From Octopus vulgaris (lineage: Eukaryota): a stretch of 64,000 bases of DNA. The stretch is from positions 78,120,001 through 78,184,000 of the forward strand of contig OX597816.1 in NCBI GenBank assembly GCA_951406725.2, written 5' to 3'. This document shows, piece by piece, positions 1 through 64,000 of the stretch (positions within the stretch are counted from its first letter, which is position 1; each line of letters starts with the position of its first letter). Below the pieces are notes generated by a model. The model did no database searches. It was not told the DNA's origin and saw only the letters and a list, made by a program, of their open reading frames with translations. The position numbers were made by a program, and so were the translations under genes.

Positions 1-56
1 TAATGAAGGGTTAAGAGAAAAATGAGAAAATAATAAGCCAACAAGTTTCCACTTAC

Positions 57-150
57 ATCATTGCCATGACATTTTAGTAATTCCATTTCATCTGCAGTAA
101 AGCTTGCCATTGATATAGATTTCACTCTGTGGGGAGGGTTTAATCCACGC
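57..150 (-). CDS. AGFG1: AGFG1-like coding exon 2 (94 nt)
   Basis: Acceptor TGTTTTACAG|G. The first G completes CTG (Leu) from exon 1, then RGLNPPHRVKSISMASFTADEMELLKCHGND, followed by a GTAAGT donor. This continues the ArfGAP domain, including the catalytic Arg. Not in the ORF track. Confidence 0.95.
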
Positions 151-948
151 CTGTAAAACAATTAGTTACTTTTTTAAAACAACATCTAATTTAAAAACAT
201 CCATTACAGATTAATATTTTACTAAAGATTCTATCAAACGACTGTTAAAAAGAATATAAGAACATTTGTCCAATCTTTATTAATATCTGAAAGAAATATA
301 ATACACATTTAAGAAATAGGTACGTTTATGTGAGAAAGGGATAAAACTGAAGAAGCCACAAATAAAATAAGGCAGAGGAAGAAAAGAAAAAAAATTTAAA
401 TATCAGATATTAGACAAATTCTTATACATTGAATAAAGAAGCTCAAGCACATGTCAAATTAACCCATGGCTTAATAGCAATTACATGATAGATACAGAAC
501 CCTAATTTCAGGATATAATCTGTAAATTCTACCCTTAACAAGCAAATTTTAACACTTTAAAAAAACTATAACTATGGTATGTATGTCATTGTCATTATCA
601 CTATTTTACATCCACAACATGAGTGAGACACGTTACTACTGTCATATTTAAAGTTACTGCTCTCCTAGACAGGCCCTAATGCCAACTACATTACATAGTG
701 TACTGGGTTCATTTTATCAAAGCACCAACATTGCATGGTTTGTATATTCTTAGTACCACTTGATCATTAACCATTTTACAGAGTGTACAGAGAGCATTTG
801 TCTGTGGCACTAGCACTATTGAGATTGCCTTGTACCTATAAGACTAAAGAATTCTCATCACCCCATGAGGTCTCCATTCATTTAGAGCAATGCAATCAAG
901 AAAATAAATAGTAGAGAGGGCAATGACGAATGGCATGTATGTACGTGC

Positions 949-1002
<54 letters not shown>

Positions 1003-1007
1003 ATGTA

Positions 1008-1225
1008 CAATAATACCTTGCCATATCGCGGTTCACCTATTGTGGCTTATTACTTAAGCTTACATCAATTCCTCTGTGGCGTTGTTTTGCATTTATAATA
1101 AAATAAATATATACAAATTATAAAAACAAAAAAATATACATTACAGTACTGTTTCTACTTCGTGGATTTTCACCTATTGCGGGAGGTTTTGAAACGTAAC
1201 ACCCACAATAGTCAAGGGATTACTG
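1008..1225. mobile_element. Tigger/pogo-like MITE
   Basis: TA|CAATAATACCTTG...CAAGGGATTACTG|TA imperfect TIRs with TA flanks; no ORF. Confidence 0.65.
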
Positions 1226-4116
1226 TATATGAATCCATGAAAGGAAGAGTTGAAGGACTTAGAGAATAGTGTGAGGTATAAGGATAGCAGTGCACAATGC
1301 TTCCAGTAGAACTCAGACATCATAAGTTTATTGCTAAATCTACTATGCCCGTCATTATTGACATTGGACTTAAGAACAGCACAGCAGTGATTTGTGAACT
1401 AGAGAGAAGTGGAAAATATATTAATATGGCAAACACATGTAAGAGAAATACCATAGCTGAGGACAAAAAAACTAATCCTCAGTGAGATTAAAACAAAATA
1501 GTTACTGTAAAGTTGGAACGGCTACAGCTGCGTCTAGTTTGGTGTGGTGGCTGCAGGGATGATGACAAGAAAAAGTGTGCCACAGTATGGGCCAAAAAGC
1601 CTGGGCATTCCCTAGTAGCATGCTGCCAAAATTAAAGAGATCTCTAGTTGACAACTGAGAAAATTAACACACACACAAATACACACAGGTATGCATGATT
1701 ACAGACATAGACATGTTGCATGTCTATATAATCATGCATGGTATGCGTCCACTCAGAATCTCACAAGTAGGGTGTCCTGCAGAAAAACTAAGGCCAGATT
1801 TGGAATCAATAAATAAATTGAAATAAACAAACAAAACAAATACCATTTTCATCCATTGGGTCTCAGAAGATTCTCTACTTCTTTAAAATTCACTTCTAAT
1901 TATTCAAGATATTGAGGTGAAATTTGATATACTATTCAATAATACTTTACTGATAATTTAATAAGTTTTATTAGCCTTGTAGCTGTTCAATTACAGGAGG
2001 TGCATAATTTAGGGTTTGAGAACAGAACATTTTTGAGGTGGGGTACAGGGTTTCAAAAATCTTTAGTGTTTATTAGGAACAGAAATTTTTTTAGGAAGAA
2101 AAGAATTTTCATGAAGATTAGGAAATTATTATAGGGGCCAGAAGATTTTTAAATTTTAATTTTAAATTTGTTTTAAGAAATAATTACATTGATATTGATA
2201 ATATAAATAAAATTATCGATTTGTTTGAATATTTATATTTTATACTAATTTATGCAAAAGTTTTACTGTTTTTATAAAATTAAATCAATATCAAATGAGA
2301 TACTTTTCCATTATTTTTTCTAGCATAAATATTCTTTTATTCTCATTGCATGACTTACTTTGCTTCATAAAAAACATTCTATGACTTTATTTATAAAGCA
2401 AATCAAGTCTGTGTAAAGTTAGTTTTAATTTTAAACCTATAAAATGATGAGCAATTTACCAATGTTAAATAATTTTTTCAATTTTCAGTTTCTGTATCTT
2501 CTTCAGTATAAAATAATCATGTGTTTGTATCTGTATTCATGATTATGTTTCTGCTCAAAAACTTGACAACATGTTGCCATACAGAAAAATTAGGGCCAAA
2601 TTTAGAATTAGAAAATCAGATAAAACAAACTAGACTCCATGCTGACAACTATCCAAATCTTCATGATAACTGAAACAAAATTCCTTTAACAAAACCTAAC
2701 AGAAGACTAATGTGAAGTTTGCAATGGAGTTAAAGAGAATGTTCTGCATAGCAACCACAACAGTAACATCACACTTTTTTGGATGTGTCTGATTGTTCAG
2801 GAAAGAGCTACATAGTTAACAGTTCTTAAATGTTTACTCAACAGGTTAAACTGTCCTAGCTACAGCATCTTCAGGTATCACAATAACACTACTTCAGGGA
2901 AGGCAAACAACATAGCACATTCAAGATTCCACTCAACAATTGCCCATGAGACCAACCAACAATAACAGATCACAGGTTCTAATTTTCAGACTCAGCAAAA
3001 TAATAATTTGCTTAAACTACTGTGAAAAATAGTATTTAAATTATTTTAAATGTTCAGGAAAAATCAAATAGTTAAAATATGTTTGATAAACTATAATAAT
3101 GGATTGTATTTATAACAATTTTTATTTCTAACATTAGCATATTACATATGTACATGCATGTGTGTGTAAGACTATTTAATTAAAGCAACCTCAATATTTT
3201 AATTGGTATTTATTTAGCTGTTCAGATTAGTTTCAAAGAAACCATATCTAGCTTCATTACAATCATATTCCCAACACTAGCGGTAAACAAGCCAAGACAG
3301 AATCACAAATATATGTTTATATTGTTTACTGCAAAACGCTTAGCAATCCCATCTAGGTTCTCCCCTTTTACTAACTTTGACCTTACTTTGTATGTCTGCA
3401 TAAAAACACTTTTTACCTTTCATACCAACCAGTTGGTTGTAACCATACAAGAGCACTATCATCAAAATATCTGCTAAAAACTGAACCCAAATCACTTGAG
3501 TGAAAGCCAGAAATAAGGTTAGAAAATATAAACTTATTTTCAGTTCAGTCCTGATTTACTCATTACTAAAGGAGAAACAATATAAATTCTATATTTATAA
3601 TAAAGAGCACACCTTTGGTTACATGTAAGTAAGATTTGTAGGCAGAAAAATTTGCTGAAAAGCAATATAGGTTTTACCTCTAAAAATAGAAGCTAGTTTT
3701 AAAAGCAAATATGTTTTTCTAGACATCATAAGACCAGTTTTGTAGGATACATTGTAGGTATGATGTTAAAAGCAGTCATGAAGTTTCATTTTTAATGAGT
3801 GAAATAAAGTGTTGCCTCTAGATTTAACATATTGTTTTCCATTCTTACATGAAATTCACATTGTCACCTTAACATAACTCCTCCAACTGGCTATCAAGTT
3901 TATAGGTCAACTGTATGTCATTCCTGACATAGCAAGTCCTAGTCTTTCAGAGTAATATAACTCAAATATCTTTAATATAACTAAATATCATGAAAACAAG
4001 TATTTTCTACAAATTAATTTTTGTGGTAAAAGAAAGAGGTTTCAATGCTGAATTTAACATAAATTACTCCTACTTGATTAATCACAATATATATATATAT
4101 TTCTAAATTCGGACTG

Positions 4117-4165
<49 letters not shown>

Positions 4166-6252
4166 AATCCTTCTGAAAATACTTCTTTGGCAAGTTGATT
4201 TTTCTTTCAATACAAAGTAATGACAATGTACACACACACACATTTCAGTATCCAAGCATTATAAACAAATCCTCAGTCTTCATTAATTTGCTACCAAGCA
4301 AAGCAACTGAAATATTTTTTAAAATCCATAATAATAAAAATAATTTTGCAATATAATTTAAAAATCAATTATTTCCTTTATTTAGAAATATAGAGTAATA
4401 AAAATTTAGAACATAAATTAAGAACAATCCTCTACAAAATCTGTAATTTATAAAGAGACAAAGTCTTTGTGCTTTGTTAAGTGGACATGTGACAAGGACA
4501 TAAATACAAGTCTACATTTTTGTTATAACTGCTATCCAAACCTGTAATTAAAGCAACAGAATAGAAATATGTTCAAGTGAGAAGTGCTTATATTTAAGTG
4601 TAATAGTAATACTTATAACAAATAAAGTGGAGTATTTTGTTGACTTTGAAAACCACCTTATATATATGTGTGTGTGTGTGTGTGTATAGACACATATTCT
4701 GGAGTGGTTTCAATGAAGGAGCAAATAAGACTGCTTTTACATGACTAACTTTCACATAAACTACTGATAGTTGAAATATACCTATTAAACAGTATCCCAA
4801 AATTATATCGAGAGGTCAAGCATATGTTAAGTGTTTTCTAAGTGGAGAAACGCTTGGTAAAATCTGAGTAAAGATACTAAGTCTAAATCTTGAAATGTTT
4901 ATATTAACGCAACATTGTAACCTTTATCCAAAAAGAGCCAACATCTATCTTTCCACTCTAAAACAAAACTTAAATGATGATAAATGATAATGCCTACACA
5001 ATACCACATTTTCAGACATCTTAATCTGTATCAATTCATCTGTAATGTATATTATTGTAAGACTTGACCCATTTGTCACAAATCCACCATCCCCATCCTT
5101 GCTATTGCTACCCTCAATTTTTCATTTAAAATGCATCATTTACACACATTATCTGTCAATACTAACACTATCAACTTTTGCATACACTAATCAATAATTC
5201 CAATATCCAGTTGTTTATTCAACACAATATGTACATATATGCAATACATATTAATTATCTACCATACAAATTACTGCTTGTATGAACTCTAATAAAAAAC
5301 CAACTGCAATCTCACATTATAATTAATAACTATATATCTGTCCTACATAAGAAAAACTGATGTAAAAACACTTAAATATATAATTATTAAAACTACCTGT
5401 AAAAAATAAGTATAAAACTAGCCACTTTTGCAGACAACAATAAAGAAAAAATGATATGCCATGTAGTAGATCTAGGTGAAAGCAACAAAGTAAATCTTAG
5501 CTATACCAGAACTTCAACATCAAATTCTACCCTTTTTTAAAAAAAACATAGGTCAGAATGAAGAAGTTGATCATCATCCATGACGATGATCATGTTATTG
5601 ACAAAGTATGTAATATTTCTCTTCAGTACAGCGCATGGAAAAGGTATAAAATCTGCAGACAAAATATGAACAGAGTAATAAAAATTGTGATGCTCAGAAT
5701 ATACTTTTCTCTTAGTAACTGTGACTGGCTGGGAATCAGTGACTAAATGCAGCAATATATTTTTCTTCCTTATTGTTTTACATCTTTCATTTTTCTTAGA
5801 AGCAAAATAAGAAATTTTAAGATTTTGACAGTTAGAAGCCCTTCCTGAAGTTACCTGCTCAACCATGAAATAATAGTAACACCTATATTTTAGCCAAGTT
5901 AATTAAGGATTATCAATGTCTCTGTTTAAGGATATAGCAGCATGGCCACGACAAAGTGTGAACTAATCTCAGCGTTATTTCTTTCTCATTTTGCAAACAT
6001 TTTGCCTCTTATAGTGTAACAGTGAAACATTTTCTAAATATGCAAAGCCCTGCATGAAGCAAGTTTATCCCACAATAGGTACGTACTGTGCAGCCAATAA
6101 AAAAGATTACAAGAGAGAATACTGAATAATCTATATAAACTAATGATTTTGATGATAACTCAAATGACATTGGTAAAAAGTTAATCCTACTGTTAAGAGA
6201 CACAAATTCAATGTATGCAATCCATTTTTCAGACACAGGATATATATATATA

Positions 6253-6392
6253 TCATCATCATCCTCATTTAACGTCCGCTTTCCATGCTAGCATGGGTTG
6301 GACGGTTCAACTGGAGTCTGGGGAGCCCAAAGGCTGCACCAGGCCAGTCAGATCTGGCAGTGTTTCTACAGCTGGATGCCCTTCCTAACGCC
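6253..6392 (-). mobile_element. RTE 3' tail fragment with (GAT)n end
   Basis: Reverse complement of the GGCGTTAGGAAGGGCATCCAGC...CCCATGCTAGCATGGAAAGCGGACGTTAAATGA tail seen at 23140-23284. Confidence 0.85.
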
Positions 6393-6449
6393 ATATGTAT
6401 ATGAATATTTGTATATGCATGTGTATGCATGCATGCGTATGTGTGTATA

Positions 6450-6484
<35 letters not shown>

Positions 6485-6579
6485 GCATGCGTACGGGTTT
6501 AAATACACATTATTAAATATAATAATGCATACACACACACACATATGTACATGCGTGTATCGATATACACTTCTTTCTT

Positions 6580-7320
6580 TCCTCTACCCACACTATCACA
6601 ATAGTCAGTAGAATAAACTCATAAGTCTTATAGAAACTTGACCATTCTTGCTATTCTTCCTTTCCAATTTGTGGTTTACTATTCACTTAAAAAAAAACCT
6701 TGGTATACCTTTTTCTGTGCCCATTCTAACATATCACCCCACCTCACACATATTTATTACTTACATTCTTATCTCTTCCTACCCCTCCCCTACTCCTCTC
6801 CCATCTGCCTTCATATCTTGACCACCAACACTCCTTTTTTCACTTTCTCTTCCTTTCCTTTTCTCACCTTTTCCTTTGACCTTTCCATATTAACATACAC
6901 ATCTCTTCTCTCCCCTCTATCCACTTAATACTACCAATACATTCTCAAATTTTCATTCACACCACAAGACTCCTTTGAAGGAACAACTCATAGAATCTAT
7001 GTCTCCACACTTTCCATTTGTGATGACAAAATATGAACTCCTATTGGAATTTACACACCACGGACAGGAAGCATTTCTACCACTTCTACGCACCACTTTC
7101 TTGTATAATGGAACTGCAACTATAACATTTTTATACACTTTTATTTTTATTTCTACATTCATTCTATTTCCCTTTATATTCCTTATTTGCTTCCTCTTCC
7201 AAAATAACTCCTCATACAGCACTCTAATCCCTAATATCCCAGAAACAGCTGTAAGACAAACTTTCTCTTTATAAAAGTCCTGAAAATCCCATGCAGCCTT
7301 GGTTTTGTTGTCTCATTTTA
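6580..7320 (+). mobile_element. Possible decayed Penelope-like 3' region with partial hammerhead
   Basis: GAAAC-AGCT-GTA at ~7242-7253 (palindromic stem III plus cleavage triplet); the CUGANGA half is not recognisable. Confidence 0.3.
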
Positions 7321-7350
7321 TTTAACACACACACACACACACACACATAT

Positions 7351-7566
7351 ATCATCATCATCATTTAGCGTCCGCTTTCCATGCTAGCATGGGTTGGACA
7401 GCCAGAAGGCTGCATCAGACCCAGTCTGATCTGGCAGTGTTTCTAAGGCAGGATGCCCTTCCTAACGCCAACCAGTCCATGAGTGTAGTAGGTGCTTTTT
7501 ACGTGCCACCCGCACAGGTGCCAGATGGGGCTGGCAAACGGCCACGGACGGATGGTGCTTTTTACG

Positions 7567-7568
<2 letters not shown>
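7351..7568 (-). mobile_element. RTE 3' tail fragment
   Basis: Highly similar to the reverse complement of 23050-23284; (CAT)n at the left end. Confidence 0.85.
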
Positions 7569-7597
<29 letters not shown>

Positions 7598-8134
7598 GCT
7601 ATTGTTTAATGTCTACTTTTCCAAGCCTGCTTGATGGCAGACAAGGGTATAATGGGGCAGAGTTTTCTATAGTTGGATCCCTTTCGAAGTGATGTAATAA
7701 GTTTATAAAGTGACAAACAGATCAGACATGTTTACACATAAATTATTCTTCATTTTAGGGTACTTACCAAATACTGAACTGGATTTTAATATTATGACCT
7801 GAAATACTCCAGTAATATAAAAGGTATGATGAAAATGCTAAGAATTTTGAATAAATTTTAACAAATTTGCAGCTATATTTGTAAGTTCATGAGTGAAAAC
7901 TTAAATGGAATTTAGGGATAAAATGGGATGCTTTTGAGATAAATTAATTTGATCAAAGTTTACTATTTCCCACCATATATAAAGATAAGTCTATTGGAGA
8001 AAAACATTCCAAAATATAAGTTTGATATTTCCGGAATTGTCTTATCACTATATCTGTTTAAATACAAGGATCATACAACCTTACTTTTTTTTAGTAATTA
8101 GTAAGAAGAGAAAGGTCAGTGCCCACGAACTCTA

Positions 8135-9330
8135 CAAGGGTGGGCTGACTATGAAAGAGTGATACTAGAGCTGCAAAATCTTGCATGCATTAATTTCAAT
8201 GCTTCTTATAAACAAACTGACATGTCACTGTTCAAAGAACACTTCAAAAGTAACTAGTAGCGGCTTCTCTTGAAAATGGACAAAATTTGGCATTGTGCTG
8301 TTATCAAGTACCTGCATTCAATGACATGGTTGCTACATTAGGTGACACTCCAGCTTAAAATGGTGCAAAAGTGAGCAGCTGAATTTAGGAGGAGAATGAA
8401 GAGTCTTGAAGATGACCCAAAGTCAGAATGTCCTGCAACAGCCAACACCAAGGAAAACATTGTGTTCACTTCATGATGATGGATGACAAGCAATTGACTA
8501 TAAATCAAACAGCCAATGCTATTAGCATACCCCATAAGAGAGTTGAGAATATTCTGCACAATGAACTTGGTATGACAAAGGTTTCTGTTTGGTGGGTGAA
8601 ACGTGTAATATCTGATCAAAAGTACACCAAGTTGATCACATCATGGAAAATTTTGACATTGCTTGAGGCAGATCCAGCTGGTTTCTTTGAACATTTTCTA
8701 ACCCTGGATGAATGTTGGCTTCATCACTGAGCAAGAGACAATGTATGATGGAAAAACCACTCCTCACCTGCTCCAAAGAAGACCATGGTCGTTTCATCTG
8801 CAGGGAAGGTGACGACCTTGGTTTTTAGGGTTGCAATAGATATGTTTATTGACTATCTTCAAAAGGGCCATGCCATCAATGGAAAGTACTAAGACAACTT
8901 GCTGAGACAGTTACAAAAGGCTATCAAAGCCAAACGCCCAGGAAAACTGACAAAAGGAGTCTTATTTCATCAAAACAATTCTCAAGCACAAAAGTTCTTG
9001 GTTTCAATGGCTGGTGTGCGTGACTGTGAACTGGTTTATCACCCTCCCTATTCTCCTGATTTGGCCCCCATTTAACTATCATCTGTTCCCCAACATGAAA
9101 AAACACTTGGCTGGGAACCAGTTTGGCAGTAATGATGATGTCGTATTTACTGTTGATGACATTTTTGACCAACAGGCTGAAAGATTCTTCACAAATGGGA
9201 TCTAAGCACTGCAACACCAATGGAAGAAGTATATTGGCCACAAGGAGGGCTATGTTGAAAAATAAACCTTAGTTGATCACATTCCATGAGATTATCTTGA
9301 TCAGCCTATAAACTTTTCAGCTGACCCTCA
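8135..9330 (+). mobile_element. Decayed mariner-type transposon
   Basis: TA flanks and imperfect TIRs (CAAGGGTGGGCTGA / TCAGCTGACCCTCA). Broken frames contain ILHNELGMTKVS.WWV, FLTLDECWLHH, HPPYSPDL-like and LFPNMKKHLAG. Confidence 0.85.
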
Positions 9331-9899
9331 TATAGACCATCCTAAACTTATCAGATTGATGCAGTTGATTTTCAGTTTAAAGATTAGTGGAGGAGGGACA
9401 AACAATGAAAGAAATTCACAAGACTACAATTCTGGGGAGGAAAGATTGAAGCATATATGTTTAGTGGGAAGCGTGGGGATGAAGACTGTAAGGATTAGGG
9501 ATGAAAAGGAGAGAAAATGATGTACATGTTCCCATTTTTAAGTTAATCTCTACAGATTCTCAATAGAATTCAGAGCTAAAAACTGAAATTTATGTGTTGT
9601 GTTTAGTATACAATGTGATTGAAGATAAAAAATAGGTAATGGGTGTATATGCACCCATTAATTGTTATTTCTCTTTCATCAGCAACCACATTCAACCCAT
9701 CAACTATCCACAAACGCATCGCTTAAATACCCACTAAGTTTAGTGGTGTAACATTATTAGATAGACCAAGTTATATATTATACACATTCAGTTTAGTAGT
9801 GTAACAACGTAGATATTATGATACTTGCTAATTTAGACAAGTAGTGATAGAAGAGACAGAAAGAAAAGAAACATTTGAGCCAATAATTGTAGCAACAGG

Positions 9900-11330
9900 T
9901 GACACATAGTTGATTAGTTGTATAGACTTCCTTGTATGTGGGATGTTAGTGTGAATAGAGACAGCAATCTAGCAGATACATGAACAGAATTCCAACAGGA
10001 GTAGCTACACTTAAATTTTAAAGCACATTGATGAGGACCAAAGTATTTAATGGCTCTGAAAAGGAAGCCTAATCTTTTGAATACAATGTTTTTAAGTCAG
10101 ATTTTAAAGTCAAACAGCTCTTATAACTTGGAGAGCTTTAGTTAAATGTTGTTCATATATAAGAAGGTTGAAGTATAAGACTGTTTCCTTGAAACATGCA
10201 AAGAGATTAAGAAGCAACCATACTGTTGAAGAAGACTAGTTATATCATCTGTACAGAAGTGTATGTTGCTAAAAGTAGATCATTTTGTAAAGGTCTTCCT
10301 TTACAAAATAACCTAGGAGACATAAACTGAACCTTGAAGTAAACATGGGTTGCATACAGCCCAAGCACTGCATCTTGTAATGAAGTAGTCTAACATAAAA
10401 TTTTCAATTCAAAAGATGAGAGAGAGGTGATGTCCAGCTATCATGACCTATAACTGAAGGCTTTCCTGATATCAATAGCATCAAGGCTGCTTTTGCTGAT
10501 CTTCTCAAGGGCAAAAAGCTAATGACGAGTAACACAGGAGAACAAATTTCCATTAAGTCTTTATAGTAGCCACACTGGTACTCACTTTAAATGACAAGAG
10601 ATACAGATGAGTCATCATGTCTGTTTCATCACCATTGAAATGATGGTAGTAGTACTTTTTAGGAGTGGGGCAGACACATCATTGCATGTTTCTATAGATA
10701 GACATTTACGCAAAAAGATTAAAATGTTTGGAGGATAGATCATTGTGAGACACACTATTATAGGATAATTATTGCATTCTTGTCAAGAGTGGTTTGCCTT
10801 ACTGGGTTAAAATAAACAGAGAATACTATGAGGATACAAACCATTTAGTAATTGAAGCACTGAGACAGAAGTGCAAACAATCACAGAAACCTTTGATTTG
10901 ATAATTAAACTTACCAAAACCAAAATTCTTCAGAAACAACCATTTTTACTTCCAAAACCTCTTAATTTTTATCAATTGTTTTTAGAAGTAGAGCACTTAA
11001 AAACTGAAGGCCAACATTCACTGCTACTGGGCAAAGTAAAACAGAGTATCCCCTTCCCAATTATCTCTCGCTATTATTTATCAAGCTCTTCATCTTGTGT
11101 AAGTGTGAAACAAACAATTTGTTTGGCAGATGATCTGAAAACAGTAGTGATTATCAATTCATGCTTCTAGTACATCTTTCATGCATACCAAATACTGAAG
11201 GTGATCAATCATGAAAATTTTAACGAGATACCTGCCAGTTCAATCATGCAAAATGAAGTTCACTTTCTTTGCAATCTCACCCTAAAAAATGCTTTCTTGA
11301 ATGGATAACAAAATGACATGGAGATTAAAT
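9900..11330 (-). mobile_element. Highly decayed CR1/L2/Jockey-type LINE remnant
   Basis: Minus-strand AIDIRKAF (RT motif LD..KAFD) near 10460-10480; otherwise degenerate, boundaries approximate. Confidence 0.4.
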
Positions 11331-11727
11331 GAACATAACGACCATAACTTAAAAGCTTTATGTGTTTACATATCAAACTTTAAATTATAAGGAATCAAAT
11401 TTAGACTGATCACCTATAACATGCAATTATGAACTTATTGCTGTAATGAACTTCTTTGGAAGAAGCTGGATCAATGTCTATCTGAAAGATGCTATACTAA
11501 AATCAAAACTGCAAGAAAAAAAAAAAACTGAATAACAGATAGCCCAATATAGTACAAAGTTTATTAAACATTCAAAGATAGACTAAGATTGTGATTAGCT
11601 GCCTTTATTGTTAATGATATTAATCATCATAAACACAAACTGGACTTTTTATCTGTTGTAGTTTTGTGAAGATAAAATACTGAAGATAAAATAAGTTTTA
11701 GATAGTCACACAGTTACATCAAATTTA

Positions 11728-12003
11728 CATCATCATCATCGTTTAACGTCTGCTTTGGACAGTTTGACTGAGGACTGATGAGCCAGAGGCTGCATCAGGC
11801 TCAATCTGGTCTGGCAAAATTTCTACAGCTAGATGCTCTTCCTAACGCCAACAACTCCAAGAGTGTAGTGGGTGCTTTTTATGTGCCACCAGCACAAGGG
11901 CCAGTCAGGCGGTTCTGGCAACGATCATGCTCAAAAGGTGTTTTTACGTGCTACCTGCATGTGAGCCAGTCCAGTGGCACTGGCAACGACCATGCTCAAA
12001 TGT
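11728..12003 (-). mobile_element. RTE 3' tail fragment with hairpin-array units
   Basis: (CAT)n plus tail plus GGTGCTTTTTATGTGCCAC units. Confidence 0.8.
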
Positions 12004-14149
12004 TGTAACTTTGGTTTGGGGTTTTCTGGTTGCTTGAGGTAATGTTTAGACAAAATGAAATGATGGGCACAGCTGACTAGAAACAGAACCTGTTTTGGAG
12101 ACCGTACTTTTAGGCATCAGAAGTAAACACAGCACATACTCACACATACATGCAGAAATATACATATAAAGAGTGAGAGAAAGGGACAGGAAGAGATATT
12201 ACAATTTATTAATCAAACACAACCGATATTAACACTTTCCCCTCTCCTCATATATATAGAGAGGTGGGGAGACAATAAGAGAAACATTAAACTATTTGAT
12301 GTTAGTATTAAATCAGTGATACCAAGTATATGGGCCCAAAGTAGCCTATACCAAAACATCTCATGCCCATACTTTAACATGGTTGGATACAGCTAATCTG
12401 AACAAACTCCATGATTTTTATCGCAGCCAGATTTAGTAAATCTGAATGCTAAAAAGTTATATAAAGTTAGCAAGTAACAAATAGCATCAGATAGTACCTT
12501 GTGCTTGAAAGTTGTTGATGAAAATAGCAAACATCTACAATGATGAATAACCCAATCTGTAGCTATCGAATTATTTGAATAATCAATTCTATTTTGAATT
12601 TTGATCACAGTAAAAGTAAACCAGTTAACAGTAGCAATTGAGTGGCAAAAAAAACAATGGTTACAAGTATTATTATTAGTTTATTTGTAAATAATTGTTG
12701 CTAATAAATCAAATAAAGAATCATAAATAAATGTGTCAATCATTAATATCAGGGATGTCAGATTAACAATCTAACTGGAGAAAATAAACTAACAACAATT
12801 TACAAGTTAGTAATTAGAAGCAAGCCTCCACAAAAATGGGTAGATAGAATATATAAATACATAAAAAAGTGTACAATATTTCATATTTATTTCCTCTATT
12901 CATTCTTCTGTTTATATCTTCTACTTTTCAATATAACACTTTAGTATTATATTTTCACAAAAAAGGAATGTAGCATCTCAAGTCTCGTCAAAAGTTACCT
13001 TAAGAGTGATCATACTAAAATAATGTAACATAAGACAGAAAACGATCATGAAGACAACCCTTCTGGTACTGGTGGCATAATAGAATATACTCAGAATATA
13101 TTATTAAAGAAATAGGTACTAAGTAGAGTTCTTCAGCTGTAAAAATATGCATCCAATCGATATCAATGGACAATATGATCACAACAACAATAATTATGTA
13201 AATGTGTACTTATGTATCAAATGTTAGCTATAGTTGAGATGAACTAACAGTCAATCAGGTCAGCATGAAATATGTTGACATAATAGATAGTTGTTAGAGA
13301 GACTATTTCTGGCTTTGTAGCTACAATTTACAATGTCTTGAGGGAAATATAATTTGACTTTGCTAATAACAAAGATTTTCTTTCAGTATAACAGACAGTT
13401 GAATGACATAATAGAAGTATGCTCACTGGTTATTCAATATCAAAGTCAGTAGACAGAACTTAAGCAGATGAAAACTGGAGACAGCATGCATTGCTTTGAA
13501 GTAGTGATAATGATGCAGATGGAATGAGTTACAAAAAGTAGTCGTGTAAAAAAATTTTTTAAAAGAGTTGGCTATCAAAAGATTTATAAATTTTCATTTA
13601 CAACAACCTGAAACATACATTTGATTTAAATCATCACCTTAAATCTAGTATTTAGATGAATAAGTGTGGATATTACAGAAATTCACCGACTCCGGACTAT
13701 AATAAAATGTCAAAAATATCTATATTTAAAACACTTGGAAATCCTTATAAATGAAATGAAATAAATTTATAAAGTGCAACCTAATTTATTTTTTAATTAC
13801 TGGTTAAGTTATTTAGGTAACCTATATAATACAGTATTTCCTCAGACTGCATCATCTCTTAGGTCAACATACTTATGATATTAGACAAATATTCAATCAA
13901 TTTTGTTGAAAGCCCACTTTAATTCATTCAGATATTTAATTTTTGATTAAATAATATTAGTTGCAAAGAATTACCATCAAGATTATATTAAAATAAACTT
14001 TTATTTGAATTTACTTATGTAATAAAAAAAACATGTCACTTCGAATTTTATTAAACAGAAAATTTAGTTTGAAAATAAAACAAACATAAGACAATAATAA
14101 ACAAAAAAGCCTATAAGCAAAAAGTAAAATTTATGTCTAAATAGTGTAC

Positions 14150-16100
14150 ATCTGAATATTTAAATTTTGCAAATATTTTCAAGGACTTTCTCTTCAGATA
14201 CACAGCAGCAGTGACATTGAACTACTGATACCAAGTCTAAATAGCCATTTTGTAGTGACTCTCAGCAAGAGACATATCTGTTCACTGAACTGATGACAGA
14301 TTCCAGTCCAACTTTACAATAAATGATAAAAACAGAGCTATGTGCACTTGCTCAAAATGTTCAACTGATAGTGGTGCTGGAAAATAGATATAAAACAACC
14401 TTAACTCTTGAAGTCTAGTAATGCTTTTAGAAACTAGAGATTTTGATGAAAATATGAAAAACATAAAAATATAACTTAGAGTTTTTACTGGTTTTCTCAC
14501 TTTCACCTGCCCAGGTCAGTTGAATGCAGGTAATTTCACATATATTTACAAGATATTCATTACAGAGCATGGATTTCATATCTCAGAACTGAATTTGTAC
14601 TTCAATTAATTTCTTTAACTTGAAGCTGCACAACTTTCATTAGAAAAAGCATTCTGAGTTATGCCTTCCATTTGCAGATTCTGTAAGGCCTAACAAAATC
14701 AGTAGTATTTACTCTTATTACAATAATCATGCTCTTGTCATAATCCCACCAGTATGTAGAGACCCTAAATTTCAAATATATCAATAAATTAATGTTTTAT
14801 TTTTTAGTCCTTTCCATTTACTAATGAAAGCATCAAAGCCATGATCAACTATGTGATAACTCCCTTTCAGCACAGAATCAATCATATAAGTAGCTGATAT
14901 GTACAGATGGCAGTGAAGTATCATGAAATTAAGTCATTAATAAATAAAGTAAATCATTAATAAACCATATCCCCAATTCTAACTTGTTGTTTGGAGTATT
15001 AACCTCTCAAACACCCATTCAGCTATTGTGCCTAAAAATCAAAGGAAGAAAAAAGTTTAAGAAATTTACTTGATAAAATGTAAAAATAAACACACAGTAC
15101 AAACAAAGTATTTTGACAAGAAATCCTTTTTAAAATGAGACCACACTTCGTCTTTTCACAGAAAAGTGCTTAGTTCCTGCTTTGCAGACACAAACACCAA
15201 CACTGATTGAATAGTATTTATGCACCAGGCAGGAGTTGTCAATGGTTGTGGTTACTTGCAGTAAAGGCCTTTAAGAGTTAATCTTTATAATTATCAAAAT
15301 CTTATTAACCACTTTGTCAAACTCTATGAAATATATACTAAAACATTTCCTTAGACTTTAGATCTTTTTCATTGAAAACTTTATATATCCATTTAAAAAA
15401 TAAAACCAGATCTCCTGAGTAAAAAAGAAAATTGCAGCAACACTATTATAACAGACAACTTGTTCAATCAGAAGGTAAAATTGTTGGAAATAATTAACAA
15501 ATGCATGACAACAGCATAAAATGTGTTTTACATGACTTGCTTTAGAAAGAATCAACTAGTAATCATCTGTCTGAAATTGATCAGTATGTTTCCAAATCTA
15601 TTTGGTAAGTCTAACTTTGTTGTAGGGACTGTGCCAACTTTTAGCAAATAAATATTCCAACAATAATAGTCAACTCAATGTTGAAGACCACCTATAGTAG
15701 CCAACCTTTTCAAAAGATCCATTAAGCTGCTGATTAAGCTAAGCCAGAAAAACAAAACAATAGAGTATTGTTTCACCTTCTCAAATATATCTTGGTCATA
15801 AGTCACTGAATTACTAATGATACTTCAGTAAAATCGTAAATTTTAATAATTATCATCCTTTGCATTGTTTAACCAAGGGTTAGACAGGTCAATCCATCAA
15901 TCTCCTTTTGTCTTCAACTAAACTTTTATTATATGTACATATATAATAAAGCCAACAGATATTTATATAAATATAATTTCTTCTTGTTTTTTTCAGGAGT
16001 TGGTAATGAATGTGGCAATACAAACAACTTTCAGGCTCCATCAGTTTTATGGTGAAGGAAACTGAAAAATTTCAAAATCAGTCTTGAGACAATAATGTTG
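14150..16100 (-). mobile_element. Possible decayed hAT transposase remnant
   Basis: Minus-strand KHILCCCHAFVN (CxxH motif-like, ~15495-15530) and FPAPLSVEHFEQV (resembles the hAT dimerisation motif P.TS...ER.FS, ~14345-14385), in the expected order. Confidence 0.3.
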
Positions 16101-16316
16101 AGAAACCAATCAACCACTGGGTCTTTACAGTCAGATGTAGACACCAGGGTGGGATGTGGCATTCACCAGGGTTGGGTGTGACAGACATTAAAGCAGGATG
16201 TAGTGTAAACACCAGGATGTGTGTCTGTGTAGACACTAGGATAGGATGTGGTATTTACTTTAATTTTGGTGGACAAACAAACCAATCAACAAACATACAG
16301 AATCTCCTTTTTATTA

Positions 16317-16363
<47 letters not shown>

Positions 16364-16391
16364 AAAATAAAAACATGCTGCCAAGGATTCA

Positions 16392-16475
16392 GCGGTACAT
16401 ATGTTTCGGGCCTTTATTAGACAGATTTATAACAATGCATAATGTATGTCTGTGGCCTTCTTCAGAACTCCGCGC
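16392..16475 (-). ncRNA. Type I hammerhead ribozyme motif (PLE-type), core intact, stem I offset by 4 nt
   Basis: GCGG-aguu-CUGAAGA-aGGCC...GGCCc-GAAAC-AUAU-GUA-CCGC; palindromic stem III ACAUAUGU. Confidence 0.7.
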
Positions 16476-16597
16476 ACAACAGCTTCACACAAGGACATGT
16501 GTTACATCAAAAATTCTTGGTTGGGGATGCAAATGCCCTAGCTCATTCCCCAACCAAGAATTTTTGATGTAACACATGTCCTTGTGGAAGCTGTTGT

Positions 16598-16677
16598 GCA
16601 CGGCTGAAGAAGGCCACAGACATACATTATGCATTGTAATAAATCTGTCTAATAAAGGCCCAAAACATATGTACCGC
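16598..16677 (+). ncRNA. Type I hammerhead motif, G12>A mutant copy
   Basis: CGG-CUGAAGA(16604-16610)-aGGCC...GGCCc-AAAAC-AUAU-GUA-CCG; a CpG-type transition at 16662 destroys GAAA. Confidence 0.65.
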
Positions 16678-16808
16678 TGAATCCTTGGCATCATGTTTTT
16701 ATTTTTGATCAATTTACTCCACCACCTACACCACCAAACGGTATACACAGGTGCTTATAATTATCAAGTACTCACCCCGAATTTATTATATATATATATA
16801 TATATATA

Positions 16809-18487
16809 CACTACCGTCAGAAATTAATTAGCACCCTTGATTTGCTCTTCACTCAAGGTATTTGCTGTCACCTAGTGGCCATATCTCGAACTATTGCTTT
16901 GTTGTGAGTTCACTGTTGTGCAGAACGATGACGTAACGTTGTTTGCAGAGCAGTTTGAGAGTCTACAGCCTAATGATGTGGACATAGCAGTGCAACAACA
17001 ACTTGGAGTGCGGATGCAGACAAATCTTCCTTTGTTTAATAGATATAGGTAGCGCCTCGCAAGGACCAAAATCACACCGTACTAAGTTTTCTCATTGTGT
17101 AAGACGTTTTGAACAGCTCGTAGGTTAATTGAATTGTGTATTTGCAAGATTTTTTTTCCTCACAAATTCTCCTACACTCTGCTTGATGACGTCACTTCCG
17201 GTTCACAAAACTTTCTGTTATACATCAAATAAGGTGAGAAATTCTGCTTTCTTTCTTTTTTGCTTAATGAATAATAACTCATAGCAGTTTTTTTATAGCA
17301 TAACATTATTCAAATGAATAGTTTTAATGAAAATAACTGGTTTTTATCGTTCATTCCTAGATGGGCCCAGGACCTCGCATGACCTTGGAGAGACGGTACG
17401 AGGCTCTCTCGTGGCGTGAGAAGCTGTCGGAGGCTGCAATAGCCAGAAAACTTGGTGTAGCCAGGCGCACAATTCAGTGCTTATTTAAGAAATACGAGGA
17501 AACCAGATCAGCAGCTGACAAAAAGGGTAGGGGACGGAAGAGGCTGACGACCCAGCAGGAGGACCGGATGCTGATCCGAAAGTCACTGTACAACCGAAGG
17601 GCAACGAGCCGGCAACTGGCGGAGGAGATGCAAAAGATGACAGGGAAGCAGTTGTCTACAACCACCGTCAAGACCAGATTACTGGAAGCCGCTCCTTACA
17701 GCCCAAAACCGGAAGAGGCGGCTGCTCTGGCCCCGTGCCCACAAGACATGGACCGTGCAGCAGTGGCAGACAGTGATGTTCACTAACGAGTCGCGATTCA
17801 GTCTCGTCAGTGACAAGCCTGTCCATGTGCGACGCTGCAGGGGTGAGCGCTTCAACAAAGACTGCATTGCTCCCACCATGAAGCATGGTGGGGGTGGTTT
17901 GATGGTGTGAGGGGCGTTCAGCTACAGTGGTGTTGGGCGGCTCTATGCCGTCGAAGGCAACATCAACGCAGCAAAGTACGTTGAGATAGTACGGGATACC
18001 TCTTTTGTGGCGAGGAGTACGTGCTCCAGCAGGACAACGCGCCTTCCCACACAGTCAAGCTCACAACCGGTTTCTTCAAGGACCATGGAGTGACGGTCAT
18101 GGACTGGCCTGGCCAGTCACCTGACCTGAACCCTATTGAGAACCTCTGGAGTCGATTGGGTAGGGATTTGAATGTGCAGCAATACAGGAACCGACACGAG
18201 CTGTTTGGAGCACTTCTTGCTGCATGGAGGGCCATCCCTGCACAGTACCTGCAGGCACTCATAGACAGCATTCTGACCTGCGTAGCAGCTGTCATTGCTG
18301 CCAAAGGAGGAGCAACAAGATATTGACTAAATTTCACGATTAATAACAATTATGTGGTGTGCTGGGATATGTTTTAATAAATTTTTGATTAAAAACGAGT
18401 TCGTTTCTGATAATAAGTTAATTAAATTAAGAAAATGTAAGAAAATGTAGAAATTTGAGAAGTGCTAATTAATTTCCGACGCAAGTG
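16809..18487 (+). mobile_element. Tc1-family DD34E transposon, near full length
   Basis: TIRs CACTACCGTCAGAAATTAATTAGCAC / GTGCTAATTAATTTCCGACGCAAGTG, inserted in (TA)n. Confidence 0.95.
17361..18326 (+). pseudogene. Tc1 transposase pseudogene
   Basis: HTH (IARKLGVARRTIQ), GRGRKRLTT, VMFTNESRF (first D>N), KHGGGGLMV*GAF, QQDNAPSH...SPDLNPIENLW with 34 residues between D and E. Frameshifts near 17690 and 18000, plus a TGA stop. Confidence 0.9.
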
Positions 18488-18810
18488 TATATATATATAT
18501 ATATATATATATAGATGATGGTTTGAAGTGGTGCATAGATTTTATACACTAAGAAAAAGAAGGTAGTCAGGAGTTGGATAAAAACTATTGATTTAGCGAG
18601 TTTGTCCCTTTCAGAGAGTCGTCATGAATGATTTCTTACGGGAAATTCATGTCTTTTATATGTGAGTTGCATAAAAATCTGGAGTTAATTTGGTTTACTT
18701 GGGTTTTGGAAAAAAGATGTTTTGAGAGTGGTTATTTGAAATGTTCTTTGTCATTTTGAATCTATATGTGTGTATGGTGAATTTTTAAACAATATATACA
18801 AACAATTATA

Positions 18811-19345
18811 CACTGAACTGCAAAAGAAACACGAGATGTGATTGTGAGATATGTTTTAATTTCATTATGTCAGAGATAAATTTTGATAGATCTGATAAAG
18901 TCAATTTCTTAGATGCACTTTGACCACAGTCTATGGGTCATTGTCATGTGTTTTGGTGGTGGGTGGATCCAGCACATCGAGATTGTAGGGTGTGACATGT
19001 TCAATACTGCCTATACCCTCCCTGGGTGTTCAAAATAGCTACAGACCGTTGCTACATGAAGTGCATGAGGTGGTTTGCAAATGTCATTGGCACCTGTGCC
19101 TACACCCTGAGGAAAGCTGCTTCCAGTCCCATACAAGTTGTTAGCCTTGGGACCACCTGGTTCAGCCATCTCACTGAATTTCATTCCACAGGTATTCAAC
19201 TGGGTTCAAATCCAGGCTGAGAGCCAGCCATGGCATGATTCTGATGTGCTGACGCAAGAAATCCATGGTGACCCTGGCCACGTGGGAGGGAATATTGTCC
19301 TGCTGGAACACGTGGCTATGTTGATGTGTGAAGAAGGGTATGAAG
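18811..19345 (-). mobile_element. 3' fragment of a second Tc1 family
   Basis: Minus strand QQDNIPSHVARVTMDFLRQHIRIMPWLALSLDLNPVEYLWNEIQ; TA|CACTGAACTGCAAAAGAAAC TIR-like end. Confidence 0.8.
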
Positions 19346-19999
19346 GTGATGTCTTAGGATCTATATCTCTCTCTTCCTATATTCAAATATCCCATTTATA
19401 TTCTGATCCTTTCCTTAAAACACTACTCTCACCTCATTCATATAAACTTTGCTTACTCCTTATAATTTCACCATTAAAATTAAATTGCATGCTTAAATTT
19501 CTTACATTAAAAACTCTTAAATTCTATTTTGGATGCTGTTCTATAACCATCAGCACTCTCACTGTTTTCAAGACCAATTTTTCTTAGCTTTATTTCATAG
19601 TTACGCATTACCACTTCTCTCACTCCACACAGATTACTTTATTGGTACACAAAACTGAATCTTGTCCAATCTCTGCTTTTAATATTTGGTCCCTTCCAAT
19701 ATGAGACTCGGACAATGTTTACAATGAGATATAGTTCTTCCTTCAAAATTTGCAAAATTAGTCAGAAATGAAATTTCTAAGATCTTATCTGATATATCCT
19801 ACATAAATTATCTTTTACTTTCTTACAGGCAGCAAGTATATATGACTGGTACAAGAACTCATTTTTAACTTAATTTCCAGAGAGTGGGGGTCAAATCTAA
19901 TCAATATATTAATACAATTATATGGCTGAAAAGTTTAAGAGAAAGTTTAGCAAAAGAAAACTTGTAGTATTTTAGAATTTAAAAACATCTTTTAACTTT

Positions 20000-20292
20000 T
20001 AGTCAAATTAATCCTATTTTTTAAACCTGGTACTTATTCTATAAGTGTCTTTTGCTGAACTACTAAGTTACAGGAACATAAAGAAACCAACACCAGTTGT
20101 TAAGTGATGGTAGGGATCAAACACAAACATGCATATAAATACACGTGTTTCTTTCAGTTTCAGCCTACCAAATCCATTCACAAAACTTTGGTTGCTCAGT
20201 GCTATAGTTGCATAAACTTGCCTAAGTAACAAGCAGTGGGACTGAACTTAAACCAACGAGTGAGAAGCAACCTTCTTACAAGTCACCATGCT
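20000..20292 (-). mobile_element. tRNA-derived SINE (decayed)
   Basis: Reverse complement of the family at 29979-30370. Confidence 0.7.
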
Positions 20293-20612
20293 AGTGCATA
20301 TATATATAAATGATATGCATGTATGATATATATGACAGGCTTGATACTGAACCTGAAAGCATGTGATGTGAACAACACAATTATATATATATTTAGTATT
20401 ACAAATTTGGGATCTTACCAACAGAACCACAACTCCTATTTCAGTACAACCTTATTGTCTGGAATACACATAGAAAGTTATATCCTATATAATAATAAAA
20501 TAATATAGGCATTTTAAAACCTACTATAAAGTACAATAAAATTATTTTAAAAACTTATCAAATATTTGAAAAATATATAAAAACTTATAAAATATTTGAA
20601 AAAAATATATAA

Positions 20613-22512
20613 TTTGCCAATGTTCTGCGCCGTGAGGATGAAAGACTTGAGGTATTTCGTGTTGCAAGACAGTGTGTGAGAGAGAATCGTGACGTGGTAG
20701 GAGAGAAATGTGTTCGCAAGGATGACGGTTCACTTGCGCTAAATGAGGATGCAAAGAGAGAGGCTTGGAGACGCCACTATGAAAGGTTGCTGAATGAGGA
20801 AAATGAATGGGATAAAGAGAGTCTGCCGAATGTCGACCCAACAGAGGGACCAGCAATCCGAGTTAACAGTTCCTTAGTAGTTAAGGCAATTACAAGCATG
20901 AAAACAGGGAAAGACCCAGGCCCATCAGGAATTACTGCAGAGATGCTCAAAATATCTGGTAGTATCGGCTATAGCCTAGTCACCCGTATAGTTAACCAGG
21001 TGATAGACGAAGGAGTCATACCCAATGACTGGTGTAGCAACATAATAGTCAACTGCTACAAAGGTAAAGGTGACGCCCTAGATACAAATAACTACAGGGG
21101 TATCAAGCTGCTGGATCAGGTAATGAAGGTTACGGAGAGGGTTATAGCCCAATTAATTAGAGAGAGTTAGCTTAGATGAGATGCAGTTTGGGTTCGTGCC
21201 AGGGAAAAGTACTACTGATGCTATATTCCTGGTAAGACAGCTGCAGGAGAAATACCTAGCCAAAGATAAGCCCCTGTATCTGGCTTTTGTTGACATGGAG
21301 AAAGCCTTTGACAGGGTCCCCCGATCCCTTATCTGATGGTCAATGAGGAAACTAGGGATAGATGAATCGTTAGTGAGAGCTGTGCGAGCTATGTACAGAG
21401 ACGCTGCTAGTAAGGTGAGGGTTGGCAACGAGTACAGTGAAGAATTCCGGGTAGAGGTTGGGGTCCACCAAGGTTCAGTCCTCAGTCCCCTCCTATTTAT
21501 CATAGTCCTCCAGGCAATAACGGAGGAATTCAAGACAGGATGCCCCTGGGAGCTCCTTTATGCTGATGACCTTGCTCTAATTGCTGAGTCACTATCAGAA
21601 CTAGAGGAGAAGTTTCAGGTGTGGAAACAAGGATTAGAATCGAAGGGCCTTAGAATCAACCTAGCCAAAACTAAAGTCCTAATAAGTAGGAAGGTGGACC
21701 AATCACAAACGACTTCAGGTAGATGGCCCTGCTCGATCTGTAAAAAAGGTGTAGGTAGAAACTCTATAAGGTGCACCAAGTGTAAGCTATGGACACATAA
21801 GAGGTGCAGCAATGTCAAAGGAAGGCTAACTAGGAAAATAGTTTTTGTCTGTGGCAGATGCTCAGGAGCAATAAACACTGGAAATGTGCAGAGACCAACT
21901 TCTACCACATTCCAGGGAGACAAACTAGAAGTAGTTGATAGCTTCCGCTACCTAGGTGACCAAGTCAGTAGCGGGGGTGGGGGTGCTGAAAGTGTAACTG
22001 CTAGAGTAAGAATAGCCTGGGCAAAGTTTAGAGAGCTCTTACCCCTGCTGGTGACAAAAGGCCTCTCGCTCAGAGTAAAAGGTAGACTGTATGATGCATG
22101 TGTGCGTACAGCCATGCTACGTAGTAGTGAAACATGGGCTGTGACTGCTGAGGATATGCGTAAGCTCGCAAGAAATGAAACCAGTATGCTCCGATGGATG
22201 TGTAATGTCAGTGTTCATAATCGACAGAGTGTAAGTACCTTGAGAGAAAAGTTGAACCTAAGAAGCATCAGTTGTGGTGTGCAAGAGAGACGTCTGTGCT
22301 GGTATGGTCATGTGACGAGAATGGCTGAAGATAGTTGTGTGCAAAAGTGCTGCACCCTAGCAGTTGAGGGAACCTGTGGAAGAGGTAGACCCAGGAAAAC
22401 CTGGGACGAGGTGGTGAAGCAGGACCTTCGAACTTTAGGTCTCACCAAGGAAATGACTAGAGACCAAGACCTATGGAAGTATGCTGTGCGTGAGAAGACC
22501 CGGCAAGACTAG
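20613..22512 (+). pseudogene. RTE ORF2 (RT with embedded PHD finger), disrupted
   Basis: Frameshift in an AG run near 21160 and TGG>TGA near 21334; otherwise open; the endonuclease domain is missing. Confidence 0.9.
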
Positions 22513-22718
22513 TGAGGCCATAACCCGTGGCCTCTACCTGGTATGTAGCCAGTCGACTTATACATACCTTTCCTTCTTGGGACACAAAACTCCACTTGTG
22601 AAGACCCGTTGAGGCAAGTGAAAATCAAAAAATCAAAATCAAAATCAAATCAGATATCAGAAAGCAGAACCAAAATCGAAGTCGCTCAACATCAATGGAA
22701 ATTGCAGCTGTGATACCA

Positions 22719-23122
22719 GTGCCGGTGACAGGTAAGCGAACCATCCGATTGTGGCCGTTGCCAGCACCACCCCGACTGGCCTCCGTGCCAGTGGCACGTA
22801 AAAGCACCATCCGTTCGTGTCCGTTACCAGCCTCGCCTGGCCCCCGTGCCGGTGGCACATAAAAGCACTATCCGTTCGTGGTCGTTGCCAGCCCCGCCTG
22901 GCCCCCGTGCCGGTGGCACATAAAAAGCACCATCCGTTCGTGGCCGTTGCCAGCGCCGCCCCGACTGGCCTCCGTGCCAGTGGCACGTAAAAGCACCATC
23001 CGTTCGTGTCCGTTGCCAGCCTTGCCTGGCCCCCGTGCCGGTGGCACATAAAAGCACCATCCGTTCATGGCCGTTTGCCAGCACCGTCTGGCACCTGTGC
23101 GGGTGGCACGTAAAAAGCACCC
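22719..23122 (+). repeat. Tandem array of 7 units (~61-66 bp) in the RTE 3' UTR
   Basis: Unit core CGTGCCRGTGGCACRTAAAA(A)GCACCATCCGTTCGTG. Confidence 0.9.
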
Positions 23123-23644
23123 ACTACACTCACGGAGTGGTTGGCGTTAGGAAGGGCATCCAGCCGTAGAAACACTGCCAGATCAGACTGGGCCTGATGC
23201 AGCCTTCTGGCTTCACAGACCCCAGTTGAACCGTCCAACCCATGCTAGCACGGAAAACAGACGCTAAATGATGATGATGATGATTTACCTGTTGTTAGTC
23301 TATGGGGAAAGAAGATATTTTTAATCAATGCTACACATGTTTCTGCACAGTGGTGTGTTTTTCCAGGCTATACCTATTACATAAATCCACCAGATAGGTA
23401 GTGAAATTTTGATGTGTTTATAATATTAGTCATTGAGGGTTTCTTTATGCCTAGCATTTTCTAGATATATCGGTACTGTATTTTTAAGTGTTTAATTTTA
23501 TTAATTTAATATTTTAATTTTTTTTATTTTAAAAAATATATTTGTAAGTTATATATTTTTATTTATATTCTTATTTTTCTATTTAATATGTATTAGAATA
23601 TGTAGTTTTAACTTTGATCCGTTAACAATAATAACAATAAGATA

Positions 23645-23730
23645 AATAGCCTGAGGACGCATTGGTGGATTTATGTAATAGGTATAGCCTGGGAAAACAC
23701 ACCACCAGCACAGAAACACGTGTAGCATTG
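23645..23730 (+). ncRNA. Type I hammerhead ribozyme motif (PLE-type, decayed helices)
   Basis: AAUaGC-CUGAGGA(23651-23657)-cgcaUUGGUGG...CCACCAGcaca-GAAAC-ACGU-GUA-GCAUU; palindromic stem III ACACGUGU. Confidence 0.7.
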
Positions 23731-25171
23731 ATTAAAAATATCTTCTTTCCCCACAGACTAATAACAGGTAAAGTGTATATATTTTTTCAAATATTTTATA
23801 AATAAGTTTTTTAAATAATTTTATTGTAATTTATAGTAGGTTTTAAAATGCTAATATTTTATTATTACATAGGATATAACTTTCTATGTGTATTCCAGAC
23901 AATAAGGTTGTCTTGAAAAATCCCAAATTTGTAATAATATTATAAATGATACTGTTTACATTGAATTAGAAAAGTCTAAAATAGTAAATGTCCTGATAAC
24001 CTGAAATACTTTTTATTCCCTAAGTTTTTTAAAAAAAATATGTGTGTATGTATATGGTATGTGATGAGAATTTATGGAAAGGTATCCCATAGAAACTCAA
24101 TGAACTGTTAAAGATGGAGAAGAGATGTTAAGATTTAAAAAAGAATTTAAAACATCCATATGATGGTTTCAAACAGAAATTGCCCCTTTGGAACCCTCCA
24201 AAGTAAAGGATGAAATAGAACTCAACCTTCTCTCACACACACACACACACACATATATGCCATGCCTGCACCTGTTGTATAAACAAACGTAAGTAAAAAC
24301 AAAAATACCTGCTCTAAGTATTTAAGCATTGGATTGCCCAGCCTGTCATCAATTCAGAAAGCATTTTATTCCACACCTCATTTTGTGTACCAAATATTAA
24401 AGTAGAGCCTAATCTAGTTTGGTACTAATGTCTTATTTTCATTAATTTCTAGGTCATAAAAAGTGAATAGGAAGAGTAAATACTCCATAACTCAGTTCAC
24501 TGAACCATTATCCATACTAATGTATTAAAAGTTTCTCAAGTCAAGCAATATATGAAACAAGGTTTTCTAATTGCTTCAGTGTATTAACACTTAATTTTAT
24601 GCTCATCTATTTATGATTAACATGCATAAAAGATATATCCTAATCTTAAGAGTTGTAGTAGTGGCCTGGTTTAGTAGTTTAGAACATCCATTTAGGAACA
24701 ACATTATCAATTTCAAAATTTAAAAAAGGAAAAGACATCCAAAGGAGGCAAAACTATTGAGTTCCAAAAAAGTGAAAATTTCCTATACAACAAATTGCTG
24801 GAGCTGAACAATAGAAAGCTAAAAATTTGTTTTCATTAGTCTTTAAATGGTAGGAATGGGTTACATGGGAGAAAAAAAAAAGAAGTTTTTTTTTTAAAGG
24901 CAATTTTTATGCATATCTTCAGTTTAAATAAATTCAAAATCTATAATAATAGTTAGTCTCTCACACAATAGAATGTGCCATAAAACATACACTTTCCTTT
25001 GATGATGCCCATATCGATGTACAATTTTTGAAGCATCAATTGATAAATGTGCACTGTTCTCTAATGAAACATCAATTGACGATGCCTGCTGTTTCAGGGT
25101 TAATGGCTAAAGTCATTAATATCTGATCATGCATATTCTCAAAAGTCAACAGTTTTACATTATTTCTAATA

Positions 25172-25472
25172 GGTCCAAGCATGGCTGTGTAGTAAGAAGT
25201 TCACATGGTTTCAGGATTAGTCCCTGGCACCTTGGGTTAGTGTGTTCTACTATAGCCCCAGATTGACCAAAGACATGTGAATGGATTCAGTAGAAAGAAA
25301 CTGAAAGAAGCCTATCATGTGTGTGTGTGTGTTTGTCTCCTTGTCTTAACCTCACATGATAGTTGTGAATGAATGCCAATATGATTTTCAATATTCTGTG
25401 AAAATATGTTCAGGCATAGTGAAAAATTACCATGCTTGGAAACAGGTTAATGTTGGTGATAGGAAGGGCATC
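25172..25472 (+). mobile_element. tRNA-SINE variant with RTE-like tail
   Basis: Head as in 29979, then TATTACC.TGCTTGGAAACAGG...TTGGTGATAGGAAGGGCATC. Confidence 0.7.
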
Positions 25473-25741
25473 TATATTTTCATAAACTACTTCTAGCAAA
25501 TCACTTCAGCAGACACTGACTCTAGCTTACTGATAAAATAATGAACAAAATAAATACTTGGGGAAGGATGATATGACTGACTAAAAACAGTCTTGAATGC
25601 CTGCACTATTGCCTTGAATTATAATGAATATCAAGAGACTAAAAACCAACCGTATCCCTGATAAAAACATAACTACACACTAAATTCGTTGTGAAACTCA
25701 CTACCAATTCTAACCCTCCTTACAGTAAATACCAACCATCT

Positions 25742-26011
25742 AGATTTGGTAGATAGAAACTGAAAGAAGCCTGTCGTACATGTTTGCGTGTGTGCATGTC
25801 TCTCTTTGTCTTGACATTGCATGATTGCATAAATGAATGTTATTTCTGATATTCCATGAAAACATATCTAGCATGGAGAAATATTACCTTGCATGGAAAC
25901 AAGTAAAGGCTGGTGACAATAAGGGTATCTGACCATAGAAAATCTGCCGCAAACTCTGTCCAACCCATGTTAGAATAGAAAAGGAGATGCTAAGGCAATG
26001 TTGATGATGAT
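25742..26011 (+). mobile_element. SINE 3' half with RTE-like (GAT)n tail
   Basis: GATTTGGTAGATAGAAACTGAAAGAAGCC...TCCAACCCATGTTAG...TGATGATGAT. Confidence 0.65.
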
Positions 26012-27149
26012 GTATATAGATTGAATGATGTATGAAACTTTTCATTTGCCCTGAGTTTTTGCTCAATACCACCAAACAACAGAATGTGAAACTATCAAGT
26101 GCTTACTCTAAATTAAAAATGCTAAAAAAAAATTTTCTCACAATCAGCAGTTTAATTGTGTTTGATTAAGCAATTATTCTAAACTTTAATATATTTTAGT
26201 TTTGTGCAAGCATTTCTTAAGAAATAGTAACTTCAAAGTGGGATCATAATCAAGAACATTAAACAATGTAAACTTTAAGATTCCAGAGTGTACTTTGGAG
26301 TAAGATTTTGGTGCTATTTCTAGCTGATTAAATAATTGCATAGAAGCACTTTTGACTCGAAAAGACTTGCTTTCAAACCAAAGATGTAATAAGTTTTTCT
26401 GAGATCTGTAATTTTATTGGTCTTTGTTACATCATCATTATCACTTACTGTTGTTGTAATATCCAGTTTTCCAAAATCAATATGGGTTAGATGAAACTGA
26501 GGCAGTCTTTCTGCAAATGGATATCTTTCTTGTTACTAGCCCTTACCAGCTTCCAAATAAGGTTATTATTATTGTCTTTCGAATGATGAAATTCTCAATG
26601 GCTGAACACATTTTTGCAGCAGATGTAATGAATGACACTGACTAAACAGTGACATTTTTCTACATAGAGCATAAAAATATGTCCCAACACAAACACACAA
26701 TGAGCCTCTATACAGTTTCTGTTTACCAACTTCAATTAGAAGGCTTAGTTCAGACTGTCTACAGATGAAATTAGCTCATGATGCTATACAGAAAACAAAC
26801 CCAACACCATGTGATTGTCCAGCAAACTTTTAATACACTTGAACATATACTGAGGGTAGAGTATATTAGTTTAGTTGACATTTCACATTTTGTAACTTAA
26901 AGTTTTGTCTCAAATTTTCAGAGAAAGAAAATTCATTAGTTTAAATATATGAGAAAATTAAAACAATAAGATAGATTTTGATTAATTTCAGAAAAATAAT
27001 TAAAAACAAATGTATGAGAGATAAGGTAATAGAAAAATAACTATAAAGAGTAAACAATAAAGTCTACTTATAAACATTCAAGATAGATTTATTCAACCTA
27101 ATAAAACATCAAGATGTTCTCAATGGACTGACTTAAAGACATGAATGCC

Positions 27150-28250
27150 TCACTACTAAAGAACTGTGGCATCTAAAAGACTGATGGGAGAAGAGGGCAG
27201 ACGAAATTCAAGCCTTTGCTGGTTCTCACAAAGGATAGGGTTACTATGCAAGGCGAAAAAAAAAAGGGATTAACCTGAGGACTCAGCAGAAAATTACGAA
27301 CTATTTTGAACTTCAGTCTATCAATATAAAAGGCTGAACTCCTGTATCACTCTAAATTCAGAATACATGAACATCAACTTCCAACCCTCATCATTGTCAA
27401 TCAGCTGTTAAGTGTGGCGAAAATGTTCTCATATTTGAGCAATAAGATTTCTGAAAACAGTCTGGATACAGAGAACATGAAATGCCAAATGCAGTTGGTC
27501 GTGGTCTCTTTCAGAAAGCTCAATTATTAATCATGGAAGCAATATGAAAGTAAGCTAACAATAAAATAAGAAATTTACCAAGTACTATCTTGCCTATTAT
27601 ATTCTATCAGGATTTGTACACCATTTTTTCAGCACATCAAAAAGCTGATGAGCTGTTTGCTGCACCAGTAACAATCTGTAATGGACATTTTTTGGCAAGA
27701 CCACATCTGTAACTAGGAGGTCCTGCAGCATGCAAATATGCCGAGTGTTCAATCTAACCTGCTGAAATCACATTTGTACTGAGTGAGATATGATCACTCA
27801 GATAACACAAGGATCCCCAAGGCTGTGTTCTTAAACATGATGAAATATGGAAGCCGGTGGCACGTAAAAAGCCCCCACTACACTCACGGAGTGGTTGGTG
27901 TTAGGAAGGGCATCCAACTGTAGAAACACTACCAGACTGGAGCCTGGCACAGCCGTCTGGCTTCCCAGATCCCGGTCGAACCATCCAACCCATGCTAGTA
28001 TGGAAAACGGAGGTTAAACAATGATGATGATTAAAGAGGGTATCAGAAAATCCATAAGCATACCATTAAATGACAAGTTAGAGAAGCAGATGGCCTAATT
28101 GCAAGGAAGAAGAAAACAACTGAATGTAAACAATGGTGAAAAGCTACAGAGAAGAATAAATGTCACAGAGTTAAATTGAATGAAACAAGAGAACAAGCAA
28201 TATCCACTTCACCAGAACTACTACTAATATTCTACAATACCTTTAGAGTT
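27150..28250 (+). mobile_element. Old RTE/BovB-like LINE 3' remnant, interrupted by a younger RTE tail at ~27853-28031
   Basis: Degenerate INIK, FSYLS..IS and FRKL..W-like segments; the inserted tail matches 23095-23284. Confidence 0.5.
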
Positions 28251-28919
28251 GAATGGTCTACAATCTCATAAAAGAGCAAAACATCACTGATGAAGTTCCT
28301 ACCTCCAATATAAAAAAAAAATTCTTTTATGACCACATCATACTTGATTACAAGAGATAACTAAGAGAAATAATAAAGCTTCCAGTTTCAGCACAAAGCC
28401 TGAAATTTGTGGGCAAGAAAATAGTCAATTATATCAATCCCAGTACTTGGCTTAACTTTTTTTTATTGATTCTGGAACGATAAAAGTTAAAGTTAGTCCC
28501 AGTACAAATTGAGCTAAGAACAAAAAGCCAGAAGAAAAAATATGCGCTAACAATTCTTCCACACCAAATAGTATCAATAATAGAATATAAAATGCTACCA
28601 TTGTGTTTAAAAAAAATATCACTTCCTCACTTTTATTTAAGTCAGTTGTGTCAAAGAAAACTAGTGCTGTTAAACACTGAAGGAAGAATTAAATTTAATT
28701 CTCTTTCTACAACTGAACTCGTGTTTGGCAAACAACCAACCATATCTAGAAATGAACTTAAGTTCTAATATGTTATACAGAAGGAAGTCAACAACAATTT
28801 TTTTTAATAGAAATTTAAAAGGAAACATGATTAAAAGAAAAAAAAGTTGAGGAAAATATCAAATTTATCGTTTTAATTGACAAACGCAACAACTGTTAAA
28901 GGAAGTTTTATTTTCTTTC

Positions 28920-29590
28920 TATAAGTTAGAGAGTAAGGAAGGGCTAGAGTCCATGATCACTGTAATCCACCCAAGTCTGTTAAGATTGATGCAGTTGATA
29001 TTTAGTTTGAATTCCACTACAAAAAGATGTTTGTAAGAAAAGATGTTAAGTTCAGGCACAGTATTTAGTATGAGTAAATAAGATAAACTAGAGATGAGGA
29101 GTGGCTTAGACCTTGCTAGATTAGACGAGCACAGATTGTTCAAGTAGTTAAAGAAGAGGCACATAAAAGATATCTAGGATTCAGTGATCATAGCAAATAG
29201 GGGAAGGAGTTTTTTCCTATTAGTCAAATGACCTTCTTTTGGATGCACTCTCAAAGAGGTGTGTGTAGAGGTAGCATTGTAACAGACAGGGAAGCAGTAC
29301 TCTATTGTGGATCACATTTGTACATTATAAAGGGTCAGCAACTGATTGAGACAGAAATAGTTTGGGCTCTGAAAAAGAAGCATAGCTTTTGGAATGCGGT
29401 TTCAGCAACATTATATGTGATGTAACAATGGAGGATGATCAGTGATTATGAAGCCAAGCATTTATATAAACTTTGAAGGTTTTCATTGTGCATTGTTCAT
29501 ATGTAGGTCAGATGTAGTGCATCATTTTTTCCTTGATATATGTAGTTTTGTATCCTGATGCTGTTGAAGATTAGACTGTTCAACCATTGA
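28920..29590 (-). mobile_element. Decayed CR1-like LINE 3' remnant
   Basis: Minus strand around 29285-29325 resembles the CR1 motif Y...VRP.LEY.S.VW. Confidence 0.4.
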
Positions 29591-29756
29591 AAAAATATTT
29601 ACAGGGTGTATGATGTGCCTAGGTTTATGAGGAAAACTAAAATGGAAGGAAATTAATAAGACTATTTGTTAAGAGTAACAATAAACAAGCTATTGATATA
29701 CAATGTACAGAAATATGAAAGAAGACATAAACTATAGTTCAGTCTTTCAAAGTTAA

Positions 29757-29847
29757 CCTTTAGCACATTGTAGGTGCATCATGTCACAATATGTAGTAAC
29801 AGGGCAGTGGCAGGGGAAACAATTCTAGAGAAAATGTGTACTAAAGG
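29757..29847. mobile_element. piggyBac-like micro-MITE
   Basis: TTAA|CCTTTAGCACAT...TGTGTACTAAAGG|TTAA. Confidence 0.6.
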
Positions 29848-29978
29848 TTAATAAAAAGTGAGTCTGTAAAAGCTTTGTCAGTGCTCACTGCAACTGGTCA
29901 ATTTGAGAAACTTCTGGAGATATGATCCATAATTGAGCAACTTTACAAGGAACTTCTCATGGTATACACATGATCAAA

Positions 29979-30370
29979 GCACAGGAGTGGCTTTGTGGTA
30001 AGTAGCTTGCTTACCAACCACATGGTTCCAGGTTCAGTCCCACTGCATGGCACCTTGGGCAAGTGTCTTCTACTATAGCCTCGGGCCGACCAAAGCCTTG
30101 TGAGTGGATTTGGTAGAGGGAAACTGAAAGAAGCCAGTCATATTTATGTATATGTAAATATATGCATGTGTGTGTGTCTTTGTCCCCACCAACACCGCTT
30201 GACAACTGATGCTGGTGTGTTTACGTCCCTGTGACTTAGCGATTTGGCAAAAGAGACCGATAGAATAAGTACTAGGCTTACAAAGAATAAGTCCTGGGGG
30301 TGATTTGCTCGACTAAAGACGGTGCTCCAGCATGGCTGCAATCAAATGACTGAAACAAGTAAAAGAGTAA
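29979..30370 (+). mobile_element. Full-length tRNA-derived SINE (octopus-type)
   Basis: A-box TGGCT.TGTGG, B-box GGTTCAGTCCC, GGCACCTTGGGCAAGTG core, internal (TG)n, tail TGACTGAAACAAGTAAAAGA; paralogue at 49377. Confidence 0.85.
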
Positions 30371-30929
30371 TAGCACTGATATCAAGAGCAACAACATTGT
30401 TTCTTACAATAGAAATTTAGTATATATCATAAAACTGAAATGAAATTATGTTTATATTGACTAGGATCAGTTCTGCCATGCCAAAATATATAATCATTGG
30501 AGAAACAAGGAGTTTAGGCAATCTAAATCATTGGAAAACATCATAAAAATTCTCTCCAGCTTCTGCATGACAAACATTTTTCAGAGATAAAGTAAACAGA
30601 TTGGAAGAATAGTAGTAGTAGTAGTAGTAGTAGTATAGTAATACTTCCTCCTACCCATCAACACACTATTGTGACTGGCACAGCTAGCTATCATCACTCC
30701 ATCTGCTACAACCATTCAGTATAGATTAAGCTCCTCCTTCCATCTCCAACCATTCACTTCAAAGAATTCATAAATAAACCCTCCAGCCTACCATAAAATC
30801 TTCCCCTATGGCTCCTCAAGCCACAATGAAGGCAAGTTTTCTAAAAGACTATTAACTCCAAATAAAGTGTAGAGGGGAACAGTTTAGTTCAGTCAAATAG
30901 TATTTGACTTAAACTAAACTGGCCTTTAA

Positions 30930-32820
30930 GATTAGTGTCACAATAAAATGCACTCAAACCTCATAGTAAAGTGGTTGGTGATATGAAGATCATCCAATGA
31001 ATGAAACTATGCCAAAATTATGACTTCAGAAACAACTAGTTATGGGGTGGTCACAGGAGAATATTTAAACATAACACCTCAACAGTCATAAATTGATATA
31101 AACTCTCTTTCAAATGCAGAATATGACAGAATAACAAAGAACTACCTGTAACGATAAAACTCTCTTATCAAATACAAAACTTTATGGTCACCACCATCAA
31201 TGTTGGTACAATGAAAGGTAGATCTCAAAAATTAGTAAAGATATTAGAATAAAGGTAAGTAGTTATGAGTTACATACAAAAGTTAAGATGGAAAAGAGCC
31301 TCAGCTAGATTCCTCATGACTAAGAATACAGGTACATACACTTTTGTAGGGTAACAGCACTAGGGTAGTTGTAGGAGGCAGATTGTCAGCAGAAAAATGG
31401 GTAACCAGAGTATGTAACATAAAATTAAACTTAGACAAGACACAGGCAATATGACAATGTGAGTTCTCTGCATACATACCACAATCAGAACTGACAAATG
31501 AGGAAGGCAGTTATTTCTATGAAGCCTTCTTACAGTCTACCTTAATGATGACAGCCTCACTATCACATTAAAATTAACATGCTGGGCAATACCATGATGC
31601 CTATTCTGATGCACATGGAATCTATGAGTACAAAGAAAGAAGAATGTGCAAGGCTCTTGGAGTTCAATAATGCAAATGACCTAACCATTAGCAATACCAA
31701 TTTCAAGAAACCAGTCAACCAAAAGATCATCAATCAGGGAACATGCAAAGCCAGATAGACTTCATGTTCATAGGAAATGAGATAGGTGATTGTTAATATA
31801 AAATTTATCTCTGTGAATAATGTAATTCCTAATATAGATTAGTAATATCAGTGTAAGAGGTAGATGAACAGGGAGGTATAATAGCTGAATAATCAACTGC
31901 TAGGCATAGATTCCGAGAAGTTGTAGGCAACATTATGTTGTAAAGGAGGAAGAAATAGATCTGTGGAAGGAACAATGTAAGAGCCAGATGAAATGGGATA
32001 TGGAAGTGGAATGGTAGAGAGAACCATTGAAGCTGGAAAATACGAAGAAAAAGGAAGCAAGGAACGCTAACAAATAGCTAAAAGAGAAACTAGATATCAG
32101 GCATAGATAAGCAAAGGGGCAAGCTAAAGGTTAGTTGTTACCAAATGGTCAAATTTTGTAATGAGAGGACCAGAGGTGTGAGGAGTTTAAAATTGTGGAG
32201 GTAGTGTATCAATTCAAATTAAGATGTTGTTGAAAAAAAGTGTTTTCAGAATGGCAACAGCATACTTATCTTCATTGACACACACACACACAAATGTCAT
32301 TATGAGAATGTTTAGGAGAAAAATGGACTACCTCATGCAGACCCAACAGAGAGACTAGCTATTGAAACCAAGAGCAATACAGCTTAAGGTACAATTAACA
32401 ATATGAAGGCAAGAAAGACAACTGGACCATCAGCAATAGTTGTTGAAATATTGAAAATATCCAATGAAGTAGGACACATGCTAGTCATTCACACATTCAA
32501 ACATAGTCAATTAGTTTATCTAGAAAAGTGTCATAGCCAATGACTGGTGTGCCAGTAATATCATCAACTGCAACAAGGGCATTAAACTGATGGAACCAAG
32601 TTATAGAAGTTATTTATAGCACAGGAGAATTAGAAAAAAAAACTAGCTACAAAGAGATGCATTTTGGGTTAGTACCAAGATAAGGTACCACTGATTCTTC
32701 TTCCTAGTAAGACAACTACATGATAAAGAGAAAGCCCTACATATAGCCTTCATTGGACTGGAGAATGCCTTTGAGAAGATACAACACTAATTTGGTGAGT
32801 GCTAAGGAAATTAGGATGTT
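30930..32820 (+). mobile_element. Old RTE LINE, 5' part (APE endonuclease plus N-terminal RT)
   Basis: TINVGTMKGRS, RWKRASARF, AYIPQS, NTNFKKP, SQIDF, NDWC, MHFGLVP; homologous to 20650-21350. Confidence 0.8.
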
Positions 32821-33024
32821 GCTGCTCTCTAACCCCAGGGTAACTCTACTTAAGTTGATTTATGATGAAAGCAGTGACCTTCCTATCATTGCAGGGGAAC
32901 CCAAGATCACATTAGCAAATATGTTCTTTGCAAGGAGGGTAGAATGAGATTTGTGTAAAATTTGGTTGTTATTTCTAGCAGATCAAGCAACCACATAGTG
33001 TTCCACTTGTTGGCCTAAAATCTA

Positions 33025-34249
33025 CACTATGTGACCAAAAATATCCAGACACTCTGTGAAACAGGTGTTTATCATAGAGGGTTATCATAGAGTAGATCAC
33101 AGAGGGCACCACAGTACTACCATTTACCATGCAGAACACATGGTCAACGATCTCAGAAGCTGGCTACAGCACTAAACAGCAGAATGGGATGCTCTGTAGA
33201 ACTAACAAGACTTTCAATGTAGTCAGGTGGTTGTGTGCCACTTGTTTAATAAGCCTGTACACAAGATTTCCACCCTCCTGAACATCCCTAGGTTCACTAC
33301 TTCTGATGTAATAGTGAAATGGAAACCTGAAGGAACATGTACAACCAAAAAGCGTTTGGGCTGACCTCCTATGTTAAACCCTAGAGACAGTCGAGTATTG
33401 AAGAGGGTCATATGGCATAAGTGTCTATCACCCCTCACCACCATCACACAGGAATTCTAAACTGTACCAGGATCTATTCCAAACACCATGACTGTTCAGT
33501 GCAAGGTGTGGAAACTTGGTTTCCATGGAAGAGTAGCTTCCCATATGCCATGTATCACACAGACAAATGACCAACAACACCTCACATGGTGTATAGAGCA
33601 TTGAAACTGTACTATAGAACAGTGGGAAACTGTTGTGTGGAGTGATGAATCATGGTACACAATATGACAATCTAATGATGTGGCGGGGATACCTGTTCAA
33701 CAAAATGCACCAGCCTATATAGTGCTGACTGTGAAATTCGGTAGTGGTGGATTCATGGTGTGATTGTTTTTCTCCTGGAGAGGGCTTGGCCTCCTTGTGG
33801 CACTATCACCGCACAAGCTTTAACCACTTTCATGTTGCCTTCCGTCAAAGACCATTTCTGGGATGACCATTGTGTCTTTCAACACAACTGAGCAACCATC
33901 CATACTGCAGGGGCTGTATGGAAGTGGTTTGACAACAACGTCCTACTGCACAGAATCCTGATTTAAATCCCATCAAATATCTCTAGGATGTTTTGGAATG
34001 CTGACTTTGTGCTAGATGACACCAACCCACATCAATACCCTTGCTCATTTCAGCACTCCGCAAAGAATGGGCTGTCACTCCCCAGGAAACCTTCCACCAC
34101 CTGTGGAAAGTATTCCAGCAAGAGTGGAGGCTGCCATGAAGGTTAAAGGTGGACCAACACCATATTGACTGCCTGTGTTCCCATGGAGGGTGGTCTAAAC
34201 TTGTACTTAATTATCAGGTGGGTGTGCAGATACTTTTGATCACATAGTG
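33025..34249 (+). mobile_element. Decayed Tc1-family transposon
   Basis: TA|CACTATGTGACCAAAAATATC...GATACTTTTGATCACATAGTG|TA; WETVVWSDES, TVKFGSGGFMV, PDLNPI, KGGPTPY. Confidence 0.9.
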
Positions 34250-34515
34250 TAGATGTTGATGAATGTCTTGTGAGAATTGTTCAAGCCATATACTATTATG
34301 GGGATAATAATGGTTTCAAATTTTTCCACAATGGCAGCCAATTTGGGGGGAGGGGATGTCACAATTACATCAACTCCAGTGTTCAACTGGTACTTAATTT
34401 ATCAACCTCAAAAGGATGAAACGCAAAGTTCACCTTGGCCGAATTTGAACTCAGAACATAGCAGCAGACAAAATACTGCCTGACATGCTAACGATTCTGC
34501 CAGCCTAGCACTTTA

Positions 34516-37500
34516 TGTAATGGAGATAATAAAAATGGAACACCCTTTCCACATGACAAGTGGTATGTGCTAGTCATTACAAATACTGTGATGTCGAAAA
34601 ATTGGGGTAGTCAGTCATAGATAGTCATGTTTTGTCTAACTAACTATACTGCTATACCAGAGTGGACATTATAACAGTCCAACATTGGATTACAACAGTG
34701 GTGACAAGGAATTAACAAATTCATGGTAATTAAACAAACTCACAAAAGTTTTTTATGTGAATTTTATGATATACAAAAGTGTAAAATTATAGAAGATTTG
34801 TTGCCCGGTTTGCTCAAGTTTCAAAAATAGCAACAACAACAATTCAAGGAACAACAGCAGCAACAACAATTACTATTACAACAACATACTCTGCAATAAA
34901 TGAATAGTAAGTCATCCAAAAACGCTGAAAAGATGTTCTTGCCAGATTATGTTACAAACTCAATAACAGAATTTAAGTATGAACCAAATGAAGGAGTTAT
35001 CTTCAAGGCATATTTTAGAAGATATGAACAAATCTTCAATAAAAAGTGCAAAGACTGAGATGACGATATGAAAACATGTCTAATCCTAAGAAAACTGGCA
35101 GCAGGAGAACATGAGCATTACAGCAATTATGTACTCCCAAAAAAACCTTCTGACATAAACTTTAGAAATACAATAGACATATTGTGTAAAATTCTTAGCA
35201 AGAAAAGTTTGTTGTTCAATACACACTGGAAATATTTGAACCTAGAAAAGAACAATGAGGAGGACTACATCACATATGCTGGCAGAGTTAATAGAGAATG
35301 TGAAAAGTTCAAACTGGATCAATTAATGCCAGATATGTTCAAGTGCCTGATATTTACTCAGGGACTAACTGCAGGAAAAGACACAGAAATAAGAACAAGA
35401 ATTTTGACGAGCTGGAACAAAACCAAGCTGTAACCTCACAAGTGTCAAGAGTGTGAAAGAATAATAAATTTAAGATACAACACAGAGTAAAAATGAGCAT
35501 AAATATTGTTCCCAAGTGAAAAAGTGCAAAACTGGCAGAACAGAAAGTGTGTACTAAAATACAGTACAAGCAGGACAAAAAATCCAGAAACAAATGCATG
35601 TTTTGGATGTGGAGGTCTACACCTGAGAACAAAATTGCCCATTTAAGAAAGTGGAATATTTCCATTGAGGAAAAATTGGATACGTAAAAGCACACTGTAA
35701 AACCAAGATAACAAAATGTTAGAATGTAGGAAAAAGAATAAACAAGATGCCATCAAAAGAAAATAGTAATATGGCAAAGAAGAAATTTGTAAATGTGAAA
35801 ACTGAAAATGTAAGAGTAAAAATGCAGATAGACACTGGAAGTGATATTACCACTGTGAATGAAAAAACTATAAAAAAGTATATCAGTAAGCCAAAATTAA
35901 GTAAATCTACAAAAGTAGCACATGAGTAAAAGATTGTATTTTGTAGGTGAATTTGTGTGTAATGTGACATTTCGTGATCAAATGAAAAAGTAAAAGTTTG
36001 TGTTAAAAAATTCAGGTAATCTATTTGGTACAGAGTAGATGGAACTGTTCAAATTGTGAAATACGCCCATAAATGTTTTGTGTGGGAATATAGTCAGTTT
36101 AGTCAACGGTCCGAATGTGGCTGAGGGATTGAAATGAAAAATAAAACATTTCCAGATGTTTTCTTGGATGAGCTGAGCTGCTGCAAGAAAACGAAGGCAA
36201 AAATTTTAGCAAAACAAAGTGCAACACCTGTATTTAAGTCAAAAAATATATCTACCATTTGCAGAACTAGAGCAGGAAAATAAGGAACTTGAAAGACTAG
36301 GAATAATCAAGAAAATGGACCACTCAGATTGGGCAGCATCTACAGTCCATGTAAAAAAGAAAAATACTAAGTTAAGAGTTTGTGTAGATTTTTCAACAGG
36401 GTTGAATGATTGCTTAATCTCACATAACTATCCATTGCCGAGTCCTGGAGAAGTGTTTGCAAGATTGAATAGAGGGAAATTCTTCTCAAAATCAGACCTC
36501 TTGGAGACATATTTACAAATCCAAGTAGAAGATTTGAATGCTCACACTTATTAGCCATTGTTGTTTATTTAAATCACACTGCTGTTCATTTAAATTTAAG
36601 CGGCTTCCCCTTCAGTGTGAAAGTGGCCTCTTCCACATTTCAACAAGTAATGGACACAATGCTGGCAGTGATTTTGCTATTGCCTATTTAGACAATATCA
36701 TAATAAAATGCAAATCAAACAACATGTAGAACATGTAAAAAGGGTATTTGAGAAAATAAGAGAATATGGTTTTAAGATAATAGATTAAAAGGTATGGAAA
36801 CCAGATCCATCCAGAGCAACTGCAATAGAAAATATGTCCACACTGAATAATGTGACTATGCTACAAGCATTCTTGGGGTTAGTAAATTACTACCAAATTT
36901 ATATTCCCAATATACACAATGTAAGGGCCCCGCTCAATGATTTGTTAAAGAAAACTGCAAAATGGTGCTAGACTGATAGGGACCAGAAAGCAGTTGATGA
37001 ATTAAAAAACATTTTAATATTGAACTTATCGTTAACACAGTTTGATCTAAAGCTGGATGTTATATTAGCTACAGATGTGAGTGATTATGGTGTAGGAGCA
37101 GTACTGCACAAATATGATGATGCGAGTAAAAAGGCTATAGCCCATGTGTCATGATCGTTATTACCAGTAGAAAAGAACTACAGCCAAATAGATTTATTCA
37201 TGGAAGAACTTTCTATCTACAAACAGAATCATCACCCACTACTGTCAATATAAGGAATGCCAACACACACAGTGAATAGATTACAGTGGTGGGGCACTAC
37301 ATTATTGATTTATGATTACAAAATGGAACATTTACTGTCAAAACAAAAAACTAGGGCATGCAGATGGTTTGTCCAGACGGATACCAAAACACTGCAAGCC
37401 ATTCGAAGATACAGTAATTGCAGTATTAAGATCAGAAAGAGAAATAAAAAGTGGAATGTGGTATGTGAATTACTGGTAACCCTAGAAGACATAAAACGAA

Positions 37501-38942
37501 ATGCGGAAAAGAACAACTTCATAACATAAATGAAAAGACTACTGTGGACAGGAGTAAATAGGAACAGGATTGGTGTGAAATAGAACTAAGACGTGAACCT
37601 ATACTCAATTTGAGATGGCATACTGATCTGTGCACAGAGAGTAATAATACCTGAAATACTACAAAAGAAAATGTTATGGGAATTCCATGTTGAGCATCCT
37701 GGTATTTCGAGGATGAAAGCTTTCATGCATACCTATGTGTACTGGCCAAAAATAAAGAAATCTAAAATTTAGTGAAAGGCTGCAGAGGATGTGCTCTAGT
37801 GGCAAAATTACTGATGATAAAAAGTGAACCTTGGCCAAAAGTAGATGGGCCATGGTTGAGACTACACATCGATTTCACTGGTCGCTTAAAAGGTTCATAC
37901 TACTTAGTGGTAGTAGTTTTGTCTAAATGGCCAGAAATTTATAAGTGTAAAAAGCCAACCTCCTCAACTACGACAAACTTTCTACATCAGCTGTTTGTGA
38001 GATTTGGTGTCCCAGACACGATAGTGTCGGACAATGGAACGCAATTTATGTCTTTTGAGTTTAAATAGTTTTGTAAAACATTCACTATAGCACAGGCACC
38101 ATATCATCCTAAATCTAACAGACAAGCAGAATCCTTTGTCGATACATTCAATAGAGCCTTAAAAAGGTTAAATAAGGAAGTCATGGATGAAGTAGCTCTA
38201 CAACAATTCTTAAGAGTATACCATGTGACACCAAATCCAAATACACCAGCAGGTATGTCACCAGTGGAACTGATGTTTGCAAGGAAAATAAAATTAGTCT
38301 TTAACAAATTAGTACCTGGTAAGAAAAATTGCAATGGATAATACAGCAAAATATTTCAAAATTGGTGAAAATGTATTTGTTAGGGCATATAAGAATTGAA
38401 AACAAAGTTGGGAAGCTGGCATGATTACCAAACATATAGGAAAAATGCTAATTGGGTAAAAGGAAGAAAAGGGGTACACAAGAGACATGAATCAACTAAA
38501 GAAAAAATGATTCGTTGAGAGCAAACCCAAGAAAATGGAAGAACCAATGGAATGGTTATATGATACTTTTCAAGTACCAATGCCACTACAAATAATTGAA
38601 CCCAGACAAACAAGTGAAAGAAAATGTATGAAGTTCCTGGAAGTGGGTGCCAAACAAAAAATTAGATTATAACTGTATGAAAAAAGAAAGCTCAAAAAAG
38701 GGAGGTGGGGTGAAGTAAAATTTATGGCTAATTAAAAGGAATAAAATTACACTCCCTAAGAAAAAAAAGAAAAACTTTAAAGGGGAGATGTTATGAGGAT
38801 AATGATAATGGATGAGTGGTATGGTAGTCATTACAAATACTGTGATGTCAAGAAGTCGGTCATAGATAGTCACATCTAACTTGTGTAACTATACTGCTAT
38901 ACCGGAGTGGATGTTATAACAGTCCAACGTTGGATTACAACA
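34516..38942 (+). mobile_element. Ty3/gypsy LTR retrotransposon (Mag-like), complete but decayed
   Basis: LTRs 34516-34697 and 38789-38942 (TG...CA); PBS TGGTGACAAGGA; PPT AAAGGGGAGA; gag, protease IDTGSD, RT LRVCVDFS/YLDNII, RNase H ATDVSDYGVGAVL, integrase LHIDFTG/SDNGTQF, in PR-RT-RH-IN order. Confidence 0.92.
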
Positions 38943-38944
38943 AA

Positions 38945-39872
38945 TACAAAGATGCAAGGTGAAAATCGGCAACGAGTTCAGCAAAAAATTTAGCATACAA
39001 ACAGGGGGGGGCCATCAGAATTTGGCTCTTAATCCTCAAATCTGTCAAATATTTAATGTAAAAATTCCAAATATGAAATTAAAAACCTAGTAAAAGTTTT
39101 AGCAGAAAACAAATCAGGACTATTGACCTCTAGGAAGTGACCATGCTTGATATGCAGGAAAGATTTGGATGAGAAATCTATACAGTGCACCCAATGTAAA
39201 CTATGGGGGCACAGAAAGTGTCGTGGAATCAAAGATAAGCTGGCAAAGAATGACTTCTTTGTGGCAGATGAACAAGAGTAAGCAGTATAACCATCTACGA
39301 AATAAATTCTTTCAGCTTCCCAAAAGGCTCTATCGAAGTTTATAGCTTCTATTAGACAGATGACAAAATTAGCAGTGCAGAGGAATAACAGAGTCAAAAT
39401 GTTTAGGAAACTATTACCTCAAATAGCAACAAAGAGATTCTCTTTCCAAGTAAAAGGTAGAATGTTCAATACTTATATAAAGACCAATGTTGCATGAAAT
39501 ACAGAAGATATGTGCCAGTTAGAAATGAGATGCTCTACTAGATATATAAATGTAGAAAATGTATGACCGTTGGAAAAGACTGAGGTGAAGATGCTGGGTA
39601 TAAGAGGAATCACCTGTAGCATGCAAAAAAGAAAACTACCTTGATATGGATATTTGATGCCTACGGAGGATGATAGATACAGTTGATTAATGTGCCAAAC
39701 AAGAGGTACCTGCAAATGATGAAGACCAAGGAAGACATTGTCAGGAAAAGCAAAAGCTAATCTCAGGAGGTTGAATGTCAAAATGGAAATGAAAAAGGAC
39801 CACATACTAGAGAAAAACCATCCAGCCCATACAAACATGGAAAAAAAAATGATATAAAAATTATGATGATGA
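38945..39872 (+). mobile_element. Old RTE LINE, 3' part (continuation of 30930-32820)
   Basis: PCLICRK...SIQCTQCKLWGHRKC PHD, FRKLLP, KGRMF, RPRKT and a TGATGATGA tail. Confidence 0.8.
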
Positions 39873-42800
39873 ATTGCACTTAATAAACAAAACAGTCTTC
39901 AGTTACTAGAAATAATCTAATGCAAACTTCAAAACACAAATATATAATTGTAGAACTGTAGAACACCACCAGAGAGAAATCAATGTCTGATTGAAGTATC
40001 AAGGAACATCAAATTCCAAACATTGAAACTGGTTTGCAAGCAAATTATAAATAAAATGTTACTATAACCAGTGCAATCAACTCATCACTTTAATCAACAT
40101 CTTTTCTCATGCTCTTGATAATTAAATCTATGTAGAAATATAAAAAATTGATTGCACATAAAGAAACTACAACCAAAGTCTGTACGTAATAAATTTAAAT
40201 ACAACCATCTATATTTATTTACATAGAAAGAAAAACAGCAAACAAATGTAGCTTGTGACAGAAACCAACCCAATAGCATTAAAACTATAAGCCTAAATTT
40301 CATCAATCCTATATAAAATAAAGTATAAAATAACAGTTGGAAGGAAGGAAAGTACTATACTGGAACTCACATGATGAATTTTGTTTATTACATTTTATGG
40401 ATGCCACACTCGTGATTCTGAGGATGCCAAGTTTAGATTTGAAGATGATAAAATTTGGATCAAAACCACATAGCCTAATGAATGTGAAATTTGGGAAGGT
40501 AGCTCATATTTCTTTCACCAAGCAATCTACAATTACACACACACAAAAAAAACTTCAAAATCTACAGAAGAACTGCAAAAAAGTTTTTAGGTCATTTTTT
40601 TTTATGATTTGAAATTTTCTATTTCCAACAAAGTAATTTTATTAAATAAAATATAGTTTATTTGGACTGAAGAAAATATAAATTCATACTGTGTTGTGCA
40701 TAAAATACATAGTTTACTGGCTTTAATGTGTTTATCTTTATAGGAAACTAATGAAAATCTGCATCATATAAAATTCTAATGCTTAGGGCAAATGTTTCAG
40801 ACACTGTAACACAATAACAACATTCCAGTTCCTGAATGTTTTAAGATATTTGAAAATCTTCAAATATTGTAAAAGAATACAGATATTGATCCAATAATCA
40901 TATTCCACTTCTGTAAATTTTAAAATATGTAAGATTCAGGGAGCCTGGTATTGTCATGTTTGACCACCAATGATTTTGATGCTCAACTATGTTTTATGTA
41001 TTTTCAAAATGCTGACAGTATGAAAGAATTGCAACTGTTTCTTCTGGCCACAGAGAGGATATTTAACAGTTTCTTTTTGGTAGATCATCATACAAACACC
41101 AAATCTTCTAAAGTTCAAGTTGTGTGAGCATGAATGAAGATACTGTCTTCTGCTTCATTTCAAAATTTAATCCTATTTAGTCCTAATTATGAATTATTAA
41201 TGTATGCAAGGTCATTCTTGTTTGTACTCTTCAATCAAGCTAGGTATTCATGCAACTTTCTTCCAATTTTTTTTCATCATTTTCCTGACTGCAGACAGCT
41301 AACAAAAAAAATGCTTCCCAATCTTTTGTACAAAATTACATTAAGGTACATAATGTCTGATTTGAACTTATACAATTAAGGTTTTCATAAATAGGATATC
41401 TAATAAAACATACATATATATTTTAACTCAACACACCAATGTAAAAAGTGTCCTCTTGATGTTTTGGGACAAAGAAAACAACCAAATCTGCCTCAGAGCA
41501 CACCTTACCATGTAATCCTAGGTATACTATGCCTAAAAATAAAACAAAATGAATGCTAGAACTTTTGATTATAAGTCTGCATGACCATAACTAGCCTAGA
41601 ACTAAACAATTTTGAATGGCCCACTGCCAAAGTACTTTATCCACCTTTAATCATAATACGCCTTACTTTGCTACTGAGTAACATTCTACCATTTGATATA
41701 AAATAAGCTAAAACAGAAAAGAGTAAACTTCTAAATGATAAAATTTATTAAAACAATAGTAAATAACTCAATATATTAGAAAACAAGTTATAACTGAGAA
41801 GAAGAAAAATTCTGAATTCCTAACTTCTCCCAATCCAATTTTTAAAAATACTTTGACTTTCAAGTTTAGTAGAAATTTATATTGCCAAAATTTAACAAGA
41901 ACCTGTGTAGTCACTTGACCAGCTACAAATAGTCAATCTTTTTCAGAATAACAGTAACTTGAAAAGAGAAAAATATATTGTAAAATCTAATTCTAAAACA
42001 ATATGTCAGAATAGAAGACAGGGTAATTATGGTTGTCAACATGCAGATGGGAAAAAAAAGTGTGACAATGCAAAACAGACAGTTTGAATGTTGAAAAGTA
42101 GTATCTAAGTGCAAGATATATACAATACAATACAATGTGCAAAACACCAAAATCTTATCTAAATCTGCTCTGAATTCTAACGCACACAAAGTACTACTGT
42201 TTTTATACTAAAATCTCCAGCTCCAACAATGATCTGGTTCTAACTACAATAACTCCTCTCCAGACATTTCCTCATCTACATATAGCCACCAGAACCTTCA
42301 CCCAGTTTTACCAAACAAAACCCATCTCTATTCCTCATCATTTCTATTATAACTGACTTTCAAACCCTGCATTAACCATTTTTCACAATCCTTGTTTCCC
42401 AGAGCACTAACCATCTGATATTCCTCTCAGTTGCCCATGTCAACTGACATGTTCATGTTGAACATCAGCAGTATCAACCTGTAATAAGGAGGCAGAACTT
42501 CAAAAGTTATGGGCACTCCATTTCTGATTAAACCTTAAACCAACCCCAAAATTTCTTATAATCATCTTCCTATCACAGTCATCACAAGGATCAAAAGAAA
42601 TAACTGCTTCCATCAAGAGACAAAATTACAGTTCACAGAATATCACCATATATGGTACATTCATTCAACAAAATAATTGCAGAAGCTTATGAATTCATAC
42701 CATAGACTAAAACCACTACACTTAAGCACACAAACCTCACACAAAGTGGAGAAAATGACAGCTTCGGCAACGTAACTCCTCAAACATTCCATCTAACATC

Positions 42801-43127
42801 AAAATCAGCAAATTTAAAACTATTTCCCACCACTCACTCATAAACCTTAAGAATTTGCTTGATCTGTAAGAAAAATAACTAAATTTCCCTCAAATCACAA
42901 TCTATCATGTTATGGGGAAAATGCAGTATGAACAGGGTGGTTACATCTAGAAAACCTTTGATCATAGATCTATTCTTTCAGAACAAACTGGGCAAAACAA
43001 CAAAACTGCTGGCTGGCAAACTATCTAAAAGTTCACAAAGCATCTGCAAAGTACAATAAATACACACCTACCAAATGTAATTTCCCCCAACTACCACAAC
43101 TATCACACATTATTTTTAACCTGTACC

Positions 43128-43569
43128 TACATAAAAACCACCATTCAAGTGTTGTTGTTGTTAGTGCTACCTGACTGGCTCCTGTGCCGGTGGCACGTAA
43201 AAAGCACCATTCAAGTGTTGTTATTGTCAGTGCCACCTGACTGGCTCCTGTGCCAGTGGCACATAAAAAGCACCATTCAAGTGTTGTTATTGTCAGTGCC
43301 ACCTGACTGGCTCCTGTGCCAGTGGCACGTAAAAAGCACCATTCGAGCATGATCGATGCCAGTACCACCTGACTGACCCTCATGCCGGTGGCACGTGAAA
43401 AGTACTCACTACACTCTGAGAGTGGTTGGCGCTGGGAAGGGCATCCAGCTGTAGAAACCTTGCCAGATCAGATTGAAACTTGGTGCAGCCTTCTGGCTTG
43501 CCAGTCCTCAGTCAAACTATCCAACCTATTCTAGCATGGAAAGCAGACGTTAAACAATGATGATGATGA
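43128..43569 (+). mobile_element. RTE 3' end with ~63-bp hairpin array
   Basis: About 4-5 GTGCCRGTGGCAC units, then tail and (GAT)n. Confidence 0.85.
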
Positions 43570-44119
43570 GTGTACTTTGAATGTCACATATTGCCGGAAA
43601 TAATGAAACAAAAATACTCAAAATGAAAGATCAACTGAAAATGTAAGAGAGCTTGCACCAAGTTTTTACTCAAACATACATTGTCGCAATAGGTCCAATA
43701 ACACCAAACATGTCTACAACAGGCAAACATATATACACACTTGATCAACAGCAACATCAATAGCTTCACTAGCCCAAAACACTGTGCTAGGATTATACTA
43801 CCATTAAATACAAATATCACACTGCAATCGATTCTACCAATCTATTTCAGTGTAGCCAAGATCAGAACCTACACAAACAGACTGGTCAGTGGAGGAAACA
43901 CACCATGATCAGACAACAACATAATGATAATCCACTACATAACAGCATAGTGTGGTCCTCAATCAAATGGAGTGTGTCATATCAGGATTGTTGGATCATA
44001 TCTTGTCTAATCAGTATCTAAGACAATTTGATCAAGCCTATCAGGGACAACATTACAACAGGTATACCAGAAAAGCAGAATAGCAGAGGAAGTACCCCAT
44101 ACTACTCCATACAATTAGG

Positions 44120-44412
44120 GTAAAGGCTCCCTTCGGTCATAAATGACCATGAGATTACACCTAAAAAATTACCCTCTGAGGCACAAGCTTAAACAGGTTC
44201 TTTGTGGAAGACCAGCAGTTGCCCATGCATACCAGTCTCCTCTCTCCACACCAACAATGTTGTCCACGGGAAAGGCAAAGGCCAAGACAGCTTGACTCTA
44301 GTAAAGTCACAACTCATTTCTATGGCTAAGTGAACTGGAGCAATGTAAAAAAGCCTGGTCATGAAATTGAACTCACTACCTCATGATGCTCTAACCACTA
44401 AGCAATGCACCT
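44120..44412 (-). mobile_element. tRNA-derived SINE, different family
   Basis: Minus-strand head AGGTGCATTGCTTAGTGGTTAGAGC...GAGTTCAATT. Confidence 0.5.
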
Positions 44413-45031
44413 TTATGCAATTAGCCACTGTATATCAGTGTGTATCATGTGGTCCTCAACCAAGTAGAAACGTTACATTTGGAGCACTGGTCTGTGGATT
44501 ACATGGTCATTCAGGCTACTATCCACATGCTATATGGTTGCTTAACTGGAGGAGACTTGGGCTGCATAACAACTAAATAGTAGAACTCAAACTGAAAGAC
44601 ACAAAATAGTATTTTAACAAGGATACTTTTGGTATTTTACTAATGTTATCTGAAGACTTTTATATTACTGAGAGAGGCCAGTTTCTTTCATTCTATTTAT
44701 ACAGATGTCACTACATTGTTAACGAAATTAGAAAAAGATAACAAATACTAATTGCTATCATCTAGTGTTTTCAATTTAATACCAACTTGACCAGTGATAG
44801 CGTGAAGGAATGAGATTAAATTTTAGACGGCCTCAGATGTTTAATTAATGTCCAAGAAGGTTAGCTAATATTTTGTTAATAAAAAGAATTGGAACAGTTT
44901 CTTATGTCACAGCTGGCAGATATTGAGTTTAGTGGACAAGTAGTATTATAAATTGGCTGTAGCAGGATGCTTTTAAAATGCTATTAAATTCATAAATCAT
45001 GCTAAAAAAAAAACGATAGTTAACCAACAAT

Positions 45032-46160
45032 ATCATCGTTTAATGTTCAATCTCCATACTAGCATGGGTTGGACAATTTGACTGAGGTCTGGCGAACCAG
45101 ATGGCCTGCACCAGGCTCCAATCTGATCTGGTAGAGTTTCTACAGCTGGATGCCCTTCCTAACACCAACCACTCCGAGAGTGTAGTGGGTGCTTTTACAT
45201 GCCACTAGCACGAGGGCCTGTCAGGCAGTACTGACAATGGCCACGCTCAAATGGTGATTTTTATGTGCCACCTGTACAGGAGCCAGTCCAGCAGCACTGG
45301 CAACAATCTCGCTCAAATATTTTTCACGTGCCTCCAGTACAAGTGCCAGTAAGGCAACACAGGTAACGATCACGCTCAAATGGTGCTTTTTACATGCCAG
45401 TGGCATGGAAGCCAGTTTGTTGCTCTGCCAACAATCACACTCCAATGGTGCTCTCAGCGCTCCACTAGCACGGATGCCAGTCATTGAATTTGATTTCGAT
45501 TTCACTTGCCTCAACAGGTCTTCACAAGCAGAGTTTAGTGTCCAATGAAGGAAAGGTACGCATTATATAAGTGGGCTGGTTACACTACTAGCATAGGCCA
45601 TGAAGTTATGGTCTCACTTGGCTTGCTGAGTCTTCTCAAGCACAGCATATTTCCAAAGGTCCCAGTCACTAGTCATTGCCTTGGTGAGGCCCAATGTTTG
45701 AAGGTCATGCTTCACCACCTCATCCCAGGTCTTCCTGAGTCTACCTCTTCCACAGGTTCCCTCAACCGCTAGGGTGTGGCACTTTTTCACACAGCTATTC
45801 ACATCCATTCTCGCCACATGGCCATATCAGCACAGTCATCTCTCTTGCACACCACATCTGATACTTCTTAGGTTCAACTTTTCTCTCAAGGTACTTACAC
45901 TCTGTCGAATATGCACACTGACATTACACATCCAGCGGAGCATACTGGCTTCATTTCTTGCAAGCTTACGCATGTCCTCAGCAGTCACAGCCCATGTTTC
46001 ACTGCCATGTAGCATGGCTGTTCGTACACATGTGTCATACAGTCTACCTTTTACTCTGAGCGAGAGGCCCTTTGTCACCAGTAAAAATGGAGCTCTCTGA
46101 ACTTTGCCCAGGCTATTCTTATTCTAGAAGCTACACTTTCAGTGCACCCTCCCCCTTACT
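45032..46160 (-). mobile_element. 5'-truncated RTE LINE
   Basis: TKGLSLRVKGRLYDTCVRTAMLHGSETWA...GRGRLRKTWDEVVK, plus array and tail. Confidence 0.92.
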
Positions 46161-49100
46161 TTTCCACTATGAATATGTTTGAAAATTATTTTTTTTTTAG
46201 ACTATATTAAAATTGTTATAAGGCAAGAGAAATGCATTCATAAAATACTATGATGTACATTACTTGAATTTATGGTTCACTACTTGAGAAGTGAATTTAT
46301 AAAGGGTCAGAGAAAAATAATAGCTAATAAACATTCAACAAAAAAAAACAAACCTAGCTAGTAAAAATTCAATAAATATATTTTGAAGGGAAAAATAACT
46401 TTGATAGACATAAGGTGTGCAATTATTATTATAAATGAATTCACATAAAAGATATAAACAAGGACACTCCCACAAAAACTAAAACAAGTTTTGCAAAGCT
46501 GAAATCAAATATACTGACTTCTACACAAGTTCACAAAGAATCCTGACATTAACACATTTACCTACAAAGTTTCAATAAAATTACATATGCACCTAAGAAC
46601 TTTGTTCAAGAGATATTGTTAAACAAAGAAAAACAAACGAATCCACACTAATTAAAATGGAAAACAGCAGTAAAAGAAACATTTGACAACAAGCTAACAC
46701 CAAAGACATAAAACAAGAATGTAAAAAATGTGTAGCAACAAGAACTCCATCAATCATACCCATCAAATACCTACACAAAGGGTAAACACATTTTTATAAA
46801 ATTAACTGCCACAGAGAAAATAGTATCACAATGTTACTTGTATCTATTAGATCATGACCTAAAACAGTTTCCTTACAGATACAAAGAATAAAAACTAAAA
46901 CCACATACTACCAAACCAGAAATCATATCACACCAAGGCATGCACACACATTTAACTAGACCAGTGAAAACCGATAAAAATGGAAACTAGTTAAGTTCAT
47001 AGATATACAAATGCTTGGTGAAAAGAAAATGCCACATGTGCAGCATACTACAAACTCATTACACATACCTCTGCACTCTTTCAAACAAATTACAAAGATA
47101 TATTCTTGACATAATCAATCCTCATATGACTTTTTTCAATGTACATTACAAATATTTAACAAACATTACATAATATCCTAACAATAGCAGATATATTTGA
47201 TTTTGATAATTTCTCAATCATTTCATCATCTGATCCCCTCATGAACCTGTGCTCACCTTCAGTGTACATGTCATTAAAAGAGTGAAAATCACATCTCCAT
47301 CAAGGACACCCAGCCACTGAAGGAGGTCATTTTTATGCTAAGATCTGAACTCATTTCTGCAAGTCAATGAATAACTTATCAATTCTGGGACTGCAAATGT
47401 TTACTGTAGTGAATTACATACCCTGTAGTTGTAATATATAGATTAGGTAAATTTGATCATTCAAAGTTTTTTTATTTGTTTAGTCTGGAGGAAAGGGCCT
47501 TCACATACCCTATGAGATTGGAGAGACTGATGTGATTAATAAATTGATAGAACATTTGCATGTTGATGGCCAGATGGGGACAGTCAATTTGTTGGATGGT
47601 TATCCAGTACTCTGTCAACTGTGCTCCTGTCCAGATTAAAATTTTAAAAAATATTCCATATATCTTAATTTAACAATGATGGACATACAAGGACACAAAC
47701 AATATATGCTTTCATAAAATCTTTTCAGTACATGGCATCCAAGCCATAACCAACTTTGCAGAATCCTCTGTTTCTACATGCAGTACACCTGCAGAGAAAG
47801 CCTCCACACTTGCTTTCAATTTGCATCCAACTCCAAACTGCTTACATTAAGTAAATTTCTCAGAAAACTATTCCCTACAATTCAACCATACTTAGCACCA
47901 TGCACATATACACACCAAATGCAAATGCAAAAGTAACTGTGATCACTTCAAATCAACTAAGCCATGAACCCTGACAATGAGCTTTCCATCATCCTCAAAC
48001 AATGCACATACTCACCAATCTTTCTCTTTCTCTATCTACAGGGATATATTTCAGTCTTTGGAAACACTACATTGTGCCCTTTCAGAAGAATAGCAACCCT
48101 CTGATCCAGCCAACTAATGTTCTATCATACACATTTCCAATATCCCAATGGTAACAGAGAGAGCCAACAACATTCTCTAACATCCTCAGTATATCTCACT
48201 GTTTAATAATCATCTTCACACTTTTGAAGAAGTAGATCAAGATGAGAGACCTATTCTTCTATGTCACTAATGGATTCTAGAGAAATTTGTAAAAACACTG
48301 TTACTACCTTCAACATCAAAGCTTTCAACACTGCTTGATGGGAAAATCTTGAAATACAAAATTATTAAATATTCAGCATCTTTCATATACATCAATGCTC
48401 TTCATAAATGAAGTAGAAGCCATAACTAAAACAAATGTTTTAAATGTTAAATAATTTGATTAGTAGGAGAGATATGTCTCTAACATCTACAGGTTCCCCC
48501 AGACTAGTGAGACTGTTGAAGCTTCAACATTACAAGAAAACCATGGGAGAGGAGGGAATCAGAGACCTGGATCAAATGTTTGCAACAGTGTGAACTCTTG
48601 AAAATATACTCAAAACCGAGAGATGTTAAACTAATAATGAGGGCAGAGCCAAACTAAAGAAAAAAGAAAAAAAAATTTAAGGATAGTCTTTGAGGAGTAC
48701 AATAATTGTATCAAGGACTATGCCAGCCCTGCTGAATATTCCAATCTCTTTACTACAAAATATTTCATCCAACAAGGAAGTTCTGTGTGGTCACGCCCAA
48801 TCTGCTAAAAATAGCACCCAAATCCTCCCTCACACTATATGAATTTCAATCTTCCATGAAAAAATGTTTGGTTGTAGGAAATATTACCTTGATTGGAAAC
48901 TGTAGACATTTAAATGATGATGTATGTGCATCATTCACCAATGTATAAAGGGTAAAAAATGTAAACATTAGTAAGAAAATGGAGCTTTTTCTAGTTAAGT
49001 CTTTCATGATAGTTTTTCTGCACTGAGTTAAAGACTATTCTTAGTCAGAAATGCAGTGACCAAGTAATTAGCCAGTTGAAAACCTGTAACTAATGACACT

Positions 49101-49376
49101 ATTATTTATTAATTGTGGTAGAAAAAAAACTTACTTCCACTTTGAAAAAAAAACTTCAACTGCTGAGGGTGATATTTATGCTTCTAGTTTAACTATTAAA
49201 ACTGCAACAAACTGCTCAGTCATTGAAAACATATTCATTAGAAATTCACTAGGATACTTGTCTTACAGCAAACTTAGGACCAGATTACATATGCAAAGCA
49301 AACTACTTTGAATTTAAATTTCTACTCTAAATCAAATGTATTACCAACAACCTTTAATAAAATAGGAATCTAATCA

Positions 49377-49752
49377 GGTGCAGACATGGCTGTGTGGTAA
49401 GAAACTTGCTTCCTAACCACATGGTTCCAGGTTCAGTCCCATTGCATGGTACCTTGGGCAAGTGTCTTCTATTATAGCCTCAGGCTGACCAAAGTCTTGT
49501 GAGTGGATTTGGTAGATGGAAACTGAAAGAAACCTGTTGTTTGTGTATGTGTGTGTGTATGTTTGTGTCTCCCACCATCACTTGACAACCAATGTAGGTG
49601 TGTTTACATCCATGTAACTTAGCAGTTCAGCAAAAGGAAGCAATAGAATAAGTACTAAGCTTACAAAGAATAAGTCCTGGGGTCGATTCATTCAACTGAA
49701 GGTGATGCTCCAGCATGGCCAAGTCAAATGACTGAAACAAGTAAAAGAATAA
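49377..49752 (+). mobile_element. Full-length tRNA-derived SINE
   Basis: Colinear with 29979-30370. Confidence 0.85.
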
Positions 49753-50021
49753 AACCCACTGACCAAATACCATATTTTCCATGTATAGACCAAGATTTAC
49801 ACGAAAAAACAGGTAGGTTGACTTATACACCAAGACAATGACTAAAAGGTCCTCCTGACCCAATGTTTTCACCCATCTGTCAACCATTTTGTAGAAGAAT
49901 GAGCAGAAACATAGGATCAAAAGAATCCTTTACTTTTCAGTGGCGTATAAAACATTATCAGACTGATGTACAGCAGTCCATATAACCAAACACTACATAA
50001 ACATATATATATATATATATA

Positions 50022-51106
50022 TGGGCAAGGTTCAGAGAGCTCCTACCTCTGCTGGTGACAAAGCCTCTCTCTCAGAGTAAAAGGTAGACTGTATAACGTA
50101 TGTGTACAAACAGTCATGCTACATGGCAGTGAAACATGGGCTGTGACTGCTGAGGACATGCGTAAGCTAGCAAGGAATGAAGCCAGTATGCTCCATTGGA
50201 TGTGTAATGTTAGTGTGCATACACAACAGAGTGTAAGCACCCTGAGAGAAAAGTTGAACTTAAGAAGCACCAGATGTGGTGTGCAAGAGAGATGACTGTG
50301 CTGGTATAGTTATGTGTTGTGAATGGATGAGGACAGCGGTGTGAAAAAGTGTCACACCCTAGCAGTTGAGGGAACTTGTGGAAGTGGTAAACCCAGGAAG
50401 ACCTTGGATGAGGTGGTGAAGCACAACCTTCAAACATTGGGCCTCACCGAGGCAATGACTAGTGACTGAGACCTTTGGCGATATGCTGTGCTTGAGAAGA
50501 CCCAGCAAGCCAAGTGAGACCATAACCTGTGGCCTATGACAGTGATGTGTAACCAGCCCACTTATGAGTATCCTTCATTCATTGGACAATAAACTTTGCT
50601 TGTGAAGAACTGTTGAGGCAAGTGAAATCAAAATCGTTGACATGGCTGATGACAGTACCACTTGATTCACACCTGTGCCAGAGGAATGTTAAAAGCACCA
50701 TCCGAGTGTGATCGTTGCCAAGGCCGCTAACTGGCTCCCGTGCCAGTGGCACGTAAAAAGCACCATTTGAGCGTGATTGTTGCCAGTGTCGCCTTAGTGG
50801 CACCTGAAAAACAACATTCGAGTGTGGTCGTTGCCAGTGCTGCCAGACTGGCTCTTGTGCAGATGGCACATAAAAAGCACCATTTGAGCGTGGTCATTGC
50901 CAATACTGCCTGACTGGTCCATGTGCTGGCAGCACGTAAAAGCACACACTACACTCACAGAGTGATTGATGTTAGGAATGGCATCCAGCTGTAGAAACTT
51001 TGCCACATCAGATTGGAGCCTGGTGCAGCCTTCTGGCTCGCCAGTCCTCAAACCGTGCAACCCATACCAACATGGAAAGCAGACATTAAATGATGACGAT
51101 GATGAT
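50022..51106 (+). mobile_element. 5'-truncated RTE LINE
   Basis: Colinear with 22018-23284; begins in (TA)n and ends in (GAT)n. Confidence 0.92.
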
Positions 51107-54100
51107 ATGTGTGTGTGTGTTCTACACAAATGTGACCTCTGCAAGTCATAATGAAAGCAACCCATCAAGGAGAGCAAACTCAAATTAAAATGAAGAGTAG
51201 AGATGAATCTTTAGTATTGTTACAGATATTTAGTGTTAGTATGATAAACTATATGCATTCACACTGGAAAGACATCCAGGTGTAAAAACCAAGCAAAAAA
51301 AGAAAAACAAAATCACATATACGAGTAGATTCAGTTTACTTTGTTGCTATGTATGCCAGATGATGAAGAACCTCAGCAAGTAGTGATAAGGGCCACAAGA
51401 CAGTCAACAAAAATGGACATAAAATGATAAATAACAATTTTCTTTACAATATGAATAAAACCTAGTCGTGATGTTATAGAGTCATTAAATCAAATGACAC
51501 AATTGCGATGTCCAATGGCAGTAATAGTTGGCAATGAGAAAAGATTCCAATAGTTGAAAAATAAAGAGTTGGCAATGACCTACAGAACATATACTGTAGC
51601 AGCAAATATAACATAAAAAAATTTGTTAGTGGTATATGAAAATAGAAGAGTCATCACCATTTTTCAGTCTACTTTTCCATGCTGGCATGGGATGGACAGG
51701 TTGTCATGGCTAAAGTAAGTTCTTATATTATTCCAATTTTTGATGTGGTTCTATGGCTGGATGCTTGTCCTATCACCAATACTCAAAAGTAGTATTGAAA
51801 ACAAAACTTTCATGCAAATAAATAAGCAGGAATTGTATATCTGATGGAACTTTATTAATTAAAACATGTATATATTAAATTGACTATTTATATTCTATTA
51901 ATTATGGGTGTTTTTTTTTTTGAAATGTGATCCTTTGCGCAGCAACCAGTAAATAAATCGAAGTATATATTGATATATCTTGAGATAAAGTTAAGATGAA
52001 AATTTCAATTGGGGCCTGAAGTCAAAAGAACTGTTTTTAGTTCATCTCATGAAATTCCAACATACTTAGACTCCTTTTACTTCTATCCAGATTTATATCA
52101 ATGCAAACTTTAACTTGTCAATGCTAGTGACTATCGTTAATACAGCTAATCCCTTAGTATATTAAAATATATTAAACAATGACAATAGGTAAGAATCAGC
52201 TACTAAATTATTTCGTAAATTTTTCCACCTAACTTAATGATATTCAAAATACTGCAATAAGTTTTCTCTTAATGCAAAATGTTTCAATTTAAATTTCTTG
52301 CATTAAGAGAAAATTAACTGTAATTCGTCACACTTTCTGGCTATTAGATTCTTTTAGCAAAATTTAATTTGTTGCAAGTACATATATCAAACACCAAGAT
52401 AAAAGACAACTCTATGCACTCCTATTTGAGAGAGAGAGAGAGTGCACTAGAAGAAATTTCCATCTTTTAAATTTTCTTTCCTCTTAAAAAACATCTTTTC
52501 CTTTATGTCACCTTCCAAATTAAACATATTTCCATTTTAAATAGATTGCACAAAACTACCTATTCTCCATCCATATTTTCCCTTTCAATCATTAATCTGA
52601 AAGAATTCAAACTAGAAAAATCAACATCTTCATTAATCTAATTTTTAAAAAAGGAAATAAATATACTAGTATATGTAGTGCAAACTTTGTCATGATGTAA
52701 TTAGCACATCATATTCAGTAACCAAGCACAGTGCATTTGTCAGTGGACCAAACAATCATTGATGTTGGTGATAATTACAACTTAGATTTTTACATTACTG
52801 TTTAATCTGCAGCTACACATACCAGCTAAATCTCCTTTCAATCACACTCAACTATCTTTAAAAACAGAAAGATGTTGCATGATAGGTACACTAAAAAAAT
52901 GGAATATCTGATTATAGGCCTGTTTGATCAGGGCTAACCTGGGGTTAAACAACAAAAACATAAAACATGTTGGAAAACCTGACAGAAAATAAGATGAATG
53001 ATCTGAAACCTGTTGCACAGCATTTATTAATATAATGGCATGATGGAAAACATGTAAACAGATGAGATCAATAATTAAATCAAGAAAACCTCAGAACAAA
53101 TATAAATTTTTAACCAATAAGAAAATTCCTAGTTCTCAATTGAAATGGTGGTGCTAGAACATGAATTGTTATAACACTTCATTCAATCTTCGTCTGTAGT
53201 GGAGCTGTTATTAACTGGAAGCATGAATGCAAAATGGCATGAATGTATGCATGTGATGATTATTAGAAACACTCTTGGAATTCATCTTTAACCTACAACA
53301 TATTTTGATAAAAACGTGAATTTGAAAGACAATTTGCATACATTATACACTATCAGAAAAATAAAACAGGAACACGCCAAATAAAGCATGTGTAATCAAA
53401 AAGGTCTAAAGAACTCGTAGAAATAGATGAAATGCCTTAGGAACTGAACTCAAGACCAATGAGTCGACTATCCAATAACAAATACTTGTACTTGTTAAAT
53501 CAATCGGATAATAAACTAAGTTCTAATACAACACAAAACATTAGCAGTGATAATTTCTGTCGAGTATCATTAATTTCTTTAATTGGCTCTTTTACTAACA
53601 ATATAGACACAGACTGTCCTTTCAACTATACACATTTAATTTGGCGGAAAGTTGCAACCTAAAATTAAAACACCTCCCACGTTTATAACTAACTACTATC
53701 GGATGATACGTATTTATTTTAATAATGGGAAAGATCACAAAAGACTTCTCTAAAAACAAATAAATCTGTTGCCTTTCAAAATATTGTCTCATTCATTCTC
53801 TTTCACTGAAAAAATGTGCCTGTCGGATAATTTGATAATTGATAATTTAGCTGGTCAGGGAAAAATTTGGCGATTAAAGTGGGAAAGCTGTTTTTATGCT
53901 GAAAAATCTATCATTAATCGCATTGCTTTAGCTAAATTTTCTAAATGTTAATTTTAAGGTTATAAATGTTATGCAATATAAATTGTTGTATAAAAGACTA
54001 CTTTTTGTTATACGGTGGGGTGGAGTCGGTGAACTAGAAAGCGGGGAACATAAAAATAAAGATTATGCTTGAGAAAGAAGGGTAATAAAGAAATGCAAAT

Positions 54101-55658
54101 ATTTTCTAACTATACGTCAAAAGAAAATGTGTTCAGCAGTCTGACGTTTAACATCATTCTACAGCAAGTTTAGAGAGAAAGAGAGACACAGACAGACAGA
54201 GTGAGTGGGAGATACAGAATTTAGTTAAAGACTTATGGGAACATACTTCGAATTCCAAAATGTTGTTAAGCTAACTTAGTGGGTGGATGAGGTTGCGCCT
54301 AAAGCAAAGGTAGCTAGCTGACCTATACGCTTTTCAACTGAAATTGATATTACAGTCTTTTTGCTCAATCACAATATCTTCTAGTTTTTCTAGTCTGATT
54401 AGCATATCTTAGATTAGTGTTTAATAATCTTCCGATGTTGACGTGACGTAAGCACCAACTGTTTCTTCCGAAGACAGCTGTTGTTGCAATGAGATCCCGA
54501 TCAAAAAAAAAACTAACCGGAAGTATGAGCTGGCAACCACTTCCGACAATCTAACTGTCCAGTAGTAAAAAGGGGGAGTTTCTTTCAATTAATGGTTTGC
54601 AGTTAATTCACTTCATGTCGCGGTTTGTGTATTAAGACTTCGTCGCATATACAATGAAAATAAAAGAGATAAATTCGAATAAAGTATAGAGAATCGAAGT
54701 ATGATGCACATGCCAATATGCACATATATATTATATGCCCGCTCGCCAATTTCCACTTCAATAGTAAATTGTTACCGGCAGAGAGGGAAAGTAAAAAGGG
54801 GAAAAAAGAGAAAAACTTGATGCTTGTTTACCGAATGAATATACTATAGTTCTCATTAAACTATTTATTAAAACCTAAGTAGCTAAATATATAGATTGAT
54901 TCTTTTTACTGGAGTAAATTTACTAGCAATATATTTCCAACAGAATGAGACATGTTTATATAAAGTATTTGCCTTGCTATTACACACAAAATTCTGAACT
55001 GACTTCAGATGTTAACCGTCCATCTATAAATACTTTAGCAGTCATTACGATATAAAATTGTATGAGCTTAGGTAAATCTTTCGAGAGAGAAAAAAAATGA
55101 ATCGAGCTAAGGTAAACGAGTGAGTGGATTGGAAGAGGTGTGCCGAGTAGAACCGGAGCAATTATAATGTGTTAGTTACCTTTTAACTCGAGTACATGGG
55201 GTACATAGTGATTACGATAGTACGAGATAACAATTTAGTTGACGTTTGGGACACTTAGAGTAATACATAAGACAAACAAGAGCATTAAACATAAACAGTA
55301 ATTAAGTTCTCGCTAGAAATTTCTAGCTTCTGTTTACTACTACGTTTTATAATATAGACTTCTGGAACGAAGAAATAAGGAGAATAATTGTTCTGGCGTG
55401 ATGAATAAATAAATGAATAAAACAAATAGGTTCCAAATGACATAATGTGTCAATGACCATAACCGAGTCAATGTTTTTGTTTTTGTATTTTCCTGAAACG
55501 AGGAAGTTATAAATGTAGACAGAATATAAAGCATTATTTGGAGTGGGAATGAAAATAGAAAGAGATAGTAACATATATACATTATATATATGTATATATA
55601 TATTATATATATATGATGAAGTGTGTGTGTGTATATATATATATATATTTCTACTTAC

Positions 55659-55822
55659 AGAATACCACTACATGACGTGCAAACATAAGAGCCAATAGTC
55701 ATATTCACATAGGTTGGTCCACGTTGGTGACAGTCAAAGCACTGTTTATTTTGAGACAGAGCTACCATATCACGTAACATTTTAAGGTGTTTTTCATCTT
55801 GACGTCTCTTGTTAGTCGCCAT
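55659..55822 (-). CDS. AGFG1: ArfGAP with FG repeats protein (AGFG1/HRB/drongo-like), coding exon 1
   Basis: Encodes MATNKRRQDEKHLKMLRDMVALSQNKQCFDCHQRGPTYVNMTIGSYVCTSCSGI, an ArfGAP CxxC-x16-CxxC zinc finger closely matching the AGFG1 N-terminus. Good Kozak context (AAGATGG). Ends with CT|GTAAGT donor, phase 2. Confidence 0.95.
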
Positions 55823-55826
55823 CTTG
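55815..55826 (-). promoter_or_regulatory. YY1-like motif overlapping the start codon
   Basis: CAAGATGGCGAC versus YY1 consensus CAAGATGGCGGC. Confidence 0.4.
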
Positions 55827-55901
55827 CTATACGAGAAACTAAAACAGCGTTCCGTATGTCTACAAGTGTATCCAAGGGAGGTAAAACTAACTTGAAAGGC
55901 A

Positions 55902-55920
55902 CAGCCAGCAGGGGGCGATA
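55902..55920 (+). promoter_or_regulatory. CTCF-like binding motif ~80-100 bp upstream of the AGFG1 ATG
   Basis: CAGCCAGCAGGGGGCGATA versus consensus TGGCCACCAGGGGGCGCTA; a GC-rich patch in an AT-rich background. Confidence 0.6.
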
Positions 55921-56276
55921 GTAGTAGCAATTCATTCTTAAAACGTGTTTGTAGTAAAAACTTTTGTAACAACTTCCAAAAACTGTGTCATGTCGAGATG
56001 AATCTAAATCACACACATTGATCCCATGCGAGCCATAGAAAATATATTTTGAATAAAAAATACATTTCTGAATTTTGTAGTATGCATTTTTTTTTATCAC
56101 ATATGTAAAAGCTTGTAAATATAATATATATAGAATAAAATAAGACATAAGATTGTTTCGAAGTCACTATCAACCATTTCCTTATAAAAGTTTATATTAC
56201 TCTACTAAAAAGTATTCAACAATTCTTCATTTTAACGTTGAATTATTTTTATATATAACTTGACAAAAACAAACTC

Positions 56277-56346
<70 letters not shown>

Positions 56347-56369
56347 ATATGTATATATATATATATATA
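56277..56369. repeat. (ATCT)n plus (TA)n microsatellite
   Basis: Direct reading; abuts the Helitron 5' end. Confidence 0.95.
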
Positions 56370-56754
56370 TCTTCTCTCTATATAAACGGCAGTTTGTCTG
56401 TGCGTGTTTCTGTGTGTCTGTTAGGTTGTACCCTCACCCTGACCACGGCTTTCAACCGATTCTGATGAAACTTGACACACACATAGCCCAATGTCATAAT
56501 TCAAAACTAACGCAGCGAAAATTTTGAAAAGTTCCCCCAGTTCTGAAAAAAATCGATAAATTCGACATGGGGTCGACAATCAGAAACACAAACCACAGAC
56601 TGTCTAGGGGACGCAACTCCACCTTTTTAACTCTCAAAAAAATTTACCCTCATTTTTTTTTCCATTTTTTTGCTATTTTTTGGCTATAACTCTTTAAAAA
56701 TGCTTTATAGTTATTTCCCTTACAAACCCGAGCAACGCCGGGCGATACTGCTAG
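56370..56754 (+). mobile_element. Non-autonomous Helitron
   Basis: A|TC start; 3' hairpin CCCGAGCAACGCCGGG followed by CTAG|T; 3' end shared with 60842-61863. Confidence 0.8.
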
Positions 56755-57169
56755 TATATATATATATATAAAGAGAGAGAGGCTGTGATGCAGATAAACA
56801 CAGTTAGGCCTGACATGTATATACATATTTATATATACACATAGACACATATATCAAGATATTTTCAAAACAATGAACTCATAAATACACATACATACAT
56901 TTGAATAAAAGAAGGTTAGAAATACTGATTGCCAAAGATGACAGCGAAAGCTTAAAAAACCAGTGGGTGGCAAGCGGTATTTTTACCCTTCTTTATTCAA
57001 ATATTTAATTTTATACCTACTAAGGTAGCAGTCTAGCTAACCGCCTCATTATTACCACTTTTAACAGCAATAATGCTTTTTTATAGTTACTTTTTTATTT
57101 TATATATATATATACAGATACATTTCCATAGAGTATAAAAATAAATAGAAGGAAATACATAATTTCTTA

Positions 57170-57266
57170 ACTCGACAGCTGTTTCAGGAAGCTCATATTC
57201 ATGTAATAATCGTAATGTTCATAATCTTTTATTAAAAATATTGAATCCTTTTATCAACAGAGATAA
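57170..57266 (-). ncRNA. Degenerate hammerhead-like motif
   Basis: CUGuUGA..AGGA...UCCU-GAAAC-AGCU-GUC-GAG; core mutated. Confidence 0.35.
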
Positions 57267-57672
57267 TAATTTCATATATATATATATTAAAACCACATTA
57301 ACTGCAAATCCAGAACCAAGGGAAACACAAATATGAATGAAGAAAAAAAAAGAAGAAAGAAAAGAAAACATCAATTCATAATTTACAGATTGAATGAACG
57401 AAAAGTCTTGGGTATGCAACCAGTAAACAGTCACACAGATATATTACCATAAGTTTGGCTCCCAAGCTTGCTAGTGTTTATCTGCATTACTAAATTCAAT
57501 ATCAACATGCCTTGGATCTCCTTATAACCACTCTTGATGCCATGGATCTAGTCCTGGATGAAGAAGTCATAGTTTAAGTTTAAATTAATGTGAGTACTGT
57601 TATGTGTTTTCTATATTAAGCATATCTAGCACTCATCTATAATCTGTATGCATCATATACATATGTTTATTT

Positions 57673-58147
57673 ATAAAACCATATGAGATATGAGAGGTAA
57701 ATGTGTATTTATTTAGCAATGTGATTTCTATAAGGGTTACAACTATTTCGCTACCTTCTTCATGTCATACTAATATCTGTATGGAAGAAATTATGTGTAC
57801 ATGTTTGCATTAATATATATGCTCAGCATTATACAGTTCAATAGTAAATTCACAAATTAATGCAAATAAAGAAAGCTAGCTCATCAGATCATTTGAACGT
57901 GAGTTGAAATACTGGTGTAACTATGATGTTCCAATTATCTAATGAGCACGCTTTCTTGATTTGCATTAATCTTTGGATATACAGTTGTATTGTATAATGC
58001 TGAACATATATAATGCAAACATGTACCTATAATTTCTTCCATAGTGAAATTAATACTACTTAAAGAAGGTTGCAAAATGGCTGTAATCCCATGGAAGTTG
58101 CATCATTAAATAAATATATATTTACCTCTCACGTCTCATGATTTTAT
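57673..58147. repeat. Older fold-back element (~230-bp arms, ~12-nt loop)
   Basis: TGAGAGGTAAAT/ATTTACCTCTCA, ATGGAAGAAATTAT/ATAATTTCTTCCAT, CAGCATTATACA/TGTATAATGCTG and ATTAATGCAAAT/ATTTGCATTAAT are nested symmetrically. Confidence 0.85.
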
Positions 58148-58149
58148 GG

Positions 58150-59250
58150 TTTTTTACACTGCCGTCGACTGGATCTTCTGGATTTTCAGTCACATGGACA
58201 TTCTATGTTACACTTCTTTGTAATTGATTACAATATGGAATGATAGCCAAGTCCATATCAGGAGCTTTCTGAGATATCTGCATGATTCTCTGAATCCACA
58301 TCTTATATATGTATGCACCAAATGGTTTGCATGAGTGCAGACATAGTCAACATTACAGGTGAAAAGAAAGGTATTATTACATGAATTGGAGAGTCATCAG
58401 GTGAGACTGGGTTTCAAAATCATGGGTGTGGCTGCAGAGGTGATGAAGGCAGAGGAATTTTGAATAGGAAATTCAAGGTGGTTGAAGTGGTGGGAGATGA
58501 AGTCAAGATAAGAGTGGAAGGTGGTTCTTTTATAGAAAGCAGACATGGAGAGGAAGTTGTTTAGATAATCTAACGGTAACAGAGATTTTAAGGAAATTGA
58601 CAGAGAGAGAGGGAAGACAGTAGAAGAAGTGAACTCAAAGTTTAAGAGGATGCAATTGATGAGGGTGGTGAGTTTAGTATGGATGAGCAGACATGGAGAG
58701 GAAGTTGTTTAGATAATCTAACAGTAACAGAGATTTTAAGGAAATTGACAGAGAGAGAGGGAAGACAGTAGAAGAAGTGAACTCAAGGTTTAAGAGGATG
58801 CAATTGATGAAGGTGGTGAGTTTAGTATGGATGAGCAGACATGGAGAGGAAGTTGTTTAGATAATCTAACGGTAACAGAGATTTTAAGGAAATTGACAGA
58901 GAGAGAGGGAAGACAGTAGAAGAAGTGAACTCAAGGTTTAAGAGGATGCAATTGATGAAGGTGGTGAGTTTAGTATGGATGAAAAAGGTGGCTCCAGTAT
59001 AATCATCAATGTGCCTACCAGATAGTTTAGGAACGGGACCAGTGAACTGGGCAAAGATTTGAGCCACAACTGAACCTACAAAAAGGCTAGCATAGTTTGG
59101 GCCCACCCTGGTTCTAACAGTTTCTTCAGTGACCTGCGGGTAAAATTTGCTGTTGAAAGAGAAACAATTCAAAGTAAATTCAAGCTCTGCAAGGCAGAGG
59201 AGACTAGAGGTGTTGGGCTTGAGGACAATGTGATAGACTCAGAAGTACTT
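58150..59250 (-). mobile_element. Decayed Penelope-like retroelement (RT plus GIY-YIG remnant)
   Basis: NCFSFNSKFYPQ...GPNYASLFVG...RHIDD (PLE RT: GP.YANLF, RYIDD) and ISYSKFLCLHHLCS (IPYSQFLRL..LCS). Confidence 0.8.
58539..58982. repeat. 148-bp tandem triplication
   Basis: GCAGACATGGAGAGGAAGTTG starts at 58539, 58687 and 58835; copies differ at only a few bases. Confidence 0.95.
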
Positions 59251-59689
59251 GAGAGAGAGAAGACCATCATAGTTATCATCATACAAGTGTCATTAACGCA
59301 TTCTGCAATGCCTGTAATATCATTTGCATCTTTGCACTCATGCTCTGTACCCCTCACCTTTGACCATTCACCTTTTCCCCCTTACCTTCCACATTTAGTA
59401 GTAAAGATCCTTTTTGTATTATAAGTTACAAGGCAAATTCACTTGTGAATGTGTGTGTGTGCACATACACATGTGTGTGTGAGTGCACATGCATGTCTAT
59501 GTGTTTTTTTGAGTGTGTGTATGGGTTTGCTTACTACACTGTTTGTACCCATGTCTTTTACTTATTTTTTTTTGTTTTTTTATTCATTTATTTATTTACT
59601 TTTTTTTTCTCACAGTCTTAAGTATGTGTCTTGTGTGTGTATACTATTTCCAATGTACACGGAAGTAGTAATTAGCTCAACATGTGAGA

Positions 59690-60000
59690 AAGGAGCAATA
59701 AAATACTTGCTAATCAATGAGTGTACTCAGTGCAAATGAGAGCACAAAAGATACTGTGGGCCTCTGGGGAATTGACAAGGAATCAAGAATTCAAATTTGA
59801 GGAGGTAGGAGTGCACATAAAATATACTTGAATATTCATGAAATATTCGATGGTTCACTTGAGGTAACAGATAAATTTGGTCATTTAGGTTACATAATTA
59901 GAGATAGATGGGGTTGTATTGACTATATGTAGTTTGAGTAAGAAAGAAGTGAAAGAAGTTCATGAAGCTATTACTTTTGTTGGCAACAAAGGGTTTTTGA
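59690..60000 (+). mobile_element. Old RTE fragment (PHD plus RT thumb)
   Basis: CTQCK..HKR, LEVTDKFGHLG, KFMKLLLLLATKG. Confidence 0.6.
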
Positions 60001-60841
60001 AACATTGCTTGGCAACAGCTTCACCCTTTCTCCATTGAATGAGCAAGAAAACTATTAACCAATAAGGAAGTCTCTATATCAGACAAAGGCAAGATGCAGC
60101 CAGTGGGACTTTCAGAATGGTATACCAATACAAAATTACCTTGAATATGTTTAATAGAGTAGCTCATCTGATGATAAACCAAGACTCATGTGGCCCACTT
60201 CTCAAAAAAAGTTGCCCATGGCTGCTCTGTAGAATGACTCTACCTACTGGAAATAACAACCAAATAATCCTCATACTATTTTTAAAATGAAATACACACT
60301 GGATAATGTAATCTTAGGTACACTATACTTATAAAAACAGTTATCATGATTGGAAGTGTTTAGGTCAAATATTTGTTTGATTAGGGCTGATTTATAGCTA
60401 AAGAACAACAATAACAAACAAACGTACTCTACCTTGATTTCAACTCACTTTATAACAATGGCAACAAATTTTATCTTCATACAAAAAAAGTGAAGCAGTA
60501 ATAGTAATAGTGAGTGTGATGAAGCATGATAATGAGGTGTGGGCATTGAATGAAGAAGTTCTATGAAAGTGGAAGAGAAATGAATTGAATATGATTCATT
60601 GAATGTGTTTATTGACTTATGTATGAATAACACACATAGGCTGAGAGAGTGACAGACCATTAAAGGTAAGAGTTGACATAACTGGAGAGATGACTGTACT
60701 GGTATTAATATGAAATATTGAAGATGAATATTAGGAAAATAGGTGTACTGCCTGGGACATAGGTAGAATACTGCCAAATCAGCTATGACTGAGTAGACCT
60801 ACAATCAAAAGAAGTCCAGCTTTGAACATTCCATATTTATA

Positions 60842-61863
60842 TCTATATATATAAAACTGTAGTTGTGTGAGTGTCTGTCCCCTTCGATTTAGATTCCTAA
60901 CTACTCCCACATTTTGCGGGAGTAGTTAGGAATACCAAATTCGGGTATCTTATAGTCGTGATTCATATCGAGCCTGTCTGGGTATTAGTGCGCGTCTACG
61001 ATGAGTCTACAATTTTAAAAATAATTTAACATAATTTTTTATTCCATTTTAATGCATATTTTTTCATGTGTCGATGGCGGCGGAGTTGGCGTCCACGCTC
61101 AAACACCTGCACCTGTGTTGCTTCTCCCCCTTCTTCCCTCCCTCGTGAAGCTGTGGGGAAGGGAGTGTAAGGAAATCAACGTCGTAATGCGTTGTCAAGG
61201 AGACCAGCGTTCTTTCAGAACAACGACTTCATGGCTTGAAGTCGCCAAAACAGAAATCGCTAAAAAAACTGAAACAGATACACAAAAACGGCAATTACCG
61301 CCACACAGGGCAGGTTTCCTGTGCAAACAATTTGCACAACCGAATGTTTTAGTTGTTGCACAAATCTTTATATATAAAAGTAAGGTTGTGTGTCTGTCTC
61401 CTACGATTTAGATTCCTAACTACTCCCACATTTTGCGGTGCAGTGTAACCAAAACCGGGTATCTTATAGTTGTGATTCATATCGAACCCTTCTGGGTATT
61501 AGCGCGCGTCTACGATGAGTCTATGATTTAAAAAAAATTTACCATCATTTTTTATTCCATTTTAATGCATTTTTCGCTATTATATAAGGGAAGTAACTCT
61601 CTAAAAATGTCTACGATGAATCAACGATTAAAAAAAAAATTACCATCATTTTTTATTCCATTTTAATGCATTTTTCGCTATTTTATAAGGGAAGTAACTC
61701 TCTAAAAATGTCTACGATGAGTCAACGATTTAAAAAAAAAATTACCATCATTTTTAATTCCATTTTTAATGCCTTTTTTGCTATTTTTTTGCTATAACTC
61801 ACTAAAAATGCTTATATAGTTATTTCCCTTACAAACCCGAGCAACGCCGGGCGATACTGCTAG
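60842..61863 (+). mobile_element. Composite non-autonomous Helitron
   Basis: Two 5' ends (TC at 60842 and 61365), internal ~100-bp tandem repeats at 61508-61800, and one 3' hairpin plus CTAG|T. Confidence 0.85.
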
Positions 61864-62188
61864 TTTTAATACAAAATGTATCTATTAGTTGATCAAATAG
61901 GACTACATTAGATGATAAGGTGTGATTTAAGAAAGATTTGGTTGATATTTCCAACAGGTAAACTGTCCACAAAGACTCTCACACAATGCATGGTTACAGA
62001 TGAAGGCAAGTAGTGATATGCCATATAACAGACAAGTCCAAATCATGTCAACAATGACAAAATAAGAAATAGCTTTAACTGATAATAAATATTAAGTTTT
62101 GCTGATTGAAGCTTATCTCTGCTCTATAAAATTCATGATTTGTTTTAAGTTGGAAGTTGTGATGTTCATGCTTTGTTAAATGCAATAA

Positions 62189-62409
62189 TCCTTTAGCATT
62201 CAGATTACTCTGTCTAATGTAATGCTTATTTATTCATATCGTTTTGAATTAATTATGCATTATCTTTTAGCTTTGCAATTTCGATGATGTGATTGTTTAT
62301 TTTCAGAATGACAAATCAGGATATGATTGAGAAGCAGGATCAGGTCAGTTTAAACATAAAACAGGTAGAATATTTGGGCCAGATATGGCTGGTTCAAATG
62401 CTAAAAGGG
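62189..62409. mobile_element. piggyBac-like MITE
   Basis: ATAA|TCCTTTAGCATT...AATGCTAAAAGGG|TTAA. Confidence 0.65.
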
Positions 62410-63588
62410 TTAATGCTAAAAATGAAGTGAAATGGTTATAAACCCAGTCAGCTGAAAGCTTACCTCTGCACTTCAGCACTAATAACTTAAGTATTCAGTA
62501 CAAATGCTACTTATTATTATACCAAGAGTAATAAATGAATATTGCTTTAACTAGGAGCACAACACAGTGGTTGACATAAGATATAGATTTATGACTATGT
62601 GGTCAATATTCCAGGCCATTAAGCTCATAACTATTTTTCAATAAATAAAGTTTTTAACAAAAATCAGAGCTTGATAACATGCATGATTATTGAATCTACA
62701 TATTTAGCATTATGACTATTGTACATGAGAGCACCAATGAGAAATATGATAGTTACTTTAGATGCAAAATCAAGAAAATTTAAATCTCAGAAATGACATT
62801 GGTTTTATATTCCTATATAAATCTATGATTCAAGTATTCAAGTTAAAATAATTTCCCAGTTTGGATATGTGGGGGAAAAGAGAGACCAGAATCTTGATGA
62901 TTCAAGTAAAGCCCTTCAAGTGACTAACAAAATTATTCAAAAAATGTTTATGTTAGCATAGAGATATATCCACAAAAAAAGAAAAAAAAAAGAGATGGGA
63001 AAGTATGGTAAAGACAGGGGAGATAACCAAGTTAAAGGCACATTGATAGAAGGTCAGTGACCAGAGTAAGAGTGAAATTTGGAGAGGAAGGACAATAATG
63101 AATTAAACAGAGGGTAATATGCATCCTAGATGAGGAAAGTGGGATAAAATTTGAAACTGATATTGAAACAATATGATTATGTAAACATGTGTATCAACTG
63201 TACCAATGTACATAAACACATTAATACAATAAATTTAGGAAAATAGAAATGATTTTTTATTTGTTTTGACAAGAAAATGTAATGCACAGAAGTAGGAAGC
63301 AAGAATCTGTGTCAGTATGTATATGTATACAAGTTTTCTGAAGGTTCGAAGTAGCACTGCATTAGAAAAAATGTATTAGGGAGGAATTATAAAGGTAAAG
63401 AAGAAGGTCACTACTGGGTAAGATGGGTGTTTGTTAATGGAGCAGGAAAAAGTGGCAACATTTATCACCATAATGCAGTGAGGAAGAGTGAAGTTTAGAT
63501 AAGATGGGGATATATGTATGTAAATATATATGTAGAAGGTTAAAAAGGAACACACGAGTTGATATATATGGAAAAGTCAAGGTAGAAC

Positions 63589-63890
63589 ATGCTAAAATAT
63601 GGCAGTGTCTGCTATAGCCTAGTCACCCATATAGTTAAACAGGTGATACATGAAGGAGTCATGCCCAATGACTGGTGTAGCAGCACCATAATCAACTGCT
63701 ACAAAGGTAAAGGTGACGCTTTAGATACAAATAATTACAGAGGTATCATGTTGTTAGATCAAGTAATGAAGGTCACAGAGAGGGTCATGATCGTTGCTAA
63801 GCATGATCGTTGCCAGGGCTGCTGACTGGCTCCTGTGCCAGTGGCATGTAAAAAGCACCATTCGAGTGTGATTGTTACCAGTGTCGCCTT
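63589..63890 (+). mobile_element. Internally deleted RTE fragment
   Basis: MLK...PNDWCSS...NYRGIMLLDQVMKVTERV (equivalent to 20943-21145) joined directly to 3' UTR array units. Confidence 0.85.
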
Positions 63891-63892
63891 AC

Positions 63893-64000
63893 TACCCACA
63901 TAGAACTTGTTGCATTTGTTACATTGTATTCTATAGTGTATAGAATACAATGTAACAAATGTAGCAAGTTCTATGTGGGTAGCACAACAAGACCATTCTA
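63893..64000 (+). mobile_element. Penelope-like GIY-YIG endonuclease fragment preceded by its own inverted copy
   Basis: Plus strand IVYRIQCNKCSKFYVGSTTRPF; 63893-63983 forms a hairpin with ~43-bp arms. Confidence 0.8.

Follow-up and report, generated by a model that had tools for sequence, protein, structure and literature searches.

The near-perfect hairpin at positions 16360-16709 of the 64,000-nt stretch of the Octopus vulgaris genome analyzed here (the window) consists, with a probability of about 90%, of two head-to-head copies of the 3' end of a Hydra-clade Penelope-like element (PLE), placed in an intronic (TA)n run probably by one insertion and carrying two damaged hammerhead motifs. 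This reading is supported by the identity of the arms with the pLTR of the element, the high copy number of the latter, the (TA)n flanks, a tail on one side only, microhomology at the junction of the arms, and the frequency of such pairs in the genome. By sequence comparison, both arms come from the 3' end (pLTR) of a young, abundant, and apparently intact Penelope-like family.

The hairpin forms a single stem of about 170 bp. For positions 16350-16720, the minimum free energy is -276.7 kcal/mol (z = -37.7), and none of 100 shuffled sequences folded equally well. An earlier note, made from the letters of this DNA, had described a near-perfect hairpin of 350 bp, and the folding results bear this out. 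The full insertion, however, spans 16360-16784, because the right arm continues into a 68-nt tail that was missing from that description. It lies within (TA)n, with a left (TA)n target flank at 16328-16359 and a right AT/(TA)n target flank at 16785-16808. The left arm (16360-16548, minus strand) is an inverted, 5'-truncated pLTR without a tail. The right arm (16547-16716, plus strand) is likewise a 5'-truncated pLTR and is the only one followed by the PLE tail (16717-16784, plus strand); together with this tail it is 97.5% identical to a full-length element of the same family (L126). The arms overlap by 2 nt of microhomology at 16547-16548. The apparent loop is not a spacer but the end of the left arm, which contains two small insertions there and runs to 16548. 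An extra T relative to a natural copy used as reference (L033) is common to both arms, which fits copying from one template, and all remaining differences from L033 are private to one arm. Gene conversion could likewise make the arms alike. The left arm has four private insertions and the right arm none; this clearly exceeds the 1.0-2.6 indels per kb of other copies. The insertions in the left arm (16360-16548) may be an assembly error in the palindrome or a change induced by the hairpin.

The element resides in AGFG1. A Pfam ArfGap match and tblastn with 40 AGFG1 homologs, the best of which are molluscan, mapped two coding exons to the minus strand, at 55658-55822 and at about 57-149. Positions 150-55657 (minus strand) separate these first two mapped coding exons, and tblastn with the 40 homologs detected no conserved coding exon among them, which leaves room for non-conserved ones. 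Since the mapped exons flank the element and no conserved exon lies between them, the element is located in one AGFG1 intron of about 55.5 kb. The location inside AGFG1 had been proposed before, and the minus-strand orientation of both flanking exons also agrees with the proposal that the left hammerhead lies on the pre-mRNA strand and that its antisense arm is transcribed first. Several other repeats occur in the window. A broken Tc1/mariner-type DNA transposon (16809-18487) directly adjoins the hairpin element in the same TA run; its TIRs are 94% complementary, and it retains HTH_Tnp_Tc3_2 and DDE_3 fragments in different frames. A 391-aa frame at 21337-22512 (plus strand) with RVT_1 and a weak PHD-like finger is a fragment of a high-copy LINE. 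Other long inverted repeats in the AGFG1 intron, at 45106-51028, measure 464 nt at 91% and lie about 4 kb apart; they are a further possible source of dsRNA. The AT-rich, MITE-like fold-back at 57734-58089 has arms that are 81-82% complementary, and no hammerhead was found in it.

Alignment of the two arms revealed a hammerhead copy in each, as the earlier note had claimed. The left copy (16392-16473, minus strand, reading 16473-16392) is on the AGFG1 pre-mRNA strand and retains all core letters, in agreement with the view that its catalytic nucleotides are kept; its expected cut lies between 16396 and 16395. A 4-nt insertion at 16466-16469, which occurs only once in the genome, at this locus, separates the 5' strand of helix I from C3 and displaces helix I. 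The right copy (16600-16677, plus strand, antisense to AGFG1) carries G12>A at 16662 and a G>A exchange at 16600, where the resulting mismatch cuts helix I to 3 bp. Both lesions are CG>CA changes, and G12A is found in 20 dispersed places, including this one. The idea of a single lesion in each arm thus proved only partly correct: the 4-nt insertion on the left and G12>A on the right are present, but there is a second lesion in the right copy (16600), and the left arm has four insertions. Neither copy at this locus combines an intact core with helices I-III abutting it, as an active type I hammerhead does, and both are hidden within the stem. With the mask removed, helix I beside the core of the left copy has a predicted probability of 0.0. 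A scan of the 64-kb window at Rfam gathering thresholds gave no hits. A second scan, which permitted the A-C base of helix II and does find family copies, detected no intact hammerhead partner in the window. Damage is present in both hammerhead copies at this locus, and both are predicted to be inactive. With helix I displaced in the left copy, and with G12A and the helix I mismatch in the right copy, there is probably little left here to switch off. If the 4-nt insertion at 16466-16469 were an assembly error, the sense-strand hammerhead would be intact and its masking would matter more.

The family behind the arms is large. A genome search with the right arm yielded 1,565 candidates, of which 40 were scored; these contained 47 matches that, apart from the self match, were 95-98% identical. 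An exact 29-mer over the intact 3' core is present in 1,735 copies (0 control matches), and a 35-mer at up to 2 mismatches in 2,099, so that the family has at least 2,099 copies. Their 3' end is fixed and their 5' ends are variable, and 63 of 75 checked 3' ends adjoin TA runs. The hammerhead in the pLTR is intact in family copies. A unit of about 4.7 kb with the order pLTR-ORF-3'UTR-pLTR was found in L126 and L099, and open frames of 842 aa occur in four of 12 fetched loci (L115-L118). The 3' UTR of the family is about 2.2 kb long (L033:3560-5755) and rich in pyrimidines and microsatellite-like sequence; it greatly exceeds the 3' UTR of published Hydra elements. At L041-L042 (G000:C1:57294000-57314000), an 8.1-kb tandem segmental duplication with more than 99.6% identity carries one family copy per unit.

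The family has a single ORF of 836 aa, including two low-confidence inserts, and 1,377 homologs of the encoded protein were found at E<=0.001. For the predicted structure of the protein (pLDDT 83), the top Foldseek match is the telomerase RT 3du5 (E 3.3e-9), and the YxDD motif is present in all 46 aligned proteins. Pfam and PDB sequence searches of the ORF itself recognized neither an RT (including RVT_1) nor an endonuclease, and the Pfam GIY-YIG model matched four of the 46 aligned homologs, not the query. The motif order VIY..YIG, R, H, E, N, read by eye, is found at residues 714-815, C-terminal to the RT. At residue 125, ADKTG represents DKG changed to DKT. A CxCX5C linker is located at residue 696, and CxxC and CxH surround the E and N residues; the CCHH motif is absent from the endonuclease, in which a single C lies between VIY and YIG. 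At the place of the RWK motif, the family has RWA or RWT, and RWK is present in a sister family with 54% identity and in 29 of the 46 aligned proteins. The family also has the EN+ PLE traits of partial-tandem pLTRs, variable 5' truncation, an adjacent inverted truncated copy, and a tail at one end. RWK aside, these features mark an EN+ Penelope-like family with a telomerase-like RT and a GIY-YIG-type domain at the C-terminus; the family fits the Hydra clade, an assignment that rests on motifs. Naiad was ruled out by the C-terminal endonuclease and the presence of the hammerhead, and Neptune and Penelope/Poseidon by DKT and the missing CCHH. A MITE or other DNA transposon is incompatible with the variable 5' ends and the RT-encoding parent. 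A non-LTR retrozyme was dismissed as well, because the arms are head-to-head, tandem units are absent, and the sequence is the 3' end of an autonomous element. Hydra-like PLE families of at least two more groups were encountered at L119-L125 (G000 contigs C15, C2, C19, C8, C9, and C12). Their protein identity is about 54% and 42%, and they have long open frames (941-1091 aa) and Asn-rich inserts; six of these seven loci have hammerheads of their own.

The hammerhead motif of the family looks genuine. In sister families of the same genome, with about 54% protein identity, the core is kept, helices I and II covary, and helix III is a palindrome or near-palindrome. Fold prediction assigns very low probabilities to helix I (P 0.003) and helix III (P 0.02) of the family monomer, and the family hammerheads are of the dimer type. 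Such minimal hammerheads (min-HHRs) are known from pLTRs, where PMC4209133 describes dual motifs 100-700 bp apart on opposite strands.

The arrangement seen at this locus recurs throughout the sampled copies. In the first 100 of the 1,735 exact matches as listed, all on contig C1, 14 head-to-head pairs have their members within 1 kb (28 copies) and 10 more at a distance of 1-6 kb (20 copies), versus one tail-to-tail pair and one tandem, that is, 24 head-to-head arrangements against 2 others. Scaling gives roughly 240 short fold-backs genome-wide if C1 is typical, and the hairpin in AGFG1 is likely one of a few hundred in the genome. All 34 pairs, among them this locus, carry the tail on one arm and one arm only; five duplicate loci had been removed from this set, and a paired appearance was the reason for including most of its last 20 loci. 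Given a rough tail frequency of 23/44 in unpaired matches, this outcome has a P of about 5e-11 under independence. The same one-arm tail was observed in all eight simple long pairs, with L099 (three copies) excluded. Tail-less ends cluster at positions 3356-3375 of the reference, and they do so in unpaired tail-less copies too. Subfamily variants are common to both arms of a pair (for example, in L048, L068, L081, and L082), and the junctions of 25 fold-backs comprise 11 with microhomology, 7 blunt ones, and 7 with filler. Substitution rates are similar in paired (12-19 per kb) and unpaired copies (17-18 per kb). CpG decay is not supported as a general driver of these differences: it applies to 15 of 270 differences and 8 of 159 sites, subfamily variants dominate, and the choice of loci was biased.

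These pairs are probably explained by twin priming. The endonuclease would nick both strands of the TA target, and both DNA ends would prime reverse transcription on the same RNA, one of them starting at the tail start site and the other about 68 nt further in. Both cDNAs would stop early and be joined at their truncated ends, and the arms would mutate separately afterwards. According to PMC11167929, the PLE protein PAc cleaves and extends both target strands, and two RT start sites bound the tail. An inverted 5'-truncated copy and a one-sided tail have also been described for PLEs (PMC8557442, legend of Fig. 2). A literature search for "twin priming" of Penelope elements returned no evidently related paper, as far as the retrieved records go. 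In vitro, the reported experiments with PAc revealed no strand difference in the RT start site (PMC11167929), and so the strict one-tail rule is not yet explained by experiment. Alternatively, the hairpin could postdate the insertion and stem from fold-back repair, from template switching, or from a second, independent insertion head-to-head into the first copy. Microhomology or filler at the junctions also fits DNA repair, and TA runs serve as common targets. If a tailed end had been duplicated later, however, the tail would have been copied too or the copy would break off at random positions, and neither is compatible with one tailed and one tail-less arm in all 34 pairs, with the clustering of tail-less ends at 3356-3375, or with the excess of head-to-head arrangements. 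Such a late origin is thus very improbable.

Twin-primed insertion would also account for the masking of the ribozyme. When the pre-mRNA folds back, the hammerhead would be hidden as a by-product and discarded with the intron. In the predicted fold of the pre-mRNA, the stem encloses the left copy completely (helix II pairs and an unpaired core each have a probability of 0.00), and burial is also predicted for nascent RNA that ends 10 nt past the cut site. Self-masking on the sense strand, as postulated in the earlier note, is therefore supported by the predicted folding. The further suggestion that the fold-back is a built-in off switch, and the reason why a ribozyme is tolerated in this intron, is not supported. 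Insertions of the family routinely produce this geometry; the left copy is predicted to be without helix I even when unmasked; and the family motif is of a dimer-requiring type with no intact partner in the 64-kb window. Because transcription of a head-to-head pair meets the antisense arm first from either side, masking is a by-product and is uninformative on AGFG1. The hairpin is not a host switch.

Masking might nevertheless matter at the level of populations, if selection kept self-masked fold-backs in introns over unmasked sense copies. The predicted masking is complete, and the family hammerheads look functional, with their core, covarying helices I and II, and palindromic helix III retained in sister families. 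Two family copies fold as a double hammerhead with -38.2 kcal/mol, compared to -26.4 kcal/mol for two monomers, and hammerhead retrozymes are reported to be depleted in Xenopus introns (bioRxiv 10.64898/2026.07.22.740005). However, single min-HHRs are described as lacking detectable cleavage and dimers as having low activity (PMC4209133), the HHR of PAc is reported to require its protein (PMC11167929), the family monomer hardly forms helix I, and an intact partner is missing from the window. The similar substitution rates of paired and unpaired copies argue in the same direction, and population-level tolerance through masking appears quite unlikely. A related and broader idea is that twin-primed insertions are self-silencing by construction, with fold-backs accumulating in introns from which sense solo hammerheads are purged. 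We regard this as unlikely, and the same doubt applies to its corollary that the strict one-tail rule would fix the mechanism, namely two DNA ends that prime at two different RT start sites. If self-silencing were true, a few hundred near-perfect dsRNA hairpins of 100-300 bp would have been seeded in the genome for ADAR.

The predicted stem agrees with the proposed dsRNA of about 170 bp, which is a plausible ADAR substrate, and A-to-I editing of the folded pre-mRNA would be likely, as it is for other inverted repeats of young age. As editing is general for young inverted repeats in animals (bioRxiv 10.1101/2020.01.19.911685), and as the intron contains other repeats, editing at this locus would be expected and unremarkable. 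Contigs of four presumed-RNA runs that match 6000-23400 derive from the whole family and not from this locus. An A>G difference at 16600 was considered as an editing signal and rejected, because G is the majority letter of the family and editing of the pre-mRNA would read T>C on the plus strand. Among the differences displayed, beyond which there are 114 further rows, no T>C falls within the hairpin, and this speaks neither for nor against editing. Contigs from two presumed-RNA runs (two studies) join 16455 to 16725 and skip 269 nt; in one of four registers, the skipped segment has CT..AC ends (GT..AG on the minus strand). The acceptor lacks a pyrimidine tract, and no similar junction was present among the 126 fetched loci. 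This junction could reflect splicing, a jump of the RT over the hairpin, or a different fold-back elsewhere in the genome.

Among known systems, the Hydra clade of C-terminal EN+ Penelope-like elements (Craig et al. 2021, PMC8557442) is one of the closest. It has in common with the octopus family the RT followed by a GIY-YIG-type endonuclease, DKT, CxCX5C, the lack of CCHH, CxxC and CxH flanking E and N, insertion into (TA)n, and a hammerhead near the 3' end. Published Hydra elements are shorter than 3 kb, whereas the octopus family reaches about 4.7 kb with its 3' UTR of about 2.2 kb, and its tail of 68 nt exceeds the 30-40 nt of published PLE tails. The Hydra clade has RWK in place of RWA or RWT, and the octopus hammerhead differs from those of the clade by about 51 nt between the core halves. 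Hydra-1_Obim from Octopus bimaculoides, listed in the supplement of PMC8557442 with 2,507 bp and unrelated hammerhead helices, is a different family, as its length and the helices in the supplementary table set it apart. In the same supplement, the annotation of Penelope-13_HM includes an attached inverted copy with 5' truncation and one hammerhead motif on each strand.

The pLTR min-HHRs (PMC4209133) resemble the octopus motif in the 4-bp helix I, the extra nucleotide after A9, the palindromic helix III, the pLTR location, and the spacing of opposed dual motifs (100-700 bp). Unlike them, the family has A-C as the base of helix II, with 4 bp and then a long branched extension above it, and damage affects both copies at this locus, which are predicted to be inactive. 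Poseidon PAc from Anolis carolinensis (PMC11167929) is similar in that its tail is bounded by two fixed points, its targets are AT-rich, and both-strand extension is the likely source of two arms. PAc belongs to another clade, however, and its tail lies within the ORF, whereas the octopus tail stops short of the ORF frame by about 60 nt (L126). Non-LTR retrozymes share short non-coding units, a type I hammerhead, and a relationship to pLTRs, but the octopus copies are not arranged in tandem head-to-tail, and their 5' ends vary and extend into the autonomous element. The locus itself is transposon debris and matters little. The family is of modest value as a young, high-copy, apparently intact Hydra-clade element that is longer than the published members. 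Its approximately 2,100 copies are a data set for how PLEs make inverted pLTRs with one-sided tails, and they are also suited to asking whether PLE hammerhead activity suffices for intronic counter-selection. PLE hammerheads on opposite strands at distances of 100-700 bp are already known, as are inverted copies with 5' truncation (PMC4209133, PMC8557442); the hairpin in AGFG1 is a known kind of insertion, made by a new family of a known clade.

Follow-up and report, generated by a model that had tools for sequence, protein, structure and literature searches.

Four palindromes (E1 to E4) found in a 64-kb stretch of Octopus vulgaris DNA, called the window below, belong in all probability to the head-to-head insertion class of Penelope-like elements (PLEs), and they are likely pairs of 5'-truncated copies from four unrelated PLE families. 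Most likely they represent the back-to-back truncated ends known from Penelope-type elements and not a new self-spreading hairpin element, each being likely a one-off, dead-end insertion. Little is new about them as a class: head-to-head joints with a self-priming explanation (Arkhipova 2013, PMC3846280) and opposite-strand hammerhead pairs (Cervera 2014, PMC4209133) are published, as is the polarity. Apparently new, from a single locus, is the distribution of loop and tail between the two arms of E1. Palindromes of this kind can readily be mistaken for MITEs or miRNA hairpins.

Palindromes, hammerhead cores and coding remnants

Alignment of the arms within the 64-kb window confirmed all four palindromes as genuine (Table 1); together they make up 2.8% of it. 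Their description as mutually unrelated structures of common polarity held, since the best cross-match spans 14 nt (E no better than about 0.09-0.1) and all four read outward from the centre (p = 1/16 for polarity alone). In 4/4, a 5'-truncated copy meets an inverted one head to head, and no additional copy of any arm was found within the window. The unpaired centre of E1 covers 16528-16546 (19 nt). The arms of E2 pair only in an inner block (23284-23392 with 23663-23772, 93.6%) and an outer block (~20393-20586 with 23771-23937, ~90%), the left arm being split by a 2.67 kb LINE (RVT_1 E 2e-15) that we take to be of RTE type. At least the last 20 nt of the E2 centre (with CUGAGGA) are a 5' extension of the right copy, and the remainder presumably continues it. 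Both E1 flanks, the E2 left flank and the loose ends of the E1 family are (TA)n or AT-rich, and the E3 left flank is AT-rich; no target-site duplication is callable in these flanks, which are microsatellite or decayed. Three further small palindromes are present in the window (30880-30921, 52258-52316 and 60887-60940), with no CUGANGA within 150 nt of them.

Table 1. Coordinates of the palindromes, their parts and neighbouring features in the window
Feature	Position	Strand	Remarks
E1 palindrome	16360-16709		arms 159/168 columns matched; 97.5% without gaps
E1 left arm	16360..16527	-	putative 5'-truncated PLE end, tail-less, adjoins (TA)n
E1 left hammerhead core	16396..16465	-	both conserved halves intact; stem I disrupted by 4-nt insertion
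E1 joint	16528..16550	-	probable additional 5' sequence of left copy
E1 right arm	16547..16709	+	5'-shorter copy
E1 right hammerhead	16604-16673	+	private G-to-A at 16662 in GAAA
E1 tail	16710..16784	+	75 nt, right arm only, adjoins (TA)n
E2 palindrome	20393-23937		arms interrupted
E2 left arm, outer part	20393..20612	-	ends at short (TA)n
LINE, presumably RTE-type	20613..23283	+	5'-truncated, later insertion splitting E2 left arm
E2 left arm, inner part	23284..23392	-	
E2 unpaired centre	23393..23662	+	270 nt, non-palindromic
E2 right hammerhead core	23651-23724	+	
E2 right arm	23663..23937	+	
AGFG1-like ArfGAP gene, first coding exon	55655..55822	-	
E3 palindrome	57673-58147		83.6% without gaps; 29-nt centre
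E3 left arm	57673..57898	-	
E3 left hammerhead core	57887-57738	-	131-nt stem II region
E3 unpaired centre	57899..57927	.	29 nt
E3 right arm	57928..58147	+	
Decayed PLE RT/thumb remnant	58150..59277	-	separate from, adjoining E3
E4 palindrome	63892-63982		42/44 matches; 3-nt centre; right arm cut by window end
E4 left arm	63892..63935	-	44 nt, adjoins truncated fragment, presumably RTE-type
E4 3-nt centre and right arm	63936..64000	+	GIY-YIG-like coding piece, cut by window end

A core-only hammerhead motif (CUGANGA, then GAAAY-N4-GUH within 160 nt) was sought on both strands of the 64 kb and matched three times, once each in E1, E2 and E3 and always outward, against a mean of 0.525 in shuffled controls (at least 3 matches in 4/200 shuffles). 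Judged by their motifs, these appear to be type I hammerheads of a terminal repeat. The claim of three core-bearing palindromes stands. A stricter descriptor (plus stem I of at least 2 bp and stem II of at least 3 bp) nevertheless gave 0 matches in the window, so none of the arms holds a ribozyme that is intact by itself; every copy there is damaged, and the conserved halves lie 51, 55 and 131 nt apart in non-compact cores. Folding z-scores were null (0.18, 0.38, -0.08 and -0.38) and Rfam returned no hammerhead in the window at E up to 1; sub-threshold miRNA matches fall on E1 and E4. In the E1 family, G occupies 16662 in ~99% of the depth in contigs of four public runs, and the majority letters give back GAAA and a 4-bp stem I. 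The left arm of E2 lacks the CUGANGA half and starts inside stem II, both conserved halves are mutated in the right arm of E3, stem III of E3 is non-palindromic in either arm, and the portion of E4 inside the window contains no hammerhead.

The assignment to PLEs is supported by the placement of all three cores of the window inside palindromes and by the GIY-YIG-like frame of E4. A 131-nt GT-AG intron-like piece in the E2 right arm (23768-23898, 16% G+C), a candidate recognised from sequence features, would fit PLE intron retention (PMC2377424). The mirrored segment in E4, first described as GIY-YIG, matches a protein of RT-GIY-YIG type at 62% across a stretch of 21 aa (E 0.006); its match to PF01541 (E 0.048) falls under the curated cut-off, and a zinc-finger model ranks above it (E 0.018). 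The Zn-finger-like linker between RT and endonuclease that characterises the Neptune clade falls outside the piece retained in E4. E1, E2 and E3 lack any linked ORF for an RT or endonuclease, nor did 17 long homologues give a tblastn match there among the matches listed, so that the PLE origin of these three is drawn from hammerhead, tail and target only. The remnant adjoining E3 matches RT-GIY-YIG proteins with tblastn E down to 3e-21, contains an internal 148-bp tandem repeated three times and a probable endonuclease remnant recognised by eye, and is presumably Neptune-like, going by its motifs.

The E1 family and the E1 joint

Assembled contigs of four public runs yielded 1732, 858, 450 and 344 contigs of the E1 family, which is therefore very abundant, with roughly ten thousand copies or more. 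The family has two fixed 3' ends, 75 nt apart and beside (TA)n, and one E1 arm stops at each. One of them, corresponding to 16705-16709, gives way to TA-rich sequence in 27, 19, 12 and 9 contigs across the four runs. Depth is ~1e4-6e5 in most bins of the tail, across which a 32-codon open frame extends from the ATG at 16693; past 16784, 7 contigs from a single run have loose ends made of (TA)n. Loose 5' ends occur at 16547, 16587, 16594, 16626, 16658 and 16663, among the rows listed, and upstream of 16547 the copies continue into non-palindromic sequence in 16, 11, 7 and 6 contigs, among those listed. The constant loop position expected across copies was not seen, as depth over the E1 loop is zero in all four runs, with adjacent bins at ~7e3-1e6. 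No contig spans the joint even singly, so these data prove only that the joint is not abundant.

Read on the minus strand, the E1 loop shares 19 letters with the consensus of the family's upstream loose ends (24-30 nt long, compared by eye) once two gaps of 2 nt are allowed, and its final 7 letters are exact. At this one locus the loop would thus belong to the tail-less left arm, while the 75-nt tail sits on the shorter right arm. The joint shows 4 bp of microhomology (TCCC/GGGA), a bulge and 2 further pairs; the 4 bp are obtained with the consensus from runs X3 and X19, and only 2 bp with the one from runs X1 and X2. Microhomology is shown for E1 and suggested for E4.

Routes to a head-to-head pair

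For the formation of these pairs we consider it an even matter whether each arm is a cDNA of its own, the two having been primed from opposite strands where an AT-rich target was cut. In such a route, the GIY-YIG endonuclease would cleave (TA)n or AT-rich DNA on both strands, as the flanks of E1 suggest and as in vitro work on a different PLE showed (Frangieh 2024, PMC11167929). Each 3'-OH would then serve as a primer for the RT, which would start at one or the other of two fixed sites flanking the tail, a step modelled on the two fixed 3' ends of the E1 family and the same in vitro work; both cDNAs would stop early, probably at a small RNA hairpin, and their antisense 3' ends would anneal and be filled in. 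As both ends carry the same sequence, they could pair solely by short inverted microhomology, and the sense strand of the product must read outward; hammerheads would be present because they are part of the terminal repeat, which is copied first. Several observations weigh against this account as a whole. Three of the four centres are at most 29 nt long, which is unlikely if the 5' ends are independent (P 0.001-0.035 under uniform nulls) and favours intramolecular fold-back unless the RT stalls at hairpins; the joint hairpins are marginal, at -0.3 kcal/mol in E1 and with none predicted at E4; the E1 tail is 75 nt long against the published 30-40; and the tail-versus-loop argument comes from one locus whose loop differs from the consensus by those two gaps.

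Self-priming, proposed for antisense RNA by Arkhipova (2013, PMC3846280), is a serious competitor that nevertheless seems somewhat improbable. A free cDNA or antisense RNA would fold back on a short palindrome and extend into a hairpin, which would be copied open, with one side either cut back to the tail boundary or halted there, as resolution by the endonuclease might bring about. The centres of 3, 19 and 29 nt and the microhomology in E1 suit this route, as does the E4 frame, which runs through the centre and places an Ile codon in the mirrored arm where 20/21 retrieved homologues have V, I or L. The E1 arms are also identical at all family-polymorphic sites among those listed, which is weak evidence because the alleles are the majority ones. 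On the other hand, an extra step is needed to strip the donor arm of its tail at precisely the boundary seen in the family, the joint hairpins are thermodynamically marginal, and the E2 centre measures 270 nt.

The snap-back origin first proposed survives only in such self-priming variants, kept alive by the short loops and the microhomology. Its simple target-primed form, in which the 3' end of a cDNA still attached to the target folds back and uses that cDNA as template, is very improbable even though it would accommodate those same features and is compatible with the 3-nt centre and short left arm of E4. With the tail on the shorter arm and the loop on the tail-less one, this form fails for E1: the loop-bearing left arm, as donor, could not supply the 75-nt tail, and the right arm is unfit as donor because the loop has the wrong orientation; two cDNAs joined through microhomology can produce this arrangement.

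Very improbable, too, is the spread of intact palindromes with two ribozymes as non-autonomous hairpin retroelements, as the first-pass annotation had proposed. The abundance of the E1 family would fit, in Adineta, terminal repeats are all that is needed for mobilisation in trans (PMC3846280), and tandem retrozymes have been proposed as non-autonomous PLE derivatives (bioRxiv 10.64898/2026.07.22.740005). The zero loop depth of E1 and the non-palindromic continuation of its family copies contradict it, however, as do the damaged ribozymes, the missing half core in E2 and the lack of a hammerhead in E4 within the window; E1 is very likely a dead-end insertion. DNA MITEs or foldback transposons in which hammerhead-like words occur by chance, already set aside by the first-pass annotation, are extremely unlikely: palindromic shape, TA-rich flanks, null z-scores and the Rfam result are what they would give, but the one-sided tail, absent constant centre and upstream continuation of E1 do not fit a fixed unit with equal TIR ends, and neither the E4 frame nor the concentration of 3/3 core motifs in so small a part of the window is explained. 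Non-LTR retrozymes, tandem head to tail with a complete hammerhead per unit, fail on the inverted arms and the lack of further copies in the window.

Returning to priming from two target strands, we tentatively suggest, as a possibility short of even likelihood, that it and not the self-priming of 2013 makes head-to-head PLE insertions in general, with the side of tail and loop as a genomic read-out. Twin priming and self-priming could thus be separated by a countable test; if so, the abundance of the E1 family would let counting address, in this mollusc, an insertion step termed undefined by Craig (2021, PMC8557442).

Host context and known systems

The next exon of the AGFG1-like gene starts near position 150 (best named matches mostly in other molluscs, 82-89%), which places E1 and E2 inside an intron of ~55 kb. 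There, E1 would fold into a near-perfect duplex of ~165 bp, which may be a hyper-editing substrate by analogy with the palindromic repeats and lizard Penelope copies linked to hyper-editing by Porath (2017, PMC5625713), where octopus is described as rich in such duplexes. If twin priming holds, it would also seed introns with hairpins that are near-perfect and short in the loop, perhaps one of the main sources of dsRNA for A-to-I editing in octopus.

The closest likeness is to the endonuclease-bearing PLEs (Penelope/Poseidon, Neptune, Nematis and Naiad), for which Craig (2021, PMC8557442) describes inverted 5'-truncated neighbour copies, a tail at one end, a hammerhead in the terminal repeat, (TA)n bias and unresolvable target-site duplications; unlike these, E1-E3 are too short for a recognisable ORF and the E1 tail exceeds the tails reported there. 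Naiads lack canonical hammerheads according to the same source, so E1-E3 are unlikely to be Naiads. Penelope elements of Adineta vaga (PMC3846280) share head-to-head inverted terminal repeats, palindromes or a 15-bp overlap at the joint, an optional tail extending the ORF start, and intron retention, but have 8-10-bp target-site duplications and low copy numbers; the account of these joints does not address how the tailed arm relates to the loop-bearing one, the feature by which mechanisms can be told apart at E1. PLE hammerheads (Cervera 2014, PMC4209133) likewise have type I cores with a short helix I, an unpaired base after A9 (as in E1) and a small palindromic helix III (as in E1 and E2), and dual hammerheads on opposite strands 100-700 bp apart were ascribed to truncated PLEs; their helix II is 6-8 bp, whereas 51-131 nt separate the halves here, and all window copies are damaged. 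The Poseidon element of Anolis (PAc), for which a dimer is predicted (Frangieh 2024, PMC11167929), also uses an AT-rich target whose two strands are cut and extended in vitro, and its two RT start sites bound a tail in an AC-rich stem-loop; the E1 tail starts AC-rich as well. PAc belongs to another clade and host, and its in vitro description gives no inverted-joint model. Finally, non-LTR retrozymes (PMC7229834; bioRxiv 10.64898/2026.07.22.740005) are similarly protein-free, carry type I hammerheads and are proposed to be PLE-derived, but they form head-to-tail tandems whereas E1-E4 are head-to-head pairs.

Four palindromes in and around an AGFG1-like intron

The first-pass annotation had placed four palindromic insertions (E1-E4) in the window, each with a left arm on the minus strand, an unpaired centre (the loop or joint) and a right arm on the plus strand; self-comparison of the window recovered all of them. 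They are, as had been proposed, mutually unrelated, with no significant similarity among E1-E4 and no further copies of them in the window, and pattern scans gave no match for E1 in metagenome or viral contigs and none for E2 in metagenome contigs.

Coordinates of the palindromes and neighbouring features in the window
Feature	Position	Strand	Description
AGFG1-like ArfGAP gene, first two coding exons	55655-55822 and ~55-150	-	
E1	16360-16709		arms 97.5% identical; centre 19 nt
E1 tail	16710-16784		75 nt, right arm only
Tc1/mariner-type remnant	~16805-18490		HTH_Tnp_Tc3_2, DDE_3; inverted ends
E2	20393-23937		arms ~90-94% alike; centre 270 nt, unpaired
Intron-like piece in E2 terminal repeat	23768-23898		131 nt, GT-AG, 16% G+C
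Mirror of intron-like piece	~20440-20612/23284		
LINE 3' ends	45033-46110 and 50022-51096		~1.1 kb; inverted, 83% alike, 3.9 kb apart
E3	57673-58147		arms 84% alike; centre 29 nt
E3 hammerhead	57756-57880	-	131-nt stem II region
RT remnant	58150-59277	-	
148-bp unit, three copies	58538-58982		98% identity
E4	63892-63982		44-nt arms; centre 3 nt; right arm runs past window end
Lone hammerhead 3' halves	7242; 57185	+; -	
Short palindromes	30880-30921, 52258-52316, 60887-60940		42-59 nt

The great length of E2 is due to a 2.67-kb LINE carrying an RT domain that was inserted in its left arm. The terminal repeat of E2 also holds an intron-like piece, and the later LINE lies within the mirror copy of this piece. 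Three frameshifts would be needed to read an endonuclease C-terminal motif where the E2 centre begins, and this candidate was not accepted. E3, with arms 84% alike, is older. Three shorter palindromes have no hammerhead word within 150 nt, so not all hairpins of the window belong to the class of E1-E4.

The first two coding exons of the AGFG1-like gene lie ~55.5 kb apart, and the intron between them contains E1, E2, several LINE pieces and the Tc1-type element, the last having landed in the (TA)n run just behind the E1 tail. The gene marks the host as a mollusc: its best named matches come mostly from gastropods, bivalves and a chiton (82-89%), with no cephalopod among the 120 matches listed. 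The repeats of the window may suggest an octopus. Two inverted LINE 3' ends within this intron are another possible source of double-stranded RNA.

E4 had been described as the mirror of a GIY-YIG coding segment. Its outward frame does match GIY-YIG, but weakly (E 0.048, below the cut-off), aligning at the endonuclease start of RT-GIY-YIG-type proteins (best 62% over 21 aa), namely those fetched using the RT remnant beside E3. This remnant is a separate decayed Penelope-like element (PLE). A full protein scan with it gave 479 matches, a word-indexed search among longer proteins gave 550 candidates and none significant, and Pfam recognised neither of its two ORFs. The proposal that E3 is its terminal repeat was rejected as unproven; nesting is likelier, since the near arm of E3 faces the 3' end of the remnant. 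The high identity of the three 148-bp units inside an otherwise decayed remnant indicates a recent local duplication.

Hammerhead cores and their decay

A core-only hammerhead motif (CUGANGA followed within 160 nt by GAAAY-N4-GUH) matches three times in the 64 kb, once each in E1, E2 and E3, and all three cores read outward, as the first-pass annotation had stated. Palindromes cover 2.8% of the window and only 4 of 200 local dinucleotide shuffles reach three matches (mean 0.525); the enrichment is real. The further claim of hammerheads in three palindromes stands for these cores, although none of the arms is an intact ribozyme. A strict three-stem descriptor found no match over the window, the four hammerhead regions folded no better than shuffled sequence (z-scores -0.38 to 0.38), and none of the 22 Rfam matches in the window at E up to 1 is a hammerhead. 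Each of these three shows its own damage: in E1 the stem I of the left arm carries a 4-nt insertion and the G of GAAA is gone from the right arm, both features being restored by the majority letters of the E1 family in contigs of four runs; the left arm of E2 starts within stem II; and stem III of E3 is palindromic in neither arm. The conserved halves are 51, 55 and 131 nt apart in E1, E2 and E3 respectively, a longer spacing than in the PLE hammerheads described in PMC4209133, with a helix II of 6-8 bp. The E3 stem II region, closed by an 11-12-bp helix that encloses inner hairpins, far exceeds in length the published PLE forms compared. Two 3' halves stand alone, lacking a CUGANGA partner but retaining a palindromic stem III, and are possibly decayed solo PLE ends; the number of such halves in the window, 17 against 15.2 expected, does not exceed chance.

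Copy structure of the E1 family and the joining of its arms

Parts of E1 are present in 20 of the 24 runs listed, labelled as four species; no RNA data set is listed among those with E1, which is no sign for or against expression. The stretch 16528-16786, from the centre through the right arm into the right flank, was compared with the contigs of four runs, of which 1732, 858, 450 and 344 aligned. Summed depth on the E1 arm lies mostly at 1e4-1e6, the shallowest contigs listed having 5-35; it is itself no copy number and suggests a family of ten thousand copies or more. None of the four runs has any depth over the loop (16528-16545), and the contigs that reach 16547 (16, 11, 7 and 6 per run) continue into one non-palindromic upstream sequence. 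The loop is therefore not an amplified feature, and propagation as a spreading hairpin, which had been suggested, is rejected for E1; its not being seen even once in contigs excludes abundance, not presence. The view that these are not DNA MITEs holds for E1, which failed the MITE test. Retrozyme identity was rejected as well, the palindromes failing that test. All four runs also contain a second subfamily, whose sequence departs from the first upstream of 16594.

Copies of the family stop at either of two 3' ends, with TA-rich sequence behind both: one near 16709, corresponding to the end of the E1 left arm, and one at 16784, corresponding to the end of the right arm, the 75-nt tail between them being family sequence. 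A 32-codon open frame from an ATG at 16693 passes through the tail and is only suggestive of an ORF start, since such a frame would arise by chance about once in seven cases by our estimate; in the Adineta PLEs of PMC3846280 repeat and tail similarly encode the ORF start. The minus strand of the loop matches the family upstream sequence (19 letters, two 2-nt gaps, the 7 arm-side letters exact), a match that the plus strand lacks; of the two copies, the left therefore extends further 5'. The right copy takes over at an inverted microhomology of 4 bp with the consensus of two runs and of only 2 bp with that of the other two, and the joint can form a hairpin of 4 bp, a bulge and 2 bp (-0.3 kcal/mol).

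In one route to this arrangement, each of the two target strands would prime its own cDNA, at a different one of two start sites, and the ends of the two cDNAs would join at inverted microhomology. From the single informative locus, we give this route an even chance. Somewhat less probable, on the same single locus, is that a free cDNA or antisense RNA primed itself and that one side was then cut back to the tail boundary or halted there. Self-priming has been proposed in PMC3846280, a tail arising by endonuclease resolution is considered in PMC8557442, and the short centres of three of the four palindromes (P 0.001-0.035 under simple independent-end nulls) speak for it, although they lose weight if the small hairpins that give the microhomology are also where the RT stalls. 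In E4, the last codon ahead of the centre falls within the mirrored arm and is Ile; V, I or L stands there in 20 of 21 homologues, which hints at a 3-4-nt microhomology. Simple target-primed snap-back would fail at E1 judging by its loop and tail, because a snap-back cDNA recopies only what it holds and the loop-bearing donor arm is tail-less while the other is tailed, the tailed arm being excluded as donor by the wrong orientation of the loop.

Relation to published Penelope-like insertions

Much of this structure has been described for PLEs. In Craig 2021 (PMC8557442) the 5' end adjoins an inverted 5'-truncated copy, the tail is often confined to one end and insertions are biased to (TA)n; the curation guide PMC8969392 gives the same features. 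According to Cervera 2014 (PMC4209133), truncated PLEs give dual opposite-strand hammerheads 100-700 bp apart; the two CUGAAGA words of E1 are 139 nt apart. According to Arkhipova 2013 (PMC3846280), copies most often lie head-to-head, and junction palindromes are read as self-priming. These accounts place both the observation and the self-primed snap-back of the first-pass annotation already in print. The literature searched, with key reviews, supplements and most subscription papers outside its scope, gave no description of a hairpin-propagating PLE derivative, no octopus catalogue of such insertions and no test of mechanism that sets the side of the tail against that of the loop. E1-E4 are new families of a known kind, working like an ordinary PLE insertion unit and filed as one by the testable features, E1-E3 as putative members. 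It is a tentative proposal that genomic copies reveal twin priming and that such insertions may add to edited double-stranded RNA. The two-cDNA route for E1 matches the in vitro behaviour of PAc, the Poseidon element of Anolis (Frangieh 2024, PMC11167929), in which both strands are cut and extended, two start sites bound the tail and a dimer is predicted.
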